Shown: positions 1 to 64,000 of the stretch, piece after piece
Layout of the letters: the number at the start of each line of letters is the position of its first letter
Position numbering within the stretch: position 1 is the first letter of the stretch
DNA from: Terriglobales bacterium
GTDB lineage: Bacteria > Acidobacteriota > Terriglobia > Terriglobales > Acidobacteriaceae
Direction: 5' to 3'
DNA length: 64,000 bases
Assembly (NCBI GenBank): GCA_050011975.1
Contig: JBEKIB010000006.1
Span: forward strand, 26,433-90,432
Position numbers and translations under genes: made by a program
The notes under the pieces: generated by a model
The model's input: the letters and a program-made list of their open reading frames with translations, nothing else
Told to the model about the DNA's origin: nothing
The model's database searches: none

Positions 1-448
1 CGAGGAGAGCCTTTCCAACTCCGGTGCAGTTGACGTCAAGGCGGCGCCCGATCCATGACGCCAGCTTGACCAATCCTGGCGCCTCGACTTTTTCAATGAT
101 TACCGCTTCGTCGCGTTCCAGCACCGCCATGTGTACGGTGAACCCACTTTGTTGCATTAAAGAGCGCAAAAAGGGTTTGGCTTCTTCACGCATATCGAGG
201 TTCTCGAGGGCGCTCCTGCTAAGGCTAACTAGCTGCAGACCAAAACAGTACCTGCCGGTCTTGGCATTCTTCTGCAGGAACCCCCTTCGCTCGAGAGTAG
301 ACAGAATCAGGTGGGCCGAGCTTTTTGGAATCCTCAGTTTTCGGCCAATTTCAGAAAGCGAGAACCCGCGTTTTGCCTGGGCGAGACATTCAAGCACCGA
401 AAGTGCCCGCTCGATCGACGGCACGGAATATTCCTTAAGCTTGGCCAC
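1..448 (-). CDS. IclR-family transcriptional regulator (KdgR-like); C-terminal part runs off the window start
   Basis: My own minus-strand translation from GTG at 448 gives VAKLKEYSVPSIERALSVLECLAQAKRGFSLSEIGRKLRIPKSSAHLILSTLERRGFLQK...WIGRRLDVNCTGVGKALL. This is a winged HTH plus the start of an IclR effector domain. It is absent from the ORF track because no stop lies inside the window. Start choice is uncertain (GTG 448 vs TTG 454/472 or GTG 475). Confidence 0.75.
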   Translation of the reverse strand, partial: MAKLKEYSVPSIERALSVLECLAQAKRGFSLSEIGRKLRIPKSSAHLILSTLERRGFLQKNAKTGRYCFGLQLVSLSRSALENLDMREEAKPFLRSLMQQSGFTVHMAVLERDEAVIIEKVEAPGLVKLASWIGRRLDVNCTGVGKALL

Positions 449-458
449 GAACAAACCC

Positions 459-2468
459 CTATCGATCCACAACACTTATTTGAGTAATCTTCACAGAAGG
501 GGCGAGCGCGCTAATGGAACCTATATCAAAGTCTTTATATAAATCCAGACAGAAGAGCTCAGGTGCAGAACGGAGAGGTACCGGCTTATCGAGCAAATAC
601 GCAAAACTCTTCATCGCGTTGTGGTTTTCGATGTTTGAGAAGGTGTCGGGTTCGATCGCGGCGGCAATAAGAGCAATGGTCTGGTTGCGAATTCCGTCGG
701 TCACCACTTGAACATGGCTGGATCTCGTTGAGGAACGTACCCATTCTGTGAATGCCAGCAACTGCGCTACTTCCAATCCCAAAGAACGATCGCCGCTGCC
801 ATCGACCAGGAGTTCCCAATCGCTTGAATCAGGCACTTCCGGCATCGTGGCACCGTTGAAGAGAAGATCTAACGCGAATACCTCATGGCCGCTACTCAGA
901 CGATCGAATACGTCCTGTCCGGCAGCTTTATAGCCTTTGTCATTGAGCACGATTGTAACTGGCTCGACATCGGGCGATGCATCCTGTTTGAACCATATCC
1001 CCGTGGCACTCAACCCGTTCGAGAAGTCAAAACGATAAGACAGAGTCTCGAACGTCATGCCTTTGGAGTTAGTCATCCTTAACGGACGCGACATAGAAAC
1101 AGGTTTGTAGCGAACCACTGATTTCAACTTCTCCCGTTCGGATCGAATCCACGCAGTACGCTCGGCCCCAGCGGCTGGAATTGGCTGGCGGGTAATATTG
1201 GCAGCCAGATTCCTCGCTAAACCAAGTATGGTCAGATTGCCGGCTGGCACACCAACGGCAAGCGTCTCGGCATTGCGAATCTCACCATCACTGAATATCT
1301 CGCCTTCAGCGACCGGCAAATGAAAATACTCTGTGAAAAACCGGTAAGCTTGAATTCTATTGTCCAATTGATAGTTGTGCACACCGGGAACGAAGTTCTC
1401 ATGCCAGGCCAGAGTGCTCGGCGTGCCGAACATCTGGAAAAATGGCTCCACGTTGGCATAGATATAAGGTTCTACCAACGGTGCCCGGAAGCAGCAGCTA
1501 TCTACGGCATTGTGCACGAGCAGCGTTGGGCGTGGCGCGCGCATCGCGATGAATTCAGGATAGTCAAATCCCTGCATGATATCTGGCGCGTCTTCCTCTA
1601 TTTCATAGGTGTCGCTCGGAGCGGTAAGGTTGGATTCGCGCGACCCAAAGCCCGCCACCTCCACCGAAACAGCAACCCGGGGATCCAGAGCACCCAGTAC
1701 CACCGTCTGCCAACCGCCGCCGGAAAGCCCAGTCGCTCCAATCCGGGCCGGATCAACTTCGGGCAGCGTTGCCAGGTAATCGAGCCCACGCCTCATTGCG
1801 AGGTAAAAGAGGCCTAATGCGTTTGATCCGACCAGATCAAGATGTGCCGCATAATCGTGCCCGTTATCCGGCTGGGATAGCTCTCCGAACTGCATCCATT
1901 CGAGATTCAGCGCCACCATGCCGCGTTTGGCAAAGTTGATGCACCGTTTCTGCTCATATTCGACCGCAATTCCGTCTGCCTCATGGCCGACCAGATTTAG
2001 AATCGCGGGTATGCGGCCGGTAATGGTTTCAGGCTCATACATGAGCGCCGTCGAAATGAAGCCGGGGACAATCTCGTAACGCAACTTGCGAATCCGGTAG
2101 CCATGCTCAGTTTCAATGATTCCTGCTTCTTCGAAATGCGGCGCGGACTCAATCCACTCGCGGGGCCAGCCATGGAAGACCACATCCTCAAGAATGTGCT
2201 TGCGGAGCCGCTTCTCCTCAGCCGTCCACAGCTCGGGCGTAGACGGCGCCGGTAGCGGCGGAATCCGAGCCATGAGATATTGTTCCAGCTGGAACTGTGT
2301 GACCGCCGGCGGCTGCACCGGTTTGCTGAGCGTCTCCACAATCGAGGGAAGCATGGTTGTCTGGGCGTGACTGTAGGCATGCGCGACGAACGCAGCACAC
2401 GTACACGCCAGAATCATCGGCCATTCCACTCTCCTCATGCGTCTTCCCTCTCCTGTTGCCAATCTCAC
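459..2468 (-). CDS. Secreted alpha/beta-hydrolase (acetyl-xylan-esterase / dienelactone-hydrolase-like carbohydrate esterase candidate)
   Basis: 669-aa ORF with a signal-like N-terminus (WPMILACTCAAFVAHAYSHA) and the nucleophile elbow GLSGGGW. Candidate Asp and His residues lie downstream. The C-terminal ~270 aa look like a second fold without a GxSxG serine. The likely true start is Met11 (ATG at 2438, GGAGA upstream). The stop lies 10 nt upstream of the IclR start. Confidence 0.6.
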   Translation of the reverse strand: MRLATGEGRRMRRVEWPMILACTCAAFVAHAYSHAQTTMLPSIVETLSKPVQPPAVTQFQLEQYLMARIPPLPAPSTPELWTAEEKRLRKHILEDVVFHGWPREWIESAPHFEEAGIIETEHGYRIRKLRYEIVPGFISTALMYEPETITGRIPAILNLVGHEADGIAVEYEQKRCINFAKRGMVALNLEWMQFGELSQPDNGHDYAAHLDLVGSNALGLFYLAMRRGLDYLATLPEVDPARIGATGLSGGGWQTVVLGALDPRVAVSVEVAGFGSRESNLTAPSDTYEIEEDAPDIMQGFDYPEFIAMRAPRPTLLVHNAVDSCCFRAPLVEPYIYANVEPFFQMFGTPSTLAWHENFVPGVHNYQLDNRIQAYRFFTEYFHLPVAEGEIFSDGEIRNAETLAVGVPAGNLTILGLARNLAANITRQPIPAAGAERTAWIRSEREKLKSVVRYKPVSMSRPLRMTNSKGMTFETLSYRFDFSNGLSATGIWFKQDASPDVEPVTIVLNDKGYKAAGQDVFDRLSSGHEVFALDLLFNGATMPEVPDSSDWELLVDGSGDRSLGLEVAQLLAFTEWVRSSTRSSHVQVVTDGIRNQTIALIAAAIEPDTFSNIENHNAMKSFAYLLDKPVPLRSAPELFCLDLYKDFDIGSISALAPSVKITQISVVDR

Positions 2469-2543
2469 CCGCGATCCAGGACACCCGCGAGGGCCCCTGT
2501 CGTCTGAATATCGAACCGGGGTTCGTCAGTTGCGGCGCTGCTA

Positions 2544-4208
2544 TTAAAGCTGCTGCTGCACGACCTTATCCAGGTAAACATCCCGGACGTTTCGCGAAGC
2601 GGCAACGCGAAAATCTTGAACGTCATGGAGCGCGAATACCGGGGCGCTAAGCGCTTTGGGCGTTTTGACATGAAAAAAATCAGCCCCCTCCACACCGTCC
2701 ATCCAGAAGACCGGCCGGGCATCCGGCTGACGGAAGGCAATCTCAACATTGGTGAACTCGATGTTGTTGACGTGGCGCAGAAAGAATCCACTTGCGGGAA
2801 TATCGCCGAACATGTCGGGATCGGGATAGTCCTTATCCTCCGCCGCTTCAGGCGGGTTAAGTGCCGCCATTTCTTTGGTTCCCGAGCCACCATGCTCAAA
2901 ATAGACGTCATGGATATTGATGTCTTCGATAGGATGACGGGGAATGCCGGCGATAATTCCTCCTCCGCCCAGCCGGGACACAGAATTACTGCATACGATG
3001 TCGCTCATGATGATGCGTTTCATCGTGCCCACCTTCGCGCCTTTCGGTCCTCTCATGCGACCGCCCAAACGAAGAAACAAAGGGGTGTTGGTGCAATCAC
3101 GCATCGTGATCCCGGTAAGCGTAATGTCTTCCACAACTGCGCCATCGGAGCTTTCAAGAGCAAAGCCCTTGCTGCCGTCGAACACGCAATTGGAGATGGC
3201 AATGTTCTTGAACCCGCCGTTGGACTCGGTTCCGAGCTTGATGCTTCCGTTAAACTCCTCCGGGAAATAGGGCAATACCTTGGCCTGTTCAGCTTTATCC
3301 AACGACCAGCGCTTCCAGGTCCCATCCAACATGGTACCCACTTCATAAGCGCCGGTAACATAGCAGTTACTAATCGTGATGTTTTCTGTGGTGCGGACAT
3401 AGCCAAGAGCAAACGAACTCTTGGGGCAAATTGCATCGTCGAATGGGGAATTGACGCTGCAGTTCGAAATGCGCACATTTCGGCAACAGTCAATATCTAT
3501 GCCGTCGCGATTGGTGTCGATCAATAAGTTGTCGATGGTAAAGTTGTCGACGCCCGTTGCCAGGATCGCGAAGTGTCCACCCTCCAGAACGGAGAAATCG
3601 CGCAGGATCACATTGCGGCAGTTCTTGAGGCCGATCGCTTTGTTACCCATCCCCGGGGTTTCGGCCAGGGGTAACTCACTAGCACCACGGCTGAGTCCCT
3701 TACCCCAAATCAGCCCGGTGCCGAGAATCGCGAAGTCGTGAATGTCTTCACCCCAGATGAGGCTATTGTGCCAATGATTGTGACCGTAGTCCTGATAGTC
3801 CTCCCAAGGCCGGTTTGATTCCGCAGCGTCGTAGGCGCCGCTTTTTGCCCCTTCCACAGGAACACCTGCAGCGAGGATCGTTGCTCCGGGTTCAAGATAG
3901 AGCACGACCTTGCTCTTAAGGTGAATCGAGTAGCATGCATAGACGCCCGGTGGGAACCGCACCGTACCACCGCCTCGCGCATCGGCGGCAGCGATTGCTT
4001 GGTTGATGGCTGGGGTATCGATCGTTATGCCATCACCCCGCGCGCCGTACGCCTTTACATCGAAAGCGGTATTGGGATCATAGCTCGGCGGAGACGTAAT
4101 TTCCGCAAGGGCGCGGGGCGTAGCAACCGTTGCAGTTGCGACGAACCCCGCGCTTGCCAACTTCAGAAAGTCTCTGCGAAGCGAACTCATTTCCGTCCTT
4201 ACTATCAA
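2544..4208 (-). CDS. Glycoside hydrolase family 28 (polygalacturonase-like), Tat-exported
   Basis: 554 aa with a twin-arginine signal (SLRRDFLKLASAGFVATATVATPRALA). The N-terminal motif is FDVKAYGARGDGITIDTPAINQAI. GH28-type beta-helix motifs are TNRDGIDID, FDDAICPKS and IKLGTES. Confidence 0.75.
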   Translation of the reverse strand: MIVRTEMSSLRRDFLKLASAGFVATATVATPRALAEITSPPSYDPNTAFDVKAYGARGDGITIDTPAINQAIAAADARGGGTVRFPPGVYACYSIHLKSKVVLYLEPGATILAAGVPVEGAKSGAYDAAESNRPWEDYQDYGHNHWHNSLIWGEDIHDFAILGTGLIWGKGLSRGASELPLAETPGMGNKAIGLKNCRNVILRDFSVLEGGHFAILATGVDNFTIDNLLIDTNRDGIDIDCCRNVRISNCSVNSPFDDAICPKSSFALGYVRTTENITISNCYVTGAYEVGTMLDGTWKRWSLDKAEQAKVLPYFPEEFNGSIKLGTESNGGFKNIAISNCVFDGSKGFALESSDGAVVEDITLTGITMRDCTNTPLFLRLGGRMRGPKGAKVGTMKRIIMSDIVCSNSVSRLGGGGIIAGIPRHPIEDINIHDVYFEHGGSGTKEMAALNPPEAAEDKDYPDPDMFGDIPASGFFLRHVNNIEFTNVEIAFRQPDARPVFWMDGVEGADFFHVKTPKALSAPVFALHDVQDFRVAASRNVRDVYLDKVVQQQL

Positions 4209-4309
4209 CTTGGAAGTTACTTTCAGATCAGGCTGGAAAGCGACAAGCTTCCCTGGTTAAGCAATCCGTCACGGCTAGCTGGCCTCCACTTAGAATGTGG
4301 AGTTAGTTT

Positions 4310-4334
4310 GCAGGTGAACGCGTTGTTCACCTGC
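4310..4334 (-). terminator. Hairpin downstream of the TonB-dependent receptor gene (possible terminator)
   Basis: Perfect 10-bp stem GCAGGTGAAC / GTTCACCTGC with a 5-nt loop. A second hairpin CTCCAC-7nt-GTGGAG lies at 4284-4302. No clear U-tract follows, so terminator function is uncertain. Confidence 0.35.
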
Positions 4335-4389
4335 CCGATACGGTAACCCAACAGAATGTCCTGGGCGCCTACAGCTCACAACGCTGTCC

Positions 4390-7300
4390 TCAAAAGCTGG
4401 CCTTCAATCCAAACTGGATGATTCTGGGTTGGGCCGTTCCGTAGGAGGTGGGGCCGCCGTACGCGCCTCCTCCGGCGGTGCCGCCGATACGGGCAAACCC
4501 GTTACTGGTACCGGCACCCAGCTGGTTGCCAGGCAACCCAAGATTGACATTGTTAAAGGCATTGAAAAACTCGGCGCGGAACATGACTGAGACTCGCTCG
4601 CCCACCTTGAATTTCTTAATTGCGGCCAAGTCAGTATTGAAGAACCGGGGGCCGCGCAAAAAGTTCTTTCCCGAATCGCCGAAAGTTCCAATCGCGTTCG
4701 GAACAAAAGCAGCCGGGTTGAACCACTCTGCGATACTGGCAGTATGCGAGCGGCCCGGGAGGACCGGGTTCACTCCCGGCACGAGGTCAGCCCGGTCGTT
4801 TCCTATGCCACTCTCCGAATTGTCATAACCACTGTAGATAGTGAATGGACTTCCAGTTTGCCAATCGACAATCGCCGTGAGCTCCCAGCCGTTCAAGATC
4901 GGACTGGCAACATGGACATGCGGAGTCTCGTAATTCCCGTTGATTTTGAAAACCTTGTTGAGGTCATCCGCCGACGGTCCGTAATCGAAATGACGGCCGC
5001 AGGTACAGGTATTTGTGTACAGGTAGTAAAGGGAACCTTGTGGTTGCGGAGCGAAATCATCCAACGCCTTCGCCCAGGCGAAGTTAGATAGGAAGGAAAA
5101 GCCGTGCCCGAGGCGCTTTTCAATGGTCAGTTGCAGTGCGTTGTAATTGCTGTTCACTCCGGAATTAATCTCAGCGACCGATCCGTAATTTTGATTCACG
5201 CGCACACCGTTAGTCCCGGGGATCGTTGGATTCAACTGCAGCAGGCCGCTCTCCTGGTCACCCGTGCCATAGAGCCGGTGCCCGCTATTGCCCACATAGG
5301 CGACACGCAGCAGCCAGTTCGCTTTGAAAGAGTGCTCGACCGTCAGGTTCCAGGCTAGAACCATCGGCAAGCGAAGATGTGGATCCTGTATTTGTGTAAA
5401 CGAAGGTTGGGAAGGAAAAGTTGCGTCTGGGCCCGGGTTATTCGGCCCAAAGCCAGCGGGGAAAGGGTTGGACACTCCTGCGCTTCCGTAGGGATCGGAG
5501 AGGCTCACGCCATAGAGGTTAATCACCGGCGCGAAGGGTGGGACGCCGACCATCTGTTGATAGATGAGGGAATTTGGCGGCTCGTAATAATAACCCGCGC
5601 CCCCCCGTATGCTGGTCGTCCCATCCTGTGTGACCCGATAGGCAAACCCAAATCGGGGTCCGAAATTCTTGTAGTCAGCAAAAATACCAGCTTCCGGGCA
5701 TCCGGGATCATGGTTCGTCCCGCCATAGAGCAAGCCGGGAGGGGCATTCGGATACCGCACGGACTGAGGGGCCCCGGGATCAAAACAAGCGACCCTTCCC
5801 AAGCTGTCCTTGGAAGGAATCCACGGATCCCAGCGGAGCCCGGCGCTTAGGGTGAGTCGCGGGGTGGCCTTCCAGTCGTCCTGCACGAAAGCGCTCCAGT
5901 TGATCCCGGTAAAATTGAGAAATAGACCCCCGCCCTGGATCGTTTCGGAGACAAAGCCAACCTCAAAATCCGCCAAGGCATTGTTGGTCAAATTGCCGAA
6001 ATAGAATGTACCACCCTCCTGAAAGAGATTTCCCATGGGTTGGGTAAGGCGCACCGCCTCACCGCCAAATTGAATTACGTGTTTGCCTTTGATCAGCGTG
6101 GCAATCTCACGCAAGGATTGATCGCCGCGGTTCCAGACTCCGTAATTGCCACTGGAGAAAGAAGGGCCGCCGGTGCCCACATTCAGAGATGCTGTGTTCC
6201 CGCCTCCTTTGTTCGGCGGTACCGCAAAGTTTGTTACTCCAGCGTCGACCATGGAGAATGGAGCTGACGAGTACGTCGTGCCGTCGATCTTGGTGTATCC
6301 GTAGTAGCTGCCCAGCATGAAGTGCGGTGTGATCGTATAGAGATCGACGACGCTCACGTTGTGGTCAACCAGGGTTTCCGCGGCACTCGACATTTCCAGG
6401 ATGTTCGTGCTGGGGGGGAGGGCGATCGGCTGCGTGTAACTTTGTTGGAAATAGTGACCGCTAAGATGGTGCTTACCAAAATTGTAATCGATCTTGATCA
6501 GGTACTCATTCGTGTTTTGAACCGTCGGCAAGCTGTTGAAATTCAACGTGTCGGGAAATCCCTGACTTATTTGGAGCGGAGTCGGATTCGGAAGCGGGAT
6601 CCCGTTGAGCATGTAGGTCGCGACCGGGTCGACAGCAATCTGATTGTTATAGTAGGCCGCCCCCGGAGCCGTTCCTGAGTTCTCCACGGGGAACGGGTTG
6701 TATAGCTGAGTGGTTCCCGTGCCGCCTGTGCATATCCCGCTGATGAACGTGCCGCCAAAATTTGTGCAGAGTTCGCCAAAGTTTCCGGTGCGTTCGGCGG
6801 CGTCCGGCACATTTTGGCTCGTCGGATTGGTCTCGTTAAACCTGGTTCCCTGATAGCTTCCGAAAAAAAACAACCGGTTCTTGAGGATGGGGCCGCCGAT
6901 GTCGCCCCCAAATTGATTCTGCTTCAGCGGACTTACCCCGCTGGTTGAAAAGTAGTTCGCCGCATCAAGTGCAGAGTTTCTGATAAATTCAAAGACATCG
7001 CCGTGGATTGAATTGGTCCCCGACTTTAACGTCACATTCACCACTCCGCCGAGCGCATCCCCATAGAGAGCGCTCATGTTGTCGGTCACAAGATTGAAGT
7101 CCTGGATGGCATCGGGATTCGGAAAAGGCAGATTGGTGTTGATGTAGGTGTCGTTAAAATCAGCTCCGTCCAACTGATAACTCACACCATTTGCCCCGGC
7201 GCCATTTACCTTGGCATATTGCTCGCTGGGGAAGACTCCACCTTCGCAGTTCGCGGCGCAATAGTTGGCCGTGACGTTATCCGCTCCGGGAACAAGGAAC

Positions 7301-7803
7301 ACCAACGCCTGCGCGTAGCGGCCATTCAGAGGTAACTCAACAACCTCTTTCTGCGTGATGAGTTGACCAACAGTCGCAGAATCAGTCGTCACCATGGACG
7401 CATCCGCATTGACCGTAACCTGTTGTGATACCGTGCCCAGTTTCATTTGAACTGGCAGGCTTACGGACTTGTCAACCTGCAATGCTATTCCCTTCTGGAT
7501 ATAGGTGACGAAGCCCGTCATCGTGACGGTAAGCTGGTAGTTGCCCACCGGCAGAACCGGGAATAAATACTCGCCTGAACTGTCCGTTGTTGTGTTCCGT
7601 TGGTAGGTCGTCAGCTCATTCTGTACCGTTACCGTGGCGCCTGCCAGCGCCAGGCCAGAAGGATCGAAGACCGCGCCACTAAGTCGGGCCGTCGTAAACT
7701 GTGCCAGCATCGGCATGGTGAGTCCACAAACCAGTAAGATTCCGAAGAATAAGAACGTCGCCCGACGCACCAATTTGTTGTAGCACATGTTTTTCATTCG
7801 CAA
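4390..7803 (-). CDS. TonB-dependent outer-membrane receptor with N-terminal carboxypeptidase-regulatory-like domain
   Basis: 1137 aa with a signal peptide ending MLAQ. The CarboxypepD_reg segment is GATVTVQNELTTYQRNTTTDSSGEYLFPVLPVGNYQLTVTMTGF. A long beta-barrel-like region ends in an aromatic residue (QFGLKASF). Confidence 0.85.
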   Translation of the reverse strand: MRMKNMCYNKLVRRATFLFFGILLVCGLTMPMLAQFTTARLSGAVFDPSGLALAGATVTVQNELTTYQRNTTTDSSGEYLFPVLPVGNYQLTVTMTGFVTYIQKGIALQVDKSVSLPVQMKLGTVSQQVTVNADASMVTTDSATVGQLITQKEVVELPLNGRYAQALVFLVPGADNVTANYCAANCEGGVFPSEQYAKVNGAGANGVSYQLDGADFNDTYINTNLPFPNPDAIQDFNLVTDNMSALYGDALGGVVNVTLKSGTNSIHGDVFEFIRNSALDAANYFSTSGVSPLKQNQFGGDIGGPILKNRLFFFGSYQGTRFNETNPTSQNVPDAAERTGNFGELCTNFGGTFISGICTGGTGTTQLYNPFPVENSGTAPGAAYYNNQIAVDPVATYMLNGIPLPNPTPLQISQGFPDTLNFNSLPTVQNTNEYLIKIDYNFGKHHLSGHYFQQSYTQPIALPPSTNILEMSSAAETLVDHNVSVVDLYTITPHFMLGSYYGYTKIDGTTYSSAPFSMVDAGVTNFAVPPNKGGGNTASLNVGTGGPSFSSGNYGVWNRGDQSLREIATLIKGKHVIQFGGEAVRLTQPMGNLFQEGGTFYFGNLTNNALADFEVGFVSETIQGGGLFLNFTGINWSAFVQDDWKATPRLTLSAGLRWDPWIPSKDSLGRVACFDPGAPQSVRYPNAPPGLLYGGTNHDPGCPEAGIFADYKNFGPRFGFAYRVTQDGTTSIRGGAGYYYEPPNSLIYQQMVGVPPFAPVINLYGVSLSDPYGSAGVSNPFPAGFGPNNPGPDATFPSQPSFTQIQDPHLRLPMVLAWNLTVEHSFKANWLLRVAYVGNSGHRLYGTGDQESGLLQLNPTIPGTNGVRVNQNYGSVAEINSGVNSNYNALQLTIEKRLGHGFSFLSNFAWAKALDDFAPQPQGSLYYLYTNTCTCGRHFDYGPSADDLNKVFKINGNYETPHVHVASPILNGWELTAIVDWQTGSPFTIYSGYDNSESGIGNDRADLVPGVNPVLPGRSHTASIAEWFNPAAFVPNAIGTFGDSGKNFLRGPRFFNTDLAAIKKFKVGERVSVMFRAEFFNAFNNVNLGLPGNQLGAGTSNGFARIGGTAGGGAYGGPTSYGTAQPRIIQFGLKASF

Positions 7804-8302
7804 GATCTCCCGGAAAAACTGAATCTCGCAATACGCGACTTTCTGCTCTTCCCGCGTTGAATGATAGCGCTCACCACACAGGTTGCCAACCGAAAACGAT
7901 GTGGATTGCGAGCAGAGTTCAACATATTGGACACAATCGTCGGGCCTTTACCTGTGCCTTTATCCGAGGCAATCTTTTGGCGGACTCAATGACGCCTCAA
8001 CAACAAGCACAAACTGCTGCTGGTCGAATCCTGAGCACGCAGACTCTGTCTTTCAACCTGTGCGACCTCGATCGTGAATAACCACGTGACTGGCAAGTAC
8101 CACTTTGGCCTCAACCTTGTCTGTCTGGACGCCGCCCTTGCGACGACGAACATAACTCATTCACTCATCTCATTGACGAGGGAGCCATCTTCATCCTAAG
8201 ATTTGCCGGCACAGGGTTCAGCCAAATACCCGATGGCATCATAATGAGAGTCAAGGGGCAGTTATGTGGATTCGACTCTGCTCTTGGGATTTGTGGTTCT
8301 GA

Positions 8303-9394
8303 GTGATGGCGATGAACTTCGGTCTTAACATTCGTGATTCCGCAGAGATGGACATTGTGTGCCTTGGCGCGTTGGTTCACCGACTCGATCCTGGGATCAT
8401 TCCCTTCCGCAAGGCGAATCGATGCCAGATTCACGTCAGCGGAGGGGAATTCAATGTGGCCGCCAATCTCTCCGATTGTTTCGGCCTTCGAACCGGGATA
8501 ATTACGGCGATGGTCAAGTACCCTGTCGGCGATCTGGTCGCAGAAAGGGTCCGGGCCATGGGGGTGAAACCGTTCTACCGAACGTTCGAGCACAATGGCG
8601 TCAACGGCCCCAATATCGCTACCGTCTACAGCGACCGTGGATACGGAGTGCGGGCGCCAGTAGTGTTCTACAATCGCGCGAATGAAGCGGCTGCTCAATT
8701 GAAGCCGGGCGATTTCGATTGGAAGGCAATTTTCGGGCGCGGCCTGCGATGGTTTCACAGTGGTGGGATTTTCGCGGCTCTTTCGGAGACAACGGCTGAG
8801 TTGATCATCGAGGCCACGCAAGCCGCGAAGGACTCCGGGGCCGTCGTTTCCTTTGACCTGAACTTCCGGGAAAAGCTGTGGAATTTGTCCGGGGGGCAAG
8901 AGCATGCGCGCCGGGTGATTGGACGCATCTTAGAAAACGTCGACGTCCTCGTAGGAAATGAAGAGGATCTGCAAAAGGGGCTTGGCATTGCCGGACCAGC
9001 GGTGGCCGCGAAGTCCAAGCTCGATCCCAGCGCGTTCCTGGAAATGATCGATCGCGTGCTGGAACGATATCCTCATATTAAGATCATTGCCACGACCTTG
9101 CGCGACGTCCACTCGACTAATCGCCACGGCTGGGCTGCAGTGGCCTGGATCAATGGCCGCACTTATTCTTCTCCCCAGTGCGAACTCGATGTGCACGACC
9201 GTGTCGGTGGAGGGGATGGATTTGCCTCGGGGTTCTTCTATGGTGTTTTGACTGACGAATCACCAGAACAAGCGATGAAGTTGGGCTGGGCCCATGGCGC
9301 GCTGCTTACCACGTTTCCTGGCGATACAACGATGGCAACGCTCGAGCAAGTTCGCGTGTTTGCACAGGGCGGGACGGCACGAATTCAGCGTTGA
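8303..9394 (+). CDS. kdgK: PfkB-family sugar kinase, probable 2-dehydro-3-deoxygluconokinase
   Basis: 363 aa with a ribokinase-fold N-terminus (DIVCLGALV) and the PfkB signature DRVGGGDGFASGFFYG near the C-terminus. It sits in a pectin/hexuronate context. The start may be the internal ATG at 8348 (MDIVCLG). Confidence 0.6.
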   Translation: MMAMNFGLNIRDSAEMDIVCLGALVHRLDPGIIPFRKANRCQIHVSGGEFNVAANLSDCFGLRTGIITAMVKYPVGDLVAERVRAMGVKPFYRTFEHNGVNGPNIATVYSDRGYGVRAPVVFYNRANEAAAQLKPGDFDWKAIFGRGLRWFHSGGIFAALSETTAELIIEATQAAKDSGAVVSFDLNFREKLWNLSGGQEHARRVIGRILENVDVLVGNEEDLQKGLGIAGPAVAAKSKLDPSAFLEMIDRVLERYPHIKIIATTLRDVHSTNRHGWAAVAWINGRTYSSPQCELDVHDRVGGGDGFASGFFYGVLTDESPEQAMKLGWAHGALLTTFPGDTTMATLEQVRVFAQGGTARIQR

Positions 9395-9416
9395 TCGGTT
9401 CGAGTCTGATCGCTTC

Positions 9417-10355
9417 TCACTGCGTCTCCGCTGCTGCATATTTCCGTGAGGCCTGTCTATTTTCCCACGCGGTGATAAGCAGCGTGCTACCCAAAATCAA
9501 GGCTCCCCCGATGATCGCTAATGGGGTTAGCTTTTCTTTTAGCCAAATTGCAGCAATTGGAATCCCAAAAAACGTGATCAAGTAATTCGAAAGTGCTGCC
9601 TGGATTGCATCGAGTTGTTTGAGAGCCTTAAGAAAAAGAACCATCGAGAGAAAATTATGGAAGAAGGTAAGCAAGCCCAATCCGACCCAGGTTTGAAGAG
9701 AGAAATGCGGAATGTTAGCGAACACTCCAGGTTCCCGGGCCAGAGCCAATGGAGTCATAATGAAAAACATCGCCAGGTAGGTGAAAAATAACATTTCCGT
9801 CGCCGAGTAGCGTTCTAATATCTTTTTCCCATAAGAGTTGTAGAACGCGCTCCCCAGAGTGCCCAGGAAGATCAGAAGATTCCCGTACAGATAGCCCTTG
9901 CCAAAATTCAGAGTTCGAAAATCGATATCGGAGCACATAACGACACCGATTATTGCCAGGCCAAAACTGATCCACCGGATGGTATTCATCTTTTCATGCA
10001 AAAAAATGAATGCCAGGAATGCGGTGGACACCGGCAGTGTCAACATGAGCAAAGCGGCGTTACTCGCTAACGACATGCGCGTGCCCCAGGTTATGAATAC
10101 TTGTCCGGGAAACACTCCAACCACAGCCAGCAAAAGGAAAATCAGAATATCGCTTTTTCGCCAGTCCCTGCGCCCCGCGCTTTTTGCTTCGAACCTGACC
10201 AGAGGGTAAAGCATCAAAGTGGCCAGAGTCATGGGAGCCCACACCGTGAATAGTGCGCCTACCTGATCCTGAACCAACTTAATACAGGTGAACTGCAGCG
10301 CCCACATCAAGTTGCAACTGAAAAGAAGAAGCCACGATCGCATAGCACGCCTCAC
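9417..10355 (-). CDS. EamA/DMT-superfamily transporter
   Basis: 312 aa, about 10 hydrophobic helices arranged as two EamA-like halves. Substrate unknown. Confidence 0.7.
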   Translation of the reverse strand: MRRAMRSWLLLFSCNLMWALQFTCIKLVQDQVGALFTVWAPMTLATLMLYPLVRFEAKSAGRRDWRKSDILIFLLLAVVGVFPGQVFITWGTRMSLASNAALLMLTLPVSTAFLAFIFLHEKMNTIRWISFGLAIIGVVMCSDIDFRTLNFGKGYLYGNLLIFLGTLGSAFYNSYGKKILERYSATEMLFFTYLAMFFIMTPLALAREPGVFANIPHFSLQTWVGLGLLTFFHNFLSMVLFLKALKQLDAIQAALSNYLITFFGIPIAAIWLKEKLTPLAIIGGALILGSTLLITAWENRQASRKYAAAETQ

Positions 10356-10486
10356 TTTAACCTTGAACTTACACTTGTACCGACTTATTCGACTGTGACC
10401 CCTATCTCATCTTACGCAAAAGCCCCGGTAAAGAATAAATTCCGATGCTCACGTTTGTGCTTTGTTTTCAGTGCCTCTTCCACAGA

Positions 10487-11839
10487 TTATATGAGGAGCG
10501 TGTTGTTTGTTGTTGCAACGGCGGACACAAGCGAACTTTCGATCCGATCGAGGGTCACGTCAACGTCTGCAAAGGAGTGCGCAGCCGAGATCGACCACTG
10601 CTTGGTTGCCAGCGGAAACACATAAATACCGTGCTCAACCAGCTCCCGGCGGAATGCGGTATCCAGTTCAAAGTCGTGATGTGAGGCCAGATCATGCCAG
10701 TCAGTTGGACAGTGATCCATGAAATAGACGGACAATGCAGAACCCTGCCGTGCAACGACGGCAGTCACTCCCACCTTGTTGATAATTTCCTCCAAGCCGC
10801 TTTGCAGCATCTCTCCGAGTGCTTCCACGTGACGATAAACTTCCCCATCATGCATCAACAAGCGCTCTATGGTTGCAATCGCAGCAGTTGTGGGTACAGG
10901 GTGCGCGTTATATGTCCCTGCGAGCAATACCCGTTTCGTAGCATCCGGATCTATTAAGTTCTCCATTAAGTCTTTTCTGCCGCCAAGAATCGCTATCGGA
11001 TAGCCGTTAGCGAGGGCCTTACCGAAAACTAACAGATCCGGCCTTACTCCCGCGATGCTTGCGTAGCCGCCTATGGCGTGGCGGAAACCGGTCTTCACCT
11101 CATCAAAAATGAGCGTAAAGCCGAATTCATCCGCGAGCCTGCGCAATCCCAACAGATATCCGGGATTTGGCTTAATGACGCCGATATTCTGAAGAATAGG
11201 TTCCGTTATTAATGCGGCGACCTGGTATTTCTCACACACGTACCGCACGGAGTCCAGATCATTAAAGTTTATGCAATGGACGAGCCGCTGATGGTCGGCA
11301 GGGATTCCGGCACTGATAGGTGCGAAGGAATATTCCCCTGGTGAGCGGCGGGCACCTAGTTCCGCCAATGGTGTCGCAAGATTGCCTGCCACGTCATTAT
11401 GCCAGCCGTTGTAACCGCCCTGCATTTTGATGATATGGTCTCTCCCGGTAATTGCACGAGCGAGACGGATAGCCTGGTATGTCGCTTCACTTCCGGTATT
11501 CAACAGTTGTAAAGACTCAACGGATGGAACATTCTTACAGACCAACTCGGCGAGAACTCCCTCAAGGACTGTGGTACCGGACCCAAAGAGACTCGCCCCT
11601 TGCTGCAGGACCTTTATTACGGCTTCTGTCACATACGGATCGTTGTGTCCGAGAAAGTGTGGCGCGAAAGCCGCATGATAATCGATGTATTGATTACCCT
11701 CTGCGTCCCAGATCTGGGAACCGAGGCCCTTCACAAAAACGATTTCGGGTTTGACGGCGCGGTTCAGCGAAACAACGCCCCCAGGGATGTATTTCTTATT
11801 ATGCGTTAGGAGTTTCTCGGATTCGATATGGCTGCGCAT
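10487..11839 (-). CDS. Class-III PLP-dependent aminotransferase (glutamate-1-semialdehyde aminomutase-like)
   Basis: 450 aa with motifs GGVVSLNR, YIDYHAAFAPHFLGHNDP, FDEVKTGFR and FGKALANGYP. Confidence 0.8.
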   Translation of the reverse strand: MRSHIESEKLLTHNKKYIPGGVVSLNRAVKPEIVFVKGLGSQIWDAEGNQYIDYHAAFAPHFLGHNDPYVTEAVIKVLQQGASLFGSGTTVLEGVLAELVCKNVPSVESLQLLNTGSEATYQAIRLARAITGRDHIIKMQGGYNGWHNDVAGNLATPLAELGARRSPGEYSFAPISAGIPADHQRLVHCINFNDLDSVRYVCEKYQVAALITEPILQNIGVIKPNPGYLLGLRRLADEFGFTLIFDEVKTGFRHAIGGYASIAGVRPDLLVFGKALANGYPIAILGGRKDLMENLIDPDATKRVLLAGTYNAHPVPTTAAIATIERLLMHDGEVYRHVEALGEMLQSGLEEIINKVGVTAVVARQGSALSVYFMDHCPTDWHDLASHHDFELDTAFRRELVEHGIYVFPLATKQWSISAAHSFADVDVTLDRIESSLVSAVATTNNTLLI

Positions 11840-12643
11840 TTAATTCTCCATTGTGAAGCTACATCATGCTAGAAGCGTGTCGCAGGCGTTCGGTACCAGC
11901 GATGCGCGGGGGATCACAGAATTTCCACTGGATAGAACGGGCACTGTTTGACCGGGACCAGAATGTATTGCGATCTCATAAAGAATAGGCTGGGTGATCA
12001 TAAAAGCTCTGACTTAGCCTGCATCTTGGAATGGTTGTCGCTTTCAATAACTTCCTCGAGTGGCGGAAGAGGATCTCCTTCAAAGTAGAGTAACGAACTT
12101 TTCCTCGCCCATCCCTCCCCCTCCGGCAGTGCCGCGCGCGCCTTCAGTATCAAGTCGGCCCTTTCCGAAATCAAGGGCGATCTGATAAGGTCTGCAGATG
12201 GCGTTCACCATATTGAACAGAATGCAGCCCCCTTACCTATGCGGAACCCTGCCTGGCTCTGTCTGCTAATCGCGCTCCGAGAATAGGGGTTCGGATTCTC
12301 CGCAACGCGGTATGACTAATCTGTCCCAAGCGCTCGCGTAACGCCCCGTCCGTCTTGGCCTGTTCGTGGGCATCCCAGAAGACCGCGCCAGGGATATGTA
12401 CCGACAGACTTTGCCCTGCTCTAACCAAGACGGTGCGAGGATGCACGGACGAAACGAGTCTTCTGGCAGCCAACACTTTCGCCAACTGTTGCTAACTCGA
12501 TGGTACCGCGCAGGATGAGTAAGGAATCAGGGAGCCGCCCCGATAAATCGTCCGACTGGCATATTTCGCAACCGTTGTATACGAGAGATGGCTCTTAATG
12601 CACACACCGGGTGGTGTAGCCCCAGGCCTTTTGCCCACCGGAC

Positions 12644-13420
12644 TTACTGGTTGACGCCGCTGGCCAGAAAACCTCCGTCGACGACCAGCGTCTGCCCGGT
12701 CACGAAAGAAGCGGCATCGGAACAGAGGTAGATCGCGGCTCCGACGAGTTCTTCGGTCTTGCCGAAGCGGCCCATCGGCGTTCGTAGTAGCAACTCCTGG
12801 CCGCGTAGCGTTTTATCGAGCAGGTCTGCATTCAGGTTAGTGCGGAAGACGCCGGGCGCGATCGCGTTCACGGTAACGCCTTTCTTCGACCACTCCACGG
12901 CAAGCGAGCGCGTTAACGAGACAACACCAGCCTTGCTGGCCGCGTAGGCGGCGACCTCGCTGAGCGCAACGAAGCTGTTGAGCGAGGCGATGTTGACAAT
13001 GCGGCCGTAACCACGCTGCAGCATATGCTTGCCGAAGATCTGGCAAGCGCGCAGTGTTCCGGTGAGGTTCGTGTCCAATATATCGGCCCATTCCCCTTCC
13101 GGCATGGTGAGCGTGGGCATGCGCTTAATTTTCCCGGCACAGTTGATAAGGATGTCGACCTTGCCAAAGCGTTGGAGTGAGGCCGCGAGTAGTTGGTCGA
13201 GCGAAGCGCGGTTACGCAGATCCGACGAGAGGCGCAGGGTTTGGCGTCCGCGGCGTTCAATCTCGGCCGCTGTTTCCTCAACGAGTTCCTGGCGGCGTGC
13301 GGACGCGATGACATCGGCTCCGGCATCTGCGAGGCCGAGGCTTAGAGTGCGCCCGATCCCGGAGGTGCCTCCGATCACAACGGCAGTCTTACCTTCAAGA
13401 CTGAGGATAGGGCTCGTCAT
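12644..13420 (-). CDS. Short-chain dehydrogenase/reductase; candidate SDR-type fructuronate reductase / mannonate oxidoreductase
   Basis: 258 aa with VIGGTSGIGR (TGxxxGxG), INCAGK (NxAG) and YAASK (YxxxK). It overlaps the upstream uxaE-like gene by 4 nt. The specific substrate is inferred from context only. Confidence 0.8.
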   Translation of the reverse strand: MTSPILSLEGKTAVVIGGTSGIGRTLSLGLADAGADVIASARRQELVEETAAEIERRGRQTLRLSSDLRNRASLDQLLAASLQRFGKVDILINCAGKIKRMPTLTMPEGEWADILDTNLTGTLRACQIFGKHMLQRGYGRIVNIASLNSFVALSEVAAYAASKAGVVSLTRSLAVEWSKKGVTVNAIAPGVFRTNLNADLLDKTLRGQELLLRTPMGRFGKTEELVGAAIYLCSDAASFVTGQTLVVDGGFLASGVNQ

Positions 13421-14712
13421 TGTTTCTCCACCCGGGTTGCGCTGCGCCCCAGAAAGACGGGAGCGATATGCCGCCCGTAAAGGTTTTCCGTCACGTTCTT
13501 CGCAATCACGGCTTCATTGACCTCGAGCAGGTCCAGATAGCGCCGCCCCATCCCGGCTGCGATCTTGAAGCCGACATGCAGCAACTGGCGAAAGCTGCTG
13601 TTATAAGCTGCCACTCCCGGAACGCGGCGCAGGGCAGAGGTGTATTGCTCTGAGGACCAGGCGCGAACCTCGTCCGGGGACGGAAGCTTCGCTGGGTCGA
13701 TATCGATTACGGTGGCGTAAGGCGCACAAAGCTCATCGCGGTGCGCGCAGGCTTCGGAGTAAATTTCCTTTGCCAGAGCCAGTCCGTCGCCCCCGGCTTC
13801 CGCCAGGCCGATCAACTCTTCGAGCCACGTGGTTCCGGCGGTCTTGAGGTGCACGCCTGCGTTGAACCGCTTCATCGTGGCATGAATGGCAGGGTAGATG
13901 GAGAACTTGTCGCTGCCGGAGTGAACGCTAAGCTTGAGATTTTCAGGTAGGCCATATTGCCGGACCGCGTATGTGATGGCCGCAACGTCGAGCGCCATCT
14001 CTCGCTCGAACTGCGCGACGTCGCCAACGTAGTCCACACCCTTATTGAAGCGGCCGCTGAATTTTGGAGCGATAGTCTGGACGGGGATGTTTTCATCCGC
14101 GATAGCCGCCAGGATGATTAACAGGTCCGCCGGGCTCTGCGCGCGGTCGGTCTCGTCCATGGAGACCTCGGAAATGAAGTTACCGGCGCCCTTGGCCTTC
14201 TCGATCTTGCGGTAGACCTCGCCCGCCTTGTTCACGGCGGCGAGAAACTTCTGTGCGGTCTGACTCAAGTGCTCGTGTGTGATCTCAAAAACCGCGTCCA
14301 CCGTTTCGAGTTGGACGCGCCCCAGCAGCTCCGGGTGCCGCTTCACAAAGCCTTCAATGTTGACTGCTGTCGCCGGCTGGCCGATTGAGTCGGCCACGTC
14401 GATGGTGTAGAAATCGCACGGCCCGAGGAAACGGTCGACCGTTTGCAACGTGATATGGTCGGCATCGCAAAAGTATGGCTTCTCCCACTGCAGCGCCTTT
14501 ACGGCAGCATCGGCCGCTTGCCGCACAGACGAGGGCTCGGACCCAATGATAGTGTGCTCGCGGTTCGACTTATTCCATACCGGAATCACCTCGACGCCGT
14601 TCTGCAGAGCTTGCACGCAAGCCTGCAGCTGGGCTTTGGCCTGGTGCACGAACCTGTCCCCGGTCCCAACGGAATACTTGCCGAGCTTTAAGCCGTTATT
14701 TGCCACTTTCAA
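13417..14712 (-). CDS. uxaE: Tagaturonate/fructuronate epimerase family protein (UxaE-like)
   Basis: 431 aa. Motifs SVGTGDRF, FCDADHI, VSMDETD, DYVGDVAQFEREM, SVHSGSDKFSIYP and HLKTAGTTWLEE match what I recall of the Thermotoga UxaE family. The recognition is from memory, with no search run. Confidence 0.7.
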   Translation of the reverse strand: MKVANNGLKLGKYSVGTGDRFVHQAKAQLQACVQALQNGVEVIPVWNKSNREHTIIGSEPSSVRQAADAAVKALQWEKPYFCDADHITLQTVDRFLGPCDFYTIDVADSIGQPATAVNIEGFVKRHPELLGRVQLETVDAVFEITHEHLSQTAQKFLAAVNKAGEVYRKIEKAKGAGNFISEVSMDETDRAQSPADLLIILAAIADENIPVQTIAPKFSGRFNKGVDYVGDVAQFEREMALDVAAITYAVRQYGLPENLKLSVHSGSDKFSIYPAIHATMKRFNAGVHLKTAGTTWLEELIGLAEAGGDGLALAKEIYSEACAHRDELCAPYATVIDIDPAKLPSPDEVRAWSSEQYTSALRRVPGVAAYNSSFRQLLHVGFKIAAGMGRRYLDLLEVNEAVIAKNVTENLYGRHIAPVFLGRSATRVEKQ

Positions 14713-15985
14713 CTTCCCTTTGCAATTTAGCGCGGTAAGCCCACAGACCTAACCCTGGATTTGCAATGAAAAAAACTTTTTCGCCATCAATCCGATTGTA
14801 GCCATGATGGAGCTCCTGGGGGTCGTAGCGTCTGACCATGGCTTTCAGATCGCCATACTCGAAGCCAACGCTTTCAACCTCTTCCTTGCTGAGATGGCCG
14901 GGGCACCACCGAATCGTGGAACGCTGTTCCGAAGATCCGTGGATGAGGTGCGCAGCCGCGCTCAGATCGCTGGCGAGATCCGCATTGGCACTCACCGCTT
15001 CAAGCGTCGCCGGAGTTCCACGATAGCCGTACTTGCGGATCAGCGTGTCGATAGTCTTGTCTTCGCCAAATTCCTTTACGCCCGGCGCAAGGATGACCAG
15101 CTCCGCACCGTCGGCCAGTGCCATGCGTGTACGGTAAACAGCCTTGTTGCCCAACCATGTGCTATGAAACTCATGCGGATCGAGATAAACGACGGCCTTC
15201 TGGATGGGCGTGTCCAGCGTTTCTAAGTTCACTCGTACGCTCAGTTCGGCGGCGCGGTAAAAACACTCGACATCATCGCCGACAAAAAGGCCGCGCAGAG
15301 CCAGCCGCCCGTCCGACATCCGCCCCACAACGGTAAGCACGTAGACGATGGGCAGATGCCGCAGAAAATGATCGGACGCGTAATTGAGAACATTGCGCAC
15401 GGGGTTTTCAGCGCGGCCCATGATGCGCTCCATCCCATACACCGCGCCCAGATAGTGGCTGCGATTAATCCCGTCGCGGCCTCCGGTGCCAACGAGAATG
15501 TTCTTGTTGTAGTTGGCCATGCCAATTACTTCATGGGGCACCACTTGTCCGATGGAGAGGATAAGGTCAAAGCCACCGCGCGCAATAATCCGGTTCACCT
15601 GCGCCGGCCATGCAAAGTTCAGCTTGTGCTCCGATTGCTCGTGGATGAACTCCGCCGGAACTTCGCCGAGGGTCTCGACATCCGTTCTCCAGTTGTGGAC
15701 GAGGAAGAGTTCTTGCGGCATGGTTCCAAACATGCGCGCGATCTGCTCGGGCTGCATGGCGGTGTGTGTGCCGAGCGCCGGAAGAACCGCCCGGAGACGA
15801 TCGCCGTAGTATTCCCATGCATAACGTGTCAACTCGCCGGCGCGGGAATGCAGGCGGCTTTGGTCAGGCGGAACGGCGAGCACGCGGTTCCGTCGGCCGA
15901 GTTTCGCCAGGCTTTCCGCGAGCAGATCTTTCAACTGCGGAAACAGATCGGCTTCGACACCGCCCGTGGCGCAGTAGAGGCTCAT
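14696..15985 (-). CDS. LarA-like (DUF2088, lactate-racemase fold) protein; candidate 2-hydroxyacid/sugar-acid epimerase
   Basis: The track ORF is 567 aa, but its first 138 codons overlap the MFS gene. The ATG at 15985 overlaps the MFS stop (ATGA) and gives 429 aa starting MSLYCATGG. The LarA-like pattern is VLAVPPDQSR, ALGTHT and SIGQVVPHEVIGMANYNKNILVGTGG. Confidence 0.6.
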   Translation of the reverse strand: MSLYCATGGVEADLFPQLKDLLAESLAKLGRRNRVLAVPPDQSRLHSRAGELTRYAWEYYGDRLRAVLPALGTHTAMQPEQIARMFGTMPQELFLVHNWRTDVETLGEVPAEFIHEQSEHKLNFAWPAQVNRIIARGGFDLILSIGQVVPHEVIGMANYNKNILVGTGGRDGINRSHYLGAVYGMERIMGRAENPVRNVLNYASDHFLRHLPIVYVLTVVGRMSDGRLALRGLFVGDDVECFYRAAELSVRVNLETLDTPIQKAVVYLDPHEFHSTWLGNKAVYRTRMALADGAELVILAPGVKEFGEDKTIDTLIRKYGYRGTPATLEAVSANADLASDLSAAAHLIHGSSEQRSTIRWCPGHLSKEEVESVGFEYGDLKAMVRRYDPQELHHGYNRIDGEKVFFIANPGLGLWAYRAKLQREVESGK

Positions 15986-17301
15986 GCGGGGAATTCCACT
16001 TTCTTCAGTCCGGGAGCGAGCAGGCACAACAAGAGTAGCGCCAGAAGATATGCGCTCGCCGCGATGCCGAAGAGGATGGAATAGCTTTGCGTCAGTTGCA
16101 AAATGTGGCCTGCGAAGAAAGCGAAAATTGCACCGCCGACTGATCCTGCCATGCCGCCAATGCCGACCACCGCGCCCACCGCACTGCGCGGAAACATGTC
16201 CGATGATGTAGTGAAGAGATTGGCCGACCACCCCTGGTGTGCGCCCGCCGCCAGGCTGAGCAACGCGATGGCGGCCCACTCCGACTTGAGCCTGGCGGCG
16301 GTAAAGATGGGAACGACCAGGCAGGCGCAGAAGAGCATGGCCGCAAGCCGCGCGTAGTTGGGCGACAGTCCCAGCCGCCGGAAAGGCGCGGGCAGCCAAC
16401 CTCCTCCGATGCTGCCGATGGCCGAGACGTTATAGACAATAATCAGCGGCAGCCCAAGATGCGAAAGATTCAGATTGAATTTCGAACTGAAATAAGACGG
16501 CAGCCAGAACAAATAGAACCACCAGATCGGATCCGTAAGGAACTTCGCGATCGAAAAGGCCCAGGTTTGGCGGTAGCCCAGGAACCGGCGCCACGGCAAG
16601 GTGGGGCCCATCTCCATCGCCGACTCCTGGTAGATGTGCCGTAACTCGGCGCTCGTAAGAGTGGGGTGGTCGGTGGGCTTGCGGTAATTGTGAAACCACC
16701 ACACAATCCAGAGCGCGCTGAAGAGCCCGGTGGTGAGAAAGGCCGCGTGCCAGCCGTAGCGCAGCGTCACCCAAGGCACAATCAGCGGAGCCAGTATCGC
16801 GCCGACATTTGCTCCGGAATTGAAGATGCCGGTGGCCAGTGAGCGTTCGTTCTGCGGGAACCACTCGGCCACCGTTTTGATCGCGGCCGGGAAGTTGCCG
16901 GATTCGCCCAGTCCGAGGAAGAAGCGCGCAAACCCGAACTCGAGCGCGGTGTTGGCCAGCGCGTGGCCCATTGCGGAAAGGCTCCAGACCGCCATCACCA
17001 ACATGTAGCCGATGCGTGTGCCGAGCTTGTCGATCAGCCGTCCGGTGGCCAGCAGGCCCAGCGCGTAGGCGATCTGAAATGCGTCGACAATGTAGCCGTA
17101 ACTCACCTCCGTCAGGCCGATGCTCTGCTGCAGGGTGGGCTTGAGGATCGCGATCACTTGGCGGTCCATGTAGTTGATCGAGGTGGCGGCGAACAGCATG
17201 GCGCAGATCGTCCAGCGCACGCGTCCGAGCCGCCTGCCTGGAGATGAGCTTGGAGATGCAGCACTTTCTATTGGGCTGTCGGAATCTGCTCTATCCGTCA
17301 T
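15982..17301 (-). CDS. exuT: MFS transporter, hexuronate (ExuT/ACS) subfamily-like
   Basis: 439 aa, about 12 TM helices. The N-terminal INYMDRQVIAILKP motif is typical of ACS-family hexuronate transporters. It overlaps uxaC by 4 nt. Confidence 0.7.
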   Translation of the reverse strand: MTDRADSDSPIESAASPSSSPGRRLGRVRWTICAMLFAATSINYMDRQVIAILKPTLQQSIGLTEVSYGYIVDAFQIAYALGLLATGRLIDKLGTRIGYMLVMAVWSLSAMGHALANTALEFGFARFFLGLGESGNFPAAIKTVAEWFPQNERSLATGIFNSGANVGAILAPLIVPWVTLRYGWHAAFLTTGLFSALWIVWWFHNYRKPTDHPTLTSAELRHIYQESAMEMGPTLPWRRFLGYRQTWAFSIAKFLTDPIWWFYLFWLPSYFSSKFNLNLSHLGLPLIIVYNVSAIGSIGGGWLPAPFRRLGLSPNYARLAAMLFCACLVVPIFTAARLKSEWAAIALLSLAAGAHQGWSANLFTTSSDMFPRSAVGAVVGIGGMAGSVGGAIFAFFAGHILQLTQSYSILFGIAASAYLLALLLLCLLAPGLKKVEFPA

Positions 17302-18704
17302 GTCGAGTCTCGTTCCAACTTATACGCCTGCTTCACCAACCCATATGCGAGGTCGTGTGCTACTTCCGATGCCTCTTCTTCCTCCAGTCGGTGCTCGGAG
17401 ACAAGCTTCGCTAGAAAAACGCAATCCATGCGCCGCGCCACGTCGTGCCGCGCCGGAATGGAAAGAAACGCCCGGGTATCGTCATTGAACCCCACCGTGT
17501 TGTAGAAGCCCGCCGTCTCCGTGACTCGTTCGCGGAAACGCATCATTCCCTCCGGACTGTCATGAAACCACCACGGCGGACCCAGCCTCAGGCACGGATA
17601 GTGCCCGGCCAGCGGGGCCAGTTCCCGGCTGTAAGTCGACTCATCCAGCGTGAAAAGAATGATCGTCAGGTCGCGCTCATTGCCGAACTGATCGAGCAGC
17701 GGGCGAAGCGCGTCCACATAGTTCGTCGGCATCGGGATGTCCGCACCCACGTCGCGGCCGTAGCGCTCATAGAGCTCGCGATTGTGGTTGCGCGCGCTGC
17801 CCGGGTGAATCTGCATGACCAGGCCGTCTTCAAGGCTCATGCGCGCCATTTCTGTCAGCATCTGGGCACGGAAGAGTTCCTGCTGCCGGGCATCGGCATT
17901 GCCCGCGAGCACTTGGCGAAAGAGTTGCTCCGCGTCGGTTGACGAAAGATTGGCGGTTCGTGCAGTGGGATGCCCGTGGTCGGTTGCGGTGCAGCCGAGT
18001 TCCTTGAAGCGAATGCGCGTCCTTCGCAGCCCGTTCAGATAGCCCGCCCAAGTTGATGTGTCTTCGCCGGTGTTCTCGCCGAACTTCGCGATGTTTTCAG
18101 CAAATCCCGCAAAATCAGGATCGACAACCGGGTCGGGCCGGAAGGTCGGCAGAATCCGCGCCTTCCAGTTGGATTCGCGAATGGCCTTGTGACCGGCCAG
18201 CGAATCGAGCGGGGAATCGGTCGTGGCCAGCACTTCCAGATTGAAACGCTCGTAAAGAGCGCGTGGCAGAAACTCCGGAGCGCGAAGCTTTTCGGAGATC
18301 GTGTCGAAGTACAGATCGGCGGTTGTTTCCGACAGTCGCTGCTCCAGCCCGAAAAGTTCCTGGAAGGCAAAGTCCAGCCACATGCGCGTCGGCGTTCCGC
18401 GGAACAGATAGTAATGTCGTGCGAAGATGCGCCAGACGCTCCGTGCATCCTTCAGTTCCGGTTGCCCAATCTCCAGCTCTTCGAGCGAGACTCCCTGACT
18501 GTAGAGCATGCGATAGATGTAGTGGTCGGGCTGCACGAAGAGCTTTGCCGGATCGGGGAAAGGCTCGTTCTTTGCGAACCACGCCGCCTGCGTATGCCCA
18601 TGGGGGCTGACGATAGGTAGCGATCGCACGTGTTCATAGAGCCTCTTGGCAATCTTTCGTACACCGGGTGCAGGAGGGAACAGACGGTCTCGAGAGATCA
18701 GCAT
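17298..18704 (-). CDS. uxaC: Glucuronate (uronate) isomerase
   Basis: 468 aa with N-terminus MLISRDRLFP...LPIVSPHGHT and full-length resemblance to UxaC. Confidence 0.9.
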   Translation of the reverse strand: MLISRDRLFPPAPGVRKIAKRLYEHVRSLPIVSPHGHTQAAWFAKNEPFPDPAKLFVQPDHYIYRMLYSQGVSLEELEIGQPELKDARSVWRIFARHYYLFRGTPTRMWLDFAFQELFGLEQRLSETTADLYFDTISEKLRAPEFLPRALYERFNLEVLATTDSPLDSLAGHKAIRESNWKARILPTFRPDPVVDPDFAGFAENIAKFGENTGEDTSTWAGYLNGLRRTRIRFKELGCTATDHGHPTARTANLSSTDAEQLFRQVLAGNADARQQELFRAQMLTEMARMSLEDGLVMQIHPGSARNHNRELYERYGRDVGADIPMPTNYVDALRPLLDQFGNERDLTIILFTLDESTYSRELAPLAGHYPCLRLGPPWWFHDSPEGMMRFRERVTETAGFYNTVGFNDDTRAFLSIPARHDVARRMDCVFLAKLVSEHRLEEEEASEVAHDLAYGLVKQAYKLERDST

Positions 18705-18990
18705 GACTCCGACTCTACCTTATTCGCTGCGTAGCGCGAGCGGTGCCACCGAAAATCAGACCAGACTAACATGGGAGACCCGAGTCAGAATCCACGGCAA
18801 GAACTTCAAAATGTGCAGCTAATTGGACAGAACCGGGAAAACGCCAGAAATCGCTTGACAAGCAACACCTGTAGATACAAAAAGATTTAATCGGCTTCTT
18901 TCACGAGGGCAGAGGAGTGCCAATCTCCGCCTCAGCCGATGCGTCCGAAAATGGGCGTGAACGACTTTACCTGGCACGCGGGAGGGTGAT

Positions 18991-21900
18991 ATGTATTTGC
19001 GGCGAGTGCTATTTACGCTTCTAGGGCCGATCCTGCTCCTCTGGTGCACAACCGCTCTTGTCGCCCAACTGAATCGAGGCGCCATCGAAGGCAACGTGTC
19101 TGATCCACAAGGTTTGGCAATGTCGGGAGTGGAGATCACTATCACCAGCGTTGCTACAAATGTGGTGACAAGCACCAAGACCAACGACGCCGGCTACTAT
19201 CGAGCGGAGGCTTTAGTCCCCGGCACCTACAGTGCACACTTCGCAGCCAAAGGATTTACTTCGCTGGACATCACAGCCATCGAGGTGCCTGCTGCCCAAG
19301 TGATCCGGGTTAACACCAAGTTGACGGTCGGGTCGGCCAACGAAAAAGTAGAAGTCAAGGCCGAGTTGCCGATGCTGGAGACCGATGCCAGCAACTTCAG
19401 TACTACTTTGCAAACCGACATCATCCAGAATGTGCCATTGGCGGGCCGGGACTTACAGCAGTTAACCTTCTTGCTTCCGGGAGTTAACAACGTGGGTGGT
19501 CCTCCAGGAAGTAATTTCGGTTTTGACAGCAGTTTCGGAACCTTCCCCGATCCAACTCACCTTTTGGGTTCGGCGATTGCCGTGAACGGCGGGCAGAGTG
19601 GGGCGAACGCGTGGTACCTCGATGGCAATCTCAATATGTCCAGCTTCGGGGAGAACATAGTGGTCAATCCATCTCCAGACTCGGTCTCGGATTTTCAGGT
19701 CATCACGACTGCGTTTTCGGCCGAGTACTCACACACTGGGGGCGGGGTCTTTAGCACCGTTCTGAAGTCAGGTACGAATGCTCTCCACGGAGACGTCTAC
19801 GAGTACCTTCGAAACAGTGCGACCAACGCCACGAACCCCTTTGACGAGAAGGGCGGCTTCAGCCAGACTCTTGTGCAGTTTAACAATTTTGGTGGGACCT
19901 TAGGCGGCCCAGTCAGGATTCCTCACGTTTACGACGGCAGGAACAAAACATTTTTCTTTTTCTCCATTGACGCGACAATTCTTCACCAAAGCGGCAGCAA
20001 CGCTTACACAGTTCCTACCCCTCTAATGCGCCAGGGAAACTTCAGCGAAGATCCCAACGTTGTTAGTAGCGGAATCTTCGACCCGAACACGACTAACGGT
20101 CCACAGTCGGACGGCACGTTCTTACGGACGCAATTCACCAATCCCGACGGCAGTATGGCAACCTCCATCCCGACCAATCGCCTCGACCCCACCGCGATGT
20201 TTTTCATTAATTCATTTCCCCTTCCGAACCACATTGATACCTTAGGTGGTTGTCCCTTGGCGTTGAGCGGTACCTACAGTATCTGCAATAACTACGAGGG
20301 TCGGACTGGAAGTAGTCAGGACCCCATTAATCTCTCGATCAAGGTTGATCATCAAACCGGCAAGGGTAAGTATTTTGCTGAGTGGCTGTTCAGCCCCAGC
20401 CAGTACCGCAATTTCGCCGTGCCTTGGACTGGCCCCACGTTACCTCAGTCCAGCATCGGCTTTGGATCGCCGAATAACTTTGGTATTCGCAGCCAAGTGG
20501 TCGCACTCGGCCACACCTACGCTTTCAGCCCCAGTTTCATCAACGAGTTTCGCGCCAGCTTCAGCCGCCAATTCCTCTCGACCCTGGCTCATCCTTACCC
20601 AGACAGCATTACCTCTCAGTCAGCGGTGGAGCAGGCCTTGGCGCCGAGCCTTTTACCTACCAACTCTTTTTTCCCAACGCCTAATTTCGCTCTGACTAGT
20701 ACGCCCGGCGGCGGGTATCTTACTTTTGGTCCTACCCCGTGGGTCAACATTGCGACTGGAGCGGAAGCTTACACATTTCTCGACAACGTAACCAAGATCA
20801 TTGGCAAGCACACGCTGAAGACGGGCATTATTTATCGCTTGGACCATGCCAGCTATAACAGCGACGATCCCACCACCTTAGACTTTTCCGGTTCATTGAC
20901 ACAGAATCCGCTTTCTGGTCTCGGGGGCAATAGTTTCGCGCAATTCATGTTGGGAGCCGTTCCCGCTGATGGCAGCACGTTCGCCGGCCGTATTCAGCCG
21001 CCCTATCTACGCTGGCGCTCCTGGGGCTTCTTTGTACAAGATGACTTTCACGTCAAGCCCAATTTCACCTTGAATCTGGGCCTGCGCTACGACCTCAACG
21101 GTTATTTCAGAGCTCGTTATTACCCCATGGGTAACTTCTGCTTTACCTGCATGAATCCCGTGAGCGGGCTGCCGGGGGAAAACATTTATGAAGGGAGCCC
21201 TGGATTCCCTAATGGTGATATCTTTCCGGCCAACCACACCGACTTCGCCCCTCGCTTTAACTTCGCTTGGTCGCCCGCTGTCCTGCGCAACACCGTCATC
21301 CGAGGCGGTTATGATATTTTCTATACCGACGCAATTGAAAGTTTTAACGCACCCGGTCAGTCAGTCGTCAACGGAGCCGGCTGGGGGCTAGGTGGAAGCT
21401 GGGAACAAAGCTTCTATCCGCAGTGTGTTGCATTTGCGGGGCCCTGTGTAGCGTTTCCTTTGAGTGACACTAGTACCAATAAGACGAATCTCTTGTTCCC
21501 ATCCATAACCGGCCCGTTCCCGGCCCAGACTCGTGAAAACCTCCTTGGCGGCACTTACGCCTTCGTCAAGCCGAGACGTGATCCCATGGTGCAAAGCTAC
21601 ACCTTCGAAATTCAACAGGAGCTCCCTGGCAAACTGACGGTCTCCCTGGGTTACGTGGGCACTCACGGAACTCACCTGGCGGGAAGCGGACCCAGCGCCT
21701 ACTTATACAACAATGTCTCAACCCAGAACAAGCTCAAGTACCAAGCCCAACTTTTCAGTAATTACCCTATTTCGCAGTATTATTCGGGTCAAACGGCAAC
21801 CCAGTTAGGCCTGCTCTACGGAAATCCAGTTACTGGACCTGTGAACCAGCTATCCCTCTCGACTTTGTTGGAGCCTTACCCTTTCTTCCCCACGATTCCG

Positions 21901-22857
21901 ACGAACGGAACGTTCGAAGGTATGACTACTTATAATGGGATGAACTTGAGGGTCCAAAAAAAGGCTTCCCATGGCTTGGACTTCATCGTCGCGTATACAG
22001 TTTCCAAGCAGATGGATAATTGGTCGGTAGGTGGAGCGGGGGTGGAAGCGGTAGATCCGATTCATTTCACCCGGACAGGAATTATCGGCGGACGGGGAGG
22101 CCAATTGGAAAGCGCTTACGGGGGCCCGTGGACATTTCAGGACCCCGACAACAGGGCGGCTGATCGTGCGATAGCGGTCGATGACATACCCCAGATGTTC
22201 AACGTTGGCGCAACTTACGAACTCCCCGTAGGCACCGGCAAAGCTCTTCTGAACCGAAAAGGTATAGTAGGTAGCATTCTCGGGGGCTGGCATCTAAGTG
22301 GCAACTTCAATGCCCAAAAGGGCCTGCCACTGCCCATTTCCTGTCCCTCCAGCACGCTCCAACAACTCAGCACCCCGGGTACCGCTTTCCAGGAGTCGGG
22401 AGGCAGATGCAACATGGTCAGCGATCCTCGTTTCAGCGGGCATCGCTCCAAAGCCGAGCAAATAGCGGATTGGATTAATCCGGCTGCCTTTGAGCCCGCT
22501 TTTGGCAATGATCCGAACTTCTGGGCGAACTACACTGTCCTAGATCCTCGGGCGTGGACGTTCGGAAATATGAAGCCGCGGACGGATGCCATTCGTGGTC
22601 CCGGTTTTTGGAACCTTGATTCGTCGTTGATGAAAGATTTCCACCTCACGGAGGCCAGGTACTTCGAATTCCGGTGGGAAGTCTTCAATACTCTTAACCA
22701 TCAGAACTTGGCGCTTCCCAATACAACATTTTGCTTACCACCCGCCGCGGACGGATCGACCGACTTGGTTGAGCAAGCCGGTTGCACGTTCGGCAAAATT
22801 ACCGGTGTCCAGACCGATCCGCGGAACTTGACGTTCGCGCTGAAGTTCTTCTGGTGA
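18991..22857 (+). CDS. TonB-dependent outer-membrane receptor with carboxypeptidase-regulatory-like domain (large, 1288 aa)
   Basis: Signal peptide ending ALVAQ. The CarboxypepD_reg segment is GVEITITSVATNVVTSTKTNDAGYYRAEALVPGTYSAHFAAKGF. The barrel ends in an aromatic residue (TFALKFFW). Confidence 0.85.
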   Translation: MYLRRVLFTLLGPILLLWCTTALVAQLNRGAIEGNVSDPQGLAMSGVEITITSVATNVVTSTKTNDAGYYRAEALVPGTYSAHFAAKGFTSLDITAIEVPAAQVIRVNTKLTVGSANEKVEVKAELPMLETDASNFSTTLQTDIIQNVPLAGRDLQQLTFLLPGVNNVGGPPGSNFGFDSSFGTFPDPTHLLGSAIAVNGGQSGANAWYLDGNLNMSSFGENIVVNPSPDSVSDFQVITTAFSAEYSHTGGGVFSTVLKSGTNALHGDVYEYLRNSATNATNPFDEKGGFSQTLVQFNNFGGTLGGPVRIPHVYDGRNKTFFFFSIDATILHQSGSNAYTVPTPLMRQGNFSEDPNVVSSGIFDPNTTNGPQSDGTFLRTQFTNPDGSMATSIPTNRLDPTAMFFINSFPLPNHIDTLGGCPLALSGTYSICNNYEGRTGSSQDPINLSIKVDHQTGKGKYFAEWLFSPSQYRNFAVPWTGPTLPQSSIGFGSPNNFGIRSQVVALGHTYAFSPSFINEFRASFSRQFLSTLAHPYPDSITSQSAVEQALAPSLLPTNSFFPTPNFALTSTPGGGYLTFGPTPWVNIATGAEAYTFLDNVTKIIGKHTLKTGIIYRLDHASYNSDDPTTLDFSGSLTQNPLSGLGGNSFAQFMLGAVPADGSTFAGRIQPPYLRWRSWGFFVQDDFHVKPNFTLNLGLRYDLNGYFRARYYPMGNFCFTCMNPVSGLPGENIYEGSPGFPNGDIFPANHTDFAPRFNFAWSPAVLRNTVIRGGYDIFYTDAIESFNAPGQSVVNGAGWGLGGSWEQSFYPQCVAFAGPCVAFPLSDTSTNKTNLLFPSITGPFPAQTRENLLGGTYAFVKPRRDPMVQSYTFEIQQELPGKLTVSLGYVGTHGTHLAGSGPSAYLYNNVSTQNKLKYQAQLFSNYPISQYYSGQTATQLGLLYGNPVTGPVNQLSLSTLLEPYPFFPTIPTNGTFEGMTTYNGMNLRVQKKASHGLDFIVAYTVSKQMDNWSVGGAGVEAVDPIHFTRTGIIGGRGGQLESAYGGPWTFQDPDNRAADRAIAVDDIPQMFNVGATYELPVGTGKALLNRKGIVGSILGGWHLSGNFNAQKGLPLPISCPSSTLQQLSTPGTAFQESGGRCNMVSDPRFSGHRSKAEQIADWINPAAFEPAFGNDPNFWANYTVLDPRAWTFGNMKPRTDAIRGPGFWNLDSSLMKDFHLTEARYFEFRWEVFNTLNHQNLALPNTTFCLPPAADGSTDLVEQAGCTFGKITGVQTDPRNLTFALKFFW

Positions 22858-22935
22858 TTGAGGCGGGACATCGAACATCCATTGCCTCGCGGGAACTCGC
22901 ATGATCCCGCCGTACACGATGTCGCTGCTTGTGGT

Positions 22936-23001
22936 GGTGCCAACTGTGCAACATAGGGGTGCCAGATGTGCAACATAGTGGCGCCAGCCGTGCAATACAA
23001 T
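22936..23001 (+). repeat. Three tandem 22-bp direct repeats upstream of the phosphoesterase promoter region
   Basis: The copies are GGTGCCAACTGTGCAACATAGG, GGTGCCAGATGTGCAACATAGT and GGCGCCAGCCGTGCAATACAAT, read directly and contiguous. The conserved core is GTGCAAyAyA. Confidence 0.8.
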
Positions 23002-23033
23002 GGACACCAATTCGTGTTGATCGCAGAAAGCCG

Positions 23034-23062
23034 TTGACAGAAGAGCATATCCTGCCTCTTAT
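23034..23062 (+). promoter_or_regulatory. Candidate sigma70-type promoter for the phosphoesterase gene
   Basis: TTGACA (23034-23039), a 17-nt spacer, then TCTTAT (23057-23062). It lies about 105 nt upstream of the ATG at 23168 and just downstream of the 22-bp repeats. Pattern match only. Confidence 0.25.
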
Positions 23063-23167
23063 GTACGATAGTAGAAAATGTGGAATACGGAGTGATGAGC
23101 CGATTCAACAACTCCGTAGAACTACACTTGCCGTGATCGCCTGCTCATAGGCAGAAATGAGGTTTTT

Positions 23168-24154
23168 ATGAAATATGTGCGAGGGGCTTTGACTTTGCTG
23201 TTTGGGCTTGTCGTGACGGCAGGGCTTGCGCATTCCCAAATGAGCAAAGTGAAGACCGTCTTTGTGGTCATGCTGGAAAATCACAATTGGACGGGTGACG
23301 ACGCCGGTGCCTCCTTTGGCGACCCCGATATCAAAGGCAATCCGCTGGCCCCGTATGTCAACGGAGAACTGACGAAAATATCGGCGCACCCGCAGCAGTA
23401 TTACAATCCTCCGGGCAACCATCCCAGCCAGCCGAATTATTTGTGGCTGGAAGCCGGGACCAACTTCGGCGTGCTCGGGGATAGCCAGCCTGGCCAGCCC
23501 CAATATTTCACACACAAGCATTTGGTAAGACTTCTGCAGGATGCGGGTATTTCCTGGAAGGCTTACGCGGAGCCCGACTACGGGAGCCCCGTGTTCAGCG
23601 TCTGTCCGCTTGATTTCAGCTACCTTGATGTGAACCACCTCGCTCCCGTTTACTTCAACGATATCAACGACGGGTTGAACCCAAACTCGGCCGAATGTCT
23701 CGCACACGTTGTGCCTTATTACAACCTAGCGACGGATCTGGCCGACCATACCAGTCCGCGATACAACCTCATTATCCCAAACCTGTGCCATCAGGGACAT
23801 GAGGGTGTTACTCCTTGTGATCCCGCTGAACCGGCGGACAATACGGCGCGATCGGATGCATGGCTGGAGCAAAATCTGCCCGTAATTCTCGAATCGAAAG
23901 CGTACAAGGAAGGCGGTGCCTTGTTCGTCATCTGGGATGAGGCCGAAGACACCGACCAGTACAGCGATGGCCCGATTCCCGTTTTCTTGCTTTCGCCGTT
24001 TGCCAAGGGTGGGGGTAAGACAGCTTACAGCAATACCATCCACTACGACCATAGCTCTACCCTGAAAACGATTGAGGAGATCTTCGGGGTCGGGCCGCTG
24101 CTGGGCGGTGCCGCAGACCCGAAAACGGTTGATCTAAGTGACTTGTTTAAGTGA
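23168..24154 (+). CDS. Secreted phosphoesterase-family protein (acid phosphatase / phospholipase C type)
   Basis: 328 aa with a signal peptide (LLFGLVVTAGLAHS). It carries the VFVVMLENHNW and HPSQPNYLWLEAG motifs characteristic of the Phosphoesterase (PF04185-type) family. Confidence 0.7.
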   Translation: MKYVRGALTLLFGLVVTAGLAHSQMSKVKTVFVVMLENHNWTGDDAGASFGDPDIKGNPLAPYVNGELTKISAHPQQYYNPPGNHPSQPNYLWLEAGTNFGVLGDSQPGQPQYFTHKHLVRLLQDAGISWKAYAEPDYGSPVFSVCPLDFSYLDVNHLAPVYFNDINDGLNPNSAECLAHVVPYYNLATDLADHTSPRYNLIIPNLCHQGHEGVTPCDPAEPADNTARSDAWLEQNLPVILESKAYKEGGALFVIWDEAEDTDQYSDGPIPVFLLSPFAKGGGKTAYSNTIHYDHSSTLKTIEEIFGVGPLLGGAADPKTVDLSDLFK

Positions 24155-24194
24155 GACATGCCGGGAATAAGCTGAAGGCTGTTTAGTATTGGGT

Positions 24195-24226
24195 ATCCGG
24201 CGCTTGATCATCATCGAGCGCCGGAT
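24195..24226 (+). terminator. Hairpin downstream of the phosphoesterase gene
   Basis: ATCCGGCGCTTGAT-catc-ATCGAGCGCCGGAT, a 14-bp stem with one mismatch. No U-tract follows. Confidence 0.35.
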
Positions 24227-24432
24227 CATCTCCGAACGATAGTCGTGCACTGGACGCAATCCGTCAGAACCATTCTTAAACGGAAGAGAATGCCCATCAA
24301 CAACAAGCCTCGTGTTCGGCGTGACATAGACGGCCGCACCGACGATTTCAATGACCACAGCCTCGGAAGCCCGAGTCGCTTTCCGAACAGAATTATCTTA
24401 ATTCCGAAAGCGGAACCACGTTTCTCAAGAAA

Positions 24433-26082
24433 ATGCAGCGGATGCGGCGAACCCCTTTCGATTGGACCGCAGTCGTGGAGATTGATAGCTTGACTACTCG
24501 CCGCAGATTTCTTCGTCAATCTGTGATTGCTGCCGCAGCCGCAATCGTCCCGCGGGCTTTCTCCCAGACCGTGCGGCGTGACCCGACGCCCGTGATCGCG
24601 ACCCTCGATCCAGACAGCCTGGTTCGCTTCGTCGATCCGCTGCCGCTTCCGGTGGTCGCGCAGCCGCAGGGCGATCGTGACGTACCGGGTAAGCCCGGCG
24701 AACGGGCGCCATTCTACCGGGTGCCCATGCGCGCCACCACCACCAAACTTCATCGCGATCTGCCGCCAACTAACGTATGGTCCTACGGCGGTACGGTACC
24801 CGGCGTCATGTTCGATACGCAGAGCCATCAGGGGCTGCTCGTCGAGTGGGTCAATGAACTGCCGCCCAATCACTTTCTCCCCATCGATTACTCAGTGCAT
24901 GGCGCCGAGCGCGGTACCCCCGAGGTGCGTAGCGTCGTGCATCTGCATGGCGGCAAGACGCCTCCCGAAAGCGACGGATATCCCGAAGACTGGAGCGTGC
25001 CCGGTCAATCGCGCACCTACTACTATCCCAACCAGCAGGACCCAGCGCTACTCTGGTACCACGACCACGCGATAGGCATCACCCGGCTGAACGTCTATGC
25101 CGGACTCCTGGGTCTGCACGTGATTCGCAACCAGGCGGAGCAGATGTTGCAGTTGCCCAACGGCAAATACGAGGTCCCGCTCGTGCTCTTCGATCGCCAC
25201 CTCCACATCGATGGCCAGCTAAGTTATCCGCACACGTGGATACCGGAAGTGTTCGGTGAGGTGCCATTGGTCAACGGCAAGATATTCCCTTACCTCGAGG
25301 TAGAGCCGCGCAAGTATCGATTCCGCGTTCTGAACGCCGCGAATGGCCGTGTGTATCGGCTGTCATTGCCCCAGGGCGTCGAGGTCCACCAGATCGGCAC
25401 CGACCAGGGACTGCTCCCCACGCCGGTTAAGGTAACGCACGTAGTGCTGGCGCCGGCGGAGCGCGCCGATCTGGTCATCGACTTCGCACCGCATCGCGGT
25501 ACACGGATTTTGCTATCCGACGATGCCTTCACGTTCATGGAGTTTCGTGTCAGTGCATCGCCGGTCTCCGACCCGAGCGCGTTGCCGGCCACGCTCCGTA
25601 CCGTGCCCCGTATCGCGGAGTCCTCCGCCGTAAAGACGCGCTGGCTCACAGTGGGCGACGAGATCAAAAAAGGATCGTCCGCTTCCGCGGGGATGTTGTT
25701 GAACAAGACGCCGTGGCACATGCCGATCACCGAGAAACCGGTGCTGGGTACCACGGAAATCTGGGAACTCGCGAACCTGACCGAGGAGGTGCAGCCCATT
25801 CACCTGCACCTGGTGCGGTTTCAAATTCTCGATCGTCGCCGCTTCGACGCCTCCGAGTACATGGAAGACGGCGAACTGCGGTATAGCAGGGACCCGGCCA
25901 CGCCTCCCGACCCGAATGAAATGGGCTGGAAGGACACGGTTCGCGTCAACGCTCAGACAGTAACTCGGATCATTGTTCCGTTCGAGGGCTATTCCGGCCG
26001 CTACGCTTGGCACTGCCACAACCTCGAGCACGAAGACAACGAAATGATGCGCCCTTACGCAGTGCTGGCAGCCGGGAGTTAG
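24433..26082 (+). CDS. Multicopper oxidase (CotA/bilirubin-oxidase-like), Tat-exported
   Basis: 549 aa with Tat motif TRRRFLRQS. The four copper-binding motifs are VHLHGG, WYHDHA, PIHLHLV and HCHNLEHEDNEMM. An alternative TTG start at 24490 is preceded by GGAG. Confidence 0.85.
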   Translation: MQRMRRTPFDWTAVVEIDSLTTRRRFLRQSVIAAAAAIVPRAFSQTVRRDPTPVIATLDPDSLVRFVDPLPLPVVAQPQGDRDVPGKPGERAPFYRVPMRATTTKLHRDLPPTNVWSYGGTVPGVMFDTQSHQGLLVEWVNELPPNHFLPIDYSVHGAERGTPEVRSVVHLHGGKTPPESDGYPEDWSVPGQSRTYYYPNQQDPALLWYHDHAIGITRLNVYAGLLGLHVIRNQAEQMLQLPNGKYEVPLVLFDRHLHIDGQLSYPHTWIPEVFGEVPLVNGKIFPYLEVEPRKYRFRVLNAANGRVYRLSLPQGVEVHQIGTDQGLLPTPVKVTHVVLAPAERADLVIDFAPHRGTRILLSDDAFTFMEFRVSASPVSDPSALPATLRTVPRIAESSAVKTRWLTVGDEIKKGSSASAGMLLNKTPWHMPITEKPVLGTTEIWELANLTEEVQPIHLHLVRFQILDRRRFDASEYMEDGELRYSRDPATPPDPNEMGWKDTVRVNAQTVTRIIVPFEGYSGRYAWHCHNLEHEDNEMMRPYAVLAAGS

Positions 26083-26085
26083 AGG

Positions 26086-27651
26086 ATGTCCACAATTCGA
26101 CGAACTTTGGAGGCCGTTATGATACCTGCTTTTGCTCTTTCTTTCTGTCCGGCGCGGTTCCGGCGGATGCAGCTTTGCTTGTTTCTTCTAGCCCTGGCTT
26201 GCCTGTTGCTGCCGATTCCGGCGTGGGCGCAGGTGACCTTCACCGGGCCCCAGCCGAGCGTGAACTTCGGCTCTCAGGCAGTGGGATCGCCCAGCGCACC
26301 GGTTTCCCTGCCCTTCACGATCGCAGCAGGCACGACAGTGGCCAGGATCGCCGTGTTGACCACGGGCGTCGCGGGCAAGGACCTCGCCAATGCGACGGGG
26401 ACCACCTGCACGGCAACGACTTACGCCACAGCCACCAACTGCGTGGTCAACGTCAGCTTCAAGCCCCTGGCGACGGGCCTGCGCCGGGGCGCGGTAGTGT
26501 TCTATTCTGGCGCCCCCAAAACAGCGCTGGCCACGGTGCCCGTTTTTGGCATCGGTACCGGGCCACAGGTGGCCTTTGGGCCGGGTGGCGCGCAGACCAA
26601 CGTGGACGGCAAGTTTGTCAGTCCCATGGGCGTGGCCGTGGATGGGGCGGGCAATGTCTACGTTACCGACATTGACCTCCAAAAGGTGTTCAAGGTGACG
26701 CCGGGTGGCAAACAGACCGCGGTGGGTAGCGGGTTTGAAGTGCCCGAAGGCGTGGCCGTGGACGGGGCGGGCAATGTCTACGTCACCGATAGACAACTCC
26801 AGGCGGTGTTCATGGTAACGCCGGGCGGTGTGGAAACCCAGGTGGGCAGCGGACTGTTCTTTATGCCCATGGGCATCGCCGTGGACGGAGCGGGCGACGT
26901 GTACGTTAGTGATCCCTGGTACGACGTGGTTTACGAGATAACGCCAAGCGGTACACAGACCTCGGTGGGCGGCGGATACAACACACCCGCAGGCGTGGCC
27001 GTGGACGCAGCCGGTAATGTGTACGTCGCTGATTGCTTCGAGGCATCTGTGTTCATGATAACGCCGGGCGGCACACAGACCTCGGTGAATGGCACATTCA
27101 TGACTCCCACAGGCGTCGCCGTGGATGCGGCGGGCAACGTCTACGTTACCGATGCAGGCACCGATGCCGTGTACCAGGTAACGCCGGGCGGCGTGCAAAC
27201 TACAGTAAGCAGTGGGTTGAATGTTCCGGACGGCGTGGCCATCGATGGATCCGGCAACGTCTATATCGCCAATACCTTCAGCGAGCAGGTGCTGAAGGTC
27301 GACCGTGTAGACGCGCCGTCGTTGAGCTTTGATGCCACGAAGGTGGGCTCAACGAGTAAGGACAGTCCGAAGACGGTGGAGGTCGAGAACATCGGCAACG
27401 CTTCCCTTGAATTCTCGGCACTGACGTATCCGGTGGACTTCCCCCAGGGCTCCTTGGACGACGCTTGCAACTCGACCACATCGCTGGCAGACGGCAGCAG
27501 TTGCGCGCTGATCATCGACTTCAGTCCGGTGACCCCGCTCGACGGCAAGACCTCGGTGGTGCTGAACGAAGTCGTAAAGTTGAGGACCAACACCCTCAAC
27601 GTGGCCAACAAGCTGCAAAAGGTGGACGTCACCGGCACGGAGAAAAAATAA
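26086..27651 (+). CDS. Secreted NHL-repeat beta-propeller protein with flanking Ig-like segments
   Basis: 521 aa with six consecutive ~42-aa blades carrying GVAVDGAGNVYVTD...V..VTPGG.QT. The N-terminus is hydrophobic. It starts 4 nt after the multicopper oxidase stop. Confidence 0.8.
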   Translation: MSTIRRTLEAVMIPAFALSFCPARFRRMQLCLFLLALACLLLPIPAWAQVTFTGPQPSVNFGSQAVGSPSAPVSLPFTIAAGTTVARIAVLTTGVAGKDLANATGTTCTATTYATATNCVVNVSFKPLATGLRRGAVVFYSGAPKTALATVPVFGIGTGPQVAFGPGGAQTNVDGKFVSPMGVAVDGAGNVYVTDIDLQKVFKVTPGGKQTAVGSGFEVPEGVAVDGAGNVYVTDRQLQAVFMVTPGGVETQVGSGLFFMPMGIAVDGAGDVYVSDPWYDVVYEITPSGTQTSVGGGYNTPAGVAVDAAGNVYVADCFEASVFMITPGGTQTSVNGTFMTPTGVAVDAAGNVYVTDAGTDAVYQVTPGGVQTTVSSGLNVPDGVAIDGSGNVYIANTFSEQVLKVDRVDAPSLSFDATKVGSTSKDSPKTVEVENIGNASLEFSALTYPVDFPQGSLDDACNSTTSLADGSSCALIIDFSPVTPLDGKTSVVLNEVVKLRTNTLNVANKLQKVDVTGTEKK

Positions 27652-27724
27652 CGTCCCGAAAATTGGCCGTTGTGTTTCACAGTCGAACGCTGTCAGAGCC
27701 AAATTGCAAGAACTTGGAGAATGT

Positions 27725-29773
27725 ATGAAAAGGACAATCAGTGTCCTGATGGTCTGGATGCTGGTCGGCTGTGGCGTAGCTTTTGGCGCGGCACCGATCG
27801 TTTGGGTCGTTCCGAGCACATTGTTGCGAGTCGGACCAACTGATACCGCGGGCAGCGGAACGACTGCAACTCTCTACGGCGGACAAGGGGAGTACGTTGC
27901 TTTTCAGGTGGCCGTCCAGGCTCCCTCGGGCGGACTTACTAACGTGACCCTGTCCGCTTCGAGTTTGACCGGCCCGGGTGGTGCGACGATTCCCAGTGCG
28001 AATCTGATTCTTTACAGAGAATCGTATATGACGATAACTGCCGCGCAACATAGTTCTTACCCGGGTTTTGTAACCCCCAATCTCCCGTACACCAGTGACG
28101 ATGGAGTTCAGAATGCGCCTATCACCACCAGCAACGAAACTCTCCCCGACGCGCTGATTCCGGCGATTGATCCCGCCACGGGGCTGCACATTTCCGGCGC
28201 CACTTACGAGTTCGAACTCCCCACACTCGCTGCCAGCAACAACGTTGTCTTCTGGGTGGACGCGTTTGTGGCTAGCGGCACGGCTGTTGGAACCTATACA
28301 GGTACTTACACGGTGTCTAGCACACAGGGATCTTTCGAAGGCGCGATTTCGCTGACGGTATGGAATTTCACGCTGCCGCTGCAACCGTCGCTCAAGTCCC
28401 TTTTCGGTGGAGGCGACAGCAATGTGAGTTCCGGAGGTGCACTGGCAGCCGGCATTGAGGCTGCACTTCTCCAAAACAAGCTCATGCCCGACACCGCGGG
28501 CACCGCGTTGGCCAGCGAAAGCACTGACATCAGTCAATATGGCCTGAATGATTTCGACATGGGCTACTATGAAAACGTCTCTTATGGCGCGTGCAGCGGC
28601 AGCGACCTCAAACCTAAGCCTCCTACGTTGGCAGCCTTGCAGACCGCGGTCAACGCGCAACCGACAGGCCTTTACTTGAACGACTACACCGCCGATCCGG
28701 AGTCCAGTTGCACGAATACTGCGTACTACAACTCCGTGATCGCCTGGGCTAAGGTCTTGCATAAAGCAGTTGTCACAGGTGTCCCAGGCCAAGTCGGTGT
28801 CGACAATCTGGTATCACAACGACCCGACTCCGCAGCAGCCGCAGGCGGACTTTTTAACGACGGCCTAGGTACCGGCCGTTCCGCCGTGGATGATTGGACG
28901 ATGCTCCCGCAGGACTATGATGTCGCCCAGACTGATACATTCGATGGGTTACACAATGTGACGTATGTCCTGCAAAAAGGGGACAAGGTCTGGTCGTATA
29001 ACGACGAGGTGCTTGATTACTACTCCCCCAAGTGGGAACTGGATTTCCTGCCTATCAACTATCGCATTTGGCCAGGTTTCCTCAACCAAAGCCTAGGGAT
29101 AACCGGGATGAATTACTGGGCTGTTTCCAACTGGAACTCGGAATCAGCCGCCTGGACCAGTTCCCTGTCCAAAGGTTATACAAACAGCAACAATGGCTAC
29201 TTCCCCGAGGAAGGCATTCTGGTCTATCCGGGCGGGCCCGCGGGCTTGGAAAGCAACTCCACCTATCAAGGCGTAGCTGCATCCATGCGGCTCAAATATT
29301 TACGGGATGGGATGCAAGACTACGAATACCTGCAGTTGCTCAAGAATTGTGGGCAGACTCCTAACCAGGGAGCCATGTATTCCCTGTCCGCATCCAATAG
29401 CGAGTATCCGAACTGGCATGACTGGACAATGAACGAAGCTAACCTGGAATCAGCTCGTGTGACATTGGGGAACCAGATAAGTAGCAATTGCGGTACCGGC
29501 GGTGTGACACTGACGTCGATTGCAGTGACGCCGACGAGCGCGTCAATTGCGGTAGGCGCGACGGAGCCGTTCACGGCCACCGGAACCTACTCAAACGGGA
29601 GCAAGCAGAACTTGACGGGCACAGTAACATGGACCTCATCCTCGAGCACCTCAGCAGCGACGATCGCGGCGACCGGCGTGGCCACCGGGTGGGCGGCCGG
29701 CACGGCTAACATCACAGCCAAGAGCGGCTCGGTGACCTCGAACACGGCGACCCTGACGGTTAGTGCCGAATAA
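27725..29773 (+). CDS. DUF4091 / GH123-like glycoside-hydrolase-domain protein with C-terminal Big_2 Ig-like domain
   Basis: The track ORF starts at 27704. The ATG at 27725 (MKRTISVLMVW) follows GGAG by 6 nt. Family motifs are PIVWVVPSTLLRV...GEYVAFQVAVQAPSGGLTNVTLS, YSPKWELDFLPINYRIWPGF and MRLKYLRDGMQDYEYLQLL. The C-terminus (LTSIAVTPTSASIAVGATEPFTATGTYSNGSKQNLTGTVTWTSS) is Big_2-like. Confidence 0.6.
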   Translation: MKRTISVLMVWMLVGCGVAFGAAPIVWVVPSTLLRVGPTDTAGSGTTATLYGGQGEYVAFQVAVQAPSGGLTNVTLSASSLTGPGGATIPSANLILYRESYMTITAAQHSSYPGFVTPNLPYTSDDGVQNAPITTSNETLPDALIPAIDPATGLHISGATYEFELPTLAASNNVVFWVDAFVASGTAVGTYTGTYTVSSTQGSFEGAISLTVWNFTLPLQPSLKSLFGGGDSNVSSGGALAAGIEAALLQNKLMPDTAGTALASESTDISQYGLNDFDMGYYENVSYGACSGSDLKPKPPTLAALQTAVNAQPTGLYLNDYTADPESSCTNTAYYNSVIAWAKVLHKAVVTGVPGQVGVDNLVSQRPDSAAAAGGLFNDGLGTGRSAVDDWTMLPQDYDVAQTDTFDGLHNVTYVLQKGDKVWSYNDEVLDYYSPKWELDFLPINYRIWPGFLNQSLGITGMNYWAVSNWNSESAAWTSSLSKGYTNSNNGYFPEEGILVYPGGPAGLESNSTYQGVAASMRLKYLRDGMQDYEYLQLLKNCGQTPNQGAMYSLSASNSEYPNWHDWTMNEANLESARVTLGNQISSNCGTGGVTLTSIAVTPTSASIAVGATEPFTATGTYSNGSKQNLTGTVTWTSSSSTSAATIAATGVATGWAAGTANITAKSGSVTSNTATLTVSAE

Positions 29774-29787
29774 CAAACACTAGTTCT

Positions 29788-29817
29788 TACCCCAGCTTCC
29801 GCTAGGAAGCTGGGGTA
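29788..29817 (+). terminator. Strong hairpin between the two DUF4091 paralogs
   Basis: Perfect 13-bp stem TACCCCAGCTTCC-gcta-GGAAGCTGGGGTA, 15 nt after the stop codon. No U-tract follows. Confidence 0.4.
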
Positions 29818-29870
29818 GATCACCTGCAAGGGTCTGGAGCGAGGGCGACATCCTTCTCAATGAGACACCG

Positions 29871-31565
29871 ATGAAATCGATTCAACGTGCTTGCTGCCCA
29901 AGAACTCGAGGTTGGTTTGTAGTTGCAAATTGTTTTGCGATGATTTTTTTTTCGGAGCTTGGCTTGGCCCAGCGGAACGCGATCTCGCCCTCCGGTTTCG
30001 CGGCTGAACCCATTGCCCTCAACAGCAGAGCCTCAGGTGCGACACCCATCGTGTGGGTCGTTCCAAGCTCTCTGCACCGGGTAGGCCCGACCGATGCGCC
30101 GGGTGTCGGAACCGTCGCGGTGATCCGTGCGGCCCGCGGTGAATACCAATCGTTCCAGGTCGCGGTTCAGGCGCCTGGCGGCGGGCTCACTAACGTCAGC
30201 TTTTCGGTTTCCCAGTTGGTGAGCTCCCGAGGCGTGGCGCTTCCTCGGACAAACGTGGTCCTTTATCGGGAATGGTACGTACCGGTGAAGCATCATAGCC
30301 CTACATGGAATGGACCTCCCAACCTCCCGATTACGAGCGTCAACACCTTTCCCGATGCGCTCATTCCGTTTCTTGATCCCGCCACCGGCAAGCCGCCTGT
30401 AGAAGCCCAATTCAGAGCTGTGCATTTCGACCTCGTAGCCGGGCGCAACGCAGTCTTCTGGATCGACCTCTTTGTGCCCCCGGGCACGGCGGCGGGCGAG
30501 TACTGGGGTACATATGCCGTAACCAGTGATCAGGGGGCGTTCGAGGGCCAGATTTGTCTGAAGGTGTGGGGATTTACTTTGCCGCTCGAGCCATCCCTCA
30601 AGTCCAGTTTCAACGGCGCCGGCACAGCGGCACCTGGCGTAAACGGAGAGCTTCTGAGAAACAGGATAATGCCGGACACGGTGAGTCTGGTGAATCAGGC
30701 CAAGTTCATCGATAAGTACGGACTTGTTGCAACGGATCTCGGATTTTGGAGCAGCGTATCCTACGGTCAATGCGATGCGTCGGCTCCGCCCTCCTTGGCA
30801 AGCGTGGAGGCCGCCAAGGCGATGCAGCAGCCAAGTCTCTACTTGTACGACGACAGTGCTGATCCAGAGAGCAGCTGCACGAGTGAGGATTTCTACAATT
30901 CGATGATCAGCTGGGCTCAGGTTTTGCACGAAGCCGGCATAGACAATTTGGTGACGCAGGAACCTGTATCTCAACTCTACAACGATGGGTTGGGAACCGG
31001 GCGCTCGGCGGTTGATATTTGGACCATGCTTCCACTGGCCTATGTCGACGCACAATCCCATACCCCGCCAGGAGTAACCTTTGTTCTGGAAAAGGGGGAC
31101 GCGGCTTGGTCTTACAACGACCAGGTCCAGGATTCCTACTCGCCGAAATGGGAACTGGACTTCCTCCCGATCAACTATCGGATCCAGCCGGGATTCATCA
31201 GCCAGAGTCTGGGGCTCACGGGACTTTTGTATTGGAGCGTCGACGACTGGACCGACCACCCGTGGGAAAACCCCCAAGGCAGGCACAACCTTGGTTATCC
31301 CGGCGAAGGGGTGCTGGTCTACCCGGGTGCGCCCGCAGGCCTCAAAGGTGTGGCTCCGTCCATGCGGCTCAAATACTTGCGCGACGGGGTCGAGGACTAC
31401 GAGTATGTGCAGCTGCTCAAGAACTGTGGCCAGGCTGCATTTGCATTGGCCGAGGCCCAAAAAGTTGGCCCTGACTGGATCCACTGGACGAGAGACGAAG
31501 GCTTGTTGGAATCGGTTCGCGAGCAATTGGGAAGTCAGATCGCCGCCAGCAATTGCGCTCCCTGA
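29871..31565 (+). CDS. DUF4091 / GH123-like glycoside-hydrolase-domain protein (paralog of 27725..29773, no Big_2 domain)
   Basis: 564 aa, collinear with the upstream paralog. Shared motifs are PIVWVVPSSLHRV...GEYQSFQVAVQAPGGGLTNVSFS, YSPKWELDFLPINYRIQPGF and MRLKYLRDGVEDYEYVQLL. Confidence 0.6.
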   Translation: MKSIQRACCPRTRGWFVVANCFAMIFFSELGLAQRNAISPSGFAAEPIALNSRASGATPIVWVVPSSLHRVGPTDAPGVGTVAVIRAARGEYQSFQVAVQAPGGGLTNVSFSVSQLVSSRGVALPRTNVVLYREWYVPVKHHSPTWNGPPNLPITSVNTFPDALIPFLDPATGKPPVEAQFRAVHFDLVAGRNAVFWIDLFVPPGTAAGEYWGTYAVTSDQGAFEGQICLKVWGFTLPLEPSLKSSFNGAGTAAPGVNGELLRNRIMPDTVSLVNQAKFIDKYGLVATDLGFWSSVSYGQCDASAPPSLASVEAAKAMQQPSLYLYDDSADPESSCTSEDFYNSMISWAQVLHEAGIDNLVTQEPVSQLYNDGLGTGRSAVDIWTMLPLAYVDAQSHTPPGVTFVLEKGDAAWSYNDQVQDSYSPKWELDFLPINYRIQPGFISQSLGLTGLLYWSVDDWTDHPWENPQGRHNLGYPGEGVLVYPGAPAGLKGVAPSMRLKYLRDGVEDYEYVQLLKNCGQAAFALAEAQKVGPDWIHWTRDEGLLESVREQLGSQIAASNCAP

Positions 31566-31577
31566 AAGAAGATTGAA

Positions 31578-32756
31578 ATGGCAAGTCTGGTTTCGCTTCC
31601 CGTTGCAGATGCCAGGAGCTCTCCAGCCACCGGGCCGGAGACTGAGCGAATACCTGTCTCGGCAGCCGGCCAGCGTCTAGATTCGCTCGACGCCTTCCGC
31701 GGTTTCGCGATGCTTTGGATTATCGGCGGCGAGGGGTTGATGCTAGGCTTAGCGGCCCTGGGACACAATCGAGTCATCGACACTGTCGTTTACCAGTTGA
31801 GCCACAGTCCTTGGCAGGGGCTCCGCTTTTACGACTGTATCTGGCCATCCTTCATGCTGATCGTCGGAGTCTCGGTGCCCCTCTCGTTTGCCAAGCGCTC
31901 CCTTACTCAGACCTATCATCAACAGTTGGCTCACGCAGCAAAGCGAGCTCTCGTCCTTTTCTTGCTGGGCTCGCTGCGCGAATCGGTTTTGCTTGGTTCG
32001 CCATATCTGATCGAATTGAGCAGCGCCTTGCAACCCATCGCTATTGCCTATTTCGTGGCTGTTCTGGTAGTCCGCAAGTCCTGGCGTTTCCAGGCGTGGC
32101 TTGGCGCCGGGATCGTCGCTGCCTATGGGCTGGTATTAGCCTTCATCCGGGCTCCAGGCATATCGGCGGGGAGCTATGAGTTCAATCACAACCTGGTTCA
32201 CTGGGTCGATATTGCATTGCTCGGCCAAGCTCACTGGGACCGATGGCCTTTTGCAGACGAAGGCTGGGGGACCGTCCTCAGCATGATTCCAACCATCTCA
32301 ACTACGCTTCTCGGCTTGCTCATTGGCGAATTGCTCATGAGCGCGCGCACGAAGCAAAATAAGGCCAGGTGGATCGGCGGTATAGGACTTGGGTGCTTGG
32401 CGATTGGCTTTCTAACAAGCCTGGTTGTGCCGGTCGTCATGAAGATGTGGACTGCTTCGTACGCTCTCCTATCCGCTGGGTGGGCGTGCCTAATGCTCCT
32501 GGTTTTCTATTGGCTTATTGACATCCGCGGCTATCGAAAATGGGCGTTTCCTTTGACCGTCATCGGGATGAACGCCATTTTCATATACATGTTTACGAGC
32601 ATTATTCACCTTGATCCAATCGTCGACGTCTTCACTCGCGGGATCGTGCGGGTTTGGCCCAATTCCGGACTACTCTTCCAACAGGTCACCATTCTTGCGG
32701 TCGAATGGGTCATCCTGTTCTGGATGTACAAACGAAAGGTTTTCGTTAAGGCCTGA
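31578..32756 (+). CDS. HGSNAT-like (DUF5009/DUF1624) polytopic membrane acyltransferase
   Basis: 392 aa, about 10-11 TM helices. The N-terminal QRLDSLDAFRGFAMLWIIG motif matches the RLxSLDxxRG signature of the heparan-alpha-glucosaminide N-acetyltransferase-like family. Confidence 0.65.
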   Translation: MASLVSLPVADARSSPATGPETERIPVSAAGQRLDSLDAFRGFAMLWIIGGEGLMLGLAALGHNRVIDTVVYQLSHSPWQGLRFYDCIWPSFMLIVGVSVPLSFAKRSLTQTYHQQLAHAAKRALVLFLLGSLRESVLLGSPYLIELSSALQPIAIAYFVAVLVVRKSWRFQAWLGAGIVAAYGLVLAFIRAPGISAGSYEFNHNLVHWVDIALLGQAHWDRWPFADEGWGTVLSMIPTISTTLLGLLIGELLMSARTKQNKARWIGGIGLGCLAIGFLTSLVVPVVMKMWTASYALLSAGWACLMLLVFYWLIDIRGYRKWAFPLTVIGMNAIFIYMFTSIIHLDPIVDVFTRGIVRVWPNSGLLFQQVTILAVEWVILFWMYKRKVFVKA

Positions 32757-32828
32757 AAAGGCCCATAACCTCATGATCGCGCCAGGAACACGTACAGTGT
32801 CAAGCGAAGCTTCGGAAGGGGAATCAGC

Positions 32829-33989
32829 ATGAAATTTACCTATTACTGTTTTTGCATCCTCCTGAGCGTTCTCATCTTGTCGTCGTGGAGCGGGATTGCC
32901 TGGGCACAAGATTCTATGCTGGCCCGCACGCCGCCTATGGGATGGAACAGTTGGAATCATTTTGCATGCCAGGCGAGCGACGCCGTGGTGCGGGCCCAGG
33001 CGGATGCGCTCGTTACAAGCGGAATGAAGTCGGTTGGATATACCTACATCCTGATCGACGACTGCTGGCAAGCGACCCGTGACGCCGCAGGATACATTCG
33101 TCCCAATGCAAAATTCCCTGACATGAAAGCGCTGGCCGATTATGTTCATAGCAAAGGCTTAAAGATTGGAATCTATTCTTCGCCTGGCCCGAAGACCTGC
33201 GAGGGTTATACGGGAAGTTATGGTCATGAAGAACAGGATGCTCAAACTTATGCTAACTGGGGAATGGATTATTTGAAGTACGACTTGTGCAGCTATGACG
33301 GAATGGGCGATCAAGTTGCCGCGTACAAAAAAATGGGTGATGCGCTCAAAAAGACCGGTCGACCTATTGTCTACGCTCTTTGCCAATACGGAATGCAAAA
33401 AGGCTGGCAGTGGGCTGCCTCGGTTGGTGGCAACCTGTGGCGTACGGACGACGATATTCGCGACGACTACTACGTGATGGCGGAACTTGGATTCGGACAG
33501 AACGGCCTCGAGCAGTTCGCCGGCCCCGGGCACTGGAATGACCCCGACATGCTCGAAATTGGCAACGGGGGGATGACCACTGACGAGTATCGGACACACA
33601 TGAGTTTGTGGTGCATCCTGGCTGCTCCGCTTATTACGGGCAACAATCTTGCAGCCATGAGTGCTGAGACGCGGGATATTCTCACCAACCCGGAGGTCAT
33701 TGCGATTGACCAGGACCCGCTCGGCATTCAGGGTCACCGGATCAAGCAAGAAGGGCCCTTGGAAGTGTGGGTGAAGCCCCTGAAGGATGGAAGCGCTGCT
33801 GTGGGCCTGTTTAATCGCGGATGGGGAGCAATGCCGGTGACCGTTGACCTTCGAGATGTTGGCCTTGGCAATTCGGTGGTTGTGCGGGATCTCTGGGCAA
33901 AAAAAGATCTCGGGTCATTGCAGGAGAAGTACACCGCGATTGTTCCCCAGCATGGAGTCGTCATGCTCCAGATAAAGCGAGGCAATTAA
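32829..33989 (+). CDS. Glycoside hydrolase family 27 (alpha-galactosidase / alpha-N-acetylgalactosaminidase)
   Basis: 386 aa with a signal peptide. Motifs are PPMGWNSWNHF, ILIDDCW, MDYLKYDLC (nucleophile region) and WRTDDDI (acid/base region). Confidence 0.85.
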   Translation: MKFTYYCFCILLSVLILSSWSGIAWAQDSMLARTPPMGWNSWNHFACQASDAVVRAQADALVTSGMKSVGYTYILIDDCWQATRDAAGYIRPNAKFPDMKALADYVHSKGLKIGIYSSPGPKTCEGYTGSYGHEEQDAQTYANWGMDYLKYDLCSYDGMGDQVAAYKKMGDALKKTGRPIVYALCQYGMQKGWQWAASVGGNLWRTDDDIRDDYYVMAELGFGQNGLEQFAGPGHWNDPDMLEIGNGGMTTDEYRTHMSLWCILAAPLITGNNLAAMSAETRDILTNPEVIAIDQDPLGIQGHRIKQEGPLEVWVKPLKDGSAAVGLFNRGWGAMPVTVDLRDVGLGNSVVVRDLWAKKDLGSLQEKYTAIVPQHGVVMLQIKRGN

Positions 33990-33993
33990 TTTT

Positions 33994-36117
33994 ATGGCTG
34001 CCGTGGTTCAGACAAAACGGGTTGAGGCTGGATTGAAAAAACGAAGGTTTGTGCGCTGGTCGCTTTGTACTCTTGTTTTGATTCGGGCTTTCCTGGTCGC
34101 CGCATTTGCCATCGCGGGACATAACGTGCTCCTGCCGCAACCGCAGCAGATACATTATGGGCCGCGCCAACTTCGAATACGAGGCCTGAGTATCCGGTTG
34201 ACGGCGGATCCCGGCGATGAGGATCGCTTTGCCGCGGGGCAGTTGTCGAGTTGCCTCTCTGATGTGGCCAAGGAACCCGTTCGCGTCTCCCAGGGCGAGG
34301 CTTCGGGCACGGTGATTGTGCTTAAACGCACAGGAGAGGTTGGCGCGTTGCCGCTTCCTGGCGAACACCCAGGGCCGGCATCCCGTGAGGCTTACACTTT
34401 GAAGGTCACGCCCGAAGGAGGTGAAGTCCAAGCGACATCATCAGCCGGCTTGTTCTACGGAGCGCAAACTCTCTGCCAGTTAATCGAAGGCAGCGCGGCC
34501 GAGGCGCTGCTTCCGGAGGTGGAAATTCATGACTGGCCATCGCTGGCGTACCGCGGAACCATGGTGGACATGAGCCACGGGCCCTTACCCACGGAAGCTG
34601 AGATCGAGCGGCAACTTGACTTCCTTGCCCGTTGGAAGGCTAACCAGTATTACCTTTATAGTGAAGCCAGTATTGAGCTCGAGGGATATCCGTTGCTTAA
34701 TCCCGAAGGCCGCCTCTCCAAGGATGAAGTGCGGCGGATCATAGCTTACGGCCGTGAACGGCACATTGACGTCATCCCCAATCTGGAGCTTTATGCTCAT
34801 CTGCATGACCTCTTTCGCGTGGAAGAATACTCCCAACTCTCCGATCTCCCGCATGGAGTCGAGTTCAATCCGAGCGACCCCGCCGTTATGGCTCTATTGA
34901 GTAACTGGATTACCCAGTTAGCCGATCTGTTTCCGAGTCCTTTCGTCAGTATCGGATTCGATGAGACTTTCCAAATCGAGATGGCCGTCAAGCAACAGGG
35001 TGCGTCCGCCACCGCAACCCGATTGTTTGTTAAGCAGCTTACTGATGTTACTCGCCTTTTTCAGCAACGTGGTAAGCAAGTTATGGCTTGGGCGGACATC
35101 ATGGTCAGATATCCCGAGATCGTTGGCGAACTGCCGCATGGCCTCATCGCGGTCGCTTGGTATTACACTGCTGATCCTGGCGACAAAGAGTACAAACACT
35201 GGCTGGGACCTCTGGTGGCCAAGGCAGTGCCACACTTTGTTCAGCCGGGTGTGACTAGTTGGGCTCAGATTGCTCCCGACTTCGACACGAGCTTTGAAAA
35301 TATCGACACTTTTATCGCGGCTGGGCGACAGTCGAAAGCACTGGGCGTCATCAACTCCATCTGGACGGACGATGGTCAGGTCCTGCTACGCATGTCCCTG
35401 CCGGGGATGGCTTATGGCGCCGCTGCGGCGTGGCAATCCACGCCTATAGACAGGCCGCATTTCTTTTCGGATTATGCGCGGATCGTGTATCCGGCCCATA
35501 TTTCCGCGGATGTTGCCACGGCACTTGAAAAGCTCTCTCAGTCTGAAACCGAATTGCAAAAGGTCCTGGGCGAGCAAACGCAATTTGCCTTGTGGGAGGA
35601 TCCTTTTTTCCCTACCTACCTCAAGGGCTTGGCGCAAAATCAAGAACATTTGCGCCAGACCCGTCTGCTGGCCGAAGAAGCCGAGAGTCACCTCTATCAT
35701 GCTTTAGCTCTCGGGGCCGATCCCACGACAATAAATAGCCTCTTGGTTGGAGCTCGGCTGCTCGACTATGCTGGGCAGAAGTTCCAGACCCCCTCCGAAC
35801 TTATCGAGCTGTGGGGACGAATTGGTACGACGCGTCCTGATACAGACAAGTGGTGGAACGAGTGGGAATCCCAGGTCGTTTACCAGGATCATTCACACAT
35901 CGTCGACCTGATGGACGCTATTACAGAACTGCGCCCATATTACCGTGCGGAGTGGCTGGATGAATATTCTCCCTATCGGCTCGCTTCCGCACTGGGGAGA
36001 TGGGATGCTGAATACGAATATTGGCGAAGATTCCAGCAGCGATTGCAGCAGTTCTCGGACAGCTCCCACGAAGGAGACGTCCTGCCTCCGTTGGAGAAGC
36101 TCGCTCAGGAGCACTAA
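33994..36117 (+). CDS. GH20-like glycoside hydrolase (divergent beta-N-acetylhexosaminidase fold)
   Basis: 707 aa. IHDWPSLAYRGTMVDMSHGPL resembles the GH20 I.D.P.f.yRG.mlD motif. IDVIPNLELYAHL and SIGFDETF occupy the places of PEID.PGH and HiGGDE. The D-E pair is retained but other motifs are divergent. Confidence 0.55.
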   Translation: MAAVVQTKRVEAGLKKRRFVRWSLCTLVLIRAFLVAAFAIAGHNVLLPQPQQIHYGPRQLRIRGLSIRLTADPGDEDRFAAGQLSSCLSDVAKEPVRVSQGEASGTVIVLKRTGEVGALPLPGEHPGPASREAYTLKVTPEGGEVQATSSAGLFYGAQTLCQLIEGSAAEALLPEVEIHDWPSLAYRGTMVDMSHGPLPTEAEIERQLDFLARWKANQYYLYSEASIELEGYPLLNPEGRLSKDEVRRIIAYGRERHIDVIPNLELYAHLHDLFRVEEYSQLSDLPHGVEFNPSDPAVMALLSNWITQLADLFPSPFVSIGFDETFQIEMAVKQQGASATATRLFVKQLTDVTRLFQQRGKQVMAWADIMVRYPEIVGELPHGLIAVAWYYTADPGDKEYKHWLGPLVAKAVPHFVQPGVTSWAQIAPDFDTSFENIDTFIAAGRQSKALGVINSIWTDDGQVLLRMSLPGMAYGAAAAWQSTPIDRPHFFSDYARIVYPAHISADVATALEKLSQSETELQKVLGEQTQFALWEDPFFPTYLKGLAQNQEHLRQTRLLAEEAESHLYHALALGADPTTINSLLVGARLLDYAGQKFQTPSELIELWGRIGTTRPDTDKWWNEWESQVVYQDHSHIVDLMDAITELRPYYRAEWLDEYSPYRLASALGRWDAEYEYWRRFQQRLQQFSDSSHEGDVLPPLEKLAQEH

Positions 36118-36167
36118 ATTTGTGAATACCAGCTTCTGCAACGGCGCAGTACCTTAAGGATAGAAGA

Positions 36168-36896
36168 ATGCCTCAGATAACCTGGCACAAGTCCCTTTCT
36201 CTTCTTACTTCATTGCTCGCGGTTGGTATTTGTGTCGCCGCGGTAGCAGAACCGCCGGACCTCCAGCACACGCTCCGCGCATTCAAGACCGACGTGCCTA
36301 TCCCGCTTGATGGCGATCTCGCGAAATGGAGTGGGGCGGATACAGTGACGTTTGAAGGCAAGCCTCTCGCCGGCCATCCTCGGCATGCGACCGTCTACGC
36401 TCTGTGGGACACGCAAAATCTTTACCTGGCATTCGATGTCCATTCCTCGAAACTTCAGGCCACCGTTCGTGAACGCGATGGCGACAAACTCTGGGAAGAC
36501 GATGGTGTGGAGTTCCTGATTGATGCATTGTCTGATCACACGAAAGAATTCCTGCCCGACGATTTCTCCTACCACATTAACATTCTCAATGCGGTATATG
36601 ATGACCGCGGCACGCCTTCGGGGCAGCCCGACCCTCGGTGGAATGGTAATGCGCAACACATAGTGCGAATACTGGATGATTATCACTATGTTGTACAGGT
36701 ATCGATCCCTTGGGTGGAGATCGGCGTTGAGCCGGTGGAAAGGCATACCGTTCTGGGCATCGATTTCGGCGTAAATGGCAAGGACCCTGAGACGGGAGCG
36801 TACGACTATTTTGACTGGTGCGGTCTCAAGGCATTCCATAACCCATCCGGCTTCGGCCAATTACTCCTTGCAGGTCGGCGCAATTCGTCCAAATGA
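36168..36896 (+). CDS. CBM9-like carbohydrate-binding (sugar-binding) secreted protein
   Basis: 242 aa with a signal peptide. The pattern PIPLDGDLAKWSGADTVTFEG...LYLAFDVHS...WEDDGVEFLID is typical of the family 9 CBM-like fold. Confidence 0.5.
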   Translation: MPQITWHKSLSLLTSLLAVGICVAAVAEPPDLQHTLRAFKTDVPIPLDGDLAKWSGADTVTFEGKPLAGHPRHATVYALWDTQNLYLAFDVHSSKLQATVRERDGDKLWEDDGVEFLIDALSDHTKEFLPDDFSYHINILNAVYDDRGTPSGQPDPRWNGNAQHIVRILDDYHYVVQVSIPWVEIGVEPVERHTVLGIDFGVNGKDPETGAYDYFDWCGLKAFHNPSGFGQLLLAGRRNSSK

Positions 36897-36932
36897 CCTG
36901 CCGGGATGGGCATGATCATCGTGCCGCAGAGT

Positions 36933-37940
36933 TCATCTCTTCCGTGGCGCTGGACCGGTGGAATCCCGCAGCACCGGCGTAGTGCTGATGTGAATCTCTT
37001 GCCCCATGTTGGCCAAGCCTTCCGCCGTGCGGTACAGCGCGTCGAAGGCTTTCCTGCCCAATTCCTCGCGTGACAAACGAATGGTTGTAAGCGGAGGGTG
37101 AGTGTACTGACTTAGTTCGATATCGTCAAATCCCACGACTGAAATGTCTCTGGGAACATCGAGACCTGCCGCTGTAATCGCACGCAGCGCCCCGATCGCC
37201 GTGAGATCGTTCGAAGTCACTACTGCAGTGGGAGGGTTCGGTTGCGAGAGCATCCCCCGCATCGCAATATCTCCTCCATCAACCCGGTGGTTGCCCTCCG
37301 CTTCGATCGGCTGCCACCGCGGAACACCGAGTTCTCGGAGACAACTCAGAAATGCCGAACGTCGCGTGCGAGCCGACTTCAAGATCAGGGGACCGCTGAT
37401 AAACCCAATCCGCTGATGACCGAGGGAAACCAAATGGCGAATCACCTCTCCGATACCTTTTGCGTAATCCACCACCACCCGGCTCACTAGCGGCTTCACC
37501 TCAGCCAAATCCAGGAACACCATGGGAAAGCGGCGGCGGTAAAGCTCCGTCAGAAGATGAGGGTCGAGTTCCGAGGTCATGATCGCGATGCCGTCCACCT
37601 TCCGTTCGATCATCTTCCTTACACATATAGCCATTCGATCCGACTTGTAGTCGGTGTTTGCCACCAGCACTTCGTAGCTGTGCTGGATCGCCGCGTCATC
37701 GAAACTCTTTACTAACTCGGGGAAAAACGGATTGGATATATCGGAGATAATCAGCCCGAACATCCGGCTTTTTCCTGAAACCAATGCACGGGCCTGGCCG
37801 TTCGGGTAATAGTTGAGATGGCGAATCACTTTCCAGACTCGGGCAGCAGTTTTGGCGTCGACCAATTCCGGGCGGTTGATGGTCCTCGAGATCGTGGCTG
37901 CCGAAACTTTCGCCCGAGCTGCCACTTGCTTGATGTTCAT
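36933..37940 (-). CDS. LacI-family transcriptional regulator
   Basis: 335 aa with N-terminal HTH MNIKQVAARAKVSAATISRTIN, followed by a periplasmic-binding-protein-like sugar-binding core. Confidence 0.9.
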   Translation of the reverse strand: MNIKQVAARAKVSAATISRTINRPELVDAKTAARVWKVIRHLNYYPNGQARALVSGKSRMFGLIISDISNPFFPELVKSFDDAAIQHSYEVLVANTDYKSDRMAICVRKMIERKVDGIAIMTSELDPHLLTELYRRRFPMVFLDLAEVKPLVSRVVVDYAKGIGEVIRHLVSLGHQRIGFISGPLILKSARTRRSAFLSCLRELGVPRWQPIEAEGNHRVDGGDIAMRGMLSQPNPPTAVVTSNDLTAIGALRAITAAGLDVPRDISVVGFDDIELSQYTHPPLTTIRLSREELGRKAFDALYRTAEGLANMGQEIHISTTPVLRDSTGPAPRKR

Positions 37941-38072
37941 AGCATTACTCTCGCCGCTCCGCCGGTTACCTGTCTAACTTTCGAGGACCATAACTCCCGG
38001 CCCTTCTTTCGGCAGCCTCGGAAGGAAATCCGCTGATACGGCGCAACCCAAAGGCACATCCCCGCGAGATCC

Positions 38073-39146
38073 TCACACACGGCGCGACTGCAGATAATGG
38101 ACCTCGCTGAGACCTCGCAGACAGTCCGCGGCGCTTTCTGCCGTAATGTCTCGCTGCGGCGTTGCCAGCATCTCGTAGCCAACCATGAACTTCTGCACGG
38201 TTGCCGAGCGCAACAACGGCGGGTAGTAGTGGGCGTGGAAGTGCCACTCCGGATGCGATTGTCCATCGGTAGGCATCTGATGAAAGCCCATGGAGTAGGG
38301 GAAAACGGTCTCAAAAAGATTGTCGTACCGGGTGGTGAGTCGTTTAAGGATGTCGCCCAGCAAATCGCGCTCTTGGCTGCTCAGTTGATCCATGGCCCCG
38401 AAGTGGCGGCGGCTTAAAAGTAGCGTTTCGAAGGGCCAAACCGCCCAGTAGGGAACGACGACCACGAAGCCGTCGTTCTCGCAAACGATTCGCTCTCCCA
38501 GCTGGAGTTCGAGGCGCAAGTAGTCGCACAGCAGGCAAGAGCCAATACGCGCGCGGTATTGCAGCAGCGAGTTCTGTTCGGTTTGGGTTTCATGGGGCAC
38601 CGTGGCGTTGGCCCAGACCTGGCAGTGAGGATGCGGATTGCTTGCGCCCATGATCACGCCGCGGTTTTCAAAGACGAGCACGTGATTCACAAAAGGCATC
38701 GAGCCTAATGCCTGGTACTGCTCCACCCACACGTCGACGACTTGCCGCAACTCGGCCGGGCTCAAGCGCGGGATCGTGAGGTCGTGCCGAGGTGACAAAC
38801 ATATGACTCGGCAAACGCCTTGTTCCGACCGCGCCACGATCAGTCCTGATTCCTCGATCTCGCGATGCGGTGTGTCCGGCAACAAGGCGGGATAATCATT
38901 GTCAAAAACGAAGGTGGACGAATACCGAGGATTGCGCGCAGTTCCGGCCCGGGCATTCCCCGGACACAAATAACAGGATGGGTCATAGGCCAGCGTAGCT
39001 TCGATGGCGCGCTCTTCTACTTTTCCGAGCCATGGACGCTGCGTGCGCTGCGGCGAGACAAGTATCCAGCGGCCCGTCAAAGGGTTGAGGCGTTGGTGCG
39101 GGAAATCCGCTAGTTCCGCAGTGCGCGTCATCGGTGAAGTTGGCAT
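38073..39146 (-). CDS. galT: Galactose-1-phosphate uridylyltransferase
   Basis: 357 aa with the zinc-site region CYLCPGN and active site HPHCQVWA (HxHxQ). Confidence 0.9.
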
Positions 39147-39207
39147 GATTTCTCTTGATACCCGTTGGGATGAGGTGTCAGTCGATCTCGCAGCTTTCCT
39201 ATTGGGC

Positions 39208-40365
39208 TCACCTTAGGAATGGCCCCACTCCCTCGGATATGTCGCATATATAAATGTCGGGGCGAAGGCCGGTGGCGCAGTAGTAGGCGTCGCCGACTTG
39301 GCGCGCGAAGTCGGCCGCGGTTTCAGCCCGCACCAGATTGACTGTGCATCCGCCGAAGCCACCACCCGTCATCCGGGCTCCATATACGCCGCTGCTTCGA
39401 TTGGCGATCTCAACCATCAGATCCAGCTCCTGGCAGCTTACCTCGTAGTTGTTCTTCAGACTAAGATGCGATTCCGCCATCAATTCTCCGAATAAAGTGA
39501 GATCGCCAGCTTCCATGGCTGATGCCGCTCTTAACACGCGGTCGTTTTCCTCGATGACATGGCAGGCTCGCTTGTAGATCGTTGCCGGAAGCGCCGAGCG
39601 GTTGTCTTCCAGTTCACGCTTGCTCACATCGCGTAGCGCGCGGACGCCAGGAACTTTCGCCACGAGCAGTCGCACCGCCTCTTCGCACTCGCCGCGCCTG
39701 AGGTTGTACTCCGAGCTGGCAAGCTCGTGTTTCACCATGGTGTTGCAAATAACCAGGCGGGCTTGGTCGGGCACTCTAAGTAGGCGGAAATCCAGGGAAC
39801 GGCAATCCAGCAGCAGCGCATGGCCGCTCTTGCCGTAACAGGCGATGAACTGATCCATGATTCCGCATCGGGCGCCCACGTACTCGTTCTCCACCCACTG
39901 GCAGAGCAGGGCGAGCTTGCGTAGGTCAATCGGATACCCTGCCGAATCCAGAAGAGCGTAGGCCACGGAAGTTTCGAGCGCTGCCGACGAACTCAGACCG
40001 GAACCAAGCGGAACTTCGCTCTGAATATAAAGGTTGGCTCCCGGCAGCAGGAAACCAGCCCGTTCGAGCGCCGCTGCAATTCCGATAACATAGTCCGTCC
40101 AATGGCCAGTGCGCTTCGCCGGAAGATGATCAAGATGGGCACGGGCCTCACCCGTCGCGTTGGCAGAGTGGATGACCAGCGTGCGGTCGGTGCGCTCTTC
40201 GATTGCCACCCCGCAAGCCAGGTTGATGGCGGCGGGCATGACGTAGCCGTCGTTATAGTCCGTGTGTTCCCCGATGAGGTTGACGCGTCCGGGAGCGCGA
40301 TAAACTCGCCCGCGCTCGCCGAATCGTGCGCGCAGTCCTGCTAACCGGGTCGAGACCAGTTCCAT
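39208..40365 (-). CDS. galK: Galactokinase
   Basis: 385 aa with galactokinase signature [19 protein letters not shown] and GHMP kinase motif [11 protein letters not shown]. Confidence 0.9.
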
Positions 40366-40441
40366 AAGCTAAAACCGTGCCGCGTCGCGCGGCCGAGGCT
40401 GTAAACACAAACGACGCTACTTCAGATCAAAATGCCTCGCA

Positions 40442-40669
40442 TCACTTATCGTTCGCTTCGCGCTCGCTTACTTCTCGTGACCGACGCCGGCGCGCTAGAA
40501 GAACCATGAGAAAACCGAATACCAACAAAGCTGCTCCCCATCCCAGGTTGATGCTAAAGCCGGAACCCGCCTGATGCTGCGGCAGATCGTGCAGAATGCC
40601 CCAGAGCATCAAAATCAGACCGTAGACGGAAAACAGCACGCCAATGGGCAGCCGAACGTCGAGTCGCAC
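40442..40669 (-). CDS. Small two-helix membrane protein encoded immediately downstream of the SSS transporter
   Basis: 75 aa with two hydrophobic helices (IGVLFSVYGLILMLWGIL and GWGAALLVFGFLMVLLA) and a basic C-terminal tail. It starts 9 nt after the transporter stop. No family recognised. Confidence 0.45.
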   Translation of the reverse strand: MRLDVRLPIGVLFSVYGLILMLWGILHDLPQHQAGSGFSINLGWGAALLVFGFLMVLLARRRRSREVSEREANDK

Positions 40670-40678
40670 AGTACCTCA

Positions 40679-42532
40679 CTACCGAAAGATGAAGTTCAAA
40701 ACTACCGTTGCGGCCAACGCAATCAGGCCCAAATAGGCTGGACGCTTGTACCAATGAGCTTCCGTCGCTTTTTGACGCGGAGTCAGGGAGTAAACCAGAC
40801 CGACGAGTCCCTCCTCATCCGGCGCCTTGGTCAACAGGCTGACAAGAATCGTGACAAGAAAACATGTCGTCCAGGCAAAGATGGCAGTCCAGAAGTTTTG
40901 CGCCATCTCGCTCGGGTAGAGGTGAAGAACGCCCAGCCATCCCCCTTTAATGCCGGGCACGGATCCATTTGGAATGGTGAGAGCGTGGTGCGCCGCGGCC
41001 GCTGCGGTTCCCCCCAACAGACCGGCAAATGCGCCATGGGCGGTAGTCCGCTTCCAGAACATGCCCAGCAGAAAAGTGGCGAACAGCGGGGCATTCACAA
41101 AAGCGAAGACCAACTGCAGCACATCCATGATGTTATTGAACTGGTTGGCGACGTACGCCGCCAGAATGGAAAGCGCGATCCCGGCCACGGTCACCACGCG
41201 CCCCACCGCCAGGTAATGCTGGTCGCTGGCCTGCGGTCTTATGTAGGATTGGTAAATATCGTAAGTGCAAACCGTGTTAAATGCGGTGACATTGCCTGCC
41301 ATTCCAGACATGAAGCTTGCCAGCAGCGCCGTTATCCCAAGCCCAAGTATTCCACTTGGGTAGAAGTGCAGCAGCATGCTGGGGACGGCCATGTCATAGT
41401 CCAATTGAAGATTTCCATTGCTGTCGACAAGCGGCCGATTCGAGGCTGGGTCGACTTTGAAGGGGATGATTCCTCGTCCCCGTTGGATGTGCGCCCCAAG
41501 TCTTCCGTCCGCCGCCTGTGTTGCCAGGGTTGCCGGCACAGCCATGGCGATAAGCCCGGGCAAGATCACGAGAAAAGGAAACAGCATTTTCGGAAAGGCA
41601 GCGATGAGCGGAGTCCTCCGCGCAGCCTCCATCGAATCCGCTGCCATGGCGCGCTGCACCACCAGGAAATCCGTGCACCAGTAACCGAAAGAGAGAACGA
41701 ATCCCAGCCCCAGGCACAAACCCGTCCACTCCACCCCAAGCCGATTGGTCTGCGGACTGCCCATGCCGATCCAGGCATGAGTGTACGTAGGCCCCAGGGA
41801 TGCCTTCAACCCGTTCCATCCACCTACATTTTTCAACCCTAGCCACACCAGGGGCAGAAAACCCGCAACGATCAAGAAGAACTGCAGAACCTCGTTGTAA
41901 ATGGCGCTGGTCAAGCCGCCCAGCAGAATATACGCAAGCACGACCAGAGCCGACGCAACAATGGCCAGGTGAAACGTCCATGACACGTTGAGCCCGGCCT
42001 TCTGCAGCGGGACGTCCAGGATGTGGAGCGTCTGTATCAGCTTGGCCATGGCGTACATCGAAATACCGGAAGAAAAAACCGTCATCGTGGCGAACGAAAT
42101 CGCGTTCAGTCCCCGCGTCTTTTCGTCGAAGCGCAGGCGCAGATACTCCGGCACCGAGCGGGCGCGCGAACCGTAGTAGAACGGCATCATGAAGACGCCC
42201 ACAAAAACCATGGCTGGGATCGCCCCAATCCAGTAAAAGTGACTTGTCGCGATTCCGTACTTGGCGCCGGAGGCTCCCATGCCAATGACTTCCTGAGCGC
42301 CCAGGTTGGCAGAAATGAATGCCAGGCCACAAATCCATGCGGGGATCGACCGTCCGGCCAGGAAATAGTCTGTGCTGGTCTTCATCTGGCGCTTCAGAGC
42401 CACGCCAATTCCCAGCACAAACACGAAGTAGGTCGCGATCAGGAGCCAATCAATCGCCGTCAGGTTCACTTGGAAGGCCTTTGTTTGGCGTCCAGCGGAA
42501 GGCCCGGCTGGACTTTTGTCCGCAGCGCCCAA
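40679..42532 (-). CDS. Sodium:solute symporter family transporter (SGLT-like, probable galactose/sugar uptake)
   Basis: 617 aa, about 13-14 TM helices, with an SSS-like N-terminal region (DWLLIATYFVFVLGIGVALKR...DYFLAGRS). It is first in the operon with galK and galT. Confidence 0.8.
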   Translation of the reverse strand: MGAADKSPAGPSAGRQTKAFQVNLTAIDWLLIATYFVFVLGIGVALKRQMKTSTDYFLAGRSIPAWICGLAFISANLGAQEVIGMGASGAKYGIATSHFYWIGAIPAMVFVGVFMMPFYYGSRARSVPEYLRLRFDEKTRGLNAISFATMTVFSSGISMYAMAKLIQTLHILDVPLQKAGLNVSWTFHLAIVASALVVLAYILLGGLTSAIYNEVLQFFLIVAGFLPLVWLGLKNVGGWNGLKASLGPTYTHAWIGMGSPQTNRLGVEWTGLCLGLGFVLSFGYWCTDFLVVQRAMAADSMEAARRTPLIAAFPKMLFPFLVILPGLIAMAVPATLATQAADGRLGAHIQRGRGIIPFKVDPASNRPLVDSNGNLQLDYDMAVPSMLLHFYPSGILGLGITALLASFMSGMAGNVTAFNTVCTYDIYQSYIRPQASDQHYLAVGRVVTVAGIALSILAAYVANQFNNIMDVLQLVFAFVNAPLFATFLLGMFWKRTTAHGAFAGLLGGTAAAAAHHALTIPNGSVPGIKGGWLGVLHLYPSEMAQNFWTAIFAWTTCFLVTILVSLLTKAPDEEGLVGLVYSLTPRQKATEAHWYKRPAYLGLIALAATVVLNFIFR

Positions 42533-42627
42533 TGTTTTTTCTCATGGTGCGGCTTCAAGACTGGATTACCCCCCCGCGGCCCGTGAGCCTGAATGAATAT
42601 CCGGCATAGGCGAATCGCCGACATCCT

Positions 42628-42645
42628 AATGTAATCGATTACATT
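42628..42645. promoter_or_regulatory. LacI-type palindromic operator upstream of the SSS-galK-galT operon
   Basis: Perfect 18-bp palindrome AATGTAATCGATTACATT. Its core TGTAATCGATTACA fits the LacI/GalR-family consensus TGnAAnCGnTTnCA. It lies 96-113 nt upstream of the transporter start codon. Confidence 0.6.
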
Positions 42646-42777
42646 GATGACCACAACGGGATTCTGATCGGACCTCCGCTTTCAGGCAAGAACTTCCGGT
42701 GCCCGTAGTGTGCCCCAAACTCCGCCTGTGACCTGAACGGCGAAATTTGTACCAGGTGGAACAACTGCGGTGCTACC

Positions 42778-43512
42778 ATGAAGAGCGCAAGATTGCTCCG
42801 GCGGAAAGTTCCCATGTCAGGTGGAAGGTTGCGGAGAAAATTCCTCGTTGTCTTCGCTCTTATTTTGGTGCCCCCAAGCCTTGTGGGACAGCAGAAATTC
42901 ACAGGTAAGTTGGTGCCATCGCCAGTTCCCTTGCCAGGGGCGTCATCGCAGGTTTCTCTTCCTCCGGAACAAATGCCGGCCTCGCCACCTGAAGTGCAAT
43001 TCCACCAGGGCCAGCTCACAATCAAGGCCTCGAACTCCACTTTAGGCGACATTCTGAGGGCCGTGTGCAGGGAGACCGGGGCATCCGAAGAGATGACGGG
43101 CAACGCTACTGAACGTGTGATCGGACGATTCGGCCCTGGGCCGGCCCGTGATGTGCTGGCCTCTCTGTTGAACGGATCGCATTTCAACTACGTCTTATTG
43201 GGATCGGCGGAGAATCCTCTCGCGCTTGACCGGGTCATTCTGACTTCTCGATCCGTCATAAACGACCAGTCGTTTCAACAGGCGAGCGCATCGACGCCGC
43301 AGAATCATCCCATCCAGGCTGAAGCCGGTCCAGTGATCAATTTGCCGCCTGCGATTCGCGCGGCCAACGCCAGGGCAATGGCGGCCCGTTCCCTAATGAC
43401 GCAGCCGTCGCACACTGACGCCAAGTCGAGTGACGACTCTGCTCCCGACCCTCCAGCCCGTGCCGACGCGGCGGACGAGCGGGGAACTCCGGGGCACGAC
43501 GACCGGCACTAG
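42778..43512 (+). CDS. Hypothetical secreted/anchored protein with an STN-like segment
   Basis: 244 aa with an N-terminal hydrophobic segment (FLVVFALILVPPSLV). The middle region LTIKASNSTLGDILRAVCRETGASEE...ARDVLASLLNGSHFNYVLLG loosely resembles a secretin/TonB N-terminal (STN) domain. The C-terminus is low complexity. Confidence 0.4.
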   Translation: MKSARLLRRKVPMSGGRLRRKFLVVFALILVPPSLVGQQKFTGKLVPSPVPLPGASSQVSLPPEQMPASPPEVQFHQGQLTIKASNSTLGDILRAVCRETGASEEMTGNATERVIGRFGPGPARDVLASLLNGSHFNYVLLGSAENPLALDRVILTSRSVINDQSFQQASASTPQNHPIQAEAGPVINLPPAIRAANARAMAARSLMTQPSHTDAKSSDDSAPDPPARADAADERGTPGHDDRH

Positions 43513-43606
43513 CAACAGCAACCGAACCCGCGATTCGCATCACAACCCAGCCGTTCCCGCAGTATGTACGCGGCCTCTCCTTGCAAGTGCCGGATAACTA
43601 AAGTTC

Positions 43607-43696
43607 TGGCGGAGAGGGAGGGATTCGAACCCCCGATACCCTTTCGGGTATGCCGGTTTTCAAGACCGGAGCCATCAACCACTCGGCCACCTCTCC
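43607..43696 (-). tRNA. tRNA-Ser (anticodon UGA), class II with long variable arm, CCA encoded
   Basis: The minus strand reads GGAGAGGTGGCCGAGTGGTTGATGGCTCCGGTCTTGAAAACCGGCATACCCGAAAGGGTATCGGGGGTTCGAATCCCTCCCTCTCCGCCA. The acceptor stem is GGAGAGG/CCTCTCC and the anticodon stem is CCGGT/ACCGG. The anticodon loop is CTTGAAA. The T-loop is TTCGAAT. Confidence 0.95.
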
Positions 43697-43907
43697 AGCT
43701 ACTACAGTTCTACTACAGTAACAATTTTACGGCAGCAGCCGCACAAGGTCAGGATGCGTCACGCTGCCGAGCTGCGCTCGGTTCGCACGTTTCGCCTTCG
43801 CTCTCGCTCGCGGTTCGAATTCGGCGGATACGAAATCGCCTTTCGGGATTGCCGATTTAAACTGCTCCGAATGATTGCTCCGGCGAGCCCCGGATCCGAG
43901 ATCACGG

Positions 43908-44465
43908 CTACGTTTTGTACGTTCCGCGACTATGCGTTTTCGGGCTCGTGGTTTTGTAGTCTTCGGATTTGCCCCGCGGAATACTCAGCGTCTGCCATTG
44001 TGAACTGCGCAGGTGCTTAGCCAGGAAGACGATTTGTCCAATGTGTTGCGCGTAGTGGGCGAGCGCGCGGTTGAGCGCCTGCATGACCGTGTGCGGCTCC
44101 TGGCGGATGGTCACGGTGCGTTCCACATCTTCGGGCTGGAGTGAGTCCAGAGTGGAAAACACATGAAACCACGCCTGCTCCCACCAGCGCAGAACTTCTT
44201 CGCGCGTGGTTTTCTCCAAAACTTCAAATTCCTGGTCGCGAAAACGATCCGGCTTCTCGCCATCGCTGGTGAGGAAGCCGGTAAAGCGTGAGCGCGCGTT
44301 GCCGGCGATGTGCTTGACCAGGGCAGCGACAGAGTTCGATTCCGGATCGAGTGCGACGAAGAAATCCTTGTCTTCAAGCTGTGCCATGGCAGCTTCGCCC
44401 ATGCGCTTGTGGCCGCGGAACTGGCGCTTCATTTCTTCGAGATAGTGGGATGCGAGGTCAGTCAT
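43908..44465 (-). CDS. DinB-superfamily protein (DUF1572-like)
   Basis: The track ORF is 206 aa. The ATG at 44465 (MTDLASHYLEEM) follows AGGA. Motifs ESNSVAALVKHIAGNARSRFTGFLTSDGEKPDRFRDQEFE match my recollection of DUF1572. Confidence 0.7.
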   Translation of the reverse strand: MTDLASHYLEEMKRQFRGHKRMGEAAMAQLEDKDFFVALDPESNSVAALVKHIAGNARSRFTGFLTSDGEKPDRFRDQEFEVLEKTTREEVLRWWEQAWFHVFSTLDSLQPEDVERTVTIRQEPHTVMQALNRALAHYAQHIGQIVFLAKHLRSSQWQTLSIPRGKSEDYKTTSPKTHSRGTYKT

Positions 44466-44478
44466 GGAAGTCCTATCG

Positions 44479-44586
44479 CAGAGGTCAGAGGTTAGATTGC
44501 AGAGGTAAGAACCCCCAATTTTCAGCAATTGCGCTGCTGCGAGAGGGTTCTACCTCTGCAATCTAACCTCTAACCTCTGACCTGCA
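44479..44586. repeat. Periodic-arm palindrome 1 (heptamer units CAGAGGT / ACCTCTG)
   Basis: The left arm is CAGAGGT CAGAGGT TAGATTG CAGAGGT AAGAACC (44479-44513). After a loop of about 30 nt, the right arm is GGTTCT ACCTCTG CAATCTA ACCTCTA ACCTCTG ACCTGCA (44546-44586). The arms are mirrored unit for unit. The right arm overlaps the last 5 codons and stop of the FGE-like gene. Confidence 0.9.
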
Positions 44587-45412
44587 ATTGTACGTCGCAC
44601 GCGACGCGGAACCCATAGTCGGCGTACTTGAATTCCGGAGGGATGCTGGAGCGGGCGGCGCAGCGCGACATTTTGACGTGGTGACGCCAGGAGCCTCCGC
44701 GGGAAGCGCGCCGGTCGCCGGTTTCAGGGCCGCGTGGATTACGCTCGGGCGACACCGCATAGTAGTTGGCCGCGTACCAGTCGCTGCACCACTCGTGCAC
44801 GTTGTCGCACATGTTGTAAAGGCCGTATGCGTTGGCGTCGGCGCGACCAACGGGTTCGGGGCCGGTCTTCCAATGGGTCGCGCAACGATCTGCGTAGCCG
44901 GGCAACGACTGCGGCGGCGCATCGCCCCACGGGAAGAGTGCGCCTGCGTCTACGTCTGCATCTGCATCGTCCATGCCTCCGCGTGCCGCGCGCTCCCACT
45001 CGGCCTCGGTAGGCAAGCGGAAATTTTTGCCGGTCGTTATTCCGTCGGGCGCTATTCCATCGGTCTTTATTCTGCCGGTCGTTGCGCTGAGCCACCGGCA
45101 GTAGCGGATTGCTTCGTACCACGACACTCCAACGACTGGCTGCTCAGGATGGTTGAACGCGGGGTCGCTCCAGAACGGTGGCGACGAGGATAGAGATGCG
45201 GTGTCGCGCAGGAAACGTTCGTAGTCGGCATTAGTGACTTGGTGAGCACCGAGCAGAAATTCGTCAACCCAGACGCGATGCACCGGCTTTTCGTTGTCCT
45301 GTCCGGTGTCGCAGCCCATCAGGAACCAGCCTGCGGGGATGCGGACGAGCGCGGGAACGCAATCTTGTTCTTGCGTTCGGGATCGGAAGAGCAATTCGGC
45401 AGCCGGGTCCAT
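44570..45412 (-). CDS. Formylglycine-generating-enzyme (SUMF1/FGE-sulfatase) domain protein
   Basis: The track ORF is 400 aa, but its first 120 codons overlap thiE. The ATG at 45412 lies 4 nt after the thiE stop and gives 280 aa. Motifs are RIPAGWFLMGCD, NEKPVHRVWVDEFLLGAHQVTNADYERF and RGGSWRH. Confidence 0.8.
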   Translation of the reverse strand: MDPAAELLFRSRTQEQDCVPALVRIPAGWFLMGCDTGQDNEKPVHRVWVDEFLLGAHQVTNADYERFLRDTASLSSSPPFWSDPAFNHPEQPVVGVSWYEAIRYCRWLSATTGRIKTDGIAPDGITTGKNFRLPTEAEWERAARGGMDDADADVDAGALFPWGDAPPQSLPGYADRCATHWKTGPEPVGRADANAYGLYNMCDNVHEWCSDWYAANYYAVSPERNPRGPETGDRRASRGGSWRHHVKMSRCAARSSIPPEFKYADYGFRVACDVQLQVRG

Positions 45413-45416
45413 GGGG

Positions 45417-46103
45417 TCAGAGCGCCCGCAGCGCGCGGGCGACGTCCTCGATTTTATTCTCCTGAAACAAGCGGATGGCGGCGATGCCGGCCGCTCCCGC
45501 TTCCAGGCACGAGGCGGCGTTCTCCACCGTGACGCCGCCGAGAGCGAGAACGGGAATCTTGGCGCGGCAGGCTTCCCGCAAGGCGGCGAGGCCAGCGGGT
45601 GGCGTCCCGGTAGAGCCTCTTTTTCCGAACACCGGAGCGAAAACGGCGAAGTCGGCTTTCTCGGACTCGGCGCGGTAGACATCGGCGGCAGTGTGGCAGG
45701 AGGCGACCACGAGAAAGTGGTCAGTGGCCGGCGGCCGGTGGGCAGAAGCTTCCAACACATGGCGCACTTCATGAGGCGCGATATCGTCGGAGCGCAGATG
45801 AACGCCGTCGGCTCCCGCGGCGAGCGCGACGTCGGTGCGGGAGTTGATGAGGATGCGAGTTCTCAGTTCCCGGTTCTCAGTTCTCAGTGGAGTGCCGTTG
45901 CGCACGGCTACTAGAGCGTCGCCTGCCAGCATTTCCAGCTCTCTCGCACTCAGATCTTTTTCGCGGAGCTGGATATAGTCGATGCCGACACTCGCAGCTT
46001 CGGCGATCCTGGCGAGCAGGGCGCGGCGGCGCGCGTATTCGTCGCCGCGGAACTGGCTGCGGTCGGTGATGTAGTAGAGCAGACAGCGGTCAGCCATCGG
46101 CAT
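45417..46103 (-). CDS. thiE: Thiamine-phosphate synthase
   Basis: 228 aa with motifs IDYIQLREKD, ILINSRTDVALAAGADGVHL, VASCH and IPVLALGGVTVENA...GAAGIAAI. Confidence 0.85.
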   Translation of the reverse strand: MPMADRCLLYYITDRSQFRGDEYARRRALLARIAEAASVGIDYIQLREKDLSARELEMLAGDALVAVRNGTPLRTENRELRTRILINSRTDVALAAGADGVHLRSDDIAPHEVRHVLEASAHRPPATDHFLVVASCHTAADVYRAESEKADFAVFAPVFGKRGSTGTPPAGLAALREACRAKIPVLALGGVTVENAASCLEAGAAGIAAIRLFQENKIEDVARALRAL

Positions 46104-46137
46104 TCAGCGTACTACGAGAGCTCGCTCCACACGGGTC

Positions 46138-47493
46138 CTACTGTCCGATGAACAACTTCAAATTCTCAGCCTTCCAGCGCATCGCGGCATAAATGCGATT
46201 ACGTCCGCTCGGATGATCGAAAAAGATCCACTCCTCGATGGGGCCGGGATTCATCTTGCGGTATTCGCCGAGATGGATCGCCGCCTGGGCAAAGCCGTCG
46301 GGCTGCCGGCTCGTGTTCAGTCCGTACATGTCGGCTTCGTATTCCTGAGTGCGGATGAAGGTGTTCATGACGGGAGTGATGACGAAACCAAAGATGGCGA
46401 CCAGCAGCACCACGAGCGGAAGAACGGCCGTGTCGCCCAAGCCGCGAATCTGCCACTTCTCGCCCCAGCGCTGCAGCGCCCAGTCGATGGACCAGCGCAA
46501 GTAAACGAAGGCCAGAACGATCACGATCAAGAAAAACATGATGCTCTTGTAGATGTGATTCATAACGTAGTGCCCCATCTCGTGTCCCATGACCGCCTGA
46601 ATTTCTTCCGGCGAGCCGCGGCGCAAAAGATTGTCATTGAGGGTGATGCGCATCGTATGGGCGAAGCCGCTGACGTTGGCGCTCATCCGCGTCGTTTGCC
46701 GCGAAGCGTCGATCTCGAACACATCCTTCGCGGGAATTCCGTTGGCCCGCGCCATGCTCAGGATGGGGTCGACAATCTTCGGATCGTTGAGGCGCGTCAC
46801 CTTATTGAAGATGGGAACAATGTAGACAGGCGAGATCAGCACAGTGAAGATGAGGAACAGGATAGTCACGACCGCGCCCCAGATCCACCAGGTTCGCGGC
46901 AGGCGGCGAACAACGCCGAACAGCAGCATGGCCAGCAGGCCGCCCAGCACCAGGTTCACACCGAGCTCCTTCATCTGATCTCCCATCCAGGGGCCAAAGG
47001 TTTGCGTGGCGAGTCCATATTTGTGTTCGCGGAAATAATCTTCGTAAACCGTGAGCGGGAAGACGAGGATGCTGGTGACCACGAGGTATTGCAACCAGTA
47101 CACGAAGGTGTGCACCGGCTTGAAGCGAGTGACCCGCTCCGACAGGTCTCGCATGCGGGCCGACCACCGCAAATTCAGCAACAGCAGCGCGATTGCCACT
47201 CCATAGAGAAAGTCCCAAAGAATCATCCAGTAGCCGCCCTCGAAATAGGCATCGGAACGGGCCGTCTTGTCGGGAGGAATCTGCGCGAGGTAAGCGTTGG
47301 TGGCCGCCGTGGCGTCGAAATGCGGCGAGGCCTGGGCCTCGGCGGGAACCTGGATCACGGATGGCATCTGGTTCGCGGCTGGCGGTTGAGCGAACGTGGG
47401 AGTTGCGAGAAAAGTTGCGCAGAAGAAAATCACACAACCGAGTGCTGTCGCCAAGCTTATTCGTAAGGGCATCTTGTTTGTCTCCGAAAACAC
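46138..47493 (-). CDS. M48-family zinc metallopeptidase (Ste24/HtpX-like), membrane-bound
   Basis: 451 aa with several TM helices and the HExxH site VMGHEMGHYVMNH. Confidence 0.85.
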   Translation of the reverse strand: MFSETNKMPLRISLATALGCVIFFCATFLATPTFAQPPAANQMPSVIQVPAEAQASPHFDATAATNAYLAQIPPDKTARSDAYFEGGYWMILWDFLYGVAIALLLLNLRWSARMRDLSERVTRFKPVHTFVYWLQYLVVTSILVFPLTVYEDYFREHKYGLATQTFGPWMGDQMKELGVNLVLGGLLAMLLFGVVRRLPRTWWIWGAVVTILFLIFTVLISPVYIVPIFNKVTRLNDPKIVDPILSMARANGIPAKDVFEIDASRQTTRMSANVSGFAHTMRITLNDNLLRRGSPEEIQAVMGHEMGHYVMNHIYKSIMFFLIVIVLAFVYLRWSIDWALQRWGEKWQIRGLGDTAVLPLVVLLVAIFGFVITPVMNTFIRTQEYEADMYGLNTSRQPDGFAQAAIHLGEYRKMNPGPIEEWIFFDHPSGRNRIYAAMRWKAENLKLFIGQ

Positions 47494-47544
47494 CTACCCG
47501 CAGAAGTGTATACGGAGTCAGACTGCCGAGGGTTCAATTTCCTG

Positions 47545-47596
47545 GTAGAGACGGGCTTGCCCCGTCTTCCGCTGCCGAGACGCGGCAAGCTGCGTC
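47545..47596. repeat. REP-like short hairpins, one with a GTAG head
   Basis: GTAG (47545-48) is followed by AGACGGG-cttgc-CCCGTCT (47549-67). A second hairpin GACGC-ggcaagct-GCGTC (47579-96) is followed by CCTGTGGGG. Confidence 0.4.
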
Positions 47597-47627
47597 CCTG
47601 TGGGGCCGGTTTGCTGGTGTCAACTTG

Positions 47628-48521
47628 CTACGGCCTTGTCTTGGCGATTTCGGGGACGGCCGCTTCGCCGGTGCGCTTGCTTGGTTGCTGGCCCAGATGG
47701 TGCCTGGTCAGTCCTTCTTTCAGGAACTCGAAACTTTCCTCCGGCGAATCGCACATCTTGAACAGTTGGAGGTCTTCTGGCGAGATCATGCCGGCGTCGA
47801 CCATGGCTTCGAAATTGACGATCTTCTTCCAGTAATCGCTGCCATAGATGACGATGACAATTTTCTTGGCCAGCTTCTCCGTCTGGGCCAGGGTAACGAT
47901 TTCAAAAAATTCGTCGAGCGTGCCAAAGCCTCCGGGAAAGATCACCAGCGCTTTGGCCAGGTACGCAAACCAGAACTTGCGCATGAAGAAATAGTGGAAC
48001 TCAAAGTTGAGCGAAGGCGTGATGTAGGCGTTCGGATTCTGCTCGAAGGGTAGGTTGATGTTGAGGCCGATGGTTTTTCCTCCCGCTTCATGGGCGCCGA
48101 GATTGGCGGCTTCCATGATGCCCGGGCCGCCGCCCGTGGTGACGACGAAGCGGTGGCGCTTGGCGGGAATCTGGGTGGACCATTCGGTCAGCAGGAAGGC
48201 CAGCCGGCGCGCGTCCTCGTAGTAGCGCGCCATGTCAACCGCGGCCTCGGCGCCCTTCATATTCTTGGCTTGCTGTGCGGCGGAGACGTCAGCGCCGTTG
48301 CCGCGGACTTCCGTCAGACGGTTGCTGGCGTTGTCGCGGCTGTGGATGCGGGCCGAGCCGAAGAAGACGACCGTGTCCTGGATCTGCTCGCGGCGGAAGC
48401 GCGAGAGCGGCTCGCTGTACTCCGACAGCAGGCGCAGAATTCTCCCGTCAGGACTGTTGAGAAATGGTTCGTTCTGATACGCGAGGGGAGCGGGCTTGAG
48501 TTTTTGATCAGTCATAGTCAT
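47628..48521 (-). CDS. LOG-family (TIGR00730-type) nucleotide phosphoribohydrolase-like protein
   Basis: 297 aa with motifs GGGPGIMEA and PGGFGTLDEFFE. Confidence 0.8.
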   Translation of the reverse strand: MTMTDQKLKPAPLAYQNEPFLNSPDGRILRLLSEYSEPLSRFRREQIQDTVVFFGSARIHSRDNASNRLTEVRGNGADVSAAQQAKNMKGAEAAVDMARYYEDARRLAFLLTEWSTQIPAKRHRFVVTTGGGPGIMEAANLGAHEAGGKTIGLNINLPFEQNPNAYITPSLNFEFHYFFMRKFWFAYLAKALVIFPGGFGTLDEFFEIVTLAQTEKLAKKIVIVIYGSDYWKKIVNFEAMVDAGMISPEDLQLFKMCDSPEESFEFLKEGLTRHHLGQQPSKRTGEAAVPEIAKTRP

Positions 48522-48647
48522 TGAGGCATTGAATCATTTAATCATTGAGTCATTTGATCATTGAATCACTGAGACCTTGAATCATTGGGGCATTGGGTTA
48601 ATGTTTCAATACCTCAATGATTCAATGACTCAATGACTCAATGTCTC
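48520..48647. repeat. Periodic-arm palindrome 2 (16 in-phase octamers, ATTGAnTC then AATGAnTC)
   Basis: The first ten units are ATTGAGGC ATTGAATC ATTTAATC ATTGAGTC ATTTGATC ATTGAATC ACTGAGAC CTTGAATC ATTGGGGC ATTGGGTT. The next six are AATGTTTC AATACCTC AATGATTC AATGACTC AATGACTC AATGTCTC. The halves are imperfect reverse complements. The array touches the LOG start codon at one end and the stop of the 48646..49089 ORF at the other. Confidence 0.9.
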
Positions 48648-49089
48648 ATTCTTCCTGATATTGAATGGCCTCCCAAAATCCGATCCACACATTGAGCACG
48701 CCCAAGCCGGTCGAGACGCCGCGCGCGAAGCCGCTGGCTACAATGGCGCGAAGCGTGGGATACGGGAGGAGCAGAGGGTTGTCGGACCACTCGGGACGCC
48801 AGGGCAGAATCATGAGCATCACCCCCACCGTTGCGCACAGGAACACGAACAGTAGCACTCCGATGCGGCGCAGCCACACCCGCGCGACCGAAGGCGAGGG
48901 TCTGGAACCCGAAACTGGCACGGGCGCTTGCACGGGAACGACCGGGACGGATGTTTCCGTCGGGGATTTGAGTTCTCCGACACTGGTGGAGTCGCTGCCA
49001 AAGGGTAGCTTGGGATCGGAAATCATTGCACGCGTCGTTGTAGATAAGGCCGTGGGGTGGGCGCGGGATCGAGTTGCATCCCAGCGCAA
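48646..49089 (-). CDS. Hypothetical membrane protein downstream of the TPR gene
   Basis: 147 aa with two hydrophobic helices (IGVLLFVFLCATVGVMLMIL and GVSTGLGVLNVWIGFW) and a Pro/Ser-rich N-terminal part. No family recognised and the start is uncertain. Confidence 0.45.
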   Translation of the reverse strand: MRWDATRSRAHPTALSTTTRAMISDPKLPFGSDSTSVGELKSPTETSVPVVPVQAPVPVSGSRPSPSVARVWLRRIGVLLFVFLCATVGVMLMILPWRPEWSDNPLLLPYPTLRAIVASGFARGVSTGLGVLNVWIGFWEAIQYQEE

Positions 49090-49112
49090 GTTTTGAACCC
49101 ACTTGGTGCATT

Positions 49113-52100
49113 CTACGACTTCAGAGCCTGAATGCGCTCGGCCACGTCGCGATAATCGATATTCGAACCGTACACACTGGTGAAATGACGCAGTGCCGCA
49201 GGCTTGTCCATGGCAGTTTCGCAGGCCGACCCCAGCTCATAGTTGATGGCAACGCGCGCTTCGTCATCGAGCCCGGGAATGTTCAGCGCCTTTTCGTACC
49301 AGCGGATGGCGGCGTCGGGAACTCCTTTATCGAGGAAGCACTGGGCCAACCAGGTGTAGGTCTGGACGGGCTGCGTAAATGCCTTGCCGCGATCGATCGC
49401 GGTACACACTTTCTGCAATTCGGCGATGGCTTCATCGAGCAGGCCCATCTCGCGGAAGGCAACCCCCAGGTTGTAATGCGTTTCCGGATCGTCGTCGCCG
49501 GCCATAACCTCTTCTTCGAGTTCGTGTTTCAACTCGCCGAACATCTCCGCCAGATCGACACTGTCGGAAGGATGCATGGCCTGCGCTCCAGCTCCCAAGG
49601 GGCGTATGGCAGCGGGGCTGTAGCTCATGGCAGGAGCGGCGGCGGTTGCGGCGCCTCCCGCCGATGCCGCGATCGCCGGCATGGCTGCCGGAGCCGCTGG
49701 AATTTCGCGTTCGAGTGCTACTGGCTCCGTTTCCGGTTCGGGCGTTCTCGCTGCGGCCGGCAGTGGCGCCGGACCCACGGGCCAGCCCGGCAGCGGCCGG
49801 GGGTCAGGTGGCTGAGTTACCGGCGAATGAGTAACGGGTGAATGCGCCGCGGGAAGGTCGGCCGCGGGCGGCAGCGCTTGCGGGAAAGAATCGCCGAGTG
49901 AAGCTTCCAGGTCTGCAACAAACGCAGTCAGCTCGCTTGCCTCCGCATGTACGGGTTCGGCGTGATCTGGTTCTGTTTGATCCGGTTCTGCCTGATGATG
50001 TTCGGCACAGGCCGGTTCGGGCTCGGCTTCCGCCGAAGCCGCAGCGTGGATCGGGTCGTGAACCGCGTCCTCGTAACCCACCAGATCAGGCGAGGCGGCG
50101 ATCTCGGACCCGTCTTGCTGCGTCTTCAGTTCAACTTCGAAATCCACGGGCTCGTCGGCGTTGATCTCGGTGATTTCCGGCTCGGGCTCGCTCGGCGGCT
50201 GGCCGGCGGATTCGACGGCAGCGCGCAACGGATCAAGAATGCGGGCATCGCTGGTCAGGGATTCGAGCTTCCCGATTCCGGCGCGGGCCTGGTCCGTCAT
50301 GAAGTGCTCGAGATAGAAACGGATTTCTTCGACCGTCTCGGCGATCTCGGGATTGCCGGAAGCATCGGCGTCGGCCTCGCCTTCGACGGTGGCCGGCAGT
50401 TCCGCGGCCGGAGCGGCCTCGTCGACGGAAAGGGAATGCTCCCACTCGGAGGAAAGGTCCGAGGCAAGGTCGGTGGAAGGATCGTGCGCGTCCCCGGGCG
50501 GGTGCGCCGCCAATTCCTGGACGGCGAACTCCGGACGCGCGGCCGCGGCGCGTTCGGGATCGGAAGCCGAGGGCGCGGCCATCGGCCAGGGCGGAGTGGC
50601 AGCAGCGGCAGCAGCGGCGCGGCCCGCAGGCGGCGCCGCGACCGATGAAGCGATGGCGGGCGAGGCGATCGTCGCCGGAGCAGCGGTCGATGAGGCGGCA
50701 GACGAGGAAGCAGCGGATTCCGCGTTCTGCTCATAGCGCGCCCCTAATTCTCCATAGCGCACGGCTTCATCGGGGTAGCCGGCATCGTGGTACACGCTTT
50801 CCAGGGTGCGGCAGCAAACGGCCGCTTCGGTGAAGCGCTGGAAGCGAGTATGAAGCGCGGCCAGGCGCTGGTTCAGCCGCACGTCGCGCGGTGCCTGAGG
50901 CAGAGCCCCCAGCAGAGGCACCACTGCCTTGTCGGGCAGATTGTAAGAAAGAAACAGGTCGGCATCGGTGACCGCGGAGCGCACTGCGATCGCGATGTGG
51001 TCGGGATAAGACTGGTCGATGACGGGCGCGGTCGCTTCCAACTCCTCCACGATGACCGCCCCTTCTTCGGCCGTGATCCCGATCGCGGGCGAGGCGCCCT
51101 CCATGCGAGCCACCACTTGCTGATAATTCTGCATGTGCAATGGGTTCTGGGGCTCGGTGGTGGCCAGTATCTGGTACAGGTCGCGAGCGCGGGCCAGGTT
51201 TCCGTCCTTGACGGAAGAGTGAGCCAGAAGCTCGGTGATTTCGTCGACGTGCGTGCTTTCGCCGGCTTTGCCCAGCAGCAGCAAGAGTGAGTCCAGTGCG
51301 CCCGAATCGTCGCGCACATGGGTGATCATGGCGTGCAGGCTGGCCAGCAATTTGGTCGAGTCGGTCGCCAGCAGGCGATCGGCGTGCCGGGTGTAAACGT
51401 CGAGCGCCTCATGATACTGACCGAGCCGGGCGCAACCCTCGGCCAGCAGAAACAGCCCTTCGGGGTCATTGTGCACGGTGAGCAGCTTTTCGGCGATCGG
51501 GCCAGCGTCGGTCGGGTTTCCGATTTGCAGGTACGCCTTCAGCAGATCGCGCAAACCTTCGGGATGAGAATCGAGGTCAGGAGCCTTCTCCAGGTAGGCG
51601 ATGGCATTCTTCGGATCGTCACTTTCGAGGGCGGACTTCCCGCGCAGCAGCAGAACGTAACTGTTGCCCGGATCGAGCGTCAGCATCCGCTTCAGAATGT
51701 CTTCGGCGGCGGAGAGTGAACCACGGGCCCGCAGCGATTCAGCCGCCGCGCTGAAAATCTCCCACGCCTCTTTCTTTTTTCCGAGGCGGATATAAACCTC
51801 GGCGAGCTTGACCCGCATGGGCACATTTTCCGGGTCCATTTCGAGGACCTTCTGGAAAAGGCGTACCGCTTGGTCGAGGTCGCCATTCTTCATGAAGTCT
51901 TCCGCGACTTGCAGATACTGGGCGCGAGCGTCGTTGAACAGCCCTTGCTGGGTGTAGAGTTCCGCCAGTTTCAGAGATCCATCCACGCTCGGATGGAGCT
52001 TGGTGATCTTCTTGTACATGGCGATGCCCTTAACCGTGAAGCCCTGCGCGGCATAGGCATCGCCCACCGTCTTGAAGCACTCGATGGCTTTGGCAATGTC

Positions 52101-52271
52101 GCCGAGACGGGCGTAGAGATCGCCGATGGTGTTGTTGACGGTAAGATCCTTGGCATCGTGCTGCAGGACCTTGTCGTACTCAGCAATGGCGTTCTGCAGC
52201 TTGCCCTGCTGGACAAACTTTTCCGCAGCGCTGAGAACCTTCTGTTTGTTAAAGCCAAAACCAAACGCCAT
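49113..52271 (-). CDS. Large TPR-repeat protein with central Ala/Pro/Glu-rich low-complexity region
   Basis: 1052 aa. The N-terminal part (FVQQGKLQNAIAEYDKVL...AIECFKTVGDAYAAQGF) and C-terminal part (YNLGVAFREMGLLDEAIAEL) are TPR-like. The centre holds short peptide repeats (HSPVTHSPVT and AEPDQTEPDHAEPVHAE). Confidence 0.7.
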   Translation of the reverse strand: MAFGFGFNKQKVLSAAEKFVQQGKLQNAIAEYDKVLQHDAKDLTVNNTIGDLYARLGDIAKAIECFKTVGDAYAAQGFTVKGIAMYKKITKLHPSVDGSLKLAELYTQQGLFNDARAQYLQVAEDFMKNGDLDQAVRLFQKVLEMDPENVPMRVKLAEVYIRLGKKKEAWEIFSAAAESLRARGSLSAAEDILKRMLTLDPGNSYVLLLRGKSALESDDPKNAIAYLEKAPDLDSHPEGLRDLLKAYLQIGNPTDAGPIAEKLLTVHNDPEGLFLLAEGCARLGQYHEALDVYTRHADRLLATDSTKLLASLHAMITHVRDDSGALDSLLLLLGKAGESTHVDEITELLAHSSVKDGNLARARDLYQILATTEPQNPLHMQNYQQVVARMEGASPAIGITAEEGAVIVEELEATAPVIDQSYPDHIAIAVRSAVTDADLFLSYNLPDKAVVPLLGALPQAPRDVRLNQRLAALHTRFQRFTEAAVCCRTLESVYHDAGYPDEAVRYGELGARYEQNAESAASSSAASSTAAPATIASPAIASSVAAPPAGRAAAAAAATPPWPMAAPSASDPERAAAARPEFAVQELAAHPPGDAHDPSTDLASDLSSEWEHSLSVDEAAPAAELPATVEGEADADASGNPEIAETVEEIRFYLEHFMTDQARAGIGKLESLTSDARILDPLRAAVESAGQPPSEPEPEITEINADEPVDFEVELKTQQDGSEIAASPDLVGYEDAVHDPIHAAASAEAEPEPACAEHHQAEPDQTEPDHAEPVHAEASELTAFVADLEASLGDSFPQALPPAADLPAAHSPVTHSPVTQPPDPRPLPGWPVGPAPLPAAARTPEPETEPVALEREIPAAPAAMPAIAASAGGAATAAAPAMSYSPAAIRPLGAGAQAMHPSDSVDLAEMFGELKHELEEEVMAGDDDPETHYNLGVAFREMGLLDEAIAELQKVCTAIDRGKAFTQPVQTYTWLAQCFLDKGVPDAAIRWYEKALNIPGLDDEARVAINYELGSACETAMDKPAALRHFTSVYGSNIDYRDVAERIQALKS

Positions 52272-52438
52272 AAGGTGTGCGGACTCCAGCCTTTTTCCCG
52301 CCGAACGCCCGCGATTTCCGCCAACGTTGCCGAACGGGTCCGAACCTCGCTGGGAGATTCCCAGGCGAAACCCCGCAAACCGCGTAAACCGGGATCACGG
52401 AGTAAGGTAATTGTAAGGCCCGGTACTGTCAGTCCGAT

Positions 52439-52490
52439 GGTTACCGACGATTACCGGGGGTTACCAAAAGGGAGTGTACGTCCGGTAACG
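52439..52490. repeat. Phased G(G/A)TTACC repeats in the divergent TPR / metallophosphoesterase intergenic region
   Basis: GGTTACC lies at 52439, GATTACC at 52449 and GGTTACC at 52459, an exact 10-bp phasing. An inverted copy CGGTAAC lies at 52484-52490. Confidence 0.5.
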
Positions 52491-52672
52491 GAAAAGACCG
52501 CTCCCCGCTTCCAGAATGGGAGCAGGAAAACACCAAGGCTTGAAGGCGGCTGATGGTCTCACCTGGGAAGCGTCGCGAACTGTGAATTTGCGCTCTTGCG
52601 GTTGAATCCATGCGAATTAGCGGCGAAATTACGGCAGCAATCCGAATGAGAGATTGGGGAATCTAATGCACC

Positions 52673-53788
52673 ATGCGGGTACGAAAACGCTTAATCGGTT
52701 TCATCGTAATTCTCCAGTCCGTTCTTTTCTTGACCCATTTTTTTCTCTATGAGACCTGGACATTTTCGTCCGTAGGAAGCGATTCTGTTTGGACGCCGGG
52801 GATCAAGCTGGTTCTCGCCTTTTTGTCGGTAAGCTTTGTTGCCGCTTCGCTACTCGCCTTTCGCTATACAAATCCTCCGCTGCGCGCGTTTTACAGGGCG
52901 GCTGCGGTTTGGTTGGGTATGCTGACTTTCCTCTTTTTTGCGGCAGTTTCCTCCTGGATTATTTTCGGGTTTGCACGGTTGGCCGGGCTGGAACCGAATT
53001 TCCATCGGACCGTGGAATTGCTATTCGGTGCTGCCGTACTGGCCGCACTCTACGGGGTCTTCAACGCAAGCTGGACGCGCATCACGCGAACCACGGTCCG
53101 GCTCGCGAACTTGCCGGCGGCGTGGCGCGGGCGAAGAGCGGCGCTGATCAGCGATGTGCACCTGGGGCACGTGCGAAACGGCAGTTTTCTGCGGCGCATG
53201 GTCGCGAAGATTTTGCGGGAAGAGCCGGACGCGATTTTTATTGCTGGAGATTTATATGACGGCACGGCCATTGACGCAGGACGAGCGGCGAAGCCATTGA
53301 ACAAGTTGACGGCGCCGCACGGAGTGTATTTTGTCGCTGGGAATCACGAACAATTTGGGGACGACACTAAATATCTGAGCGCCATTGCGGCGGCCGGAGT
53401 GCGTGTGCTCAGCAATGAAAAGGTGGAAGTGGACGGTTTGCAAATTATTGGCGTGCCGTACCGAAACGCGGTGCGGGGAGGGCAGTTTGCATCCGTTCTG
53501 CACGACATCCGCTTGGATCGCAACCGCGCGAGCATTCTATTGACTCATGCACCCGACCATACGGACATCGCCGAAGCTGCGGGCGTTTCTCTGCAGCTAT
53601 CCGGGCATACTCACCTTGGGCAGTTCATACCTTGGAGCTGGATGGCAAGGCGGATCTACCGGCAGTTTGTCTACGGCTTAAGCCGGATCGGAAAGATGCA
53701 GGTTTTCACTTCCAGCGGCGCAGGAACCTGGGGACCACCGCTGAGACTGGGGTCGAATCCCGAGATTGTAATGCTTGAGTTCGAGTAA
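52673..53788 (+). CDS. Membrane-anchored metallophosphoesterase (YkuE-like)
   Basis: 371 aa with about 4 N-terminal TM helices. The calcineurin-like motifs are ISDVHLGH, AGDLYDG, GNHE and GHTH. Confidence 0.8.
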   Translation: MRVRKRLIGFIVILQSVLFLTHFFLYETWTFSSVGSDSVWTPGIKLVLAFLSVSFVAASLLAFRYTNPPLRAFYRAAAVWLGMLTFLFFAAVSSWIIFGFARLAGLEPNFHRTVELLFGAAVLAALYGVFNASWTRITRTTVRLANLPAAWRGRRAALISDVHLGHVRNGSFLRRMVAKILREEPDAIFIAGDLYDGTAIDAGRAAKPLNKLTAPHGVYFVAGNHEQFGDDTKYLSAIAAAGVRVLSNEKVEVDGLQIIGVPYRNAVRGGQFASVLHDIRLDRNRASILLTHAPDHTDIAEAAGVSLQLSGHTHLGQFIPWSWMARRIYRQFVYGLSRIGKMQVFTSSGAGTWGPPLRLGSNPEIVMLEFE

Positions 53789-53790
53789 AA

Positions 53791-54030
53791 GTGACGATGA
53801 AAACTATCGAGATTGCCACAAATCTTTGTTGGTCCAGCATGTCCTCTGAAAGCGACCGCACGCTGATTCCCTCCGACCCCGGCCTCTGCCAGAACTGCCA
53901 CCACGCGCGCCGGATCGAGTCCGATCATGGCTCGATTTTCTTTAGGTGTGAACTTTCGTTTGAGGATTCGCGGTTTGCGAAGTATCCGCGCCTTCCGGTT
54001 TTGGTTTGCAGCGGCTATCGGCCGAAGTAG
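53791..54030 (+). CDS. Small Cys-rich conserved hypothetical protein
   Basis: 79 aa starting 2 nt after the preceding stop. The pattern is CQNCHHARRIESDHGSIFFRCELSFEDSRFAKYPRLPVLVCSGY. The real start may be the internal MSSESD. Confidence 0.45.
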   Translation: MTMKTIEIATNLCWSSMSSESDRTLIPSDPGLCQNCHHARRIESDHGSIFFRCELSFEDSRFAKYPRLPVLVCSGYRPK

Positions 54031-54183
54031 TCGCCATGTCTTAGTCGGCTTGTCTTTGCCAGCAGTTCCGATCGACCCTATAATTGAAGTTCGAGACGAG
54101 TCCACGGTCCGACCGTATCTCTGACTCGTGATTTCGCCGGTCACTTGATTGAACACGAGTCACTGAAGACCAAGGAGAACTTT

Positions 54184-54363
54184 ATGTCCGCACCCAGCCG
54201 TCGCCCGGAAATTCGCCGCCGCCGCACCCGCGCCGAAAAAGTCGCCAAGCTGCGCAAGCGCCTCGCCGCTGCTTCTGCTTCCACTGATAAGGATCGCCTC
54301 AACGCTAAGCTGCATCGTGCCGGTCTGGTTTCTCCAGGGAACCCGTTGGTCAAGAGCGCGTAG
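54184..54363 (+). CDS. Small highly basic protein (59 aa)
   Basis: The ATG at 54184 is preceded by AAGGAGA with a 5-nt spacer. The sequence is MSAPSRRPEIRRRRTRAEKVAKLRKRLAAASASTDKDRLNAKLHRAGLVSPGNPLVKSA. The track ORF begins 39 nt upstream at 54145. Confidence 0.5.
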   Translation: MSAPSRRPEIRRRRTRAEKVAKLRKRLAAASASTDKDRLNAKLHRAGLVSPGNPLVKSA

Positions 54364-54418
54364 AGCGGCGTCACCGTTGCCGGAGTGCGCACCCGTGACG
54401 CGGCAAGCCACGTCTCCC

Positions 54419-55108
54419 TTAGAATTCCACCGTCACCAGTCTCGCCGGGCTCTTACCCACATTCGTTACGGTGTGAGTGTAGCCTCCGGGCAGCCACTTG
54501 ACATCGCCAGCCTTGAATTTTCCCGGCATCGGGCCCGATCCCTCGACGTCGCTGCGCAGATCGAGATCGCTGACCGCGATCAGAAGATGCGGACCGTCGT
54601 GGTGATGGCGGGGCACGACCGCGCCCGGTTCGAGGTTGACTTCGGACACCCGCACTCCATCTTTCACAAAAAGAATTTTGCTGCGCCCGCCCGGGAACGT
54701 CTTTTCGCCGCTTTCCTCCAGCCAGTGGGACGGAGTCTGCCGCAATTTTTCATCCTGCATCAACTCAATCGTCACGTTGCGGAAAGGCTGTTCCGAGAGA
54801 TCCTTGACGACGTGGGCGAAGTTTCCCGTCGTAAACCGCGTGTCGCCGTCGGTGAACTTGACGTCCACGGGCGGTTTGCCCTCGACTTCGTTGGAGATGT
54901 GAGCGTCGCCAAGTGTGACGACAACGTAGTCGTGGCGATGGGGATGCATGAGCGTCGAAGTATGAGGTGCGACCTCGACCTGGAAGACGCGTACGTATTC
55001 GTTTTCCAGGACAAGATGGTGCGAGGGTTCGGCGGTGATCTCGACTTCAGTCGCGGTCTGCGCCGCCAGGAGTGGAATCAGCAGGAAGAGAAACAGTACG
55101 CGTTTCAT
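54419..55108 (-). CDS. Secreted bicupin-like protein
   Basis: The ATG at 55108 gives MKRVLFLFLLIPLLAAQTA (signal peptide). Two cupin-like halves carry His clusters (MHPHRHDYVVV and PRHHHDGPHLLI). Confidence 0.6.
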   Translation of the reverse strand: MKRVLFLFLLIPLLAAQTATEVEITAEPSHHLVLENEYVRVFQVEVAPHTSTLMHPHRHDYVVVTLGDAHISNEVEGKPPVDVKFTDGDTRFTTGNFAHVVKDLSEQPFRNVTIELMQDEKLRQTPSHWLEESGEKTFPGGRSKILFVKDGVRVSEVNLEPGAVVPRHHHDGPHLLIAVSDLDLRSDVEGSGPMPGKFKAGDVKWLPGGYTHTVTNVGKSPARLVTVEF

Positions 55109-55172
55109 GGCGGGGAATTGTAGCACCGGGGGAGCCGTCGCGGCTCGAACGGTATCCGAGCCGCTCGGATGA

Positions 55173-55196
55173 ACAGCCGAGGGCGGCTGTCCCTAC
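55173..55196 (-). repeat. REP-like hairpin with GTAG head downstream of pyrC
   Basis: The minus strand reads GTAG-GG-ACAGCCG-ccct-CGGCTGT. On the plus strand this is ACAGCCG aggg CGGCTGT CC CTAC. Confidence 0.35.
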
Positions 55197-55216
55197 GCGG
55201 GGTCAACACGCAAAAT

Positions 55217-56515
55217 TCAAGCGGAGTACACGATCTTCCCGCCGACAATTGTCGCGACTACTTTTCCCGTGAGCTGCCGTCCATCGAAGGGCGTGTTCTT
55301 CGATTTCGAGCGGGACTTGTTGACATCGAAGGTCCACTTCTTTTTCGGATCGAAAACAGTAATGTCGGCGATCGAGCCGCGGGCCAGCGACCCGCGCCCG
55401 CGAAGATCGAAACAGCGGGCCGGGCCGGCAGTCAAGAGTTCCACGATGCGGGCAAGCGGGATGCGCTTCTCGCGATGCAGCCTGGTGATCGCCAGCGCCA
55501 GCGCCGTTTCCAGTCCGGTGATGCCGAACGCCGCGAGTTCGAATTCCATCTCTTTTTCGTGAGCGGCGTGGGGGGCGTGATCGGTGGCGATGGCGTCCAC
55601 CGTACCGTCGGCAAGCGCGGCCAGGATAGCTTCGAGGTCGGAGGCCGAGCGCAGCGGCGGATTCATCTTGTAATTGCTGTCGTAGTCACGCATATCCTCG
55701 TCGGTCAGCGTGAAATGGTGTGGCGTAACTTCAAAGGTGACGCGCGCTTTCGCGCGCTTGCCCCGGCGCACACTCTTCAGCGCGTCCGCCGTGGAAAGAT
55801 GCGCAACGTGCAGGCGCGCATTGGGAATGTGCATCGCAAGCTGCACGTCACGCTCAACGATCGAGGCCTCGGCCGCCGCGGTCATGCCGCGCAATCCGAG
55901 ACGGAACGAGCGCGCGCCCGCGTGCATCGAGCAATTTTCGGTCATCCGAGTGTCTTCGGCATGTTGTACGATCGGGAAATTCAGCTCCCCGCCCAGGACC
56001 AAGGCTTCGCGCATGATTTCGTCGTCGAGGATAGGCTTGCCATCGTCGGTGACCGCGATCGCTCCGGCGGAGTGCAGCGCACGGAAATCGGTGAGCGTGA
56101 CTCCCTTGCTCGAACGAGTCGCAGCAGCAATCGCAAATACATTCACAACCGCGCCGCGTTCGGGCTGACGAAGCCACTCGATCCACTCCACCGAATCGAC
56201 CACTGGAACCGTGTTGGGCATGGTGCAGACCGAAGTGAAGCCGCCAGCCGCGGCGGCCGCCGTGCCCGTCGCGATGGTCTCTTTATATGACTGGCCGGGC
56301 TCGCGCAGGTGAACGTGCAGATCGATGAAGCCCGGCGCGACGATGAGCCCGCGGGCGTCGAACTTCTCGTCCGCGCCTTTGATCTTGTTGGGAGCAGCAA
56401 TTTCGGCGACGCGGCCATCTTTGAGCAGCACGTCCATGGGCGCGTCGATGCGAGCCGCCGGGTCGATGAGATGGCCGCCCTTGATCAGCAGACTGCTTGT
56501 GGATCGTGAAGTCAC
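55217..56515 (-). CDS. pyrC: Dihydroorotase
   Basis: 432 aa with a GTG start at 56515 preceded by AAGGA (5-nt spacer). Motifs are GFIDLHVHLREPG and ATDHAPH. Confidence 0.9.
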   Translation of the reverse strand: MTSRSTSSLLIKGGHLIDPAARIDAPMDVLLKDGRVAEIAAPNKIKGADEKFDARGLIVAPGFIDLHVHLREPGQSYKETIATGTAAAAAGGFTSVCTMPNTVPVVDSVEWIEWLRQPERGAVVNVFAIAAATRSSKGVTLTDFRALHSAGAIAVTDDGKPILDDEIMREALVLGGELNFPIVQHAEDTRMTENCSMHAGARSFRLGLRGMTAAAEASIVERDVQLAMHIPNARLHVAHLSTADALKSVRRGKRAKARVTFEVTPHHFTLTDEDMRDYDSNYKMNPPLRSASDLEAILAALADGTVDAIATDHAPHAAHEKEMEFELAAFGITGLETALALAITRLHREKRIPLARIVELLTAGPARCFDLRGRGSLARGSIADITVFDPKKKWTFDVNKSRSKSKNTPFDGRQLTGKVVATIVGGKIVYSA

Positions 56516-56546
56516 GTCAATCCTTGAATTCCACAGATATTTTTTT

Positions 56547-56631
56547 TACCACGGAGTCACGGAGACACAAAGAAAACCAAATCAGGCCTTATTGGTTTTG
56601 ATTTTCTCCGTGTCTCCGTGACTCCGTGGTA
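56547..56631. repeat. Periodic-arm palindrome 3 (octamer units nCACGGAG / CTCCGTGn) between pyrB and pyrC
   Basis: Perfect 22-nt arms TACCACGGAGTCACGGAGACAC (56547-68) and GTGTCTCCGTGACTCCGTGGTA (56610-31). The 41-nt centre is partly self-complementary. A T7 run lies immediately 5' on the plus strand. Confidence 0.9.
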
Positions 56632-56640
56632 AATCGATCT

Positions 56641-57552
56641 TCATCGCATCTTTCCCATCGCCCGCGCCAGAATCGCCATGCGCGTGGGCACGCCGTTGCG
56701 CACTTCCTCCAGGATCCGCGCCTGCGCGCCGTCGGCTACCTCGCTGGTCAGTTCCAGCCCGCGAATAATCGGGCCGGGATGCATCACGATGGCGTCCTTC
56801 TTTGCCATCTTCAATCGCGCCGGAGTCATCTGGTAGCGCGCAATGTATTCCGGGAGGTCGATTTTCATGCCGGAGAGGCGCTCTTTCTGCACCCGCAGCA
56901 GCATGACCACATCGGTGCCGCGCAAGGCGTCTTCAATATGACGGGTCACGCGCACGCCGGGCGCGAGGGTGGTCGCAATGTCAGGCGCCAGTTCCGGCGG
57001 ACCGCAAAGAATAATCTTCACCCCGAACTTGCTTAACAGGTGGCACGCCGATCGCGCCACCCGGCTGTGAAAGATGTCACCGACAATCGCGATCTGCAGG
57101 CCTTTGAAAGTTTTCTTGTTGCGCAGAATTGTATAAGCGTCGAGCAGCGCCTGCGAGGGATGCTCGTGCAGTCCATCTCCGGCGTTGATGACGGGCACGT
57201 CGATGTGCTGCGCCATCACGTAGGGCGCGCCGGCATTGGGGTGGCGGATGACGATGATGTCGGCGCCCACGGCGCGCACCGTGTATCCCGTGTCGAGCAG
57301 CGATTCGCCTTTCTCGATACTGGAACCGATCGCCTGGATGAGGACGGTGTGAGCGCCCATCGCTTTCGCCGCGATTTCAAACGAGCTCCGGGTGCGGGTG
57401 GAGGCCTCGTAAAAAAGAAGAAGCACCCGCCTGCCCTTGAGCAGGGGCCGCGGCTTGTCCGGATTCATGCGCCGGGCAAACTTAAAAATTCTCAGGATCT
57501 CGGCTGCTTCCAGGTGCTCGATGCCGAGCAGGGAACCGCGCGCTGGATTCAT
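56641..57552 (-). CDS. pyrB: Aspartate carbamoyltransferase catalytic subunit
   Basis: 303 aa with motifs LLFYEASTRTRSSFE and HEHPSQALLD. Confidence 0.9.
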   Translation of the reverse strand: MNPARGSLLGIEHLEAAEILRIFKFARRMNPDKPRPLLKGRRVLLLFYEASTRTRSSFEIAAKAMGAHTVLIQAIGSSIEKGESLLDTGYTVRAVGADIIVIRHPNAGAPYVMAQHIDVPVINAGDGLHEHPSQALLDAYTILRNKKTFKGLQIAIVGDIFHSRVARSACHLLSKFGVKIILCGPPELAPDIATTLAPGVRVTRHIEDALRGTDVVMLLRVQKERLSGMKIDLPEYIARYQMTPARLKMAKKDAIVMHPGPIIRGLELTSEVADGAQARILEEVRNGVPTRMAILARAMGKMR

Positions 57553-57556
57553 AATT

Positions 57557-57643
57557 AATTTGTGATTTCCAATTTGTAATTTGTGATTAAGAACCGCGCA
57601 ATGGGCTTTTTAATTACAAATTACAAACCGCAAATTACAAATT
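57557..57643. repeat. Periodic-arm palindrome 4 (heptamer units ATTTGTr / TTACAAA) between pyrR and pyrB
   Basis: The left arm is AATTTGTGATTTCCAATTTGTAATTTGTGATTAA (57557-90). The right arm is TTAATTACAAATTACAAACCGCAAATTACAAATT (57610-43). The arms are 34 nt with a 4-nt internal mismatch block. The right arm contains the pyrR stop codon. The left arm ends 4 nt from the pyrB ATG. Confidence 0.9.
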
Positions 57644-58243
57644 GACCTGCTTTTCCATCAGCAATACTTTCTCCGCGTCATCCACCTCGCGAAGTTTGAC
57701 CTCAATAATCTGATTCTCCGTCGTCTGCACCGCTCGTCCAATGAAAGCGGCTTCAATAGGTAATTCGCGATGGCCGCGATCGATCAATACGCACAACTGC
57801 AAGCGCTTGGGGCGGCCCGCACGAAACAGCGCGTCCATGGCGGCACGGGTGGTGCGTCCGGTGTAGAGCACGTCGTCGACCAGCACCACCGACTTGCCCG
57901 TGATGGGAATCTCCATCTCGGTTTTCTGCACCACGGGCTTGGAGTCGATGGTGGAAAGATCGTCGCGATAGAGGGTAATGTCGAGCGTGCCGAGCAGCAC
58001 CGGTTTCTTTTCAATGCGCTGAATAATCTTCGACAGCCGTTCGGCCAGCGGAACGCCACGACGCCGGATGCCGACCAGCGCCAGATCTTCGACGCCATTA
58101 TTTTTCTCGAGAATCTCATGCGCCAGCCGGATCAAGGTGCGCTCCACCTCGGATGCCGACATCAACTGCGCTTTCTGATGGATCTCGAAGGAACGTCCTG
58201 GCGCGCGCGAATTCATAAACGCTGCATCATACGCGTGCGGCAA
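57635..58243 (-). CDS. pyrR: Bifunctional pyrimidine operon regulator / uracil phosphoribosyltransferase PyrR
   Basis: 202 aa with PRPP-binding motif VVLVDDVLYTGRTTRAAMDAL and DITLYRDDL. The start is uncertain (ATG 58243 or 58216). Confidence 0.9.
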   Translation of the reverse strand: MPHAYDAAFMNSRAPGRSFEIHQKAQLMSASEVERTLIRLAHEILEKNNGVEDLALVGIRRRGVPLAERLSKIIQRIEKKPVLLGTLDITLYRDDLSTIDSKPVVQKTEMEIPITGKSVVLVDDVLYTGRTTRAAMDALFRAGRPKRLQLCVLIDRGHRELPIEAAFIGRAVQTTENQIIEVKLREVDDAEKVLLMEKQVNL

Positions 58244-58290
58244 GATCAGAGCAAGGCCGCGTCTGAACCCCGCATCGATGCTGATTGAAA

Positions 58291-59013
58291 CTACACGCTG
58301 GTTTTGCCGGGCCGCAGCAACAGCGTGGCCAGCGCACCTCCAACGGAGGCGAGCACCGCGGTAACAATCATCCCAAAAAAGAAGGTGAGCGCCAGCCCCG
58401 ACGGGGTGAACAGGTTGTGGATGCTGGCTTGAATGTCAGGGTCCGCCGCGTTGGCTCCGAACCTTTGCGCGACTTTCAGGACGGCCTCGGTGTATTCCTG
58501 CTGGGCATGAAAGACAAAAATCCGGATGGTGATCAACAGAGCGTTAATGGCGAAGGCGACGACGCCCGCTGCTCCTCCGACACGCGCTCCGAGAGCGGCA
58601 GGAAGTGCGAATCCATTTTCGCGGCGGTAGAAAAAGACGCCCAGCGCCCCAGTCAGCACGATGCCGAGAAATGGGATCATGCCGATGAAAACGCCGAGCA
58701 CACCGGCCTTGAGCGCAGCCCGAACGGCAATTCCCCTGTCGATCGTTCCGGCCATCGTGCTTCCGAATGGCTGCCTCGGAGACGAAACCAGCCCCGTCTC
58801 TGCGGGAATCTCCGGAGGAGCCTCGTCCGGCGCGGGTTTCAAGTCCGCGCCAATTTCAGCATCCGGAATCGCCACCTGCACGTGTATTTGAGGGGCGCGG
58901 CATTGCGGACAAAACGGCCGCCCGTCCTCGACCGTGGTCCCACATTGTTGGCAAGGGTGTTCCACGTCTTTGAAGCTAGCGCACAACGAACCCCGAGAGC
59001 AAGGCAGGGCCAT
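58291..59013 (-). CDS. Zinc-ribbon domain membrane protein
   Basis: 240 aa with N-terminal CQQCGTTVEDGRPFCPQCRAPQI (CxxC...CxxC), followed by about 4 TM helices. Confidence 0.5.
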   Translation of the reverse strand: MALPCSRGSLCASFKDVEHPCQQCGTTVEDGRPFCPQCRAPQIHVQVAIPDAEIGADLKPAPDEAPPEIPAETGLVSSPRQPFGSTMAGTIDRGIAVRAALKAGVLGVFIGMIPFLGIVLTGALGVFFYRRENGFALPAALGARVGGAAGVVAFAINALLITIRIFVFHAQQEYTEAVLKVAQRFGANAADPDIQASIHNLFTPSGLALTFFFGMIVTAVLASVGGALATLLLRPGKTSV

Positions 59014-59107
59014 TGAATCATTGAGTCATTACGTCATTGAATCATTGGGTGATCTGGTAAGGAGGGACGATTCCATGATGCAATGTCTCAATGCCTCAAT
59101 GCCTCAT
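59011..59107. repeat. Periodic-arm palindrome 5 (same ATTGAnTC / AATGnCTC octamer family as palindrome 2)
   Basis: The left arm is CATTGAAT CATTGAGT CATTACGT CATTGAAT CATTGGGT. The loop contains AAGGAGG. The right arm is CAATGTCT CAATGCCT CAATGCCT CAT. It starts with the complement of the zinc-ribbon gene ATG and ends 1 nt before the lipoprotein gene stop. Confidence 0.85.
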
Positions 59108-59734
59108 TCAGATCGTATCGTCCGAGCCCGAGTGCATGCGCACATAAACCAGGGCAAAGCGGGTTCCCGGGCTGTGGGGCTTCACGGCAACGACGTGCTG
59201 GTTCCCCTCTGTGCCCACCTTCAACTCCACCGAATCTCCGCCGCCGCTGTTCCCGCATGAGACCGGCTTCGACATGTCATCCTTGCCGGCTTTGGTTTCT
59301 ACGCTACCGCCGTGCCAGGCGCCGCGGCACTGGATGGGCTTGCCATATTTCTGCAGCTCTTTGTCGTAGTAGGCGATGATTTTGTCGGGAGCGTCGTCGG
59401 AGACGAACTCTGCGGCCACCACTTTCAACGAGAATCCCATCACCGAAAGATTTACATTGGCGCTCTTCTTGTCGTCGCTGTCGTCTTTCGGTGCCGGCTT
59501 CGCGCCGGGATAGAGCGCCAGCCCAGCGTCGCGGATGTCGGCTTGATCGCTGACGTGCAAATCACCCATGGGGGTCTTGATATCAACGTGCTTCTCGCCA
59601 TCCTTGCCCTTGTCGTTCGTATTGATGCTGCAAGCGGGAAGCACCGAGAGCGCGGCCAACAGCGCGGCCCAAGAAAGTCTTACGATCACGTTACGGCTGA
59701 ACATTTTAACGCTGGACATTTTAACGCTGGACAT
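59108..59734 (-). CDS. Lipoprotein of unknown function
   Basis: The ATG at 59734 is preceded by GGAGG. The lipobox is LSVLPAC-S. The track ORF extends further upstream into GH3. The mature part is Asp/Lys-rich. Confidence 0.55.
   Translation of the reverse strand: MSSVKMSSVKMFSRNVIVRLSWAALLAALSVLPACSINTNDKGKDGEKHVDIKTPMGDLHVSDQADIRDAGLALYPGAKPAPKDDSDDKKSANVNLSVMGFSLKVVAAEFVSDDAPDKIIAYYDKELQKYGKPIQCRGAWHGGSVETKAGKDDMSKPVSCGNSGGGDSVELKVGTEGNQHVVAVKPHSPGTRFALVYVRMHSGSDDTI
59690..59734 (-). repeat. 15-bp tandem duplication at the lipoprotein start (MSSVK MSSVK MFSRN)
   Basis: On the minus strand, ATGTCCAGCGTTAAA occurs twice perfectly (59734-59720 and 59719-59705). A degenerate third copy ATGTTCAGCCGTAAC follows. 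The GH3 stop codon lies inside the first copy. Confidence 0.85.
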
Positions 59735-61646
59735 GGGAGGAACCTCCTGAGCTGGGTTGGGCTGAAATTGGCCGGGCAGGGCGCTCGATCCCCTCGCCTC
59801 GGGATGCGATGCCCGGAATCGTAACCGGCAGATGACCACTGATCGGGATTTCGCCGAATATCGCTTTCACGGCAGCAGATTCCGACACGGTTGCATTGGA
59901 GAACGCGCACACATAATTCTGGATCGCGGGGAAATCCTGCACCACATAGGGATTTCCCATGGCGAGTACTACAGTACGCTTGGCGGCGCTGTCGAGAATC
60001 GCCGTAAGCAAAGATCCTGTAGCCTCGTCCATGGCGACGGTATTCCTCAAACCTCCTCCAGCGGCACGCATCGCCTTGCCCGCGGTCGGAACCACATACA
60101 CTGCGGCGATTACGTGTTCCGCCGCTTCCACCGCTTCAATCACGGGCGCCTTCATGCCGGCAGCCGAGCGCGCATCCACATAGATCATGCGGGCGTCAGG
60201 CACACGGGCTAGAATCTGGCGTTCGAGCATACGTCCGGAATCGGCGCGCAGGTCGTCGGAAAAAATCACCACTACGAGACGGTTGCTCACCTCTGTCAAT
60301 GATTGATACGGAAGCCCGGCCACAGGAGTTCCAAAAGACTGCAGCGGGATCACTTTGCCGTTGTCGCGGATGAGGGTAATCGCTTCGTCGGCAATACGCT
60401 GGCCGGCGGCCAGATTCTCCGGTTTCGCAATCTCGCTCGAGAGTCGGTCAGGGTCCACCAGGCGCGCCTGGTTCAAACCGAGAGAAGCCTTAAGCTCCAG
60501 AATCTTGCGCACGGATTGATCGAGCCGCGGACGGCTGATTTCGCCGCTATGCACCGCTTGCAGCATCGAGCGATAACTGGCGCCGAGATCGGCTGGAATG
60601 ATCAGCATGTCATTGCCGGCTTCGAAGGATTCGACCGCGGCCCGGCCGATATCCTTGGCGTAGATGCGCGTCAGCCCCGCCATGTCGAGGGCGTCGGTCA
60701 CGACGATCCCTTTGAATCCCAAGTCCTCTTTGAGCAGTCCGGTCACAATCGCCTTGGAAGTTGTAGCCACCCGGTTGGGCTCGGCGTCGAGAGCGGGAAC
60801 GGTTACGTGCGCCACCATCACAGCGTCGACCCCTGCCTCAATCGCGCGCCGGAACGGCGGCAGTTCGACCTCATCGAGGCGTGCCCGGTCGCCAGTGACT
60901 TCAGCGAGGCCAAGATGAGAATCGGCAGCGGTGTCGCCGTGTCCGGGAAAGTGTTTGGCCGTCGCCAGCATGGAGCCTTCGTGAGCGCCCCGAATGTACG
61001 CCGCCACGAAATCGCCCACCTGCTTCGGGTCTTCTCCGAACGAGCGCGTGTTAATAATGGGATTCGCCGGGTTGGAATTTACGTCGGCAACGGGAAAGAA
61101 ATTCCAATGCACTCCAACGGCCCTCGCTTCGAGCGCCGTGATGCGTCCAAAGGCCTCAGCATTTTCCGTTTTGCCGGTAGCTCCAAAAGCCATCGCATGG
61201 GGAAAGACAGTAGCGCCATTCAACCGCATCGACACACCGCGCTCGAAGTCTGCCGCCACAATAAGGGGCAGCTTGGAGGATTTCTGCAGCCGGTTGAGCA
61301 GCTCGGCAGCGACATCGGGTTGGCTTTTGAGCAGGACCGGGCCATCCACCGGTACGCTCATGACCAGGGCTCCAATGTGATATTTGCGGATGTTGTCGCG
61401 CATCTGAATATAGAGGGGGTCGGCATCGTTCAGAAATTGCGCTCTCACAAAGATCGCGAAGAGTTGGCCGACTTTTTCTTCGGGCGACATCTTGCGTAAC
61501 GTCTTGTCGACCCACTTCTGTCCGGCTCTGTCGACATGGATGGGACCGGGCTGCAGAAAGCGGTCCTTGCTCGTGTCTTTAGCAAAGCAAAGCGCCGCGG
61601 CCAGCAGGAGCGCGATCGGCAGAAGATGTCGGAGCATGCAATTCAC
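59721..61646 (-). CDS. Glycoside hydrolase family 3 protein (beta-N-acetylhexosaminidase / beta-glucosidase-like), secreted
   Basis: 641 aa with a signal peptide. The GH3 motifs are KHFPGHGDTAADSH and GIVVTDALDM. Confidence 0.8.
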   Translation of the reverse strand: MNCMLRHLLPIALLLAAALCFAKDTSKDRFLQPGPIHVDRAGQKWVDKTLRKMSPEEKVGQLFAIFVRAQFLNDADPLYIQMRDNIRKYHIGALVMSVPVDGPVLLKSQPDVAAELLNRLQKSSKLPLIVAADFERGVSMRLNGATVFPHAMAFGATGKTENAEAFGRITALEARAVGVHWNFFPVADVNSNPANPIINTRSFGEDPKQVGDFVAAYIRGAHEGSMLATAKHFPGHGDTAADSHLGLAEVTGDRARLDEVELPPFRRAIEAGVDAVMVAHVTVPALDAEPNRVATTSKAIVTGLLKEDLGFKGIVVTDALDMAGLTRIYAKDIGRAAVESFEAGNDMLIIPADLGASYRSMLQAVHSGEISRPRLDQSVRKILELKASLGLNQARLVDPDRLSSEIAKPENLAAGQRIADEAITLIRDNGKVIPLQSFGTPVAGLPYQSLTEVSNRLVVVIFSDDLRADSGRMLERQILARVPDARMIYVDARSAAGMKAPVIEAVEAAEHVIAAVYVVPTAGKAMRAAGGGLRNTVAMDEATGSLLTAILDSAAKRTVVLAMGNPYVVQDFPAIQNYVCAFSNATVSESAAVKAIFGEIPISGHLPVTIPGIASRGEGIERPARPISAQPSSGGSSHVQR

Positions 61647-61679
61647 AATAGCAAAAGTTGAAATTGCACGCGAACTCTC

Positions 61680-62708
61680 TCAAATTTCTCCTTCAACAAT
61701 TGCAATGCCTTCCGCCTGAATCGCCGGCTCGTCGCCAAACCCGGCCAGCCAATGCACATCTGGTTCTCGCCGGAACCATGTGATCTGGCGCTTGGCATAG
61801 TTACGATGTGCCTGTTGCGCCGCGGCGATTGCCGATTCCCGATCCAGTTCGCCGCGCAAGAACTGCATCGCCTGCTTGTATCCGAGCGACGCGAGCGGGC
61901 GCGCTTCGTCGCCATACTTTGCGAGAAGCCGTTCCGTCTCGGCGATCAGGCCTTCGTCAAACATCTTCGCGGCCCGCTGGTTGATGCGGACATAAAGAAC
62001 TTTGCGCCCCGGATTGAGCCCGAGACGCAGAACGCGAAAGCCGCGCAGCGGTTCGCGTCCCTGCTGCCAGAGTTCGGTCATATTTCGAGCCGAGGTTCGA
62101 GCCGAGGTTCGGCGCGAAACCAGGCACACTTCAATCGCCCGGATCATCTTCGGAACGTCATGGGCGTGAATGCGGCTCGCTGCCGAAGAGTCGAGCCGCC
62201 GCAGGATGCGGTGCAAGTGCTCGCTCCCGCACTTCTCGGCGCGTGCGCGCAGTTTGCTGCGCAGCTCTTCGGACCGCTGCGGGCCGGAAAAAAGTCCTTC
62301 GAGCAAAGCGCGCAGATAGAGTCCGGTTCCGCCGCTGACGATGGGCAAATGTCTTCGCTGCCCGTCTTCGCTTAAGGCTCTCTCGCGCAGAACTATTTCG
62401 CGTAGAATCTGCCGCGCCTGGCGCGCATATTCTCCCGCGCTGACGTCGGCAAGCGGATCCACGCAATCCAGCAGGTGATGCGGAACTTCCGCGCGCTCGG
62501 CCGCACTGGGCTTGGCCGTGCCGACGTCAAATTCGCGGTACATTGCAACCGAATCGCAGTTGACAATTTCTCCGCCGAAGCGCCGCGCGATCCCGAGCGC
62601 CAGCGCCGTCTTCCCGCTCGCCGTGGGACCAAGCACGACGACGAGCAGCGGCTCGCGATTTAGCCCAGGCGGCTTCGGCAACCCCGGCAACTTCAGCGCG
62701 CGTTCCAA
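61680..62708 (-). CDS. miaA: tRNA dimethylallyltransferase
   Basis: 342 aa with P-loop GPTASGKT, followed by NCDSVAMYREFDVGTAKPS. Confidence 0.9.
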   Translation of the reverse strand: MERALKLPGLPKPPGLNREPLLVVVLGPTASGKTALALGIARRFGGEIVNCDSVAMYREFDVGTAKPSAAERAEVPHHLLDCVDPLADVSAGEYARQARQILREIVLRERALSEDGQRRHLPIVSGGTGLYLRALLEGLFSGPQRSEELRSKLRARAEKCGSEHLHRILRRLDSSAASRIHAHDVPKMIRAIEVCLVSRRTSARTSARNMTELWQQGREPLRGFRVLRLGLNPGRKVLYVRINQRAAKMFDEGLIAETERLLAKYGDEARPLASLGYKQAMQFLRGELDRESAIAAAQQAHRNYAKRQITWFRREPDVHWLAGFGDEPAIQAEGIAIVEGEI

Positions 62709-62884
62709 GGAATATACCGCCAGTAGCGGATGATGGTGAGAACGAGCAGTAGAACCGCCATGAGAAGCAATCCGGTGGCTTCGGCGGCGTAGATGGAATG
62801 GCGGTGCTGATGCTTGTTGTCCTGATGCTGGTTGTGCTGATGCTCGTGGTCGGCCGCCGGCTTCGGGGGAACGGGGGAGTTCAC
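62693..62884 (-). CDS. Small His-rich single-pass membrane protein (tentative)
   Basis: 63 aa with a GTG start. The N-terminus DHEHQHNQHQDNKHQHRH is followed by one TM helix (GLLLMAVLLLVLTII). It overlaps the miaA start by 16 nt. No SD is visible. Confidence 0.3.
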   Translation of the reverse strand: MNSPVPPKPAADHEHQHNQHQDNKHQHRHSIYAAEATGLLLMAVLLLVLTIIRYWRYIPWNAR

Positions 62885-62904
62885 GCGGCTATTGTAGCCG
62901 TTTC

Positions 62905-63027
62905 GTTGGTCGATAGTCGTTAGTCGTCAGTCGATGGTCGGCAGCAAACGCCGTTCGCACCCATTCATCGCGAACGACCAACGACCAACGACGAACGACT
63001 AACGACGAACGACTAACGACCAGCGAC
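62905..63027. repeat. Periodic-arm palindrome 6 (heptamer units GTyAGTC / GACnAAC)
   Basis: The left arm is GTTGGTC GATAGTC GTTAGTC GTCAGTC GATGGTC GGCAGCA (62905-46). After a loop of about 25 nt, the right arm is GACCAAC GACCAAC GACGAAC GACTAAC GACGAAC GACTAAC GACCAGC (about 62976-63024). Arm complementarity is about 80%. Confidence 0.85.
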
Positions 63028-63057
63028 TGCCTCGCGGTACACTACGGGCGCGCCGTC

Positions 63058-63930
63058 ATGCCGATGCCTCCCTCCAGCAGCGAATGCAGGCTTCTGCGCT
63101 TTGGCGTCTTTGAAGTCGACCTGGCCGCCGGAGAGCTGCGCAAAAACGGCGCTCGCATCCGGCTTCAGGAACAGCCGTTTCAAGTGCTCGCTGCCCTGCT
63201 GCAGAATGCCGGTCAAGTGGTCACGCGCGATGAGCTGCGCGAAAGAATCTGGCCCGCCGATACCTTCGTCGATTTCGATCACAGCCTGAACACCGCCGTG
63301 AACAAGATTCGCGAGTCGCTGGGCGATTCCGCATCGAGTCCCCGCTTCGTCGAAACCCTGGCCCGCCGCGGTTATCGCTTTATCGCCCCGGTCGAAGGCG
63401 TCGCGGCGGCAGCAACAGCATCCACGCAACCAGGCCCGGAGTACGTTGCTCTGCGACAGAATGATCTCGCGACGCCGACAGCCACGAGCGCCCTGCATCC
63501 CGAACTGCACGTACCCATTCCCCGGCGCGGATTGGTGCGCGCGCTTTTCGCGCTCATTCAGGCGATGTATCTCATCTTCTACCTGAGCGGTCTCGCTGGC
63601 CTGCACGATGCGGATCGGGTCGCGAGCAGCTTTCTCCCGGGCTGGCGAGCGCTTTTCATCGTGGGCGCAGTCCTGGTAACCGGAGCGGTGGGAATCCCGC
63701 TGCGGTTCTATTTGCTGTCCGCAGTCGCCTTCGATTTCCGCAAACTGGCCGGGACATTCGGACGCCTATTCCCGTTTGTTCTCGCGCTGGATGAGCTCTG
63801 GGCCATCGCGCCGTTCCTCCTGCTGCCGCAGATCGGAGTGGGCCTGGCGTTCGCCGCAACTGCCGCTTTGCTCTACGTTCCCTTTTCGGAGAGAACTCTG
63901 GTCCGCCTGGCTTATCAACTGGAGAGCTGA
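63058..63930 (+). CDS. CadC/ToxR-like membrane-bound winged-helix (OmpR/PhoB-type) transcriptional regulator
   Basis: 290 aa. The N-terminal trans_reg_C domain is RFGVFEVDLAAGELRKNGARIRLQEQPFQVLAALLQNAGQVVTRDELRERIW...FVETLARRGYRFIAP. About 4 TM helices follow. Confidence 0.8.
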   Translation: MPMPPSSSECRLLRFGVFEVDLAAGELRKNGARIRLQEQPFQVLAALLQNAGQVVTRDELRERIWPADTFVDFDHSLNTAVNKIRESLGDSASSPRFVETLARRGYRFIAPVEGVAAAATASTQPGPEYVALRQNDLATPTATSALHPELHVPIPRRGLVRALFALIQAMYLIFYLSGLAGLHDADRVASSFLPGWRALFIVGAVLVTGAVGIPLRFYLLSAVAFDFRKLAGTFGRLFPFVLALDELWAIAPFLLLPQIGVGLAFAATAALLYVPFSERTLVRLAYQLES

Positions 63931-64000
63931 GATCTCCTTAAGGTTTCTCTGCGACTTCCCTGGTTTTTGTGCGTGTTTCAGTTGCTCCCGCAAAACAAAC

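Follow-up and report, generated by a model that had tools for sequence, protein, structure and literature searches.

A Recurrent TonB Receptor-Linked Locus of Peat and Soil Acidobacteriaceae with a Predicted Role in the Catabolism of Beta-GalNAc/Alpha-Gal Glycans

The six consecutive plus-strand genes at 27725–36896 of the window (the whole stretch of 64,000 nucleotides that was analysed) are best explained, with somewhat more confidence than doubt, as the distal half of a recurrent TonB receptor-linked locus of peat and soil Acidobacteriaceae, involved in the catabolism of beta-GalNAc/alpha-Gal glycans. As judged from the gene content, the target is probably a phosphorylated heteroglycan with internal beta-linked GalNAc and terminal alpha-galactose. 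Sumida et al. (2024) found no natural substrates for the oligosaccharide-releasing enzymes of family GH123 (PMC11087588). The conserved gene neighbourhood described here would provide these enzymes with a concrete and testable context, namely the uptake, through a TonB-type receptor, of alpha-Gal-capped, beta-GalNAc-containing, and probably phosphorylated glycans.

Organization of the Locus

All six open reading frames belong to the families assigned to them in the first-pass annotation, as confirmed by Pfam, NCBIfam, and PDB matches, and they are separated by gaps of 4–98 nt. They encode two GH123 proteins (P1 and P2), a membrane acetyltransferase (P3), a GH27 and a GH20 protein (P4 and P5), and a CBM9-like protein (P6). 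The cluster begins further upstream, at the receptor gene that had already been noticed at 18991. This first gene of the plus-strand block (18991–22857) encodes a TonB-dependent-receptor-like outer-membrane barrel with CarboxypepD_reg and OMP_b-brl_4 domains (Pfam). It is followed, on the same strand and likewise by Pfam assignment, by a secreted phosphoesterase of the PF04185 family (23168–24154), for which no PDB relative was found, a multicopper oxidase (24433–26082), and a beta-propeller of NHL repeats that matches SGL (gluconolactonase-like) weakly (26086–27651). P6, at the distal end (36168–36896, +), is a secreted stand-alone protein that matches CBM9_1 (Pfam, E 1.5e-18) and the CBM9-2 module of T. 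maritima (1I82, E 1e-8). Each of the soluble members of the cluster holds a signal peptide or a lipobox.

In receptor-linked CAZyme loci, such as the PULs of Bacteroidota and the CUT loci of Xanthomonas, the gene for a TonB-type receptor heads a block of secreted hydrolases. The present locus resembles them in the leading position of the receptor, the secreted glycoside hydrolases, and the surface lipoprotein enzyme. However, no SusD-like gene was found among the ORFs scanned, so that the SusC/SusD pair of a Bacteroidota-type PUL is missing; the receptor is of the acidobacterial CarboxypepD_reg/OMP_b-brl_4 type, and no dedicated regulator for the cluster was identified within the window.

Conservation across Related Loci

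The related-locus set comprises 34 loci, each holding a GH123 gene with the same Asp-Pro-Glu motif as P1 and P2 (see below), with partners counted within 10 kb. This wider set was obtained with an alignment as the query, a single-protein query of the genome contigs having returned one locus. The Asp-Pro-Glu GH123 is accompanied by GH27 in 25 of the 34 loci, by GH20 in 23, and by the phosphoesterase in 20, while NagX, an aminotransferase, and a TonB-type receptor are found in 16 loci each. None of these partners is carried by the loci with only a canonical GH123 (0/4). Conservation of synteny had been proposed as a check on the idea of a degradation cluster for a galactose/hexosamine glycan, and the idea is borne out by this recurrent association of predicted HexNAc- and Gal-specific enzymes.

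In two genomes of the genus (G004 and G010) and in many MAG loci, the same gene order starts with a receptor orthologue of 77–89% identity, and the synteny includes the NHL-propeller gene in both of these genomes and in several MAGs. The variable members of the cluster are NagX, CBM9, and the multicopper oxidase; the latter is present in 6/34 loci and in neither G004 nor G010, and the CBM9-like gene is placed in L012, L016, L017, and L048 after an aminotransferase–EamA pair. In relatives, this pair comes directly after GH20, and it is displaced in the present genome to 9417–11839 on the minus strand, where it consists of an EamA transporter (9417–10355) and a HemL-like class-III aminotransferase (10487–11839). 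The cluster is common to many peat and soil Acidobacteria. Within the genus, it occurs in 3 of 37 genomes (the present one, G000, and two of the 36 others), and within the class, in 8 of 401.

Two Exported GH123 Proteins with an Asp-Pro-Glu Motif

P1 (27725–29773, +, from an ATG, or from a TTG at 27704) and P2 (29871–31565, +) are paralogs of GH123 group 1 with 52% identity, assigned by Pfam and PDB homology. P1 has a Big_2 domain at its C-terminus (residues 604–683, E 2.6e-11) and a conserved L(V/A)GC lipobox, its match to the GH123 N-domain being weak, while P2 holds a Sec-type signal peptide and matches GH123_cat. Both are close relatives of NgaCa from Cohnella abietis (PDB 8K2F), an oligosaccharide-releasing beta-N-acetylgalactosaminidase of the same group, with E-values of 5e-96 for P1 and 2e-131 (over residues 61–557) for P2, and share with it full-length homology and the same two-domain layout. 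NgaCa has a cleft active site and releases Gal-beta-1,3-GalNAc from the beta-pNP glycoside, and GA1, Gb5, and chondroitin sulfates were not hydrolysed by it; in NgaLy and NgaCa, the acetamido group is held by the Asp stabiliser and Tyr363 (PMC11087588). Eight of the nine residues conserved in all GH123 groups are kept in P1 and P2, namely the stabiliser Asp and all seven of D109, W144, Y363, G399, W403, Y434, and R449 (NgaCa numbering).

Unlike NgaCa, P1 and P2 do not hold the contiguous Asp-Glu pair (D287/E288). Where canonical GH123 proteins read A-D-E-I/V-x-x-C, both of them read A-D-P-E-S-S-C, with a Pro in place of Glu288 and a Glu one residue later. Since the Cys stays in register, Asp-Pro-Glu results from substitution rather than from insertion; two additional residues follow this Cys. 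The replacement of the acid/base Glu means that activity is not transferable from NgaCa, and P1 and P2 are therefore members of GH123 by sequence whose activity is not to be assumed. The aromatic −2/−3 subsites associated with the oligosaccharide-releasing mode (W197, W218, and W249) are not conserved as a set either, as W197 is replaced by Ala or Gly and W218 by Val or another residue, while W249 is found in P2 and gives way to Tyr in P1. Further differences from NgaCa are the export of both proteins, P1 being a lipoprotein with a Big_2 domain, and the gene context, a receptor-linked cluster as opposed to the vicinity of an ABC transporter.

The Asp-Pro-Glu proteins form a monophyletic clade of 91 sequences, which receives a support of 0.98 in a tree built with the motif columns masked. 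The motif Asp-Pro-Glu-Ser-x-Cys is invariant in 30 aligned members, the Glu directly after the Pro is invariant in 91/91 clade sequences, and the equivalents of Tyr363, Trp403, and the stabiliser Asp are kept. This combination is more in keeping with a shift of the catalytic residue than with decay, and the motif offers a means of probing how far substrate-assisted glycosidases tolerate a shifted acid/base residue. A broader proposal, speculative and on balance doubtful, is that the clade represents a new GH123 catalytic variant within an undescribed oxidative amino-sugar pathway of peat Acidobacteria. Taken as a whole, it would entail an acid/base two residues away from the stabiliser Asp, as in the spacing of GH18 and GH56; GH27, GH20, phosphoesterases, NagX, and ong-like genes as partners in the pathway; a phosphorylated beta-GalNAc/alpha-Gal glycan, e.g., from microbial cell-wall polymers, as the substrate; and an amino sugar burnt oxidatively via N-acetylgalactosaminic acid, and not via NagA/NagB.

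The Pro in place of the acid/base Glu, together with the lipoprotein nature and the Ig-like domain of P1, would also suit catalytically dead surface glycan-binding proteins, with hydrolysis carried out by GH20, GH27, and a third, canonical Asp-Glu paralog. L012, L018, and G010 encode such a paralog close to the receptor gene, and the present genome encodes one on the same contig, just upstream of the window. Loss of catalysis is nevertheless improbable in view of the invariant Glu at the next position and the retained active-site residues, and of the many loci (L013–L017) in which no type other than Asp-Pro-Glu occurs within 10 kb. It is also quite unlikely that the clade has changed its chemistry to act, by the classical mechanism with two carboxylates, on a non-acetylated beta-hexosamine or another 2-substituted sugar whose amine would be handled by NagX and the aminotransferase. 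Such a change would be consistent with the Asp found at position 417 in 73/91 sequences (Thr or Ala in canonical ones), with the gain of Asp269 and Gln363 and the loss of the Arg after Trp403 (NgaCa numbering; P2 position 456), and with the co-occurrence of amine-handling genes in related loci. However, it has no precedent in GH123, its basis is entirely one of sequence inference, and the two residues that hold the acetamido group are kept.

Predicted Exo-Acting Enzymes and Substrate

P4 (32829–33989, +) is a secreted GH27 protein (Melibiase_2, E 7e-72), predicted to be an alpha-galactosidase. It keeps the KYD nucleophile and RTDDD acid/base motifs, which coincide with the catalytic Asp residues in the alignment to the plant enzyme 6F4C, and its C-Q-Y-G-M segment aligns with C-E-W-G-D of that enzyme, which places bulky Gln and Met residues at the N-acetyl pocket positions. 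We take these positions to be those of E203/L206 in human GLA and S188/A191 in NAGAL, occupied by small residues in alpha-GalNAc-ases. The pocket residues of P4 favour Gal over GalNAc and point to an enzyme of the alpha-galactosidase type.

P5 (33994–36117, +; GH20b and GH20 catalytic domains, Pfam) is predicted to be an exo-beta-N-acetylhexosaminidase of GH20 that ends in a helical domain. It keeps the Asp-Glu pair and the substrate Arg of the family; its G-F-D-E aligns with G-G-D-E, and residues R187, D323, E324, W457, and D459 are invariant across 25 homologues. P5 has in common with GcnA from S. gordonii (2EPL) and GH20C from S. pneumoniae (5A6B) the three-domain architecture, the Asp-Glu pair, and the C-terminal helical domain (TM 0.63–0.64 on the query), although the sequence identity is only 14–15% and P5 differs from both in its N-terminal export or anchor segment.

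The enzymatic activities, the order and location of the steps, and the identity of the substrate are those that we infer in the following scheme. The lipoprotein P1, with its Ig-like domain, and the secreted P2 would act as NgaCa-like, cleft-type GH123 enzymes that cut in-chain beta-GalNAc to produce oligosaccharides, and these fragments would be imported by the receptor encoded at 18991. GH27 is expected to take off alpha-Gal, GH20 terminal beta-HexNAc, and the phosphoesterase phosphate. The NagX-like protein could N-acetylate periplasmic free hexosamine with cytoplasmic acetyl-CoA, in a step considered optional, since the gene is missing from many related loci. Galactose would enter the neighbouring Leloir operon, while the amino sugar would probably follow an ong-like route via N-acetylhexosaminic acid, with a D-aminoacylase-like deacetylase, a PLP deaminase/aldolase, and a RidA protein.

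Each of the other substrates considered fits some of the genes. They comprise plant GIPC head groups, chondroitin or polymers similar to teichuronic acid, and invertebrate glycolipids of the arthro series, and none was adopted, a required enzyme (alpha-HexNAc-ase or beta-glucuronidase) being missing for some of them.

The remodelling or recycling of an exopolysaccharide or envelope glycan of the cell itself, instead of the use of external food, would accord with the patchy distribution of the locus in the genus and the class, and with the capsule and O-antigen turnover roles proposed for some group-1 enzymes by Sumida et al. (PMC11087588). This is very unlikely, however, as no glycosyltransferase or export genes lie within or beside the locus, which begins with an uptake receptor and has catabolic modules of the pectin/hexuronate, Leloir, and ong-like kinds on its flanks.

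The NagX/HGSNAT-Like Protein

P3 (31578–32756, +) is a polytopic membrane protein matched over its full length (residues 32–391) by the NCBIfam model NagX_SO_3504, with an E of 8e-69 and a score of 232 bits that is far under the 480-bit equivalog cut-off of the model. It also matches human HGSNAT (E 5e-9), and its His76 (L-S-H-S-P-W-Q-G-L) aligns with the HGSNAT catalytic His (F-K-H-A-S-W-N-G-L), which carries the acetyl group in this family (PMC9007349). Like NagX of the Shewanella SO_3504 type, P3 is encoded inside an amino-sugar utilisation cluster. Unlike it, P3 has no genetic link to nagP, nagK, or nagA, none of which was found within the window, and its gene is optional among orthologous loci, being missing from those of G004 and G010.

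A role in the handling of free or modified hexosamines is plausible because of the catalytic His of P3, the class-III aminotransferase, and the D-aminoacylase/PLP-deaminase genes that recur in related loci. Re-acetylation of free amines, as put forward in the first-pass annotation, is not a core step, given the presence of NagX in fewer than half of the related loci.

Galactosaminogalactan and Pel are alpha-1,4-linked, and polymers of Gal/GalNAc/GalN are degraded by alpha-1,4-specific hydrolases such as Sph3 (GH135), Ega3 (GH114), and PelA (GH166), whereas GH123 and GH20 are families of retaining beta-N-acetylhexosaminidases that rely on substrate assistance. The substrate first suggested, a partly de-N-acetylated GalNAc/Gal polymer (galactosaminogalactan, Pel, or PNAG) re-acetylated by the acetyltransferase for the hexosaminidases, would account for the NagX/HGSNAT-like gene inside the cluster, the alpha-Gal/alpha-GalNAc family of P4, and the recurrent amino-group-handling genes, but it is highly improbable, since beta-HexNAc is what GH123 and GH20 cleave with substrate assistance (PMC11087588), neither a beta-GalNAc-ase nor an alpha-galactosidase would be required for PNAG, the P4 pocket favours Gal, NagX is missing from 18/34 loci, and the locus holds no GH135, GH114, or GH166, the sole GH135 (Sph3-like) gene of the genome lying on another contig (C152) and no GH114 gene scoring above the family cut-off.

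An Ong-Like Route for the Amino Sugar

Genes similar to ongB, ongC, and ongD, a module for the catabolism of N-acetylhexosaminic acid, are found within 10 kb in 11–14 of the 34 loci. In L009 (13608–16638, −), a deacetylase similar to OngB, a PLP enzyme similar to OngC, and a small RidA protein similar to OngD, all family-level matches, form one operon. In the present genome, the ong-like genes adjoin the third GH123 paralog, approximately 35 kb from the cluster. The ong cluster of Pseudoalteromonas prydzensis, which acts on oxidised chitin products (Jiang et al. 2022, PMC9537276), is similar in its TonB-type receptors, periplasmic GH20, D-aminoacylase-like deacetylase (PpOngB, E 8e-64), PLP fold-type-III enzyme, 127-aa RidA protein, and nearby SSS transporter. 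However, the amidohydrolase is nearer to D-aminoacylases (1e-78) than to OngB, and the nearest relatives of the PLP enzyme are D-threonine aldolases. Neither KdgK nor any other kinase was seen in the ong-like operon; in related loci, a lactonase and a gene of the DHDPS type are found in place of KdgK. The module is tied to GH123 and GH27, and not to chitinases, and no AA10 (LPMO) gene was found in the present genome.

NagA was not found in the present assembly (96.7% complete), but it is present in 4/5 of the other locus-bearing genomes, and the data therefore do not demand an oxidative route. Searches for an agaS-type deaminase and NagB gave weak sub-threshold matches only, and that for GH112 (GNB/LNB phosphorylase) gave no match, with the control likewise silent. 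The recurrent association of the locus with genes for D-aminoacylase, PLP enzyme, and RidA suggests that the oxidative amino-sugar route, so far known for LPMO-oxidised chitin in marine bacteria (PMC9537276), may have a counterpart in soil, which, if true, would bear on peatland carbon and nitrogen turnover. The earlier remark that no characterised system combines these parts holds for the combination, but not for the parts, which have characterised relatives in NgaCa (PMC11087588), NagX (PMC9007349), and the ong pathway (PMC9537276).

The Neighbouring Gal Operon and Regulation

The SSS-galK-galT-LacI operon of the Leloir route for galactose (36933–42532, −; Pfam and NCBIfam), with LacI at 36933–37940 (−), is adjacent to the cluster, as had been reported, although it does not follow on the same strand and is convergent with it. 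This adjacency is found in 1/34 related loci, and also in G004, at another position. A perfect 18-bp LacI/GalR-type operator lies upstream of the SSS gene (42628–42645) and is the sole perfect copy in the genome. A search near the hydrolase genes and genome-wide revealed no similar site near the hydrolase cluster, and no promoter or operator linking the cluster to the gal operon was found. As the operator is confined to the gal operon, regulation in common with the hydrolase cluster is not supported. An Rfam search of 18000–43500 gave no match, and a promoter/terminator scan returned fewer hits than in shuffled sequence. By folding energy, the spacer between P1 and P2 holds, with no T-run downstream, a stable hairpin with a stem of 12–13 bp (29788–29817, +; MFE of the spacer −40.4 kcal/mol, z −4.7).

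Architecture of the Gene Cluster

The best-supported reading of the genes around the two GH123 paralogs P1 and P2 is that of a receptor-linked catabolic locus, directed at a glycan with internal β-GalNAc, terminal α-Gal, and terminal β-HexNAc, with a probable involvement of phosphate esters and of free or oxidised amino sugars. The six consecutive plus-strand genes reported in the first-pass annotation were borne out by the ORF listing and by Pfam and NCBIfam scans. They encode P1 (27725/27704–29773), with a Big_2 domain and a weak match to the GH123 N-domain, P2 (29871–31565), with a GH123_cat domain, P3 (31578–32756), recognized by the NCBIfam NagX model, the GH27 protein P4 (32829–33989), P5 (33994–36117), with GH20b and GH20 domains, and P6 (36168–36896), with a CBM9_1 domain, and are separated by gaps of 4–98 nt. 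The block extends further upstream than given there, opening with a receptor-like barrel (18991–22857, Pfam), followed by a phosphoesterase, a multicopper oxidase, and an NHL propeller. Likewise, the LacI, galT, galK, and SSS genes do lie next to P6, but on the minus strand and convergent with it, rather than following it.

Every soluble product of the six-gene set holds an export signal at its N-terminus, and a lipobox, L(V/A)GC, is common to the P1 orthologues. In the public gene call for P2 (P0001, 533 aa), the start codon is placed 31 codons after the ATG at 29871, which leaves out the signal peptide; the longer N-terminus is kept in orthologues.

The 310-nt spacer between the receptor and phosphoesterase genes contains three tandem repeats of ~22 bp (22936–23001; core GTGCAAyAyA), which could serve as a binding array for a regulator. 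Between the two GH123 paralogs, a GC-rich hairpin (29788–29817) with a stem of 12–13 bp and no T-run behind it (spacer fold z = −4.7) may act as a processing or stability element, or as a partial terminator. Divergent from the cluster's receptor gene, a pectin/hexuronate module occupies the minus strand of the window from 459 to 18704 (esterase, GH28, a second TonB-type receptor, SDR, UxaE, MFS, and UxaC), and the same neighbour is found in the same-genus genome G010 and in several MAG loci.

A Catalytic-Site Variant of GH123

P1 and P2 share 52% identity, and both match NgaCa (PDB 8K2F) over the whole length, with E-values of 5e-96 and 2e-131, respectively. NgaCa is a GH123 "group 1" enzyme with a cleft-shaped active site, active only on Gal-β-1,3-GalNAc-β-pNP, from which the disaccharide is released by substrate-assisted catalysis with retention of the anomeric configuration, its natural substrate being unknown (Sumida et al. 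2024, PMC11087588). Its catalytic pair, D287/E288, is located in the motif T-A-D-E-I-G-H-Y, and seven further residues are conserved across all groups (supplement, PMC11087588). Both paralogs retain the Asp and all seven of these residues, and exhibit the motif A-D-P-E-S-S-C, in which Pro occupies the position of the Glu and is followed by Glu. Measured from the Asp, the conserved Cys keeps the spacing seen in canonical A-D-E-I/V-x-x-C sequences, and Asp-Pro-Glu therefore represents a substitution, with no residue inserted.

Of 119 full-length homologues, 91 hold the Asp-Pro-Glu variant and 28 the canonical pair, and the 91 form a single clade (support 0.98) in a tree built with the motif columns masked. 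After clustering at 50% identity, the variant appears in 7–8 of the 141 nearest cluster representatives. The clade also shows specific changes around the active site: Trp197 and Trp218 are absent, a Met is replaced by Gln363, the Arg after Trp403 by Ser, and a Thr/Ala by Asp417 (73/91 sequences). The activity of the Asp-Pro-Glu proteins is the main uncertainty. The strict conservation of the relocated Glu argues for active proteins, all 30 sampled clade members sharing Asp-Pro-Glu-Ser-x-Cys; a role restricted to binding and an altered chemistry are less likely alternatives. A third GH123 paralog, ~5 kb ahead of the window start, holds the canonical Asp-Glu pair. Another group-1 variant, A-N-E-V, where the stabiliser Asp is replaced by Asn, was observed in the 50%-cluster representatives P0291, P0293, and P0297. 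No publication dealing with acidobacterial GH123 proteins turned up in the literature collection searched.

Accompanying Proteins

P3 matches the NagX model over its entire length (E 8e-69), though under the equivalog cut-off, and in an alignment with human HGSNAT its His76 falls at the position of the catalytic His. NagX is required for growth on glucosamine according to fitness data, has been proposed to carry out transmembrane N-acetylation, and is frequent in chitin operons (Price et al. 2022, PMC9007349), so that there is precedent for an HGSNAT-like gene among bacterial amino-sugar genes. The closest relatives of P4 are plant α-galactosidases (E 7e-108), and both of the catalytic Asp residues are present. 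It holds Gln and Met at two positions which, by the residue roles in the human enzymes, are Ser and Ala in α-N-acetylgalactosaminidases, and P4 is therefore probably an α-galactosidase. In P5, the Asp-Glu pair of GH20 (G-F-D-E) is invariant across 25 homologues, and the AlphaFold model (mean pLDDT 77) gives its best full-length superposition with GcnA and GH20C (TM 0.63–0.64), both exo-hexosaminidases with a C-terminal helical domain. P6 is similar to CBM9-2 of xylanase 10A from T. maritima.

Conservation of the Locus

Few reference genomes carry the locus, which is present in 3 of 37 genomes of the genus, source genome included, and in 8 of 401 of the class (E ≤ 1e-80). One of these eight, G354, is unpublished and enters into no other result. 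In MAGs from peat, fen, and soil assigned to Acidobacteriaceae, Terriglobales, and "Sulfotelmatobacter", the locus is common. In 34 fetched loci carrying an Asp-Pro-Glu GH123 gene, the partners found within 10 kb were GH27 (25 loci), GH20 (23), the phosphoesterase (20), NagX, the receptor, and a HemL-like class-III aminotransferase (16 each), and an EamA transporter (13), none of which occurs in four loci with canonical GH123 genes only. The commonest order is receptor, phosphoesterase, (oxidase), NHL, GH123 (one or two copies), (NagX), GH27, GH20, aminotransferase, EamA, (CBM9). The aminotransferase–EamA pair is displaced in the window to 9417–11839, on the minus strand, and CBM9 consequently abuts GH20. 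NagX and the oxidase are missing from both same-genus loci (G004 and G010). A purple-acid-phosphatase-like (Metallophos) gene, additional to the PF04185 phosphoesterase, recurs in related loci (L012:12813–14000; L017, L024, L026, L029, L032, and L043), which hints at a phosphorylated substrate.

The gal Operon and a Possible Oxidative Amino-Sugar Route

A perfect 18-bp LacI/GalR-type palindrome (42628–42645; core TGTAATCGATTACA) precedes the SSS-galK-galT-LacI operon. The 5.08-Mb assembly contains no other perfect copy, and no further site with up to three mismatches was found elsewhere in the window. As this operator is unique to the SSS upstream region, LacI most likely controls its own gal operon only. 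The operon adjoins the cluster in one of the 34 related loci, and in G004 it sits beyond the receptor gene, on the opposite flank. The operon could still be fed by galactose that GH27 liberates.

More distant loci hold, between GH123 and GH20, an EamA transporter, a DHDPS-type gene, a D-aminoacylase-like amidohydrolase, and a PLP fold-type-III enzyme, together with a lactonase, a RidA protein, and a purple-acid-phosphatase-like gene. A similar set is found in the source genome just upstream of the window (L009:11879–18908, contig G000:C6), in a single minus-strand operon encoding an IclR regulator, a 3-hydroxyacyl-CoA-dehydrogenase-like (3HCDH-like) protein, a 127-aa RidA, the amidohydrolase, the PLP enzyme, and the canonical GH123 paralog; a GcvH-like gene comes after it. 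The amidohydrolase resembles D-aminoacylases (1e-78) and PpOngB (8e-64), and the PLP enzyme resembles D-Thr aldolase (5e-55) and D-threo-3-hydroxyaspartate dehydratase (1e-40). The operon resembles the OngB/OngC/OngD pattern of the ong pathway from Pseudoalteromonas, which catabolizes N-acetylglucosaminic acid and also employs TonB-type receptors, a periplasmic GH20, and an SSS transporter (PMC9537276). Neither an LPMO nor NagA (TIGR00221; best match 31 bits) was found in the source genome (96.7%-complete assembly). Since NagA is present in four of the five other genomes bearing the locus, an oxidative route for the amino sugar is a lead rather than a necessity.

Candidate Substrates

The polymers named in the first-pass annotation do not fit, since galactosaminogalactan and Pel have α-1,4 linkages and the locus contains no member of the families known to act on them. 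GH135 (Sph3-like) proteins cleave galactosaminogalactan; a Spherulin4/GH135 gene over the Pfam cut-off is located outside the locus, on another contig (G000:C152:8935–9612).

Follow-up and report, generated by a model that had tools for sequence, protein, structure and literature searches.

Six intergenic hairpins in a 64,000-nt stretch of Terriglobales DNA (the window) are copies of a superfamily of repeats that is characteristic of Terriglobales/Acidobacteriaceae and whose families are defined by the sequence of a short tandem unit. Each copy consists of two inverted arms built of 7-nt (less often 8-nt) units, to which some families add an inner core. We think it rather probable that these elements are interspersed foldback repeats whose palindromic form is preserved at the DNA level, and that the hairpins formed in transcripts are a side effect. 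The first-pass annotation had described the six as local intercistronic structures with an architecture that could not be assigned to a known class. Both points need revision: the elements are members of dispersed families found in divergent and convergent gaps as well, and published analogues exist in Xanthomonas (PMC4692102) and cyanobacteria (PMC2670836).

Six foldback elements and the genes around them

Inverted repeats were recovered in all six gaps where they had been reported, with arms of 29-58 nt that are 72-97% complementary, and TRF returned arrays of period 7 or 8 in both arms of every element, with the degenerate units already proposed. All six lie within 44-63 kb of the window and none in 1-44 kb. 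Element 1 (44479-44586; family 1) combines CAGAGGT/AGAAGT heptamers with a conserved core, GTYAGATTGCAGAGGT; its arms (44479-44507 and 44551-44579) form a stem that extends inward to about 44516/44543. It lies between an FGE-sulfatase gene, whose TAG stop (44570-44572) and final five codons are made of arm sequence, and a DinB/DUF1572 gene (ATG 44463-44465). Element 2 (48516-48648; ATTGAnTC octamer family) separates a small membrane-protein ORF (48646-49089) from a LOG-family gene, and its arrays (48518-48587, 8.8 units, and 48600-48648) pair best in the register 48543-48586 with 48600-48643. The membrane-protein TGA (48646-48648) falls within its first unit and the LOG-family ATG (48519-48521) within its last.

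The next three elements are placed in much the same way. Element 3 (56545-56633; CACnGAG octamer family) has 37-nt arms (56545-56581 and 56597-56633; 92% complementary) around a 15-nt loop, between pyrB (TGA 56641-56643) and pyrC (GTG 56513-56515, with AAGGA ahead of the GTG). The first unit of element 4 (57557-57643; AATTTGT heptamer family; arms 57557-57593 and 57607-57643) supplies the pyrR stop TAA (57635-57637), and the pyrB ATG (57550-57552) lies 4 nt past its stem. Element 5 (59011-59107; ATTGAnTC octamer family; arms 59011-59043 and 59069-59101) occupies all of the DNA between the u208 stop (TGA 59108-59110) and the start of a Zn-ribbon gene (ATG 59011-59013), a start codon that is base-paired in the predicted stem. 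The codon coordinates thus bear out the claim that the arms abut or overlap stops at elements 1-5 and downstream starts at elements 2, 4 and 5.

Element 6 (62903-63028; GTCGTTr heptamer family) carries arrays at 62903-62944 and 62971-63028 and a conserved central motif, TTCGCGATGAATG. All six gaps had been placed between co-directional minus-strand genes, which is correct for elements 1-5 and wrong here: the gap is divergent, because the ORF at 63058-63930 (+) is a real Trans_reg_C regulator gene and the ORF at 63013-63606 (minus) is without a Pfam match. The element stands 29 nt from the regulator's ATG (63058) on the plus-strand side and 18 nt from the GTG of a 63-aa ORF (62693-62884, minus), upstream of miaA, on the minus-strand side. 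This divergent setting is kept in relatives.

Elements 2-6 show no difference in three independent assemblies, each 99.9% identical to the window, so an assembly artefact is ruled out. Because of the same identity, these elements are not regarded as hypervariable, and the suggestion of slippage-prone contingency sequences is not supported.

Folded as minus-strand RNA, elements 1-6 reach a dG of -75.9, -51.2, -62.7, -30.4, -35.1 and -74.2 kcal/mol (z-scores -10.9, -6.4, -12.9, -4.8, -3.5 and -6.3), and for each of them none of 200 shuffles folded as well as the native sequence. No U-tract follows any of the six hairpins, and a terminator scan gave no match at any of them and no canonical terminators in this region, in agreement with the earlier view that they are not canonical terminators. 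Nor are they CRISPR arrays, and an Rfam search matched no family.

Other repeats occur in the window. A solo arm-like heptamer array (45858-45888, plus strand; AGTTCTC x 4.4, AGTTCyC family) lies in frame within a TenI/ThiE-like ORF (45417-46103), where it encodes PLRTENRELRTR; over 30 nt it matches arms of L141 and L095 at 93% identity, and an alignment to ThiE structures revealed no clear insertion. GTAG-type REPs at 47546-47598 form a class separate from the foldback repeats. A tandem duplication is also present at a gene start (59696-59734).

Dispersal, turnover and constraint in relatives

The first-pass annotation had proposed a search of relatives for intergenic hairpins with periodic arms. 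Our census sampled 80 related genomes (1.56 Mb) and 120 metagenome contigs among the matches listed (675 kb), and it yielded about 186 such hairpins, roughly one per 10-17 kb and nearly all intergenic. Of these, 131 have a period of 7 nt, 43 a period of 8 nt and 12 some other period. The 80 genomes contributed 94, with 93 of the 94 intergenic in DNA that is 85% coding sequence. A metagenome scan with the element 1 core gave at least 120 matches; among those listed, family 1 is represented by 53 full hairpins with differing flanks, and 149 of 167 arm matches fall between genes in DNA that is 83% coding. Other periodic families added about 45 hairpins in the 675 kb of metagenome contigs, all of them intergenic.

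All unit types of the window recur in relatives (Terriglobales, Acidobacteriota) at unrelated sites. For example, the ATTGAnTC family of element 2 is found in L071 (5489), in L117 (2187) and at the u208/Zn-ribbon junction of relatives, and the GTCGTTr family of element 6 at non-orthologous sites in L043 (19685), L058 (16310), L020 (8503) and L035 (8546), where copies at different junctions have the central motif in common. In family 1, a non-repetitive core of 20-40 nt is the same at more than 100 unrelated sites; the tandem part forms the outer stem base and differs in unit number between copies, the inner core is constant, and paralogues inside one genome have highly identical arms.

Hairpins lie in co-directional (62), convergent (17) and divergent (9) gaps, and they are nearer the upstream stop (usually about 3-11 nt) than the downstream start, distances that are approximate because the gene calls are crude. 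The arms are polar: whichever strand is read, 162 of 179 hairpins and 61 of 76 unit classes begin with the G-rich arm. Loops span 5-90 nt and are unrelated between copies and to the flanks.

Species differ in whether a given orthologous junction is filled or empty, with elements gained, lost and replaced; for three junctions mapped on a pyrB tree, the minimum number of state changes is 20, 17 and 22. At the pyrB/pyrC junction of element 3, stop and start overlap as ATGA in empty alleles, L010 lacks a hairpin and has the GTG start, and L013 retains the 5' arm alone. Element 4 is present in about 30 relatives. The element 5 junction holds ATTGAnTC, ATCGGnTC or GTCGTTr arrays in relatives, the unit type of one arm being correlated with that of the other (r 0.71 and 0.64), and mixed ATTGA/ATCGG arrays occur at this u208/Zn-ribbon junction. 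We also found nested copies, with one element in another's loop (L014/L028, L095, L115), solo arms (L013, L082, L085) and extra tandem duplications directly beside stem bases (L046, L079).

Among orthologues of element 4, column identity is 0.9-0.99 in the arms, 0.35-0.7 in the loop and 0.63 at pyrB 4-fold sites. That is, conservation of the arms greatly exceeds that of neutral sites and implies constraint, and the loops drift at about the neutral rate. The constraint on the arms could reflect a host function (at the RNA level or through protein binding) instead of selfish maintenance. Simple whole-element copy-and-paste would not be expected to leave conserved arms around unrelated loops. In family 1, 89.7% of positions are paired and double-change cells number 86, compared to 42.9 in shuffles (none of 500 as high); positions off the unit consensus are mirrored in the opposite arm in 71.5% of cases. 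Arms are thus conserved and co-vary across copies, and the earlier contention that the palindrome is maintained beyond mere repetition holds. The example offered for it (TAGATTG/CAATCTA in element 1) does not, as it is no private mirrored variant but the conserved core of the dispersed family; the mirroring is nevertheless general.

Sense-strand mismatches in independent copies are balanced, with G.U 41 vs A.C 40 (18 elements vs 19), and so give no sign of selection on the sense-strand RNA. In the orthologous set, where copies are not independent, G.U exceeds A.C (72 vs 39), and in the CACnGAG orthologues of element 3 changes from G-C to A-U go via G.U.

Maintenance of the palindromes and alternative explanations

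If the elements are foldback repeats, the palindrome would spread and retain its symmetry through processes acting on DNA, the candidates being whole-element copying, slippage adding or removing 7-8-nt units and arm-to-arm template switching. Selection on one transcript would then not be its primary upkeep, and mobilisation would presumably differ from classical TIR/TSD transposition. These elements showed neither defined termini nor target-site duplications, and no gene that mobilises them was found, so we infer mobility only from their dispersal and from filled and empty sites. In operons, transcripts across elements 1-5 would contain a hairpin of 25-40 bp that spans the interval between the upstream stop and the downstream start and joins the two codons at the stem base. 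The downstream initiation region may stay masked until a terminating ribosome opens the base of the stem, resulting in translational coupling; the hairpin might also act as a 3' exonuclease barrier or an RNase III substrate. From the predicted folds, start-codon occlusion or translational coupling is structurally plausible at elements 4 and 5.

Such effects are primary if the hairpins are instead host-selected RNA elements that act in the polycistronic transcript and spread through selection for that role, whether they protect the 3' end or partially terminate transcription after the upstream gene, are processed by RNase III between cistrons, or couple or occlude the downstream start. The strong folds, the stops in or beside the 5' arm and starts at or inside the 3' arm, the proximity to upstream stops, the depletion in divergent gaps, the conservation of arms above 4-fold degenerate sites, the G.U excess and the G.U intermediates in orthologues, and a region free of canonical terminators all agree with this. 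However, independent copies lack strand asymmetry, element 6 and its orthologues sit between divergent starts, arm primary sequence is conserved beyond pairing alone, the same operon junctions work with an ATGA overlap where the hairpin is missing, and the U-tract is absent, so that we judge the whole reading unlikely. Alternatively, the arms could be arrays of protein-binding sites, conserved for binding, where the protein opens or closes the hairpin. Candidates are a cold-shock-domain protein, each molecule of which covers about 7 nt of single-stranded G/T-rich sequence, or a DNA-binding protein recognising inverted arrays. The conservation of arm sequence beyond pairing, the 7-8-nt period and the strong arm polarity are consistent with this, and CspB is reported to bind heptamer repeats with one protein per heptamer (summarised in PMC4679880). 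Yet the units comprise dozens of sequences, including purine-rich AGAGGT, with no single common motif, which makes this explanation very unlikely.

Palindromes with tandem arms could also arise independently, site by site, if a hairpin stalls replication, 7-8 nt are added by slippage at the stem base and templates are switched between arms, the elements being immobile throughout. Period 7 dominates regardless of unit sequence, heptamer slippage has already been proposed for bacterial SSRs (PMC4692102), the outer part of family 1 varies around a fixed core, duplications lie beside stem bases and at gene starts such as the one in the window, mismatches are strand-symmetric and mixed arrays suggest local unit turnover. 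Growth purely in place is still decidedly unlikely, since it leaves unaccounted for the family 1 core at so many unrelated sites, the motif common to GTCGTTr copies at different junctions and the nesting of known families, and the highly identical arms of within-genome paralogues also speak against it; it could operate on top of dispersal. The intergenic siting and the filled and empty sites are equally what would be expected of classical MITEs or REPINs moved by a DDE or a RAYT/Y1 transposase. Acidobacteria do carry Y1 transposases with inverted repeats on their flanks (PMC3733652), and the window itself contains GTAG-type REPs. We nonetheless regard this origin as highly improbable: no target-site duplication was seen, the interior is unconserved, the GTAG or CGTC head is absent, single arms are not palindromic and, between distant arm pairs, there is no transposase but hpf, purN and a four-helix-bundle gene.

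Relation to known repeats

The closest relatives in design are the GGGAATC heptamer arrays of Xanthomonas, with about 185 per genome, 89-93% of them intergenic (Rehm et al. 2015, PMC4692102). These include 70-75 array pairs per genome, one array per strand, close together, convergent and capable of forming stem-loops; they lie 28 nt from the upstream ORF vs 160 nt from the downstream ORF, mostly in co-directional gaps (16% convergent, 7-8% divergent), and their length differs between species (PMC4692102). Both systems consist of paired, intergenic, tandem 7-nt arrays nearer the upstream ORF with the same gap-type distribution and, on one reading of 'convergent' in PMC4692102, with the G-rich array first. 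In Xanthomonas, however, there is a single G-rich unit, interpreted as G-quadruplex-forming, whereas the Acidobacterial repeats belong to another phylum and comprise dozens of unit families, both 7- and 8-mers, mostly without G-tracts and in some families with a non-repetitive conserved core. Nesting, arm co-variation and arm-versus-loop constraint, seen here, are not reported for Xanthomonas. Cyanobacterial STRR likewise form an intercistronic hairpin in an operon from 7-bp tandem units (between hupS and hupL), for which a role in transcript stability or translational coupling was proposed (PMC2670836), but they have few unit types, are confined to filamentous cyanobacteria, are mostly direct arrays and bear no sequence relation to the present repeats.

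Other classes are more distant. Mycobacterial MIRUs are short repeats in operon intercistronic gaps whose ends supply stops and starts (cited in PMC3184786); they are direct tandem repeats of 40-100 bp and not palindromic. Bacterial MITEs are non-coding, intergenic, about 100-150 bp long, with stable predicted folds and filled or empty orthologous sites (PMC3184786). Correia, Nezha, ERIC and other MITEs resemble our elements in all these respects, but have defined terminal inverted repeats, direct target duplications and an IS-related conserved interior, none of which was seen here, in keeping with their earlier exclusion. Similarly, REP/BIME elements and REPINs are small interspersed intergenic palindromes, often just past stops and in operon junctions. 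REPs are imperfect palindromes of 20-40 bp with a GTAG or CGTC head and are tied to RAYT genes. The Acidobacterial repeats, rightly set apart from them by the first-pass annotation, are headless, with arms that are 25-60-nt tandem arrays. For REP/BIME and REPINs, roles in mRNA stability and translation have been proposed (PMC3733652).

In architecture, the repeats also recall a eukaryotic element, an analogy that implies no homology. Drosophila Foldback (FB) elements have inverted arms of short tandem repeats, variable in copy number, around a heterogeneous centre; they are kilobase-sized and some copies contain coding sequence. Our literature search found no description of such repeats in Acidobacteria. 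Analogous heptamer hairpins were already known from Xanthomonas and cyanobacteria, and what appears new is their presence in Acidobacteria, in many unit families.

Anatomy and setting of the six elements

The six intercistronic palindromes that a first-pass annotation had described from sequence alone are all present where it had placed them, and Tandem Repeats Finder recovers a period of 7 or 8 in both arms of each (6/6), as had been claimed. Element 1 has 29-nt arms at 44479-44507 and 44551-44579 (97% complementary), and element 2 has 44-nt arms at 48543-48586 and 48600-48643 (82% complementary, with other registers that pair too). The arms of elements 3 and 4 are both 37 nt long, at 56545-56581 and 56597-56633 (92% complementary) and at 57557-57593 and 57607-57643 (84%). 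Those of element 5 span 33 nt (59011-59043 and 59069-59101; 82%) and those of element 6 span 38 nt (62903-62940 and 62975-63012; 84%). Folded as minus-strand RNA, the six reach -30 to -76 kcal/mol (z of -3.5 to -12.9), energies that no shuffle equalled. No Rfam family attains its gathering threshold at any element, where only generic microRNA-precursor hairpins appear below threshold; the sole above-threshold match in the window is a tRNA gene (43610-43696, minus strand, 58.7 bits).

Three further assemblies that derive from different samples match the window at 99.9% identity (15, 7 and 2 mismatches, no indels), and none of these differences falls inside elements 2-6. The elements are thus neither assembly artefacts nor hypervariable. 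Artefacts are excluded by these three assemblies and also by the many independent genome bins in which the elements are conserved, and the slippage-prone contingency role that had been suggested is not borne out, as unit numbers do not differ in the three assemblies.

The minus-strand genes, assigned by Pfam, encode DinB/DUF1572, FGE-sulfatase, TenI/ThiE-like, M48 peptidase, LOG, TPR and Zn-ribbon proteins, GH3, and the products of pyrC, pyrB, pyrR and miaA. Elements 1-5 lie in gaps between co-directional minus-strand genes, the setting first ascribed to all six. Element 6 occupies a divergent gap, since the plus-strand ORF at 63058-63930 is a Trans_reg_C regulator gene (Pfam) and the overlapping minus-strand ORF assumed earlier has no Pfam match. 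Upstream of miaA, a 63-aa ORF starts with a GTG that lies 18 nt from the element, and the regulator ATG is 29 nt away. By eye, a putative TACAAT lies 6 nt before that GTG (62885-62903) and a putative TACACT 14 nt before the regulator ATG (63028-63057), both just outside element 6, whose outermost arm units would sit about where -35 boxes would. The motif GCTACAAT is also kept in two loci of relatives (L020, L024). Arm units can form part of the genes themselves: the first unit supplies stop codons (FGE-sulfatase ...QLQVRG-TAG, pyrR ...VNL-TAA and a membrane-protein TGA), and the last contains the ATG of the LOG gene and of the Zn-ribbon gene.

Elements 1-6, the solo arm at 45858-45888 and the REP hairpins all lie within the last 20 kb of the window; the 27 gaps of its first 44 kb hold no such elements, only ordinary short hairpins (e.g. 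24196-24228 and 29788-29818). Other local features include an intergenic, non-palindromic 22-nt unit, GGTGCCAGCTGTGCAACATAGG, repeated 2.7 times at 22936-22995, and a longest FGE-sulfatase ORF (44570-45772) that overlaps the TenI-like ORF (45417-46103) by ~355 nt. At the start of u208, the ORF upstream of the Zn-ribbon gene, a 15-nt tandem duplication (2.6 copies, 59696-59734) yields MSSVKMSSVKMFS and repeats the start codon. Comparable short duplications are found where pyrC begins in L003 and L030, and next to the bases of hairpins in L046 and L079.

Dispersed families and their turnover between species

The elements belong to dispersed intergenic palindromic families with tandem-unit arms, which turn over between species and are stable between strains. 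In family 1, the dispersed family of element 1, the TAGATTG that had been taken for a variant unit belongs instead to a conserved core, AGARGTYARATTGMAGARGT, which is found too at unrelated sites in five loci of relatives (L014, L028, L029, L058 and L072). A metagenome scan with this core returned at least 120 stretches (median GC 0.58), drawn from samples of soil, peat and bog. Among the matches listed, 53 are complete family-1 hairpins with differing flanks; they share the arm consensus GGTCAGAGGTTAGAGGTCAGATTGCAGAGGTGAAAA and its complement, and their loops range from 5 to 89 nt. Family-1 arm matches among those listed are intergenic in 149 of 167 cases, against a coding share of 83%. A plasmid collection searched with the family-1 consensus gave no match. 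Viral contigs gave five, of which only two (L205 and L206) are real copies and the others chance; many GTCGTT-pattern matches at a recurring 21-nt spacing were also found there.

The listed metagenome contigs also carry ~45 periodic hairpins (arms with tandem short units) of other families, every one intergenic, with units that include GTTTCAAG, GTCGTTr, AGGTsTC, AGTTCyC, CAGTTGC, AATTTGT, ATTGAnTC, ATCGGGTG, AGCCATC and CACnGAG. Because unit types recur at other sites, all six of the window's unit types are members of recurring families. Across 186 hairpins the period is 7 nt in 131 and 8 nt in 43, and in the sampled loci the density is ~1 element per 10-17 kb. Copies can be nested, an AGAAGTC hairpin within the loop of a CACAGAG hairpin (L014, L028) and an AGTTCTC hairpin within a family-1 loop (L095), which points to layered insertion or growth. 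Inside the TenI/ThiE-like ORF, a heptamer array (AGTTCTC x 4.4, 45858-45888) is 93% identical to the arms of the AGTTCyC hairpin family; it is in frame and encodes PLRTENRELRTR, and alignment of the ORF to ThiE structures revealed no obvious insertion.

Orthologous junctions reveal the turnover directly. Scanning species-representative genomes with PyrB gave 80 loci from Acidobacteriaceae/Terriglobales bins (PyrB 78-97% identical), with a conserved gene order: a divergent regulator gene and, on the other side of the gap, the small ORF, miaA, GH3, u208, the Zn-ribbon gene, pyrR, pyrB and pyrC. In these 1.56 Mb the hairpin detector found 165 hairpins, 94 of them with periodic arms, and 93 of the 94 are intergenic where 85% of the DNA is coding. 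Each of four comparable junctions is a short, empty gap in some species and contains an element in others. The pyrR-pyrB gap is 11-32 nt when empty and ~90-110 nt with an AATTTGT hairpin, and in some species it carries another repeat. At pyrB-pyrC, stop and start overlap as ATGA in the empty alleles, and filled alleles have a CACnGAG hairpin and a new AAGGA-GTG start; L010 has the AAGGA-GTG start and no hairpin, and L013 keeps the 5' arm alone. The arrays at the u208/Zn-ribbon junction are of ATTGAnTC, of ATCGGnTC, of both these units mixed or of GTCGTTr, according to species, and the unit type of one arm predicts that of the other (r 0.71 and 0.64; cross-correlation -0.27). Mapping three junctions onto the pyrB tree, a rough guide only, takes at least 20, 17 and 22 changes of state.

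Other inserts occur in the same loci. A third kind at the pyrR-pyrB junction (L012, L013, L027 and L030, ~9870-10000) carries two small hairpins, CAGCGCCTGAAGGCGCT and GGCACGCCTGAAGGCGTGCC. A non-periodic dispersed hairpin repeat (TTGTCATCCTGAGCGAAGCGAAGGACCTG...) is found at varied sites (L004 17372, L006 9864, L018 8292, L020 17960, L022 7274, L040 17567, L045 12747 and L046 9864), and its copies in L006 and L046 lie at the pyrR-pyrB junction. The most distant relative, L080 (PyrB 78% identical), has a direct AGGCTCT x 19.7 array 3' of pyrB (10898-11034), with no inverted partner. Small genes sit at junctions that are hairpin-filled in other species, downstream of pyrB in L015, L058 and L067 and at 758-1132 in L127; judged by eye, their putative products are of GxxExxY type and four-helix bundles of the 23S rRNA intervening-sequence type.

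Symmetry, polarity and possible origin

That the palindrome is maintained beyond mere repetition had been proposed from single mirrored variants, and the wider sample agrees. In the 53 copies of family 1, pairing covers 89.7% of cells, and double changes occupy 86 cells against 42.9 in shuffles (0/500 as high), chiefly through AGAGGT/ACCTCT versus AGAAGT/ACTTCT at three positions. In all periodic hairpins, deviations from an array's own unit consensus are mirrored in 71.5% of cases, a figure somewhat inflated because the detector demands at least 78% complementarity. Among 25-27 orthologous pyrR-pyrB hairpins, column identity is 0.9-0.99 in the arms and 0.35-0.7 in the loops, compared with 0.63 at pyrB 4-fold degenerate sites; the arms are therefore constrained or homogenised, and the loops drift.

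Independent copies lie in 62 co-directional, 17 convergent and 9 divergent gaps, at median distances of 3-11 nt from the upstream stop and 21-40 nt from the downstream start. G exceeds C in the 5' arm of 162 of the 179 periodic hairpins and of 61 of the 76 unit classes; as each element is palindromic, the leading array is the G-rich one whichever strand is read.

What keeps the arms matched can be weighed at the level of RNA or of DNA. Selection on the sense-strand transcript would favour G.U over A.C mismatches, and orthologous sets do have such an excess (72 versus 39); it is gone in independent copies between co-directional genes (41 versus 40), a parity that gives no evidence for one transcript as the selected object. 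DNA-level processes explain the arm symmetry better, and both propagation and symmetry would arise there. Slippage may add or remove 7-8-nt units, a proposal that draws on the outer, variable position of the tandem part in family-1 arms and on extra tandem duplications beside stem bases; template switching between arms, or copying of whole elements, would then keep the arms matched. The arms are rejected as an all-frame stop module, in which 7- or 8-nt units with a stop triplet would close all three frames: they block 1.27 (5' arms) and 1.34 (3' arms) frames against 1.22 for shuffled arms. SD- or anti-SD-like sequences (AGAGGT/ACCTCT, GGAG/CTCC, GGTGATC) fit some families only and are not general.

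As for origin, conserved arms around unrelated loops are not what ordinary transposition would give. No target-site duplication is visible in the flanks of the 53 family-1 copies or in the filled/empty comparison at the pyrB-pyrC junction. Widely spaced arm pairs enclose no transposase, only hpf, purN or a four-helix-bundle gene, and in the loci sampled no RAYT (TnpA-REP) gene lies between distant arm pairs. Loops have nothing in common among copies or with flanks, and derivation of the loop from the target site or flanks is rejected: the longest word common to a loop and its flanks is 6.3 nt, and 6.4 nt when the loop is one from another copy. That the elements are a new kind of prokaryotic foldback, with copied arms and a loop formed afresh at each site, seems to us unlikely. 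If true, it would imply a non-canonical route, either single-arm transfer with hairpin-templated mirror synthesis or repair of a perfect palindrome after a break at its centre; in that case the G-rich-first polarity and the 7-8-nt unit might be marks of the copying mechanism, or instead of a single-strand-binding partner that opens hairpins (e.g. a cold-shock protein).

Whatever their origin, operon copies would form a transcript hairpin that reaches from stop to start. The predicted fold of element 5 pairs the downstream AUG with bases that lie 6 nt past the upstream UGA, and in element 4 the UAA may lie opposite the AUG at the predicted stem base. With stop and start meeting there, a terminating ribosome would free the next start and so could preserve coupling across the insert. 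Long stems might also act as an exonuclease block or an RNase III substrate.

Relation to described repeats and significance

The claim that the architecture fits no known class holds for REP, classical MITE, CRISPR, terminator and Rfam families; it does not hold against published heptamer analogues in Xanthomonas and in cyanobacterial STRR sequences. REP/BIME elements are imperfect 20-40-bp palindromes with a GTAG/CGTC head, which the arms here lack. The window does contain GTAG-headed REP-like hairpins, GGTAGAGACGGGCTTGCCCCGTCTTC followed by GAGACGCGGCAAGCTGCGTCCC in the M48-LOG gap (47546-47598) and a related one at 54395-54416; the family recurs in relatives (e.g. L001 7417, L004 268, L014 2691) and is a class separate from elements 1-6. 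Unlike MITEs, the elements have no target-site duplication and their interiors are unrelated between copies. CRISPR arrays have direct repeats of 24-48 nt with unique spacers, whereas the units here are contiguous, 7-8 nt long and set in inverted arms. Intrinsic terminators combine a short G+C-rich stem with a U-tract; the 3' flanks here have no T-run and a terminator scan had no match at any element, in agreement with the first-pass annotation.

One published analogue is the Xanthomonas GGGAATC heptamer, with ~185 intergenic arrays per genome, 70-75 convergent pairs and a position near the upstream ORF, read as a G-quadruplex former (Rehm et al., PMC4692102). The likeness extends to ~7-nt tandem units (all six elements have a period of 7 or 8), to two nearby arrays on opposite strands with the G-rich one first, and to intergenic placement nearer the upstream ORF, with a matching spread of gap types in which co-directional gaps are most frequent and divergent ones few. 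The Xanthomonas unit carries a G-tract, whereas in none of the six unit types here do three or more G stand in a row. In cyanobacteria, STRR heptamers give rise to hairpins in the hupS-hupL gap, and roles in the stability of the transcript or in translational coupling have been suggested for them (PMC2670836). The described STRR sequences are those of heterocystous cyanobacteria; here the host is a member of the Acidobacteriaceae and the units differ from the G-rich Nostoc STRR units. Beggiatoa TAACTGA heptamers are direct repeats only. Literature searches on Acidobacteria repeats and on the literal arm sequences found nothing relevant in the paper library searched. The elements are best filed as a multi-family Acidobacteria variant beside the Xanthomonas inverted heptamer arrays and the STRR hairpins. 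The six palindromes are real and more general than was first supposed.

These elements are abundant and of odd anatomy, with conserved arms, unrelated loops and a fixed polarity. Heptamer repeats are over-represented in bacteria, and G-quadruplexes are the explanation offered in Xanthomonas; dozens of units that are not G-rich share the same architecture and polarity here, an argument that the inverted heptamer-array form, and not G4 potential, is what has to be explained. The families could act as Acidobacteria markers in metagenomes, and the elements are a known hazard to assembly and gene calling. If the density in the sampled loci holds genome-wide, they would be a major feature of Terriglobales intergenic DNA. 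By contributing stop codons, C-terminal residues and start codons they alter the ends of genes, they turn tight ATGA junctions into structured spacers of 90-130 nt and, in both ways, they probably shape operon expression.

Follow-up and report, generated by a model that had tools for sequence, protein, structure and literature searches.

A hairpin of 133 bases, built from sixteen 8-base repeats, occupies the gap between a gene for a small membrane protein and a LOG-family gene in the window analysed here (the whole 64,000-nucleotide stretch of contig JBEKIB010000006.1, whose numbering is used throughout). Both genes are encoded on the minus strand. The LOG-family gene (47628-48515) matches PF03641 (E 1.6e-29) and also SLOG cluster 4. 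The upstream gene (48646-49089) encodes a 147-aa protein that ends in ...WIGFWEAIQYQEE and for which a Pfam search returned no match; its C-terminus and stop position are kept in relatives. It was predicted, as were all genes in this genome, with a simple codon-bias caller of our own (4066 genes, 85% coverage), the calls of which are approximate. An open reading frame at 48638-49111 was rejected as the upstream gene, being in the wrong frame relative to the conserved one.

The boundaries of both genes touch the repeats. The TGA stop codon of the upstream gene (48646-48648) falls within the outermost, degenerate unit of the hairpin. At the other end, a 6-nt duplication (ATGACT ATGACT, minus strand, 48513-48521) places two in-frame ATGs at 48521-48519 and 48515-48513. 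The LOG protein probably starts at the second of these, because its relatives align from residue 3 and begin at ATGACTGAT; the first ATG is part of the last repeat unit. Given these corrected stop and start positions, the hairpin (48516-48648) takes up the entire spacer. An earlier reading of this DNA, made from the sequence only, had described an array that bridges a stop codon and a start codon, and the revised gene boundaries agree with it.

Anatomy of the octamer hairpin

The LOG-side arm, which is the 3' arm in the mRNA (48518-48597, minus strand), consists of ten octamers that read xCATTGAx on the plus strand and are of nnxCAATG type in mRNA sense. The stop-side arm, the 5' arm in the mRNA (48598-48648, minus strand), has six octamers that read TCAATGxx on the plus strand and are of CATTGAnn type in mRNA sense. 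These six units span 48598-48645, after which a degenerate 17th unit carries the upstream stop codon. The centre of the element lies at 48588-48605. Start-to-start unit spacings are multiples of 8 throughout, centre included; the phase runs unbroken through the centre because reverse complementation leaves the unit core, TCA(T/A)TGA, unchanged. Our unit reading from 48518 reproduces the sixteen octamers, ten plus six in a single 8-nt phase, of the sequence-only reading. The best inverted pair (56 nt per arm, arms 3-19 nt apart) has 77% complementarity, close to the 75% or so given there for the two halves.

Both arrays were detected by TRF with period 8 (scores 70 and 58; 8.8 and 4.5 copies). 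A doublet of the unit, CATTGANNCATTGA, occurs 12 times in the window with at most one mismatch, compared with 0.23 occurrences expected. All 12 matches are within the hairpin or within a sister element at 59011-59107, a second copy of the CATTGA octamer family that is supported by TRF as well as by the doublet matches.

Neither a terminator-like site nor a U-tract was identified in 48500-48660, and the stem is A+T-rich and continues into the LOG start. Searched against Rfam, the region fell into no family and gave just generic hairpin hits to plant microRNA models (34 bits, where the gathering threshold is 96). Promoter-like hexamers within the array are at chance level (1 found, 0.5 expected). 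The array sits between stop and start codons rather than in a reading frame or a promoter spacer, where the repeat of a phase-variable contingency locus would be expected. It had been proposed that a change of one 8-nt unit would shift a frame; however, the array is wholly intergenic, and thus the gain or loss of units moves no reading frame.

The RNA folds strongly in both directions. In mRNA sense the predicted energy is -53.1 kcal/mol (z -5.4) and on the plus strand -54.2 kcal/mol (z -4.5), both relative to dinucleotide shuffles. The proposal that several mismatches become G-U pairs only in a plus-strand (antisense) RNA does not hold: the four best registers contain 3, 4, 1 and 3 such mismatches on the plus strand and 2, 5, 4 and 4 on the minus strand. 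Nor is the plus-strand RNA favoured energetically, as the element has -50.1 kcal/mol on either strand.

Inverted tandem arrays across the genome

The genome, that of a soil acidobacterium, is a 5.08-Mb draft with 58% G+C, and its nearest named relatives are MAGs of the Terriglobales/Acidobacteriaceae. TRF reports periods 7 (696 rows) and 8 (405 rows) more often than any other period. Elements were defined as pairs of arrays whose consensus units are reverse complements and which lie no more than 120 nt apart. Before merging there were 139 pairs with a 7-nt period, 61 with an 8-nt period and 1 with a 9-nt period; merging left 198 inverted array pairs, which fall into about a dozen unit families. 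As the TRF thresholds miss degenerate arms, these numbers are minima. A more sensitive scan found 61 clusters of the CATTGA family, 35 of them two-armed. Of 24 genomes of the same genus, 19 have this repeat family, in greatly differing numbers, as does 1 of 16 from the sister family.

Nearly all of the elements (189 of 198) lie between called genes, with 7 inside ORF calls and 2 at contig edges. The flanking genes are co-directional in 139 cases, convergent in 24 and divergent in 26. Between co-directional genes, the median distance from the stop codon to the element is 3 nt (interquartile range 0.5-6.5), and that from the element to the next start is 16 nt. These 139 oriented elements behave alike on the two strands. 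Mean folding energy is -50.07 kcal/mol in the sense and -49.50 kcal/mol in the antisense direction (Wilcoxon p = 0.31), and arm length shows no bias with respect to the direction of transcription (p = 0.80).

Copies within one family have the unit alone in common. Their centres are unrelated and range from 10 to 100 nt, and the order of unit variants differs from copy to copy. Pairing specific to an element was not apparent either, as complementarity between the arms of one element equals that between arms of different copies in six of the seven families compared. Given the unrelated centres and a self-arm match no better than that across copies, whole elements are not copied in the manner of MITEs or REPs. 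A MITE was rejected on the first of these grounds and also because no duplication is visible at the listed flanks or at filled and empty pyrR-pyrB sites (see below). Unit decay showed no trend along the arm between its outer and its inner end, in a test that is biased by the TRF array boundaries.

The order of the arms is constant in every family (191 of 198 elements, the other seven being a clustering artefact), and all but one of the 35 two-armed CATTGA clusters (34) have the CATTGA arm in first place. The 5' arm is G+T-rich whichever strand is read (169 elements versus 25, mean 0.61; 15 unit families versus 5). We considered stop codons in the arm that a ribosome meets first as a cause of this polarity, and rejected them: 5' arms carry 4.4 stop trinucleotides per 100 nt and 3' arms 6.8, and 90 of the 198 5' arms have none. 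The constant polarity is a regularity that every mechanism proposed for these elements must explain.

REP and REPIN sequences of E. coli and Pseudomonas are numerous intergenic, imperfect palindromes that are often located a few nucleotides from a stop codon. The elements described here share their number, intergenic location, palindromic form and proximity to stop codons, and the genome encodes three homologues of RAYT (REP-associated tyrosine transposase) that score above the NCBIfam cut-off of 80 (109.9, 98.5 and 81.4 bits). The elements could be REP/REPIN-type sequences copied by one of the RAYTs of this genome, an explanation that we consider quite improbable. Their arms are tandem arrays that lack the conserved GTAG-type head tetranucleotide, and their centres are unrelated in sequence and differ in length. 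Furthermore, no RAYT gene of the three has an array as its direct neighbour; the closest arrays are about 480 nt (C16) and 1.7 kb (C7) away, past neighbouring genes.

Some elements enclose a gene. We identified five PF05635 genes in the genome (two of them broken), each surrounded by inverted arrays. PF05635 is the family to which the four-helix-bundle protein of 23S rRNA intervening sequences belongs, and the closest solved structure to the protein is 2GSC from Xanthomonas campestris (E 2.4e-23). The arms of the five cassettes are of the CAGTGGT, CAGCTCT, GGTTTCAA, CAGCACT and GTCGTTG families, all of which also form gene-less hairpins. Genes of this family occur in 41 of 41 genus genomes sampled. 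The 30 best-scoring cassettes of the genus nearly all have 7-nt arrays at one or both gene ends, mostly as inverted pairs. Clades of the PF05635 protein track the arm family, and three pairs of same-arm cassettes are found at different sites; however, most same-arm cassettes are at orthologous positions, and thus the match between clade and arm family is largely a matter of inheritance. CATTGA arms were found on none of the 35 cassettes examined (the five of this genome and the 30 best-scoring of the genus, with about 160 further matches outside this sample). The hairpin at the LOG junction, with a centre of just 3-19 nt, encloses no gene and is not itself such a cassette. The CATTGA octamer family would therefore be tied to the four-helix-bundle cassettes through their shared architecture only.

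The arrays may instead be phased DNA binding sites for a putative protein, for example a pentameric four-helix bundle, with a role in chromosome organisation, recombination or defence. A constant arm order with a G+T-rich 5' arm (169 versus 25) would suggest recognition of sequence beyond pairing, both strands behave alike, and the four-helix-bundle cassettes have a matching arm design. We nonetheless find this reading improbable, given that a period of 7-8 bp is unlike the DNA helical repeat and that the CATTGA family lacks a cassette partner among those examined.

The window also includes a junction between pyrR and pyrB. Among 29 genus genomes it contains an AATTTGT hairpin in 10, other, unrelated hairpins in about 8, and is empty in about 10, where -4 to 28 nt separate stop from start. 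In one genome the array begins right after the native TAG of pyrR. In the genome studied here the native TAG is lost, and pyrR ends three codons later at a TAA supplied by the array.

Alleles of the LOG junction

The spacer between orthologues of the upstream gene and LOG was compared across loci taken from one genome per species. The three closest relatives have GTCGTT heptamers at this position. One locus (L005) retains a decayed CATTGA element with an unexceptional fold (z -0.07), another (L038) has an octamer hairpin of the AATTTGGT type, and two (L017 and L020) contain other heptamers. Arrays were not detected in the spacers of L004, L006, L007 and L010, where the folds are like those of shuffled sequences (z 0.03, 0.81, 1.27 and -0.72). 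In these array-less orthologous loci, which have 72-81% LOG identity, both genes are intact. The operon does not depend on the hairpin, since distant orthologues lack it and the L005 copy has decayed. The functional role suggested for the element, which the sequence-only reading had itself made to depend on its presence at orthologous loci, is thus not upheld.

A 26-mer taken from the upstream gene's end, matched exactly, retrieved 92 stretches of metagenome contigs. From these stretches, the window and two of the species loci, 92 junctions were readable end to end. An inverted-array hairpin is present in all 92 (52 GTCGTT, 31 CATTGA and 9 AATTTGT alleles). Separate assemblies share identical alleles, and the structure is therefore not an assembly artefact. 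Most alleles have a conserved centre specific to their family (44 of 52 GTCGTT, 28 of 31 CATTGA and 8 of 9 AATTTGT), the one common to the CATTGA alleles being the motif CCCAATGCC (mRNA sense), which is included in the centre of the window copy. Thus, the junctions represent three allelic lineages and not many independent insertions. Eight of the nine AATTTGT alleles retain two to four CATTGA units beside the LOG start, from which it follows that they derive from a CATTGA element that was invaded. The three family labels are scattered over a tree built from the flanks (86 rows, 619 columns) and require at least 21 changes, a distribution that points to exchange of alleles between populations or to a long-standing polymorphism.

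The hairpin changes by slippage of units as well as by replacement. Spacers of the CATTGA lineage are 70 to 177 nt long, one arm having 2-6 units and the other 4-14; between close alleles the differences are exact steps of 8 or 16 nt. The alleles nearest to the window copy (L128, L130 and L136, 95% flank identity) have a stop-proximal arm that is one unit shorter. A comparison of unit number in related strains had been suggested from the sequence, and the number does vary. That every one of the 92 clade junctions is occupied could, as a separate observation, mean that the hairpin is under selection here.

Seven AUGs precede the LOG start in the window copy, all of them in the LOG-side arm (48518-48597, mRNA sense), and five open mini-ORFs of three codons. 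A ladder of out-of-frame start/stop pairs, as described earlier, therefore exists, although only in CATTGA alleles. The TCAATGA said to be repeated on the coding strand is also present, but the exact heptamer occurs just three times and the remaining units are variants. There are 6.0 ATGs per spacer in CATTGA, 1.2 in GTCGTT and 2.0 in AATTTGT alleles; the ATG counts are not kept in the latter two, as they would be for a conserved upstream ORF or leader peptide. With three unit families at one junction, LOG is expressed behind three unrelated leaders. The ladder and the variable unit number would both fit the idea that AUG/UGA pairs, or an antisense plus-strand RNA, regulate LOG translation with the number of octamers as a switch. 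The probability of this is close to negligible in our view: GTCGTT and AATTTGT alleles (61 of 92 populations) lack the ladder, the G-U mismatches have no plus-strand bias, the array is outside every reading frame, and the AUGs are buried in a stem with a folding energy near -50 kcal/mol. The unit core itself yields the AUG/UGA ladder as a by-product.

What the alleles do share is a strong fold. Over the 92 junctions the mean energy is -41 to -51 kcal/mol, compared with -21 to -35 kcal/mol for shuffles, in every unit family. When alleles at the LOG junction are folded, 2.8 of the 3 nt of the stop codon and 1.5 of the 3 nt of the start codon are paired. The hairpin could thus be a selected intercistronic RNA device (a coupling stem, an RNase III site or an mRNA stabiliser) whose strength is tuned by unit number and which would set the ratio of upstream protein to LOG. 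Consistent with this, a strong hairpin is kept in 92 of 92 clade junctions irrespective of unit family, the stop and start codons are in the base of the stem, elements adjoin stop codons genome-wide (median 3 nt), and RNase III cuts analogous stems of intervening sequences (PMC4990558). We regard selection for such a device as unlikely, however. Stability in sense and antisense direction and arm length are equal over the 139 oriented elements, and the arms of one element match no better than those of other copies. Moreover, distant orthologues have an unstructured spacer, the L005 copy is decayed, and about 10 of 29 genus genomes have no element between pyrR and pyrB.

Relation to known repeats and mode of turnover

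Among described repeats, the GGGAATC heptamer arrays of Xanthomonas come closest, and each genome has 70-75 of them as convergent (inverted) pairs (Rehm et al. 2015, PMC4692102). These are likewise intergenic tandem arrays of the 7-nt class, often in convergent pairs able to form stem-loops, and the length of the array varies among related species while its type is kept (PMC4692102). The unit at the LOG junction differs in being 8 nt long, with a self-complementary core, and in not being G-rich; it therefore forms no quadruplex. The Terriglobales genome also has about a dozen unit families instead of one, and the LOG-junction element occupies its spacer from stop codon to start codon.

Many of the units found here (CAGTGGT, CAGTTCT, CAGTACC and CAGTTAT) share the CAGTnnn theme of the cyanobacterial STRR heptamers, the unit sequences of which are reportedly those given by Mazel et al. 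1990. TAACTGA-type heptamer repeats have been described in Beggiatoaceae, cyanobacteria and Bacteroidetes (MacGregor 2015, PMC4679880). The STRR and TAACTGA repeats resemble the present elements in being abundant, intergenic, lineage-specific 7-nt tandem repeats near gene ends; they are mostly single direct arrays upstream of start codons, whereas inverted pairs dominate here, and a single inverted case was reported in Beggiatoa (PMC4679880).

An architecture like that of the five gene-bearing cassettes is known from Coxiella, where the intervening sequence of the 23S rRNA carries an S23p/PF05635 gene and is excised by RNase III, which cuts the stem at the first heptamer repeat (PMC4990558). 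The number of heptamer repeats differs among strains (Warrier et al. 2016, PMC4990558). In both cases a long stem of complementary ends surrounds a small four-helix-bundle gene; the LOG-junction element, however, is gene-less, belongs to an mRNA spacer rather than to an rRNA, and has an octamer unit.

Foldback (FB) transposons are a eukaryotic family with a known transposase. They too have inverted arms made of tandem subrepeats, unequal arm lengths, a variable centre and, in some copies, a gene, a likeness that we treat as an analogy of design with no homology implied. With tandem arms whose unit is within the 5-11 nt of the heptamer/LSSR class, inverted arrays, many copies and variable unit number, the LOG-junction element belongs to a known class of inverted-array repeats. 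What is new is a Terriglobales octamer family with a self-complementary core.

These hairpins are numerous, turn over fast and behave alike on the two strands. The LOG-junction element is most probably foldback-type repeat DNA that turns over at the DNA level, any effects at the RNA level being incidental. It would be a gene-less copy of the genome-wide class, in which two inverted tandem arrays of the degenerate octamer CATTGAnn and its complement make up the spacer. Slippage would add and remove units, and other unit families would replace or invade whole elements. Tandem arms can pair in any register, and a hairpin should therefore outlive the gain or loss of units without compensating changes. 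The polycistronic mRNA would in this way acquire an imperfect stem of about 50 bp (about -50 kcal/mol), in which the upstream stop codon pairs with sequence before the LOG start. A ribosome terminating on the upstream gene may melt the stem at its base and make the LOG start accessible, which would couple LOG translation to upstream termination, and RNase III could cleave the stem in the way known for the related rRNA intervening sequences. Any effect of the hairpin on LOG expression would come from this mRNA stem.

As a regulatory device for LOG the hairpin is not upheld, and on its own the finding is an ordinary one. It is of use as a thoroughly documented example of a little-understood class of bacterial repeats: one junction, occupied in all of 92 environmental populations, with three unrelated unit families, unit-number polymorphism and one nested replacement. 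This natural set of alleles is suited to asking whether such hairpins alter the expression of flanking genes, and what makes them, be it slippage alone, a partner of the four-helix-bundle/reverse-transcriptase kind, or RAYT.

The PF05635 family is related to Avd, the accessory protein of diversity-generating retroelements (PMC10053308). The arrays might be scars of a templated, telomerase-like process in which the two 3' ends flanking a break or a cargo are extended by repeats and afterwards joined, with one of the orphan reverse transcriptases and the Avd-like four-helix-bundle protein perhaps as the agent. We hold this to be very improbable. If true, it would explain why the G+T-rich strand runs 5' to 3' towards the centre, why arm order is constant and unit numbers are independent, and why centres are unrelated, target duplications are not seen and the same arms also surround Avd-like genes.

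Replacement of repeat families at the LOG junction

The spacer upstream of the LOG-family gene is occupied by CATTGA, GTCGTT or AATTTGT units in different relatives. Eight of the AATTTGT alleles (L093, L118, L124, L125, L143, L146, L170 and L174) retain two to four CATTGA-family units beside the LOG start. These leftover units identify the eight alleles as nested replacements of one repeat family by another. In the window, where the junction carries the CATTGA octamer hairpin, a 6-nt tandem duplication (ATGACT ATGACT, 48513-48524) bridges the last repeat unit and the LOG start. It creates an additional in-frame ATG two codons 5' of the conserved start, and the nearest alleles (L128, L130 and L136) have it too.

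In Acidobacteriota of other orders, the LOG orthologue likewise has inverted arrays nearby, built from different units of 7, 8, 9 or 10 nt (loci L060 from Blastocatellia, L033 from Vicinamibacterales, L031, L038 and L042). A Burkholderiales locus (L077) has GTTCAAG arrays, which are long and single.

Occupancy of the pyrR-pyrB junction

The interval from the pyrR stop to the pyrB start (window 57553-57634) was compared with loci L211-L240. Among 29 genomes of the genus, the junction holds an AATTTGT hairpin in 10 and unrelated hairpin elements in about eight, and is empty in about 10, with stop-to-start distances of -4 to 28 nt. In the genome that contains the window (G000), the native TAG of pyrR is gone, and a TAA from the array terminates the gene three codons later (EKQ* becomes EKQVNL*). 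The spacers of L221 and L232 have a different insert, a long, near-perfect palindrome that starts TGTCATCCCGAGCGAAGCGAGGGATC and lacks tandem-unit substructure; thus, this junction is used by several kinds of hairpin element. Array-free spacers (L222, L238 and L219) show short tandem duplications that span the stop-codon region (e.g., CAGTAGACAACT, repeated), and such duplications may be seeds of arrays.

Arm order, a doubled-arm cassette and other genes and repeats

Across all 198 elements of G000, arm order is constant inside each unit family. Whichever strand is read, the 5' arm is rich in G+T (mean 0.61; 169 elements versus 25), a polarity for which stop-codon content fails to account. One cassette with a four-helix-bundle (PF05635, Avd-like) gene (C12:13021-13540) has a single 5'-type arm (GTCAGTG, 13021-13059) that precedes two 3' arms of the same type, the ACTGACC arrays at 13082-13112 and 13510-13540, which flank the gene. 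The 5' arm can therefore pair with either copy, forming a loop with or without the gene.

Three homologues of RAYT (REP-associated tyrosine transposase) score above the NCBIfam cut-off in G000 (C7:79264-79857, C16:35626-36291 and C95:209-691), and none of the three is flanked by arrays. Nor does a four-helix-bundle gene adjoin any of its three stand-alone reverse-transcriptase genes, which have RVT_1 only (C142:5759-7321, C16:54815-56191 and C123:4684-6285). Other repeats in the window are a 120-nt tandem repeat (26629-26852; 1.9 copies, 78% matches) and a 15-nt repeat, CTGATGCTGGTTGTC, present in about 2.5 copies at 62804-62850, where it adjoins the sixth palindrome.
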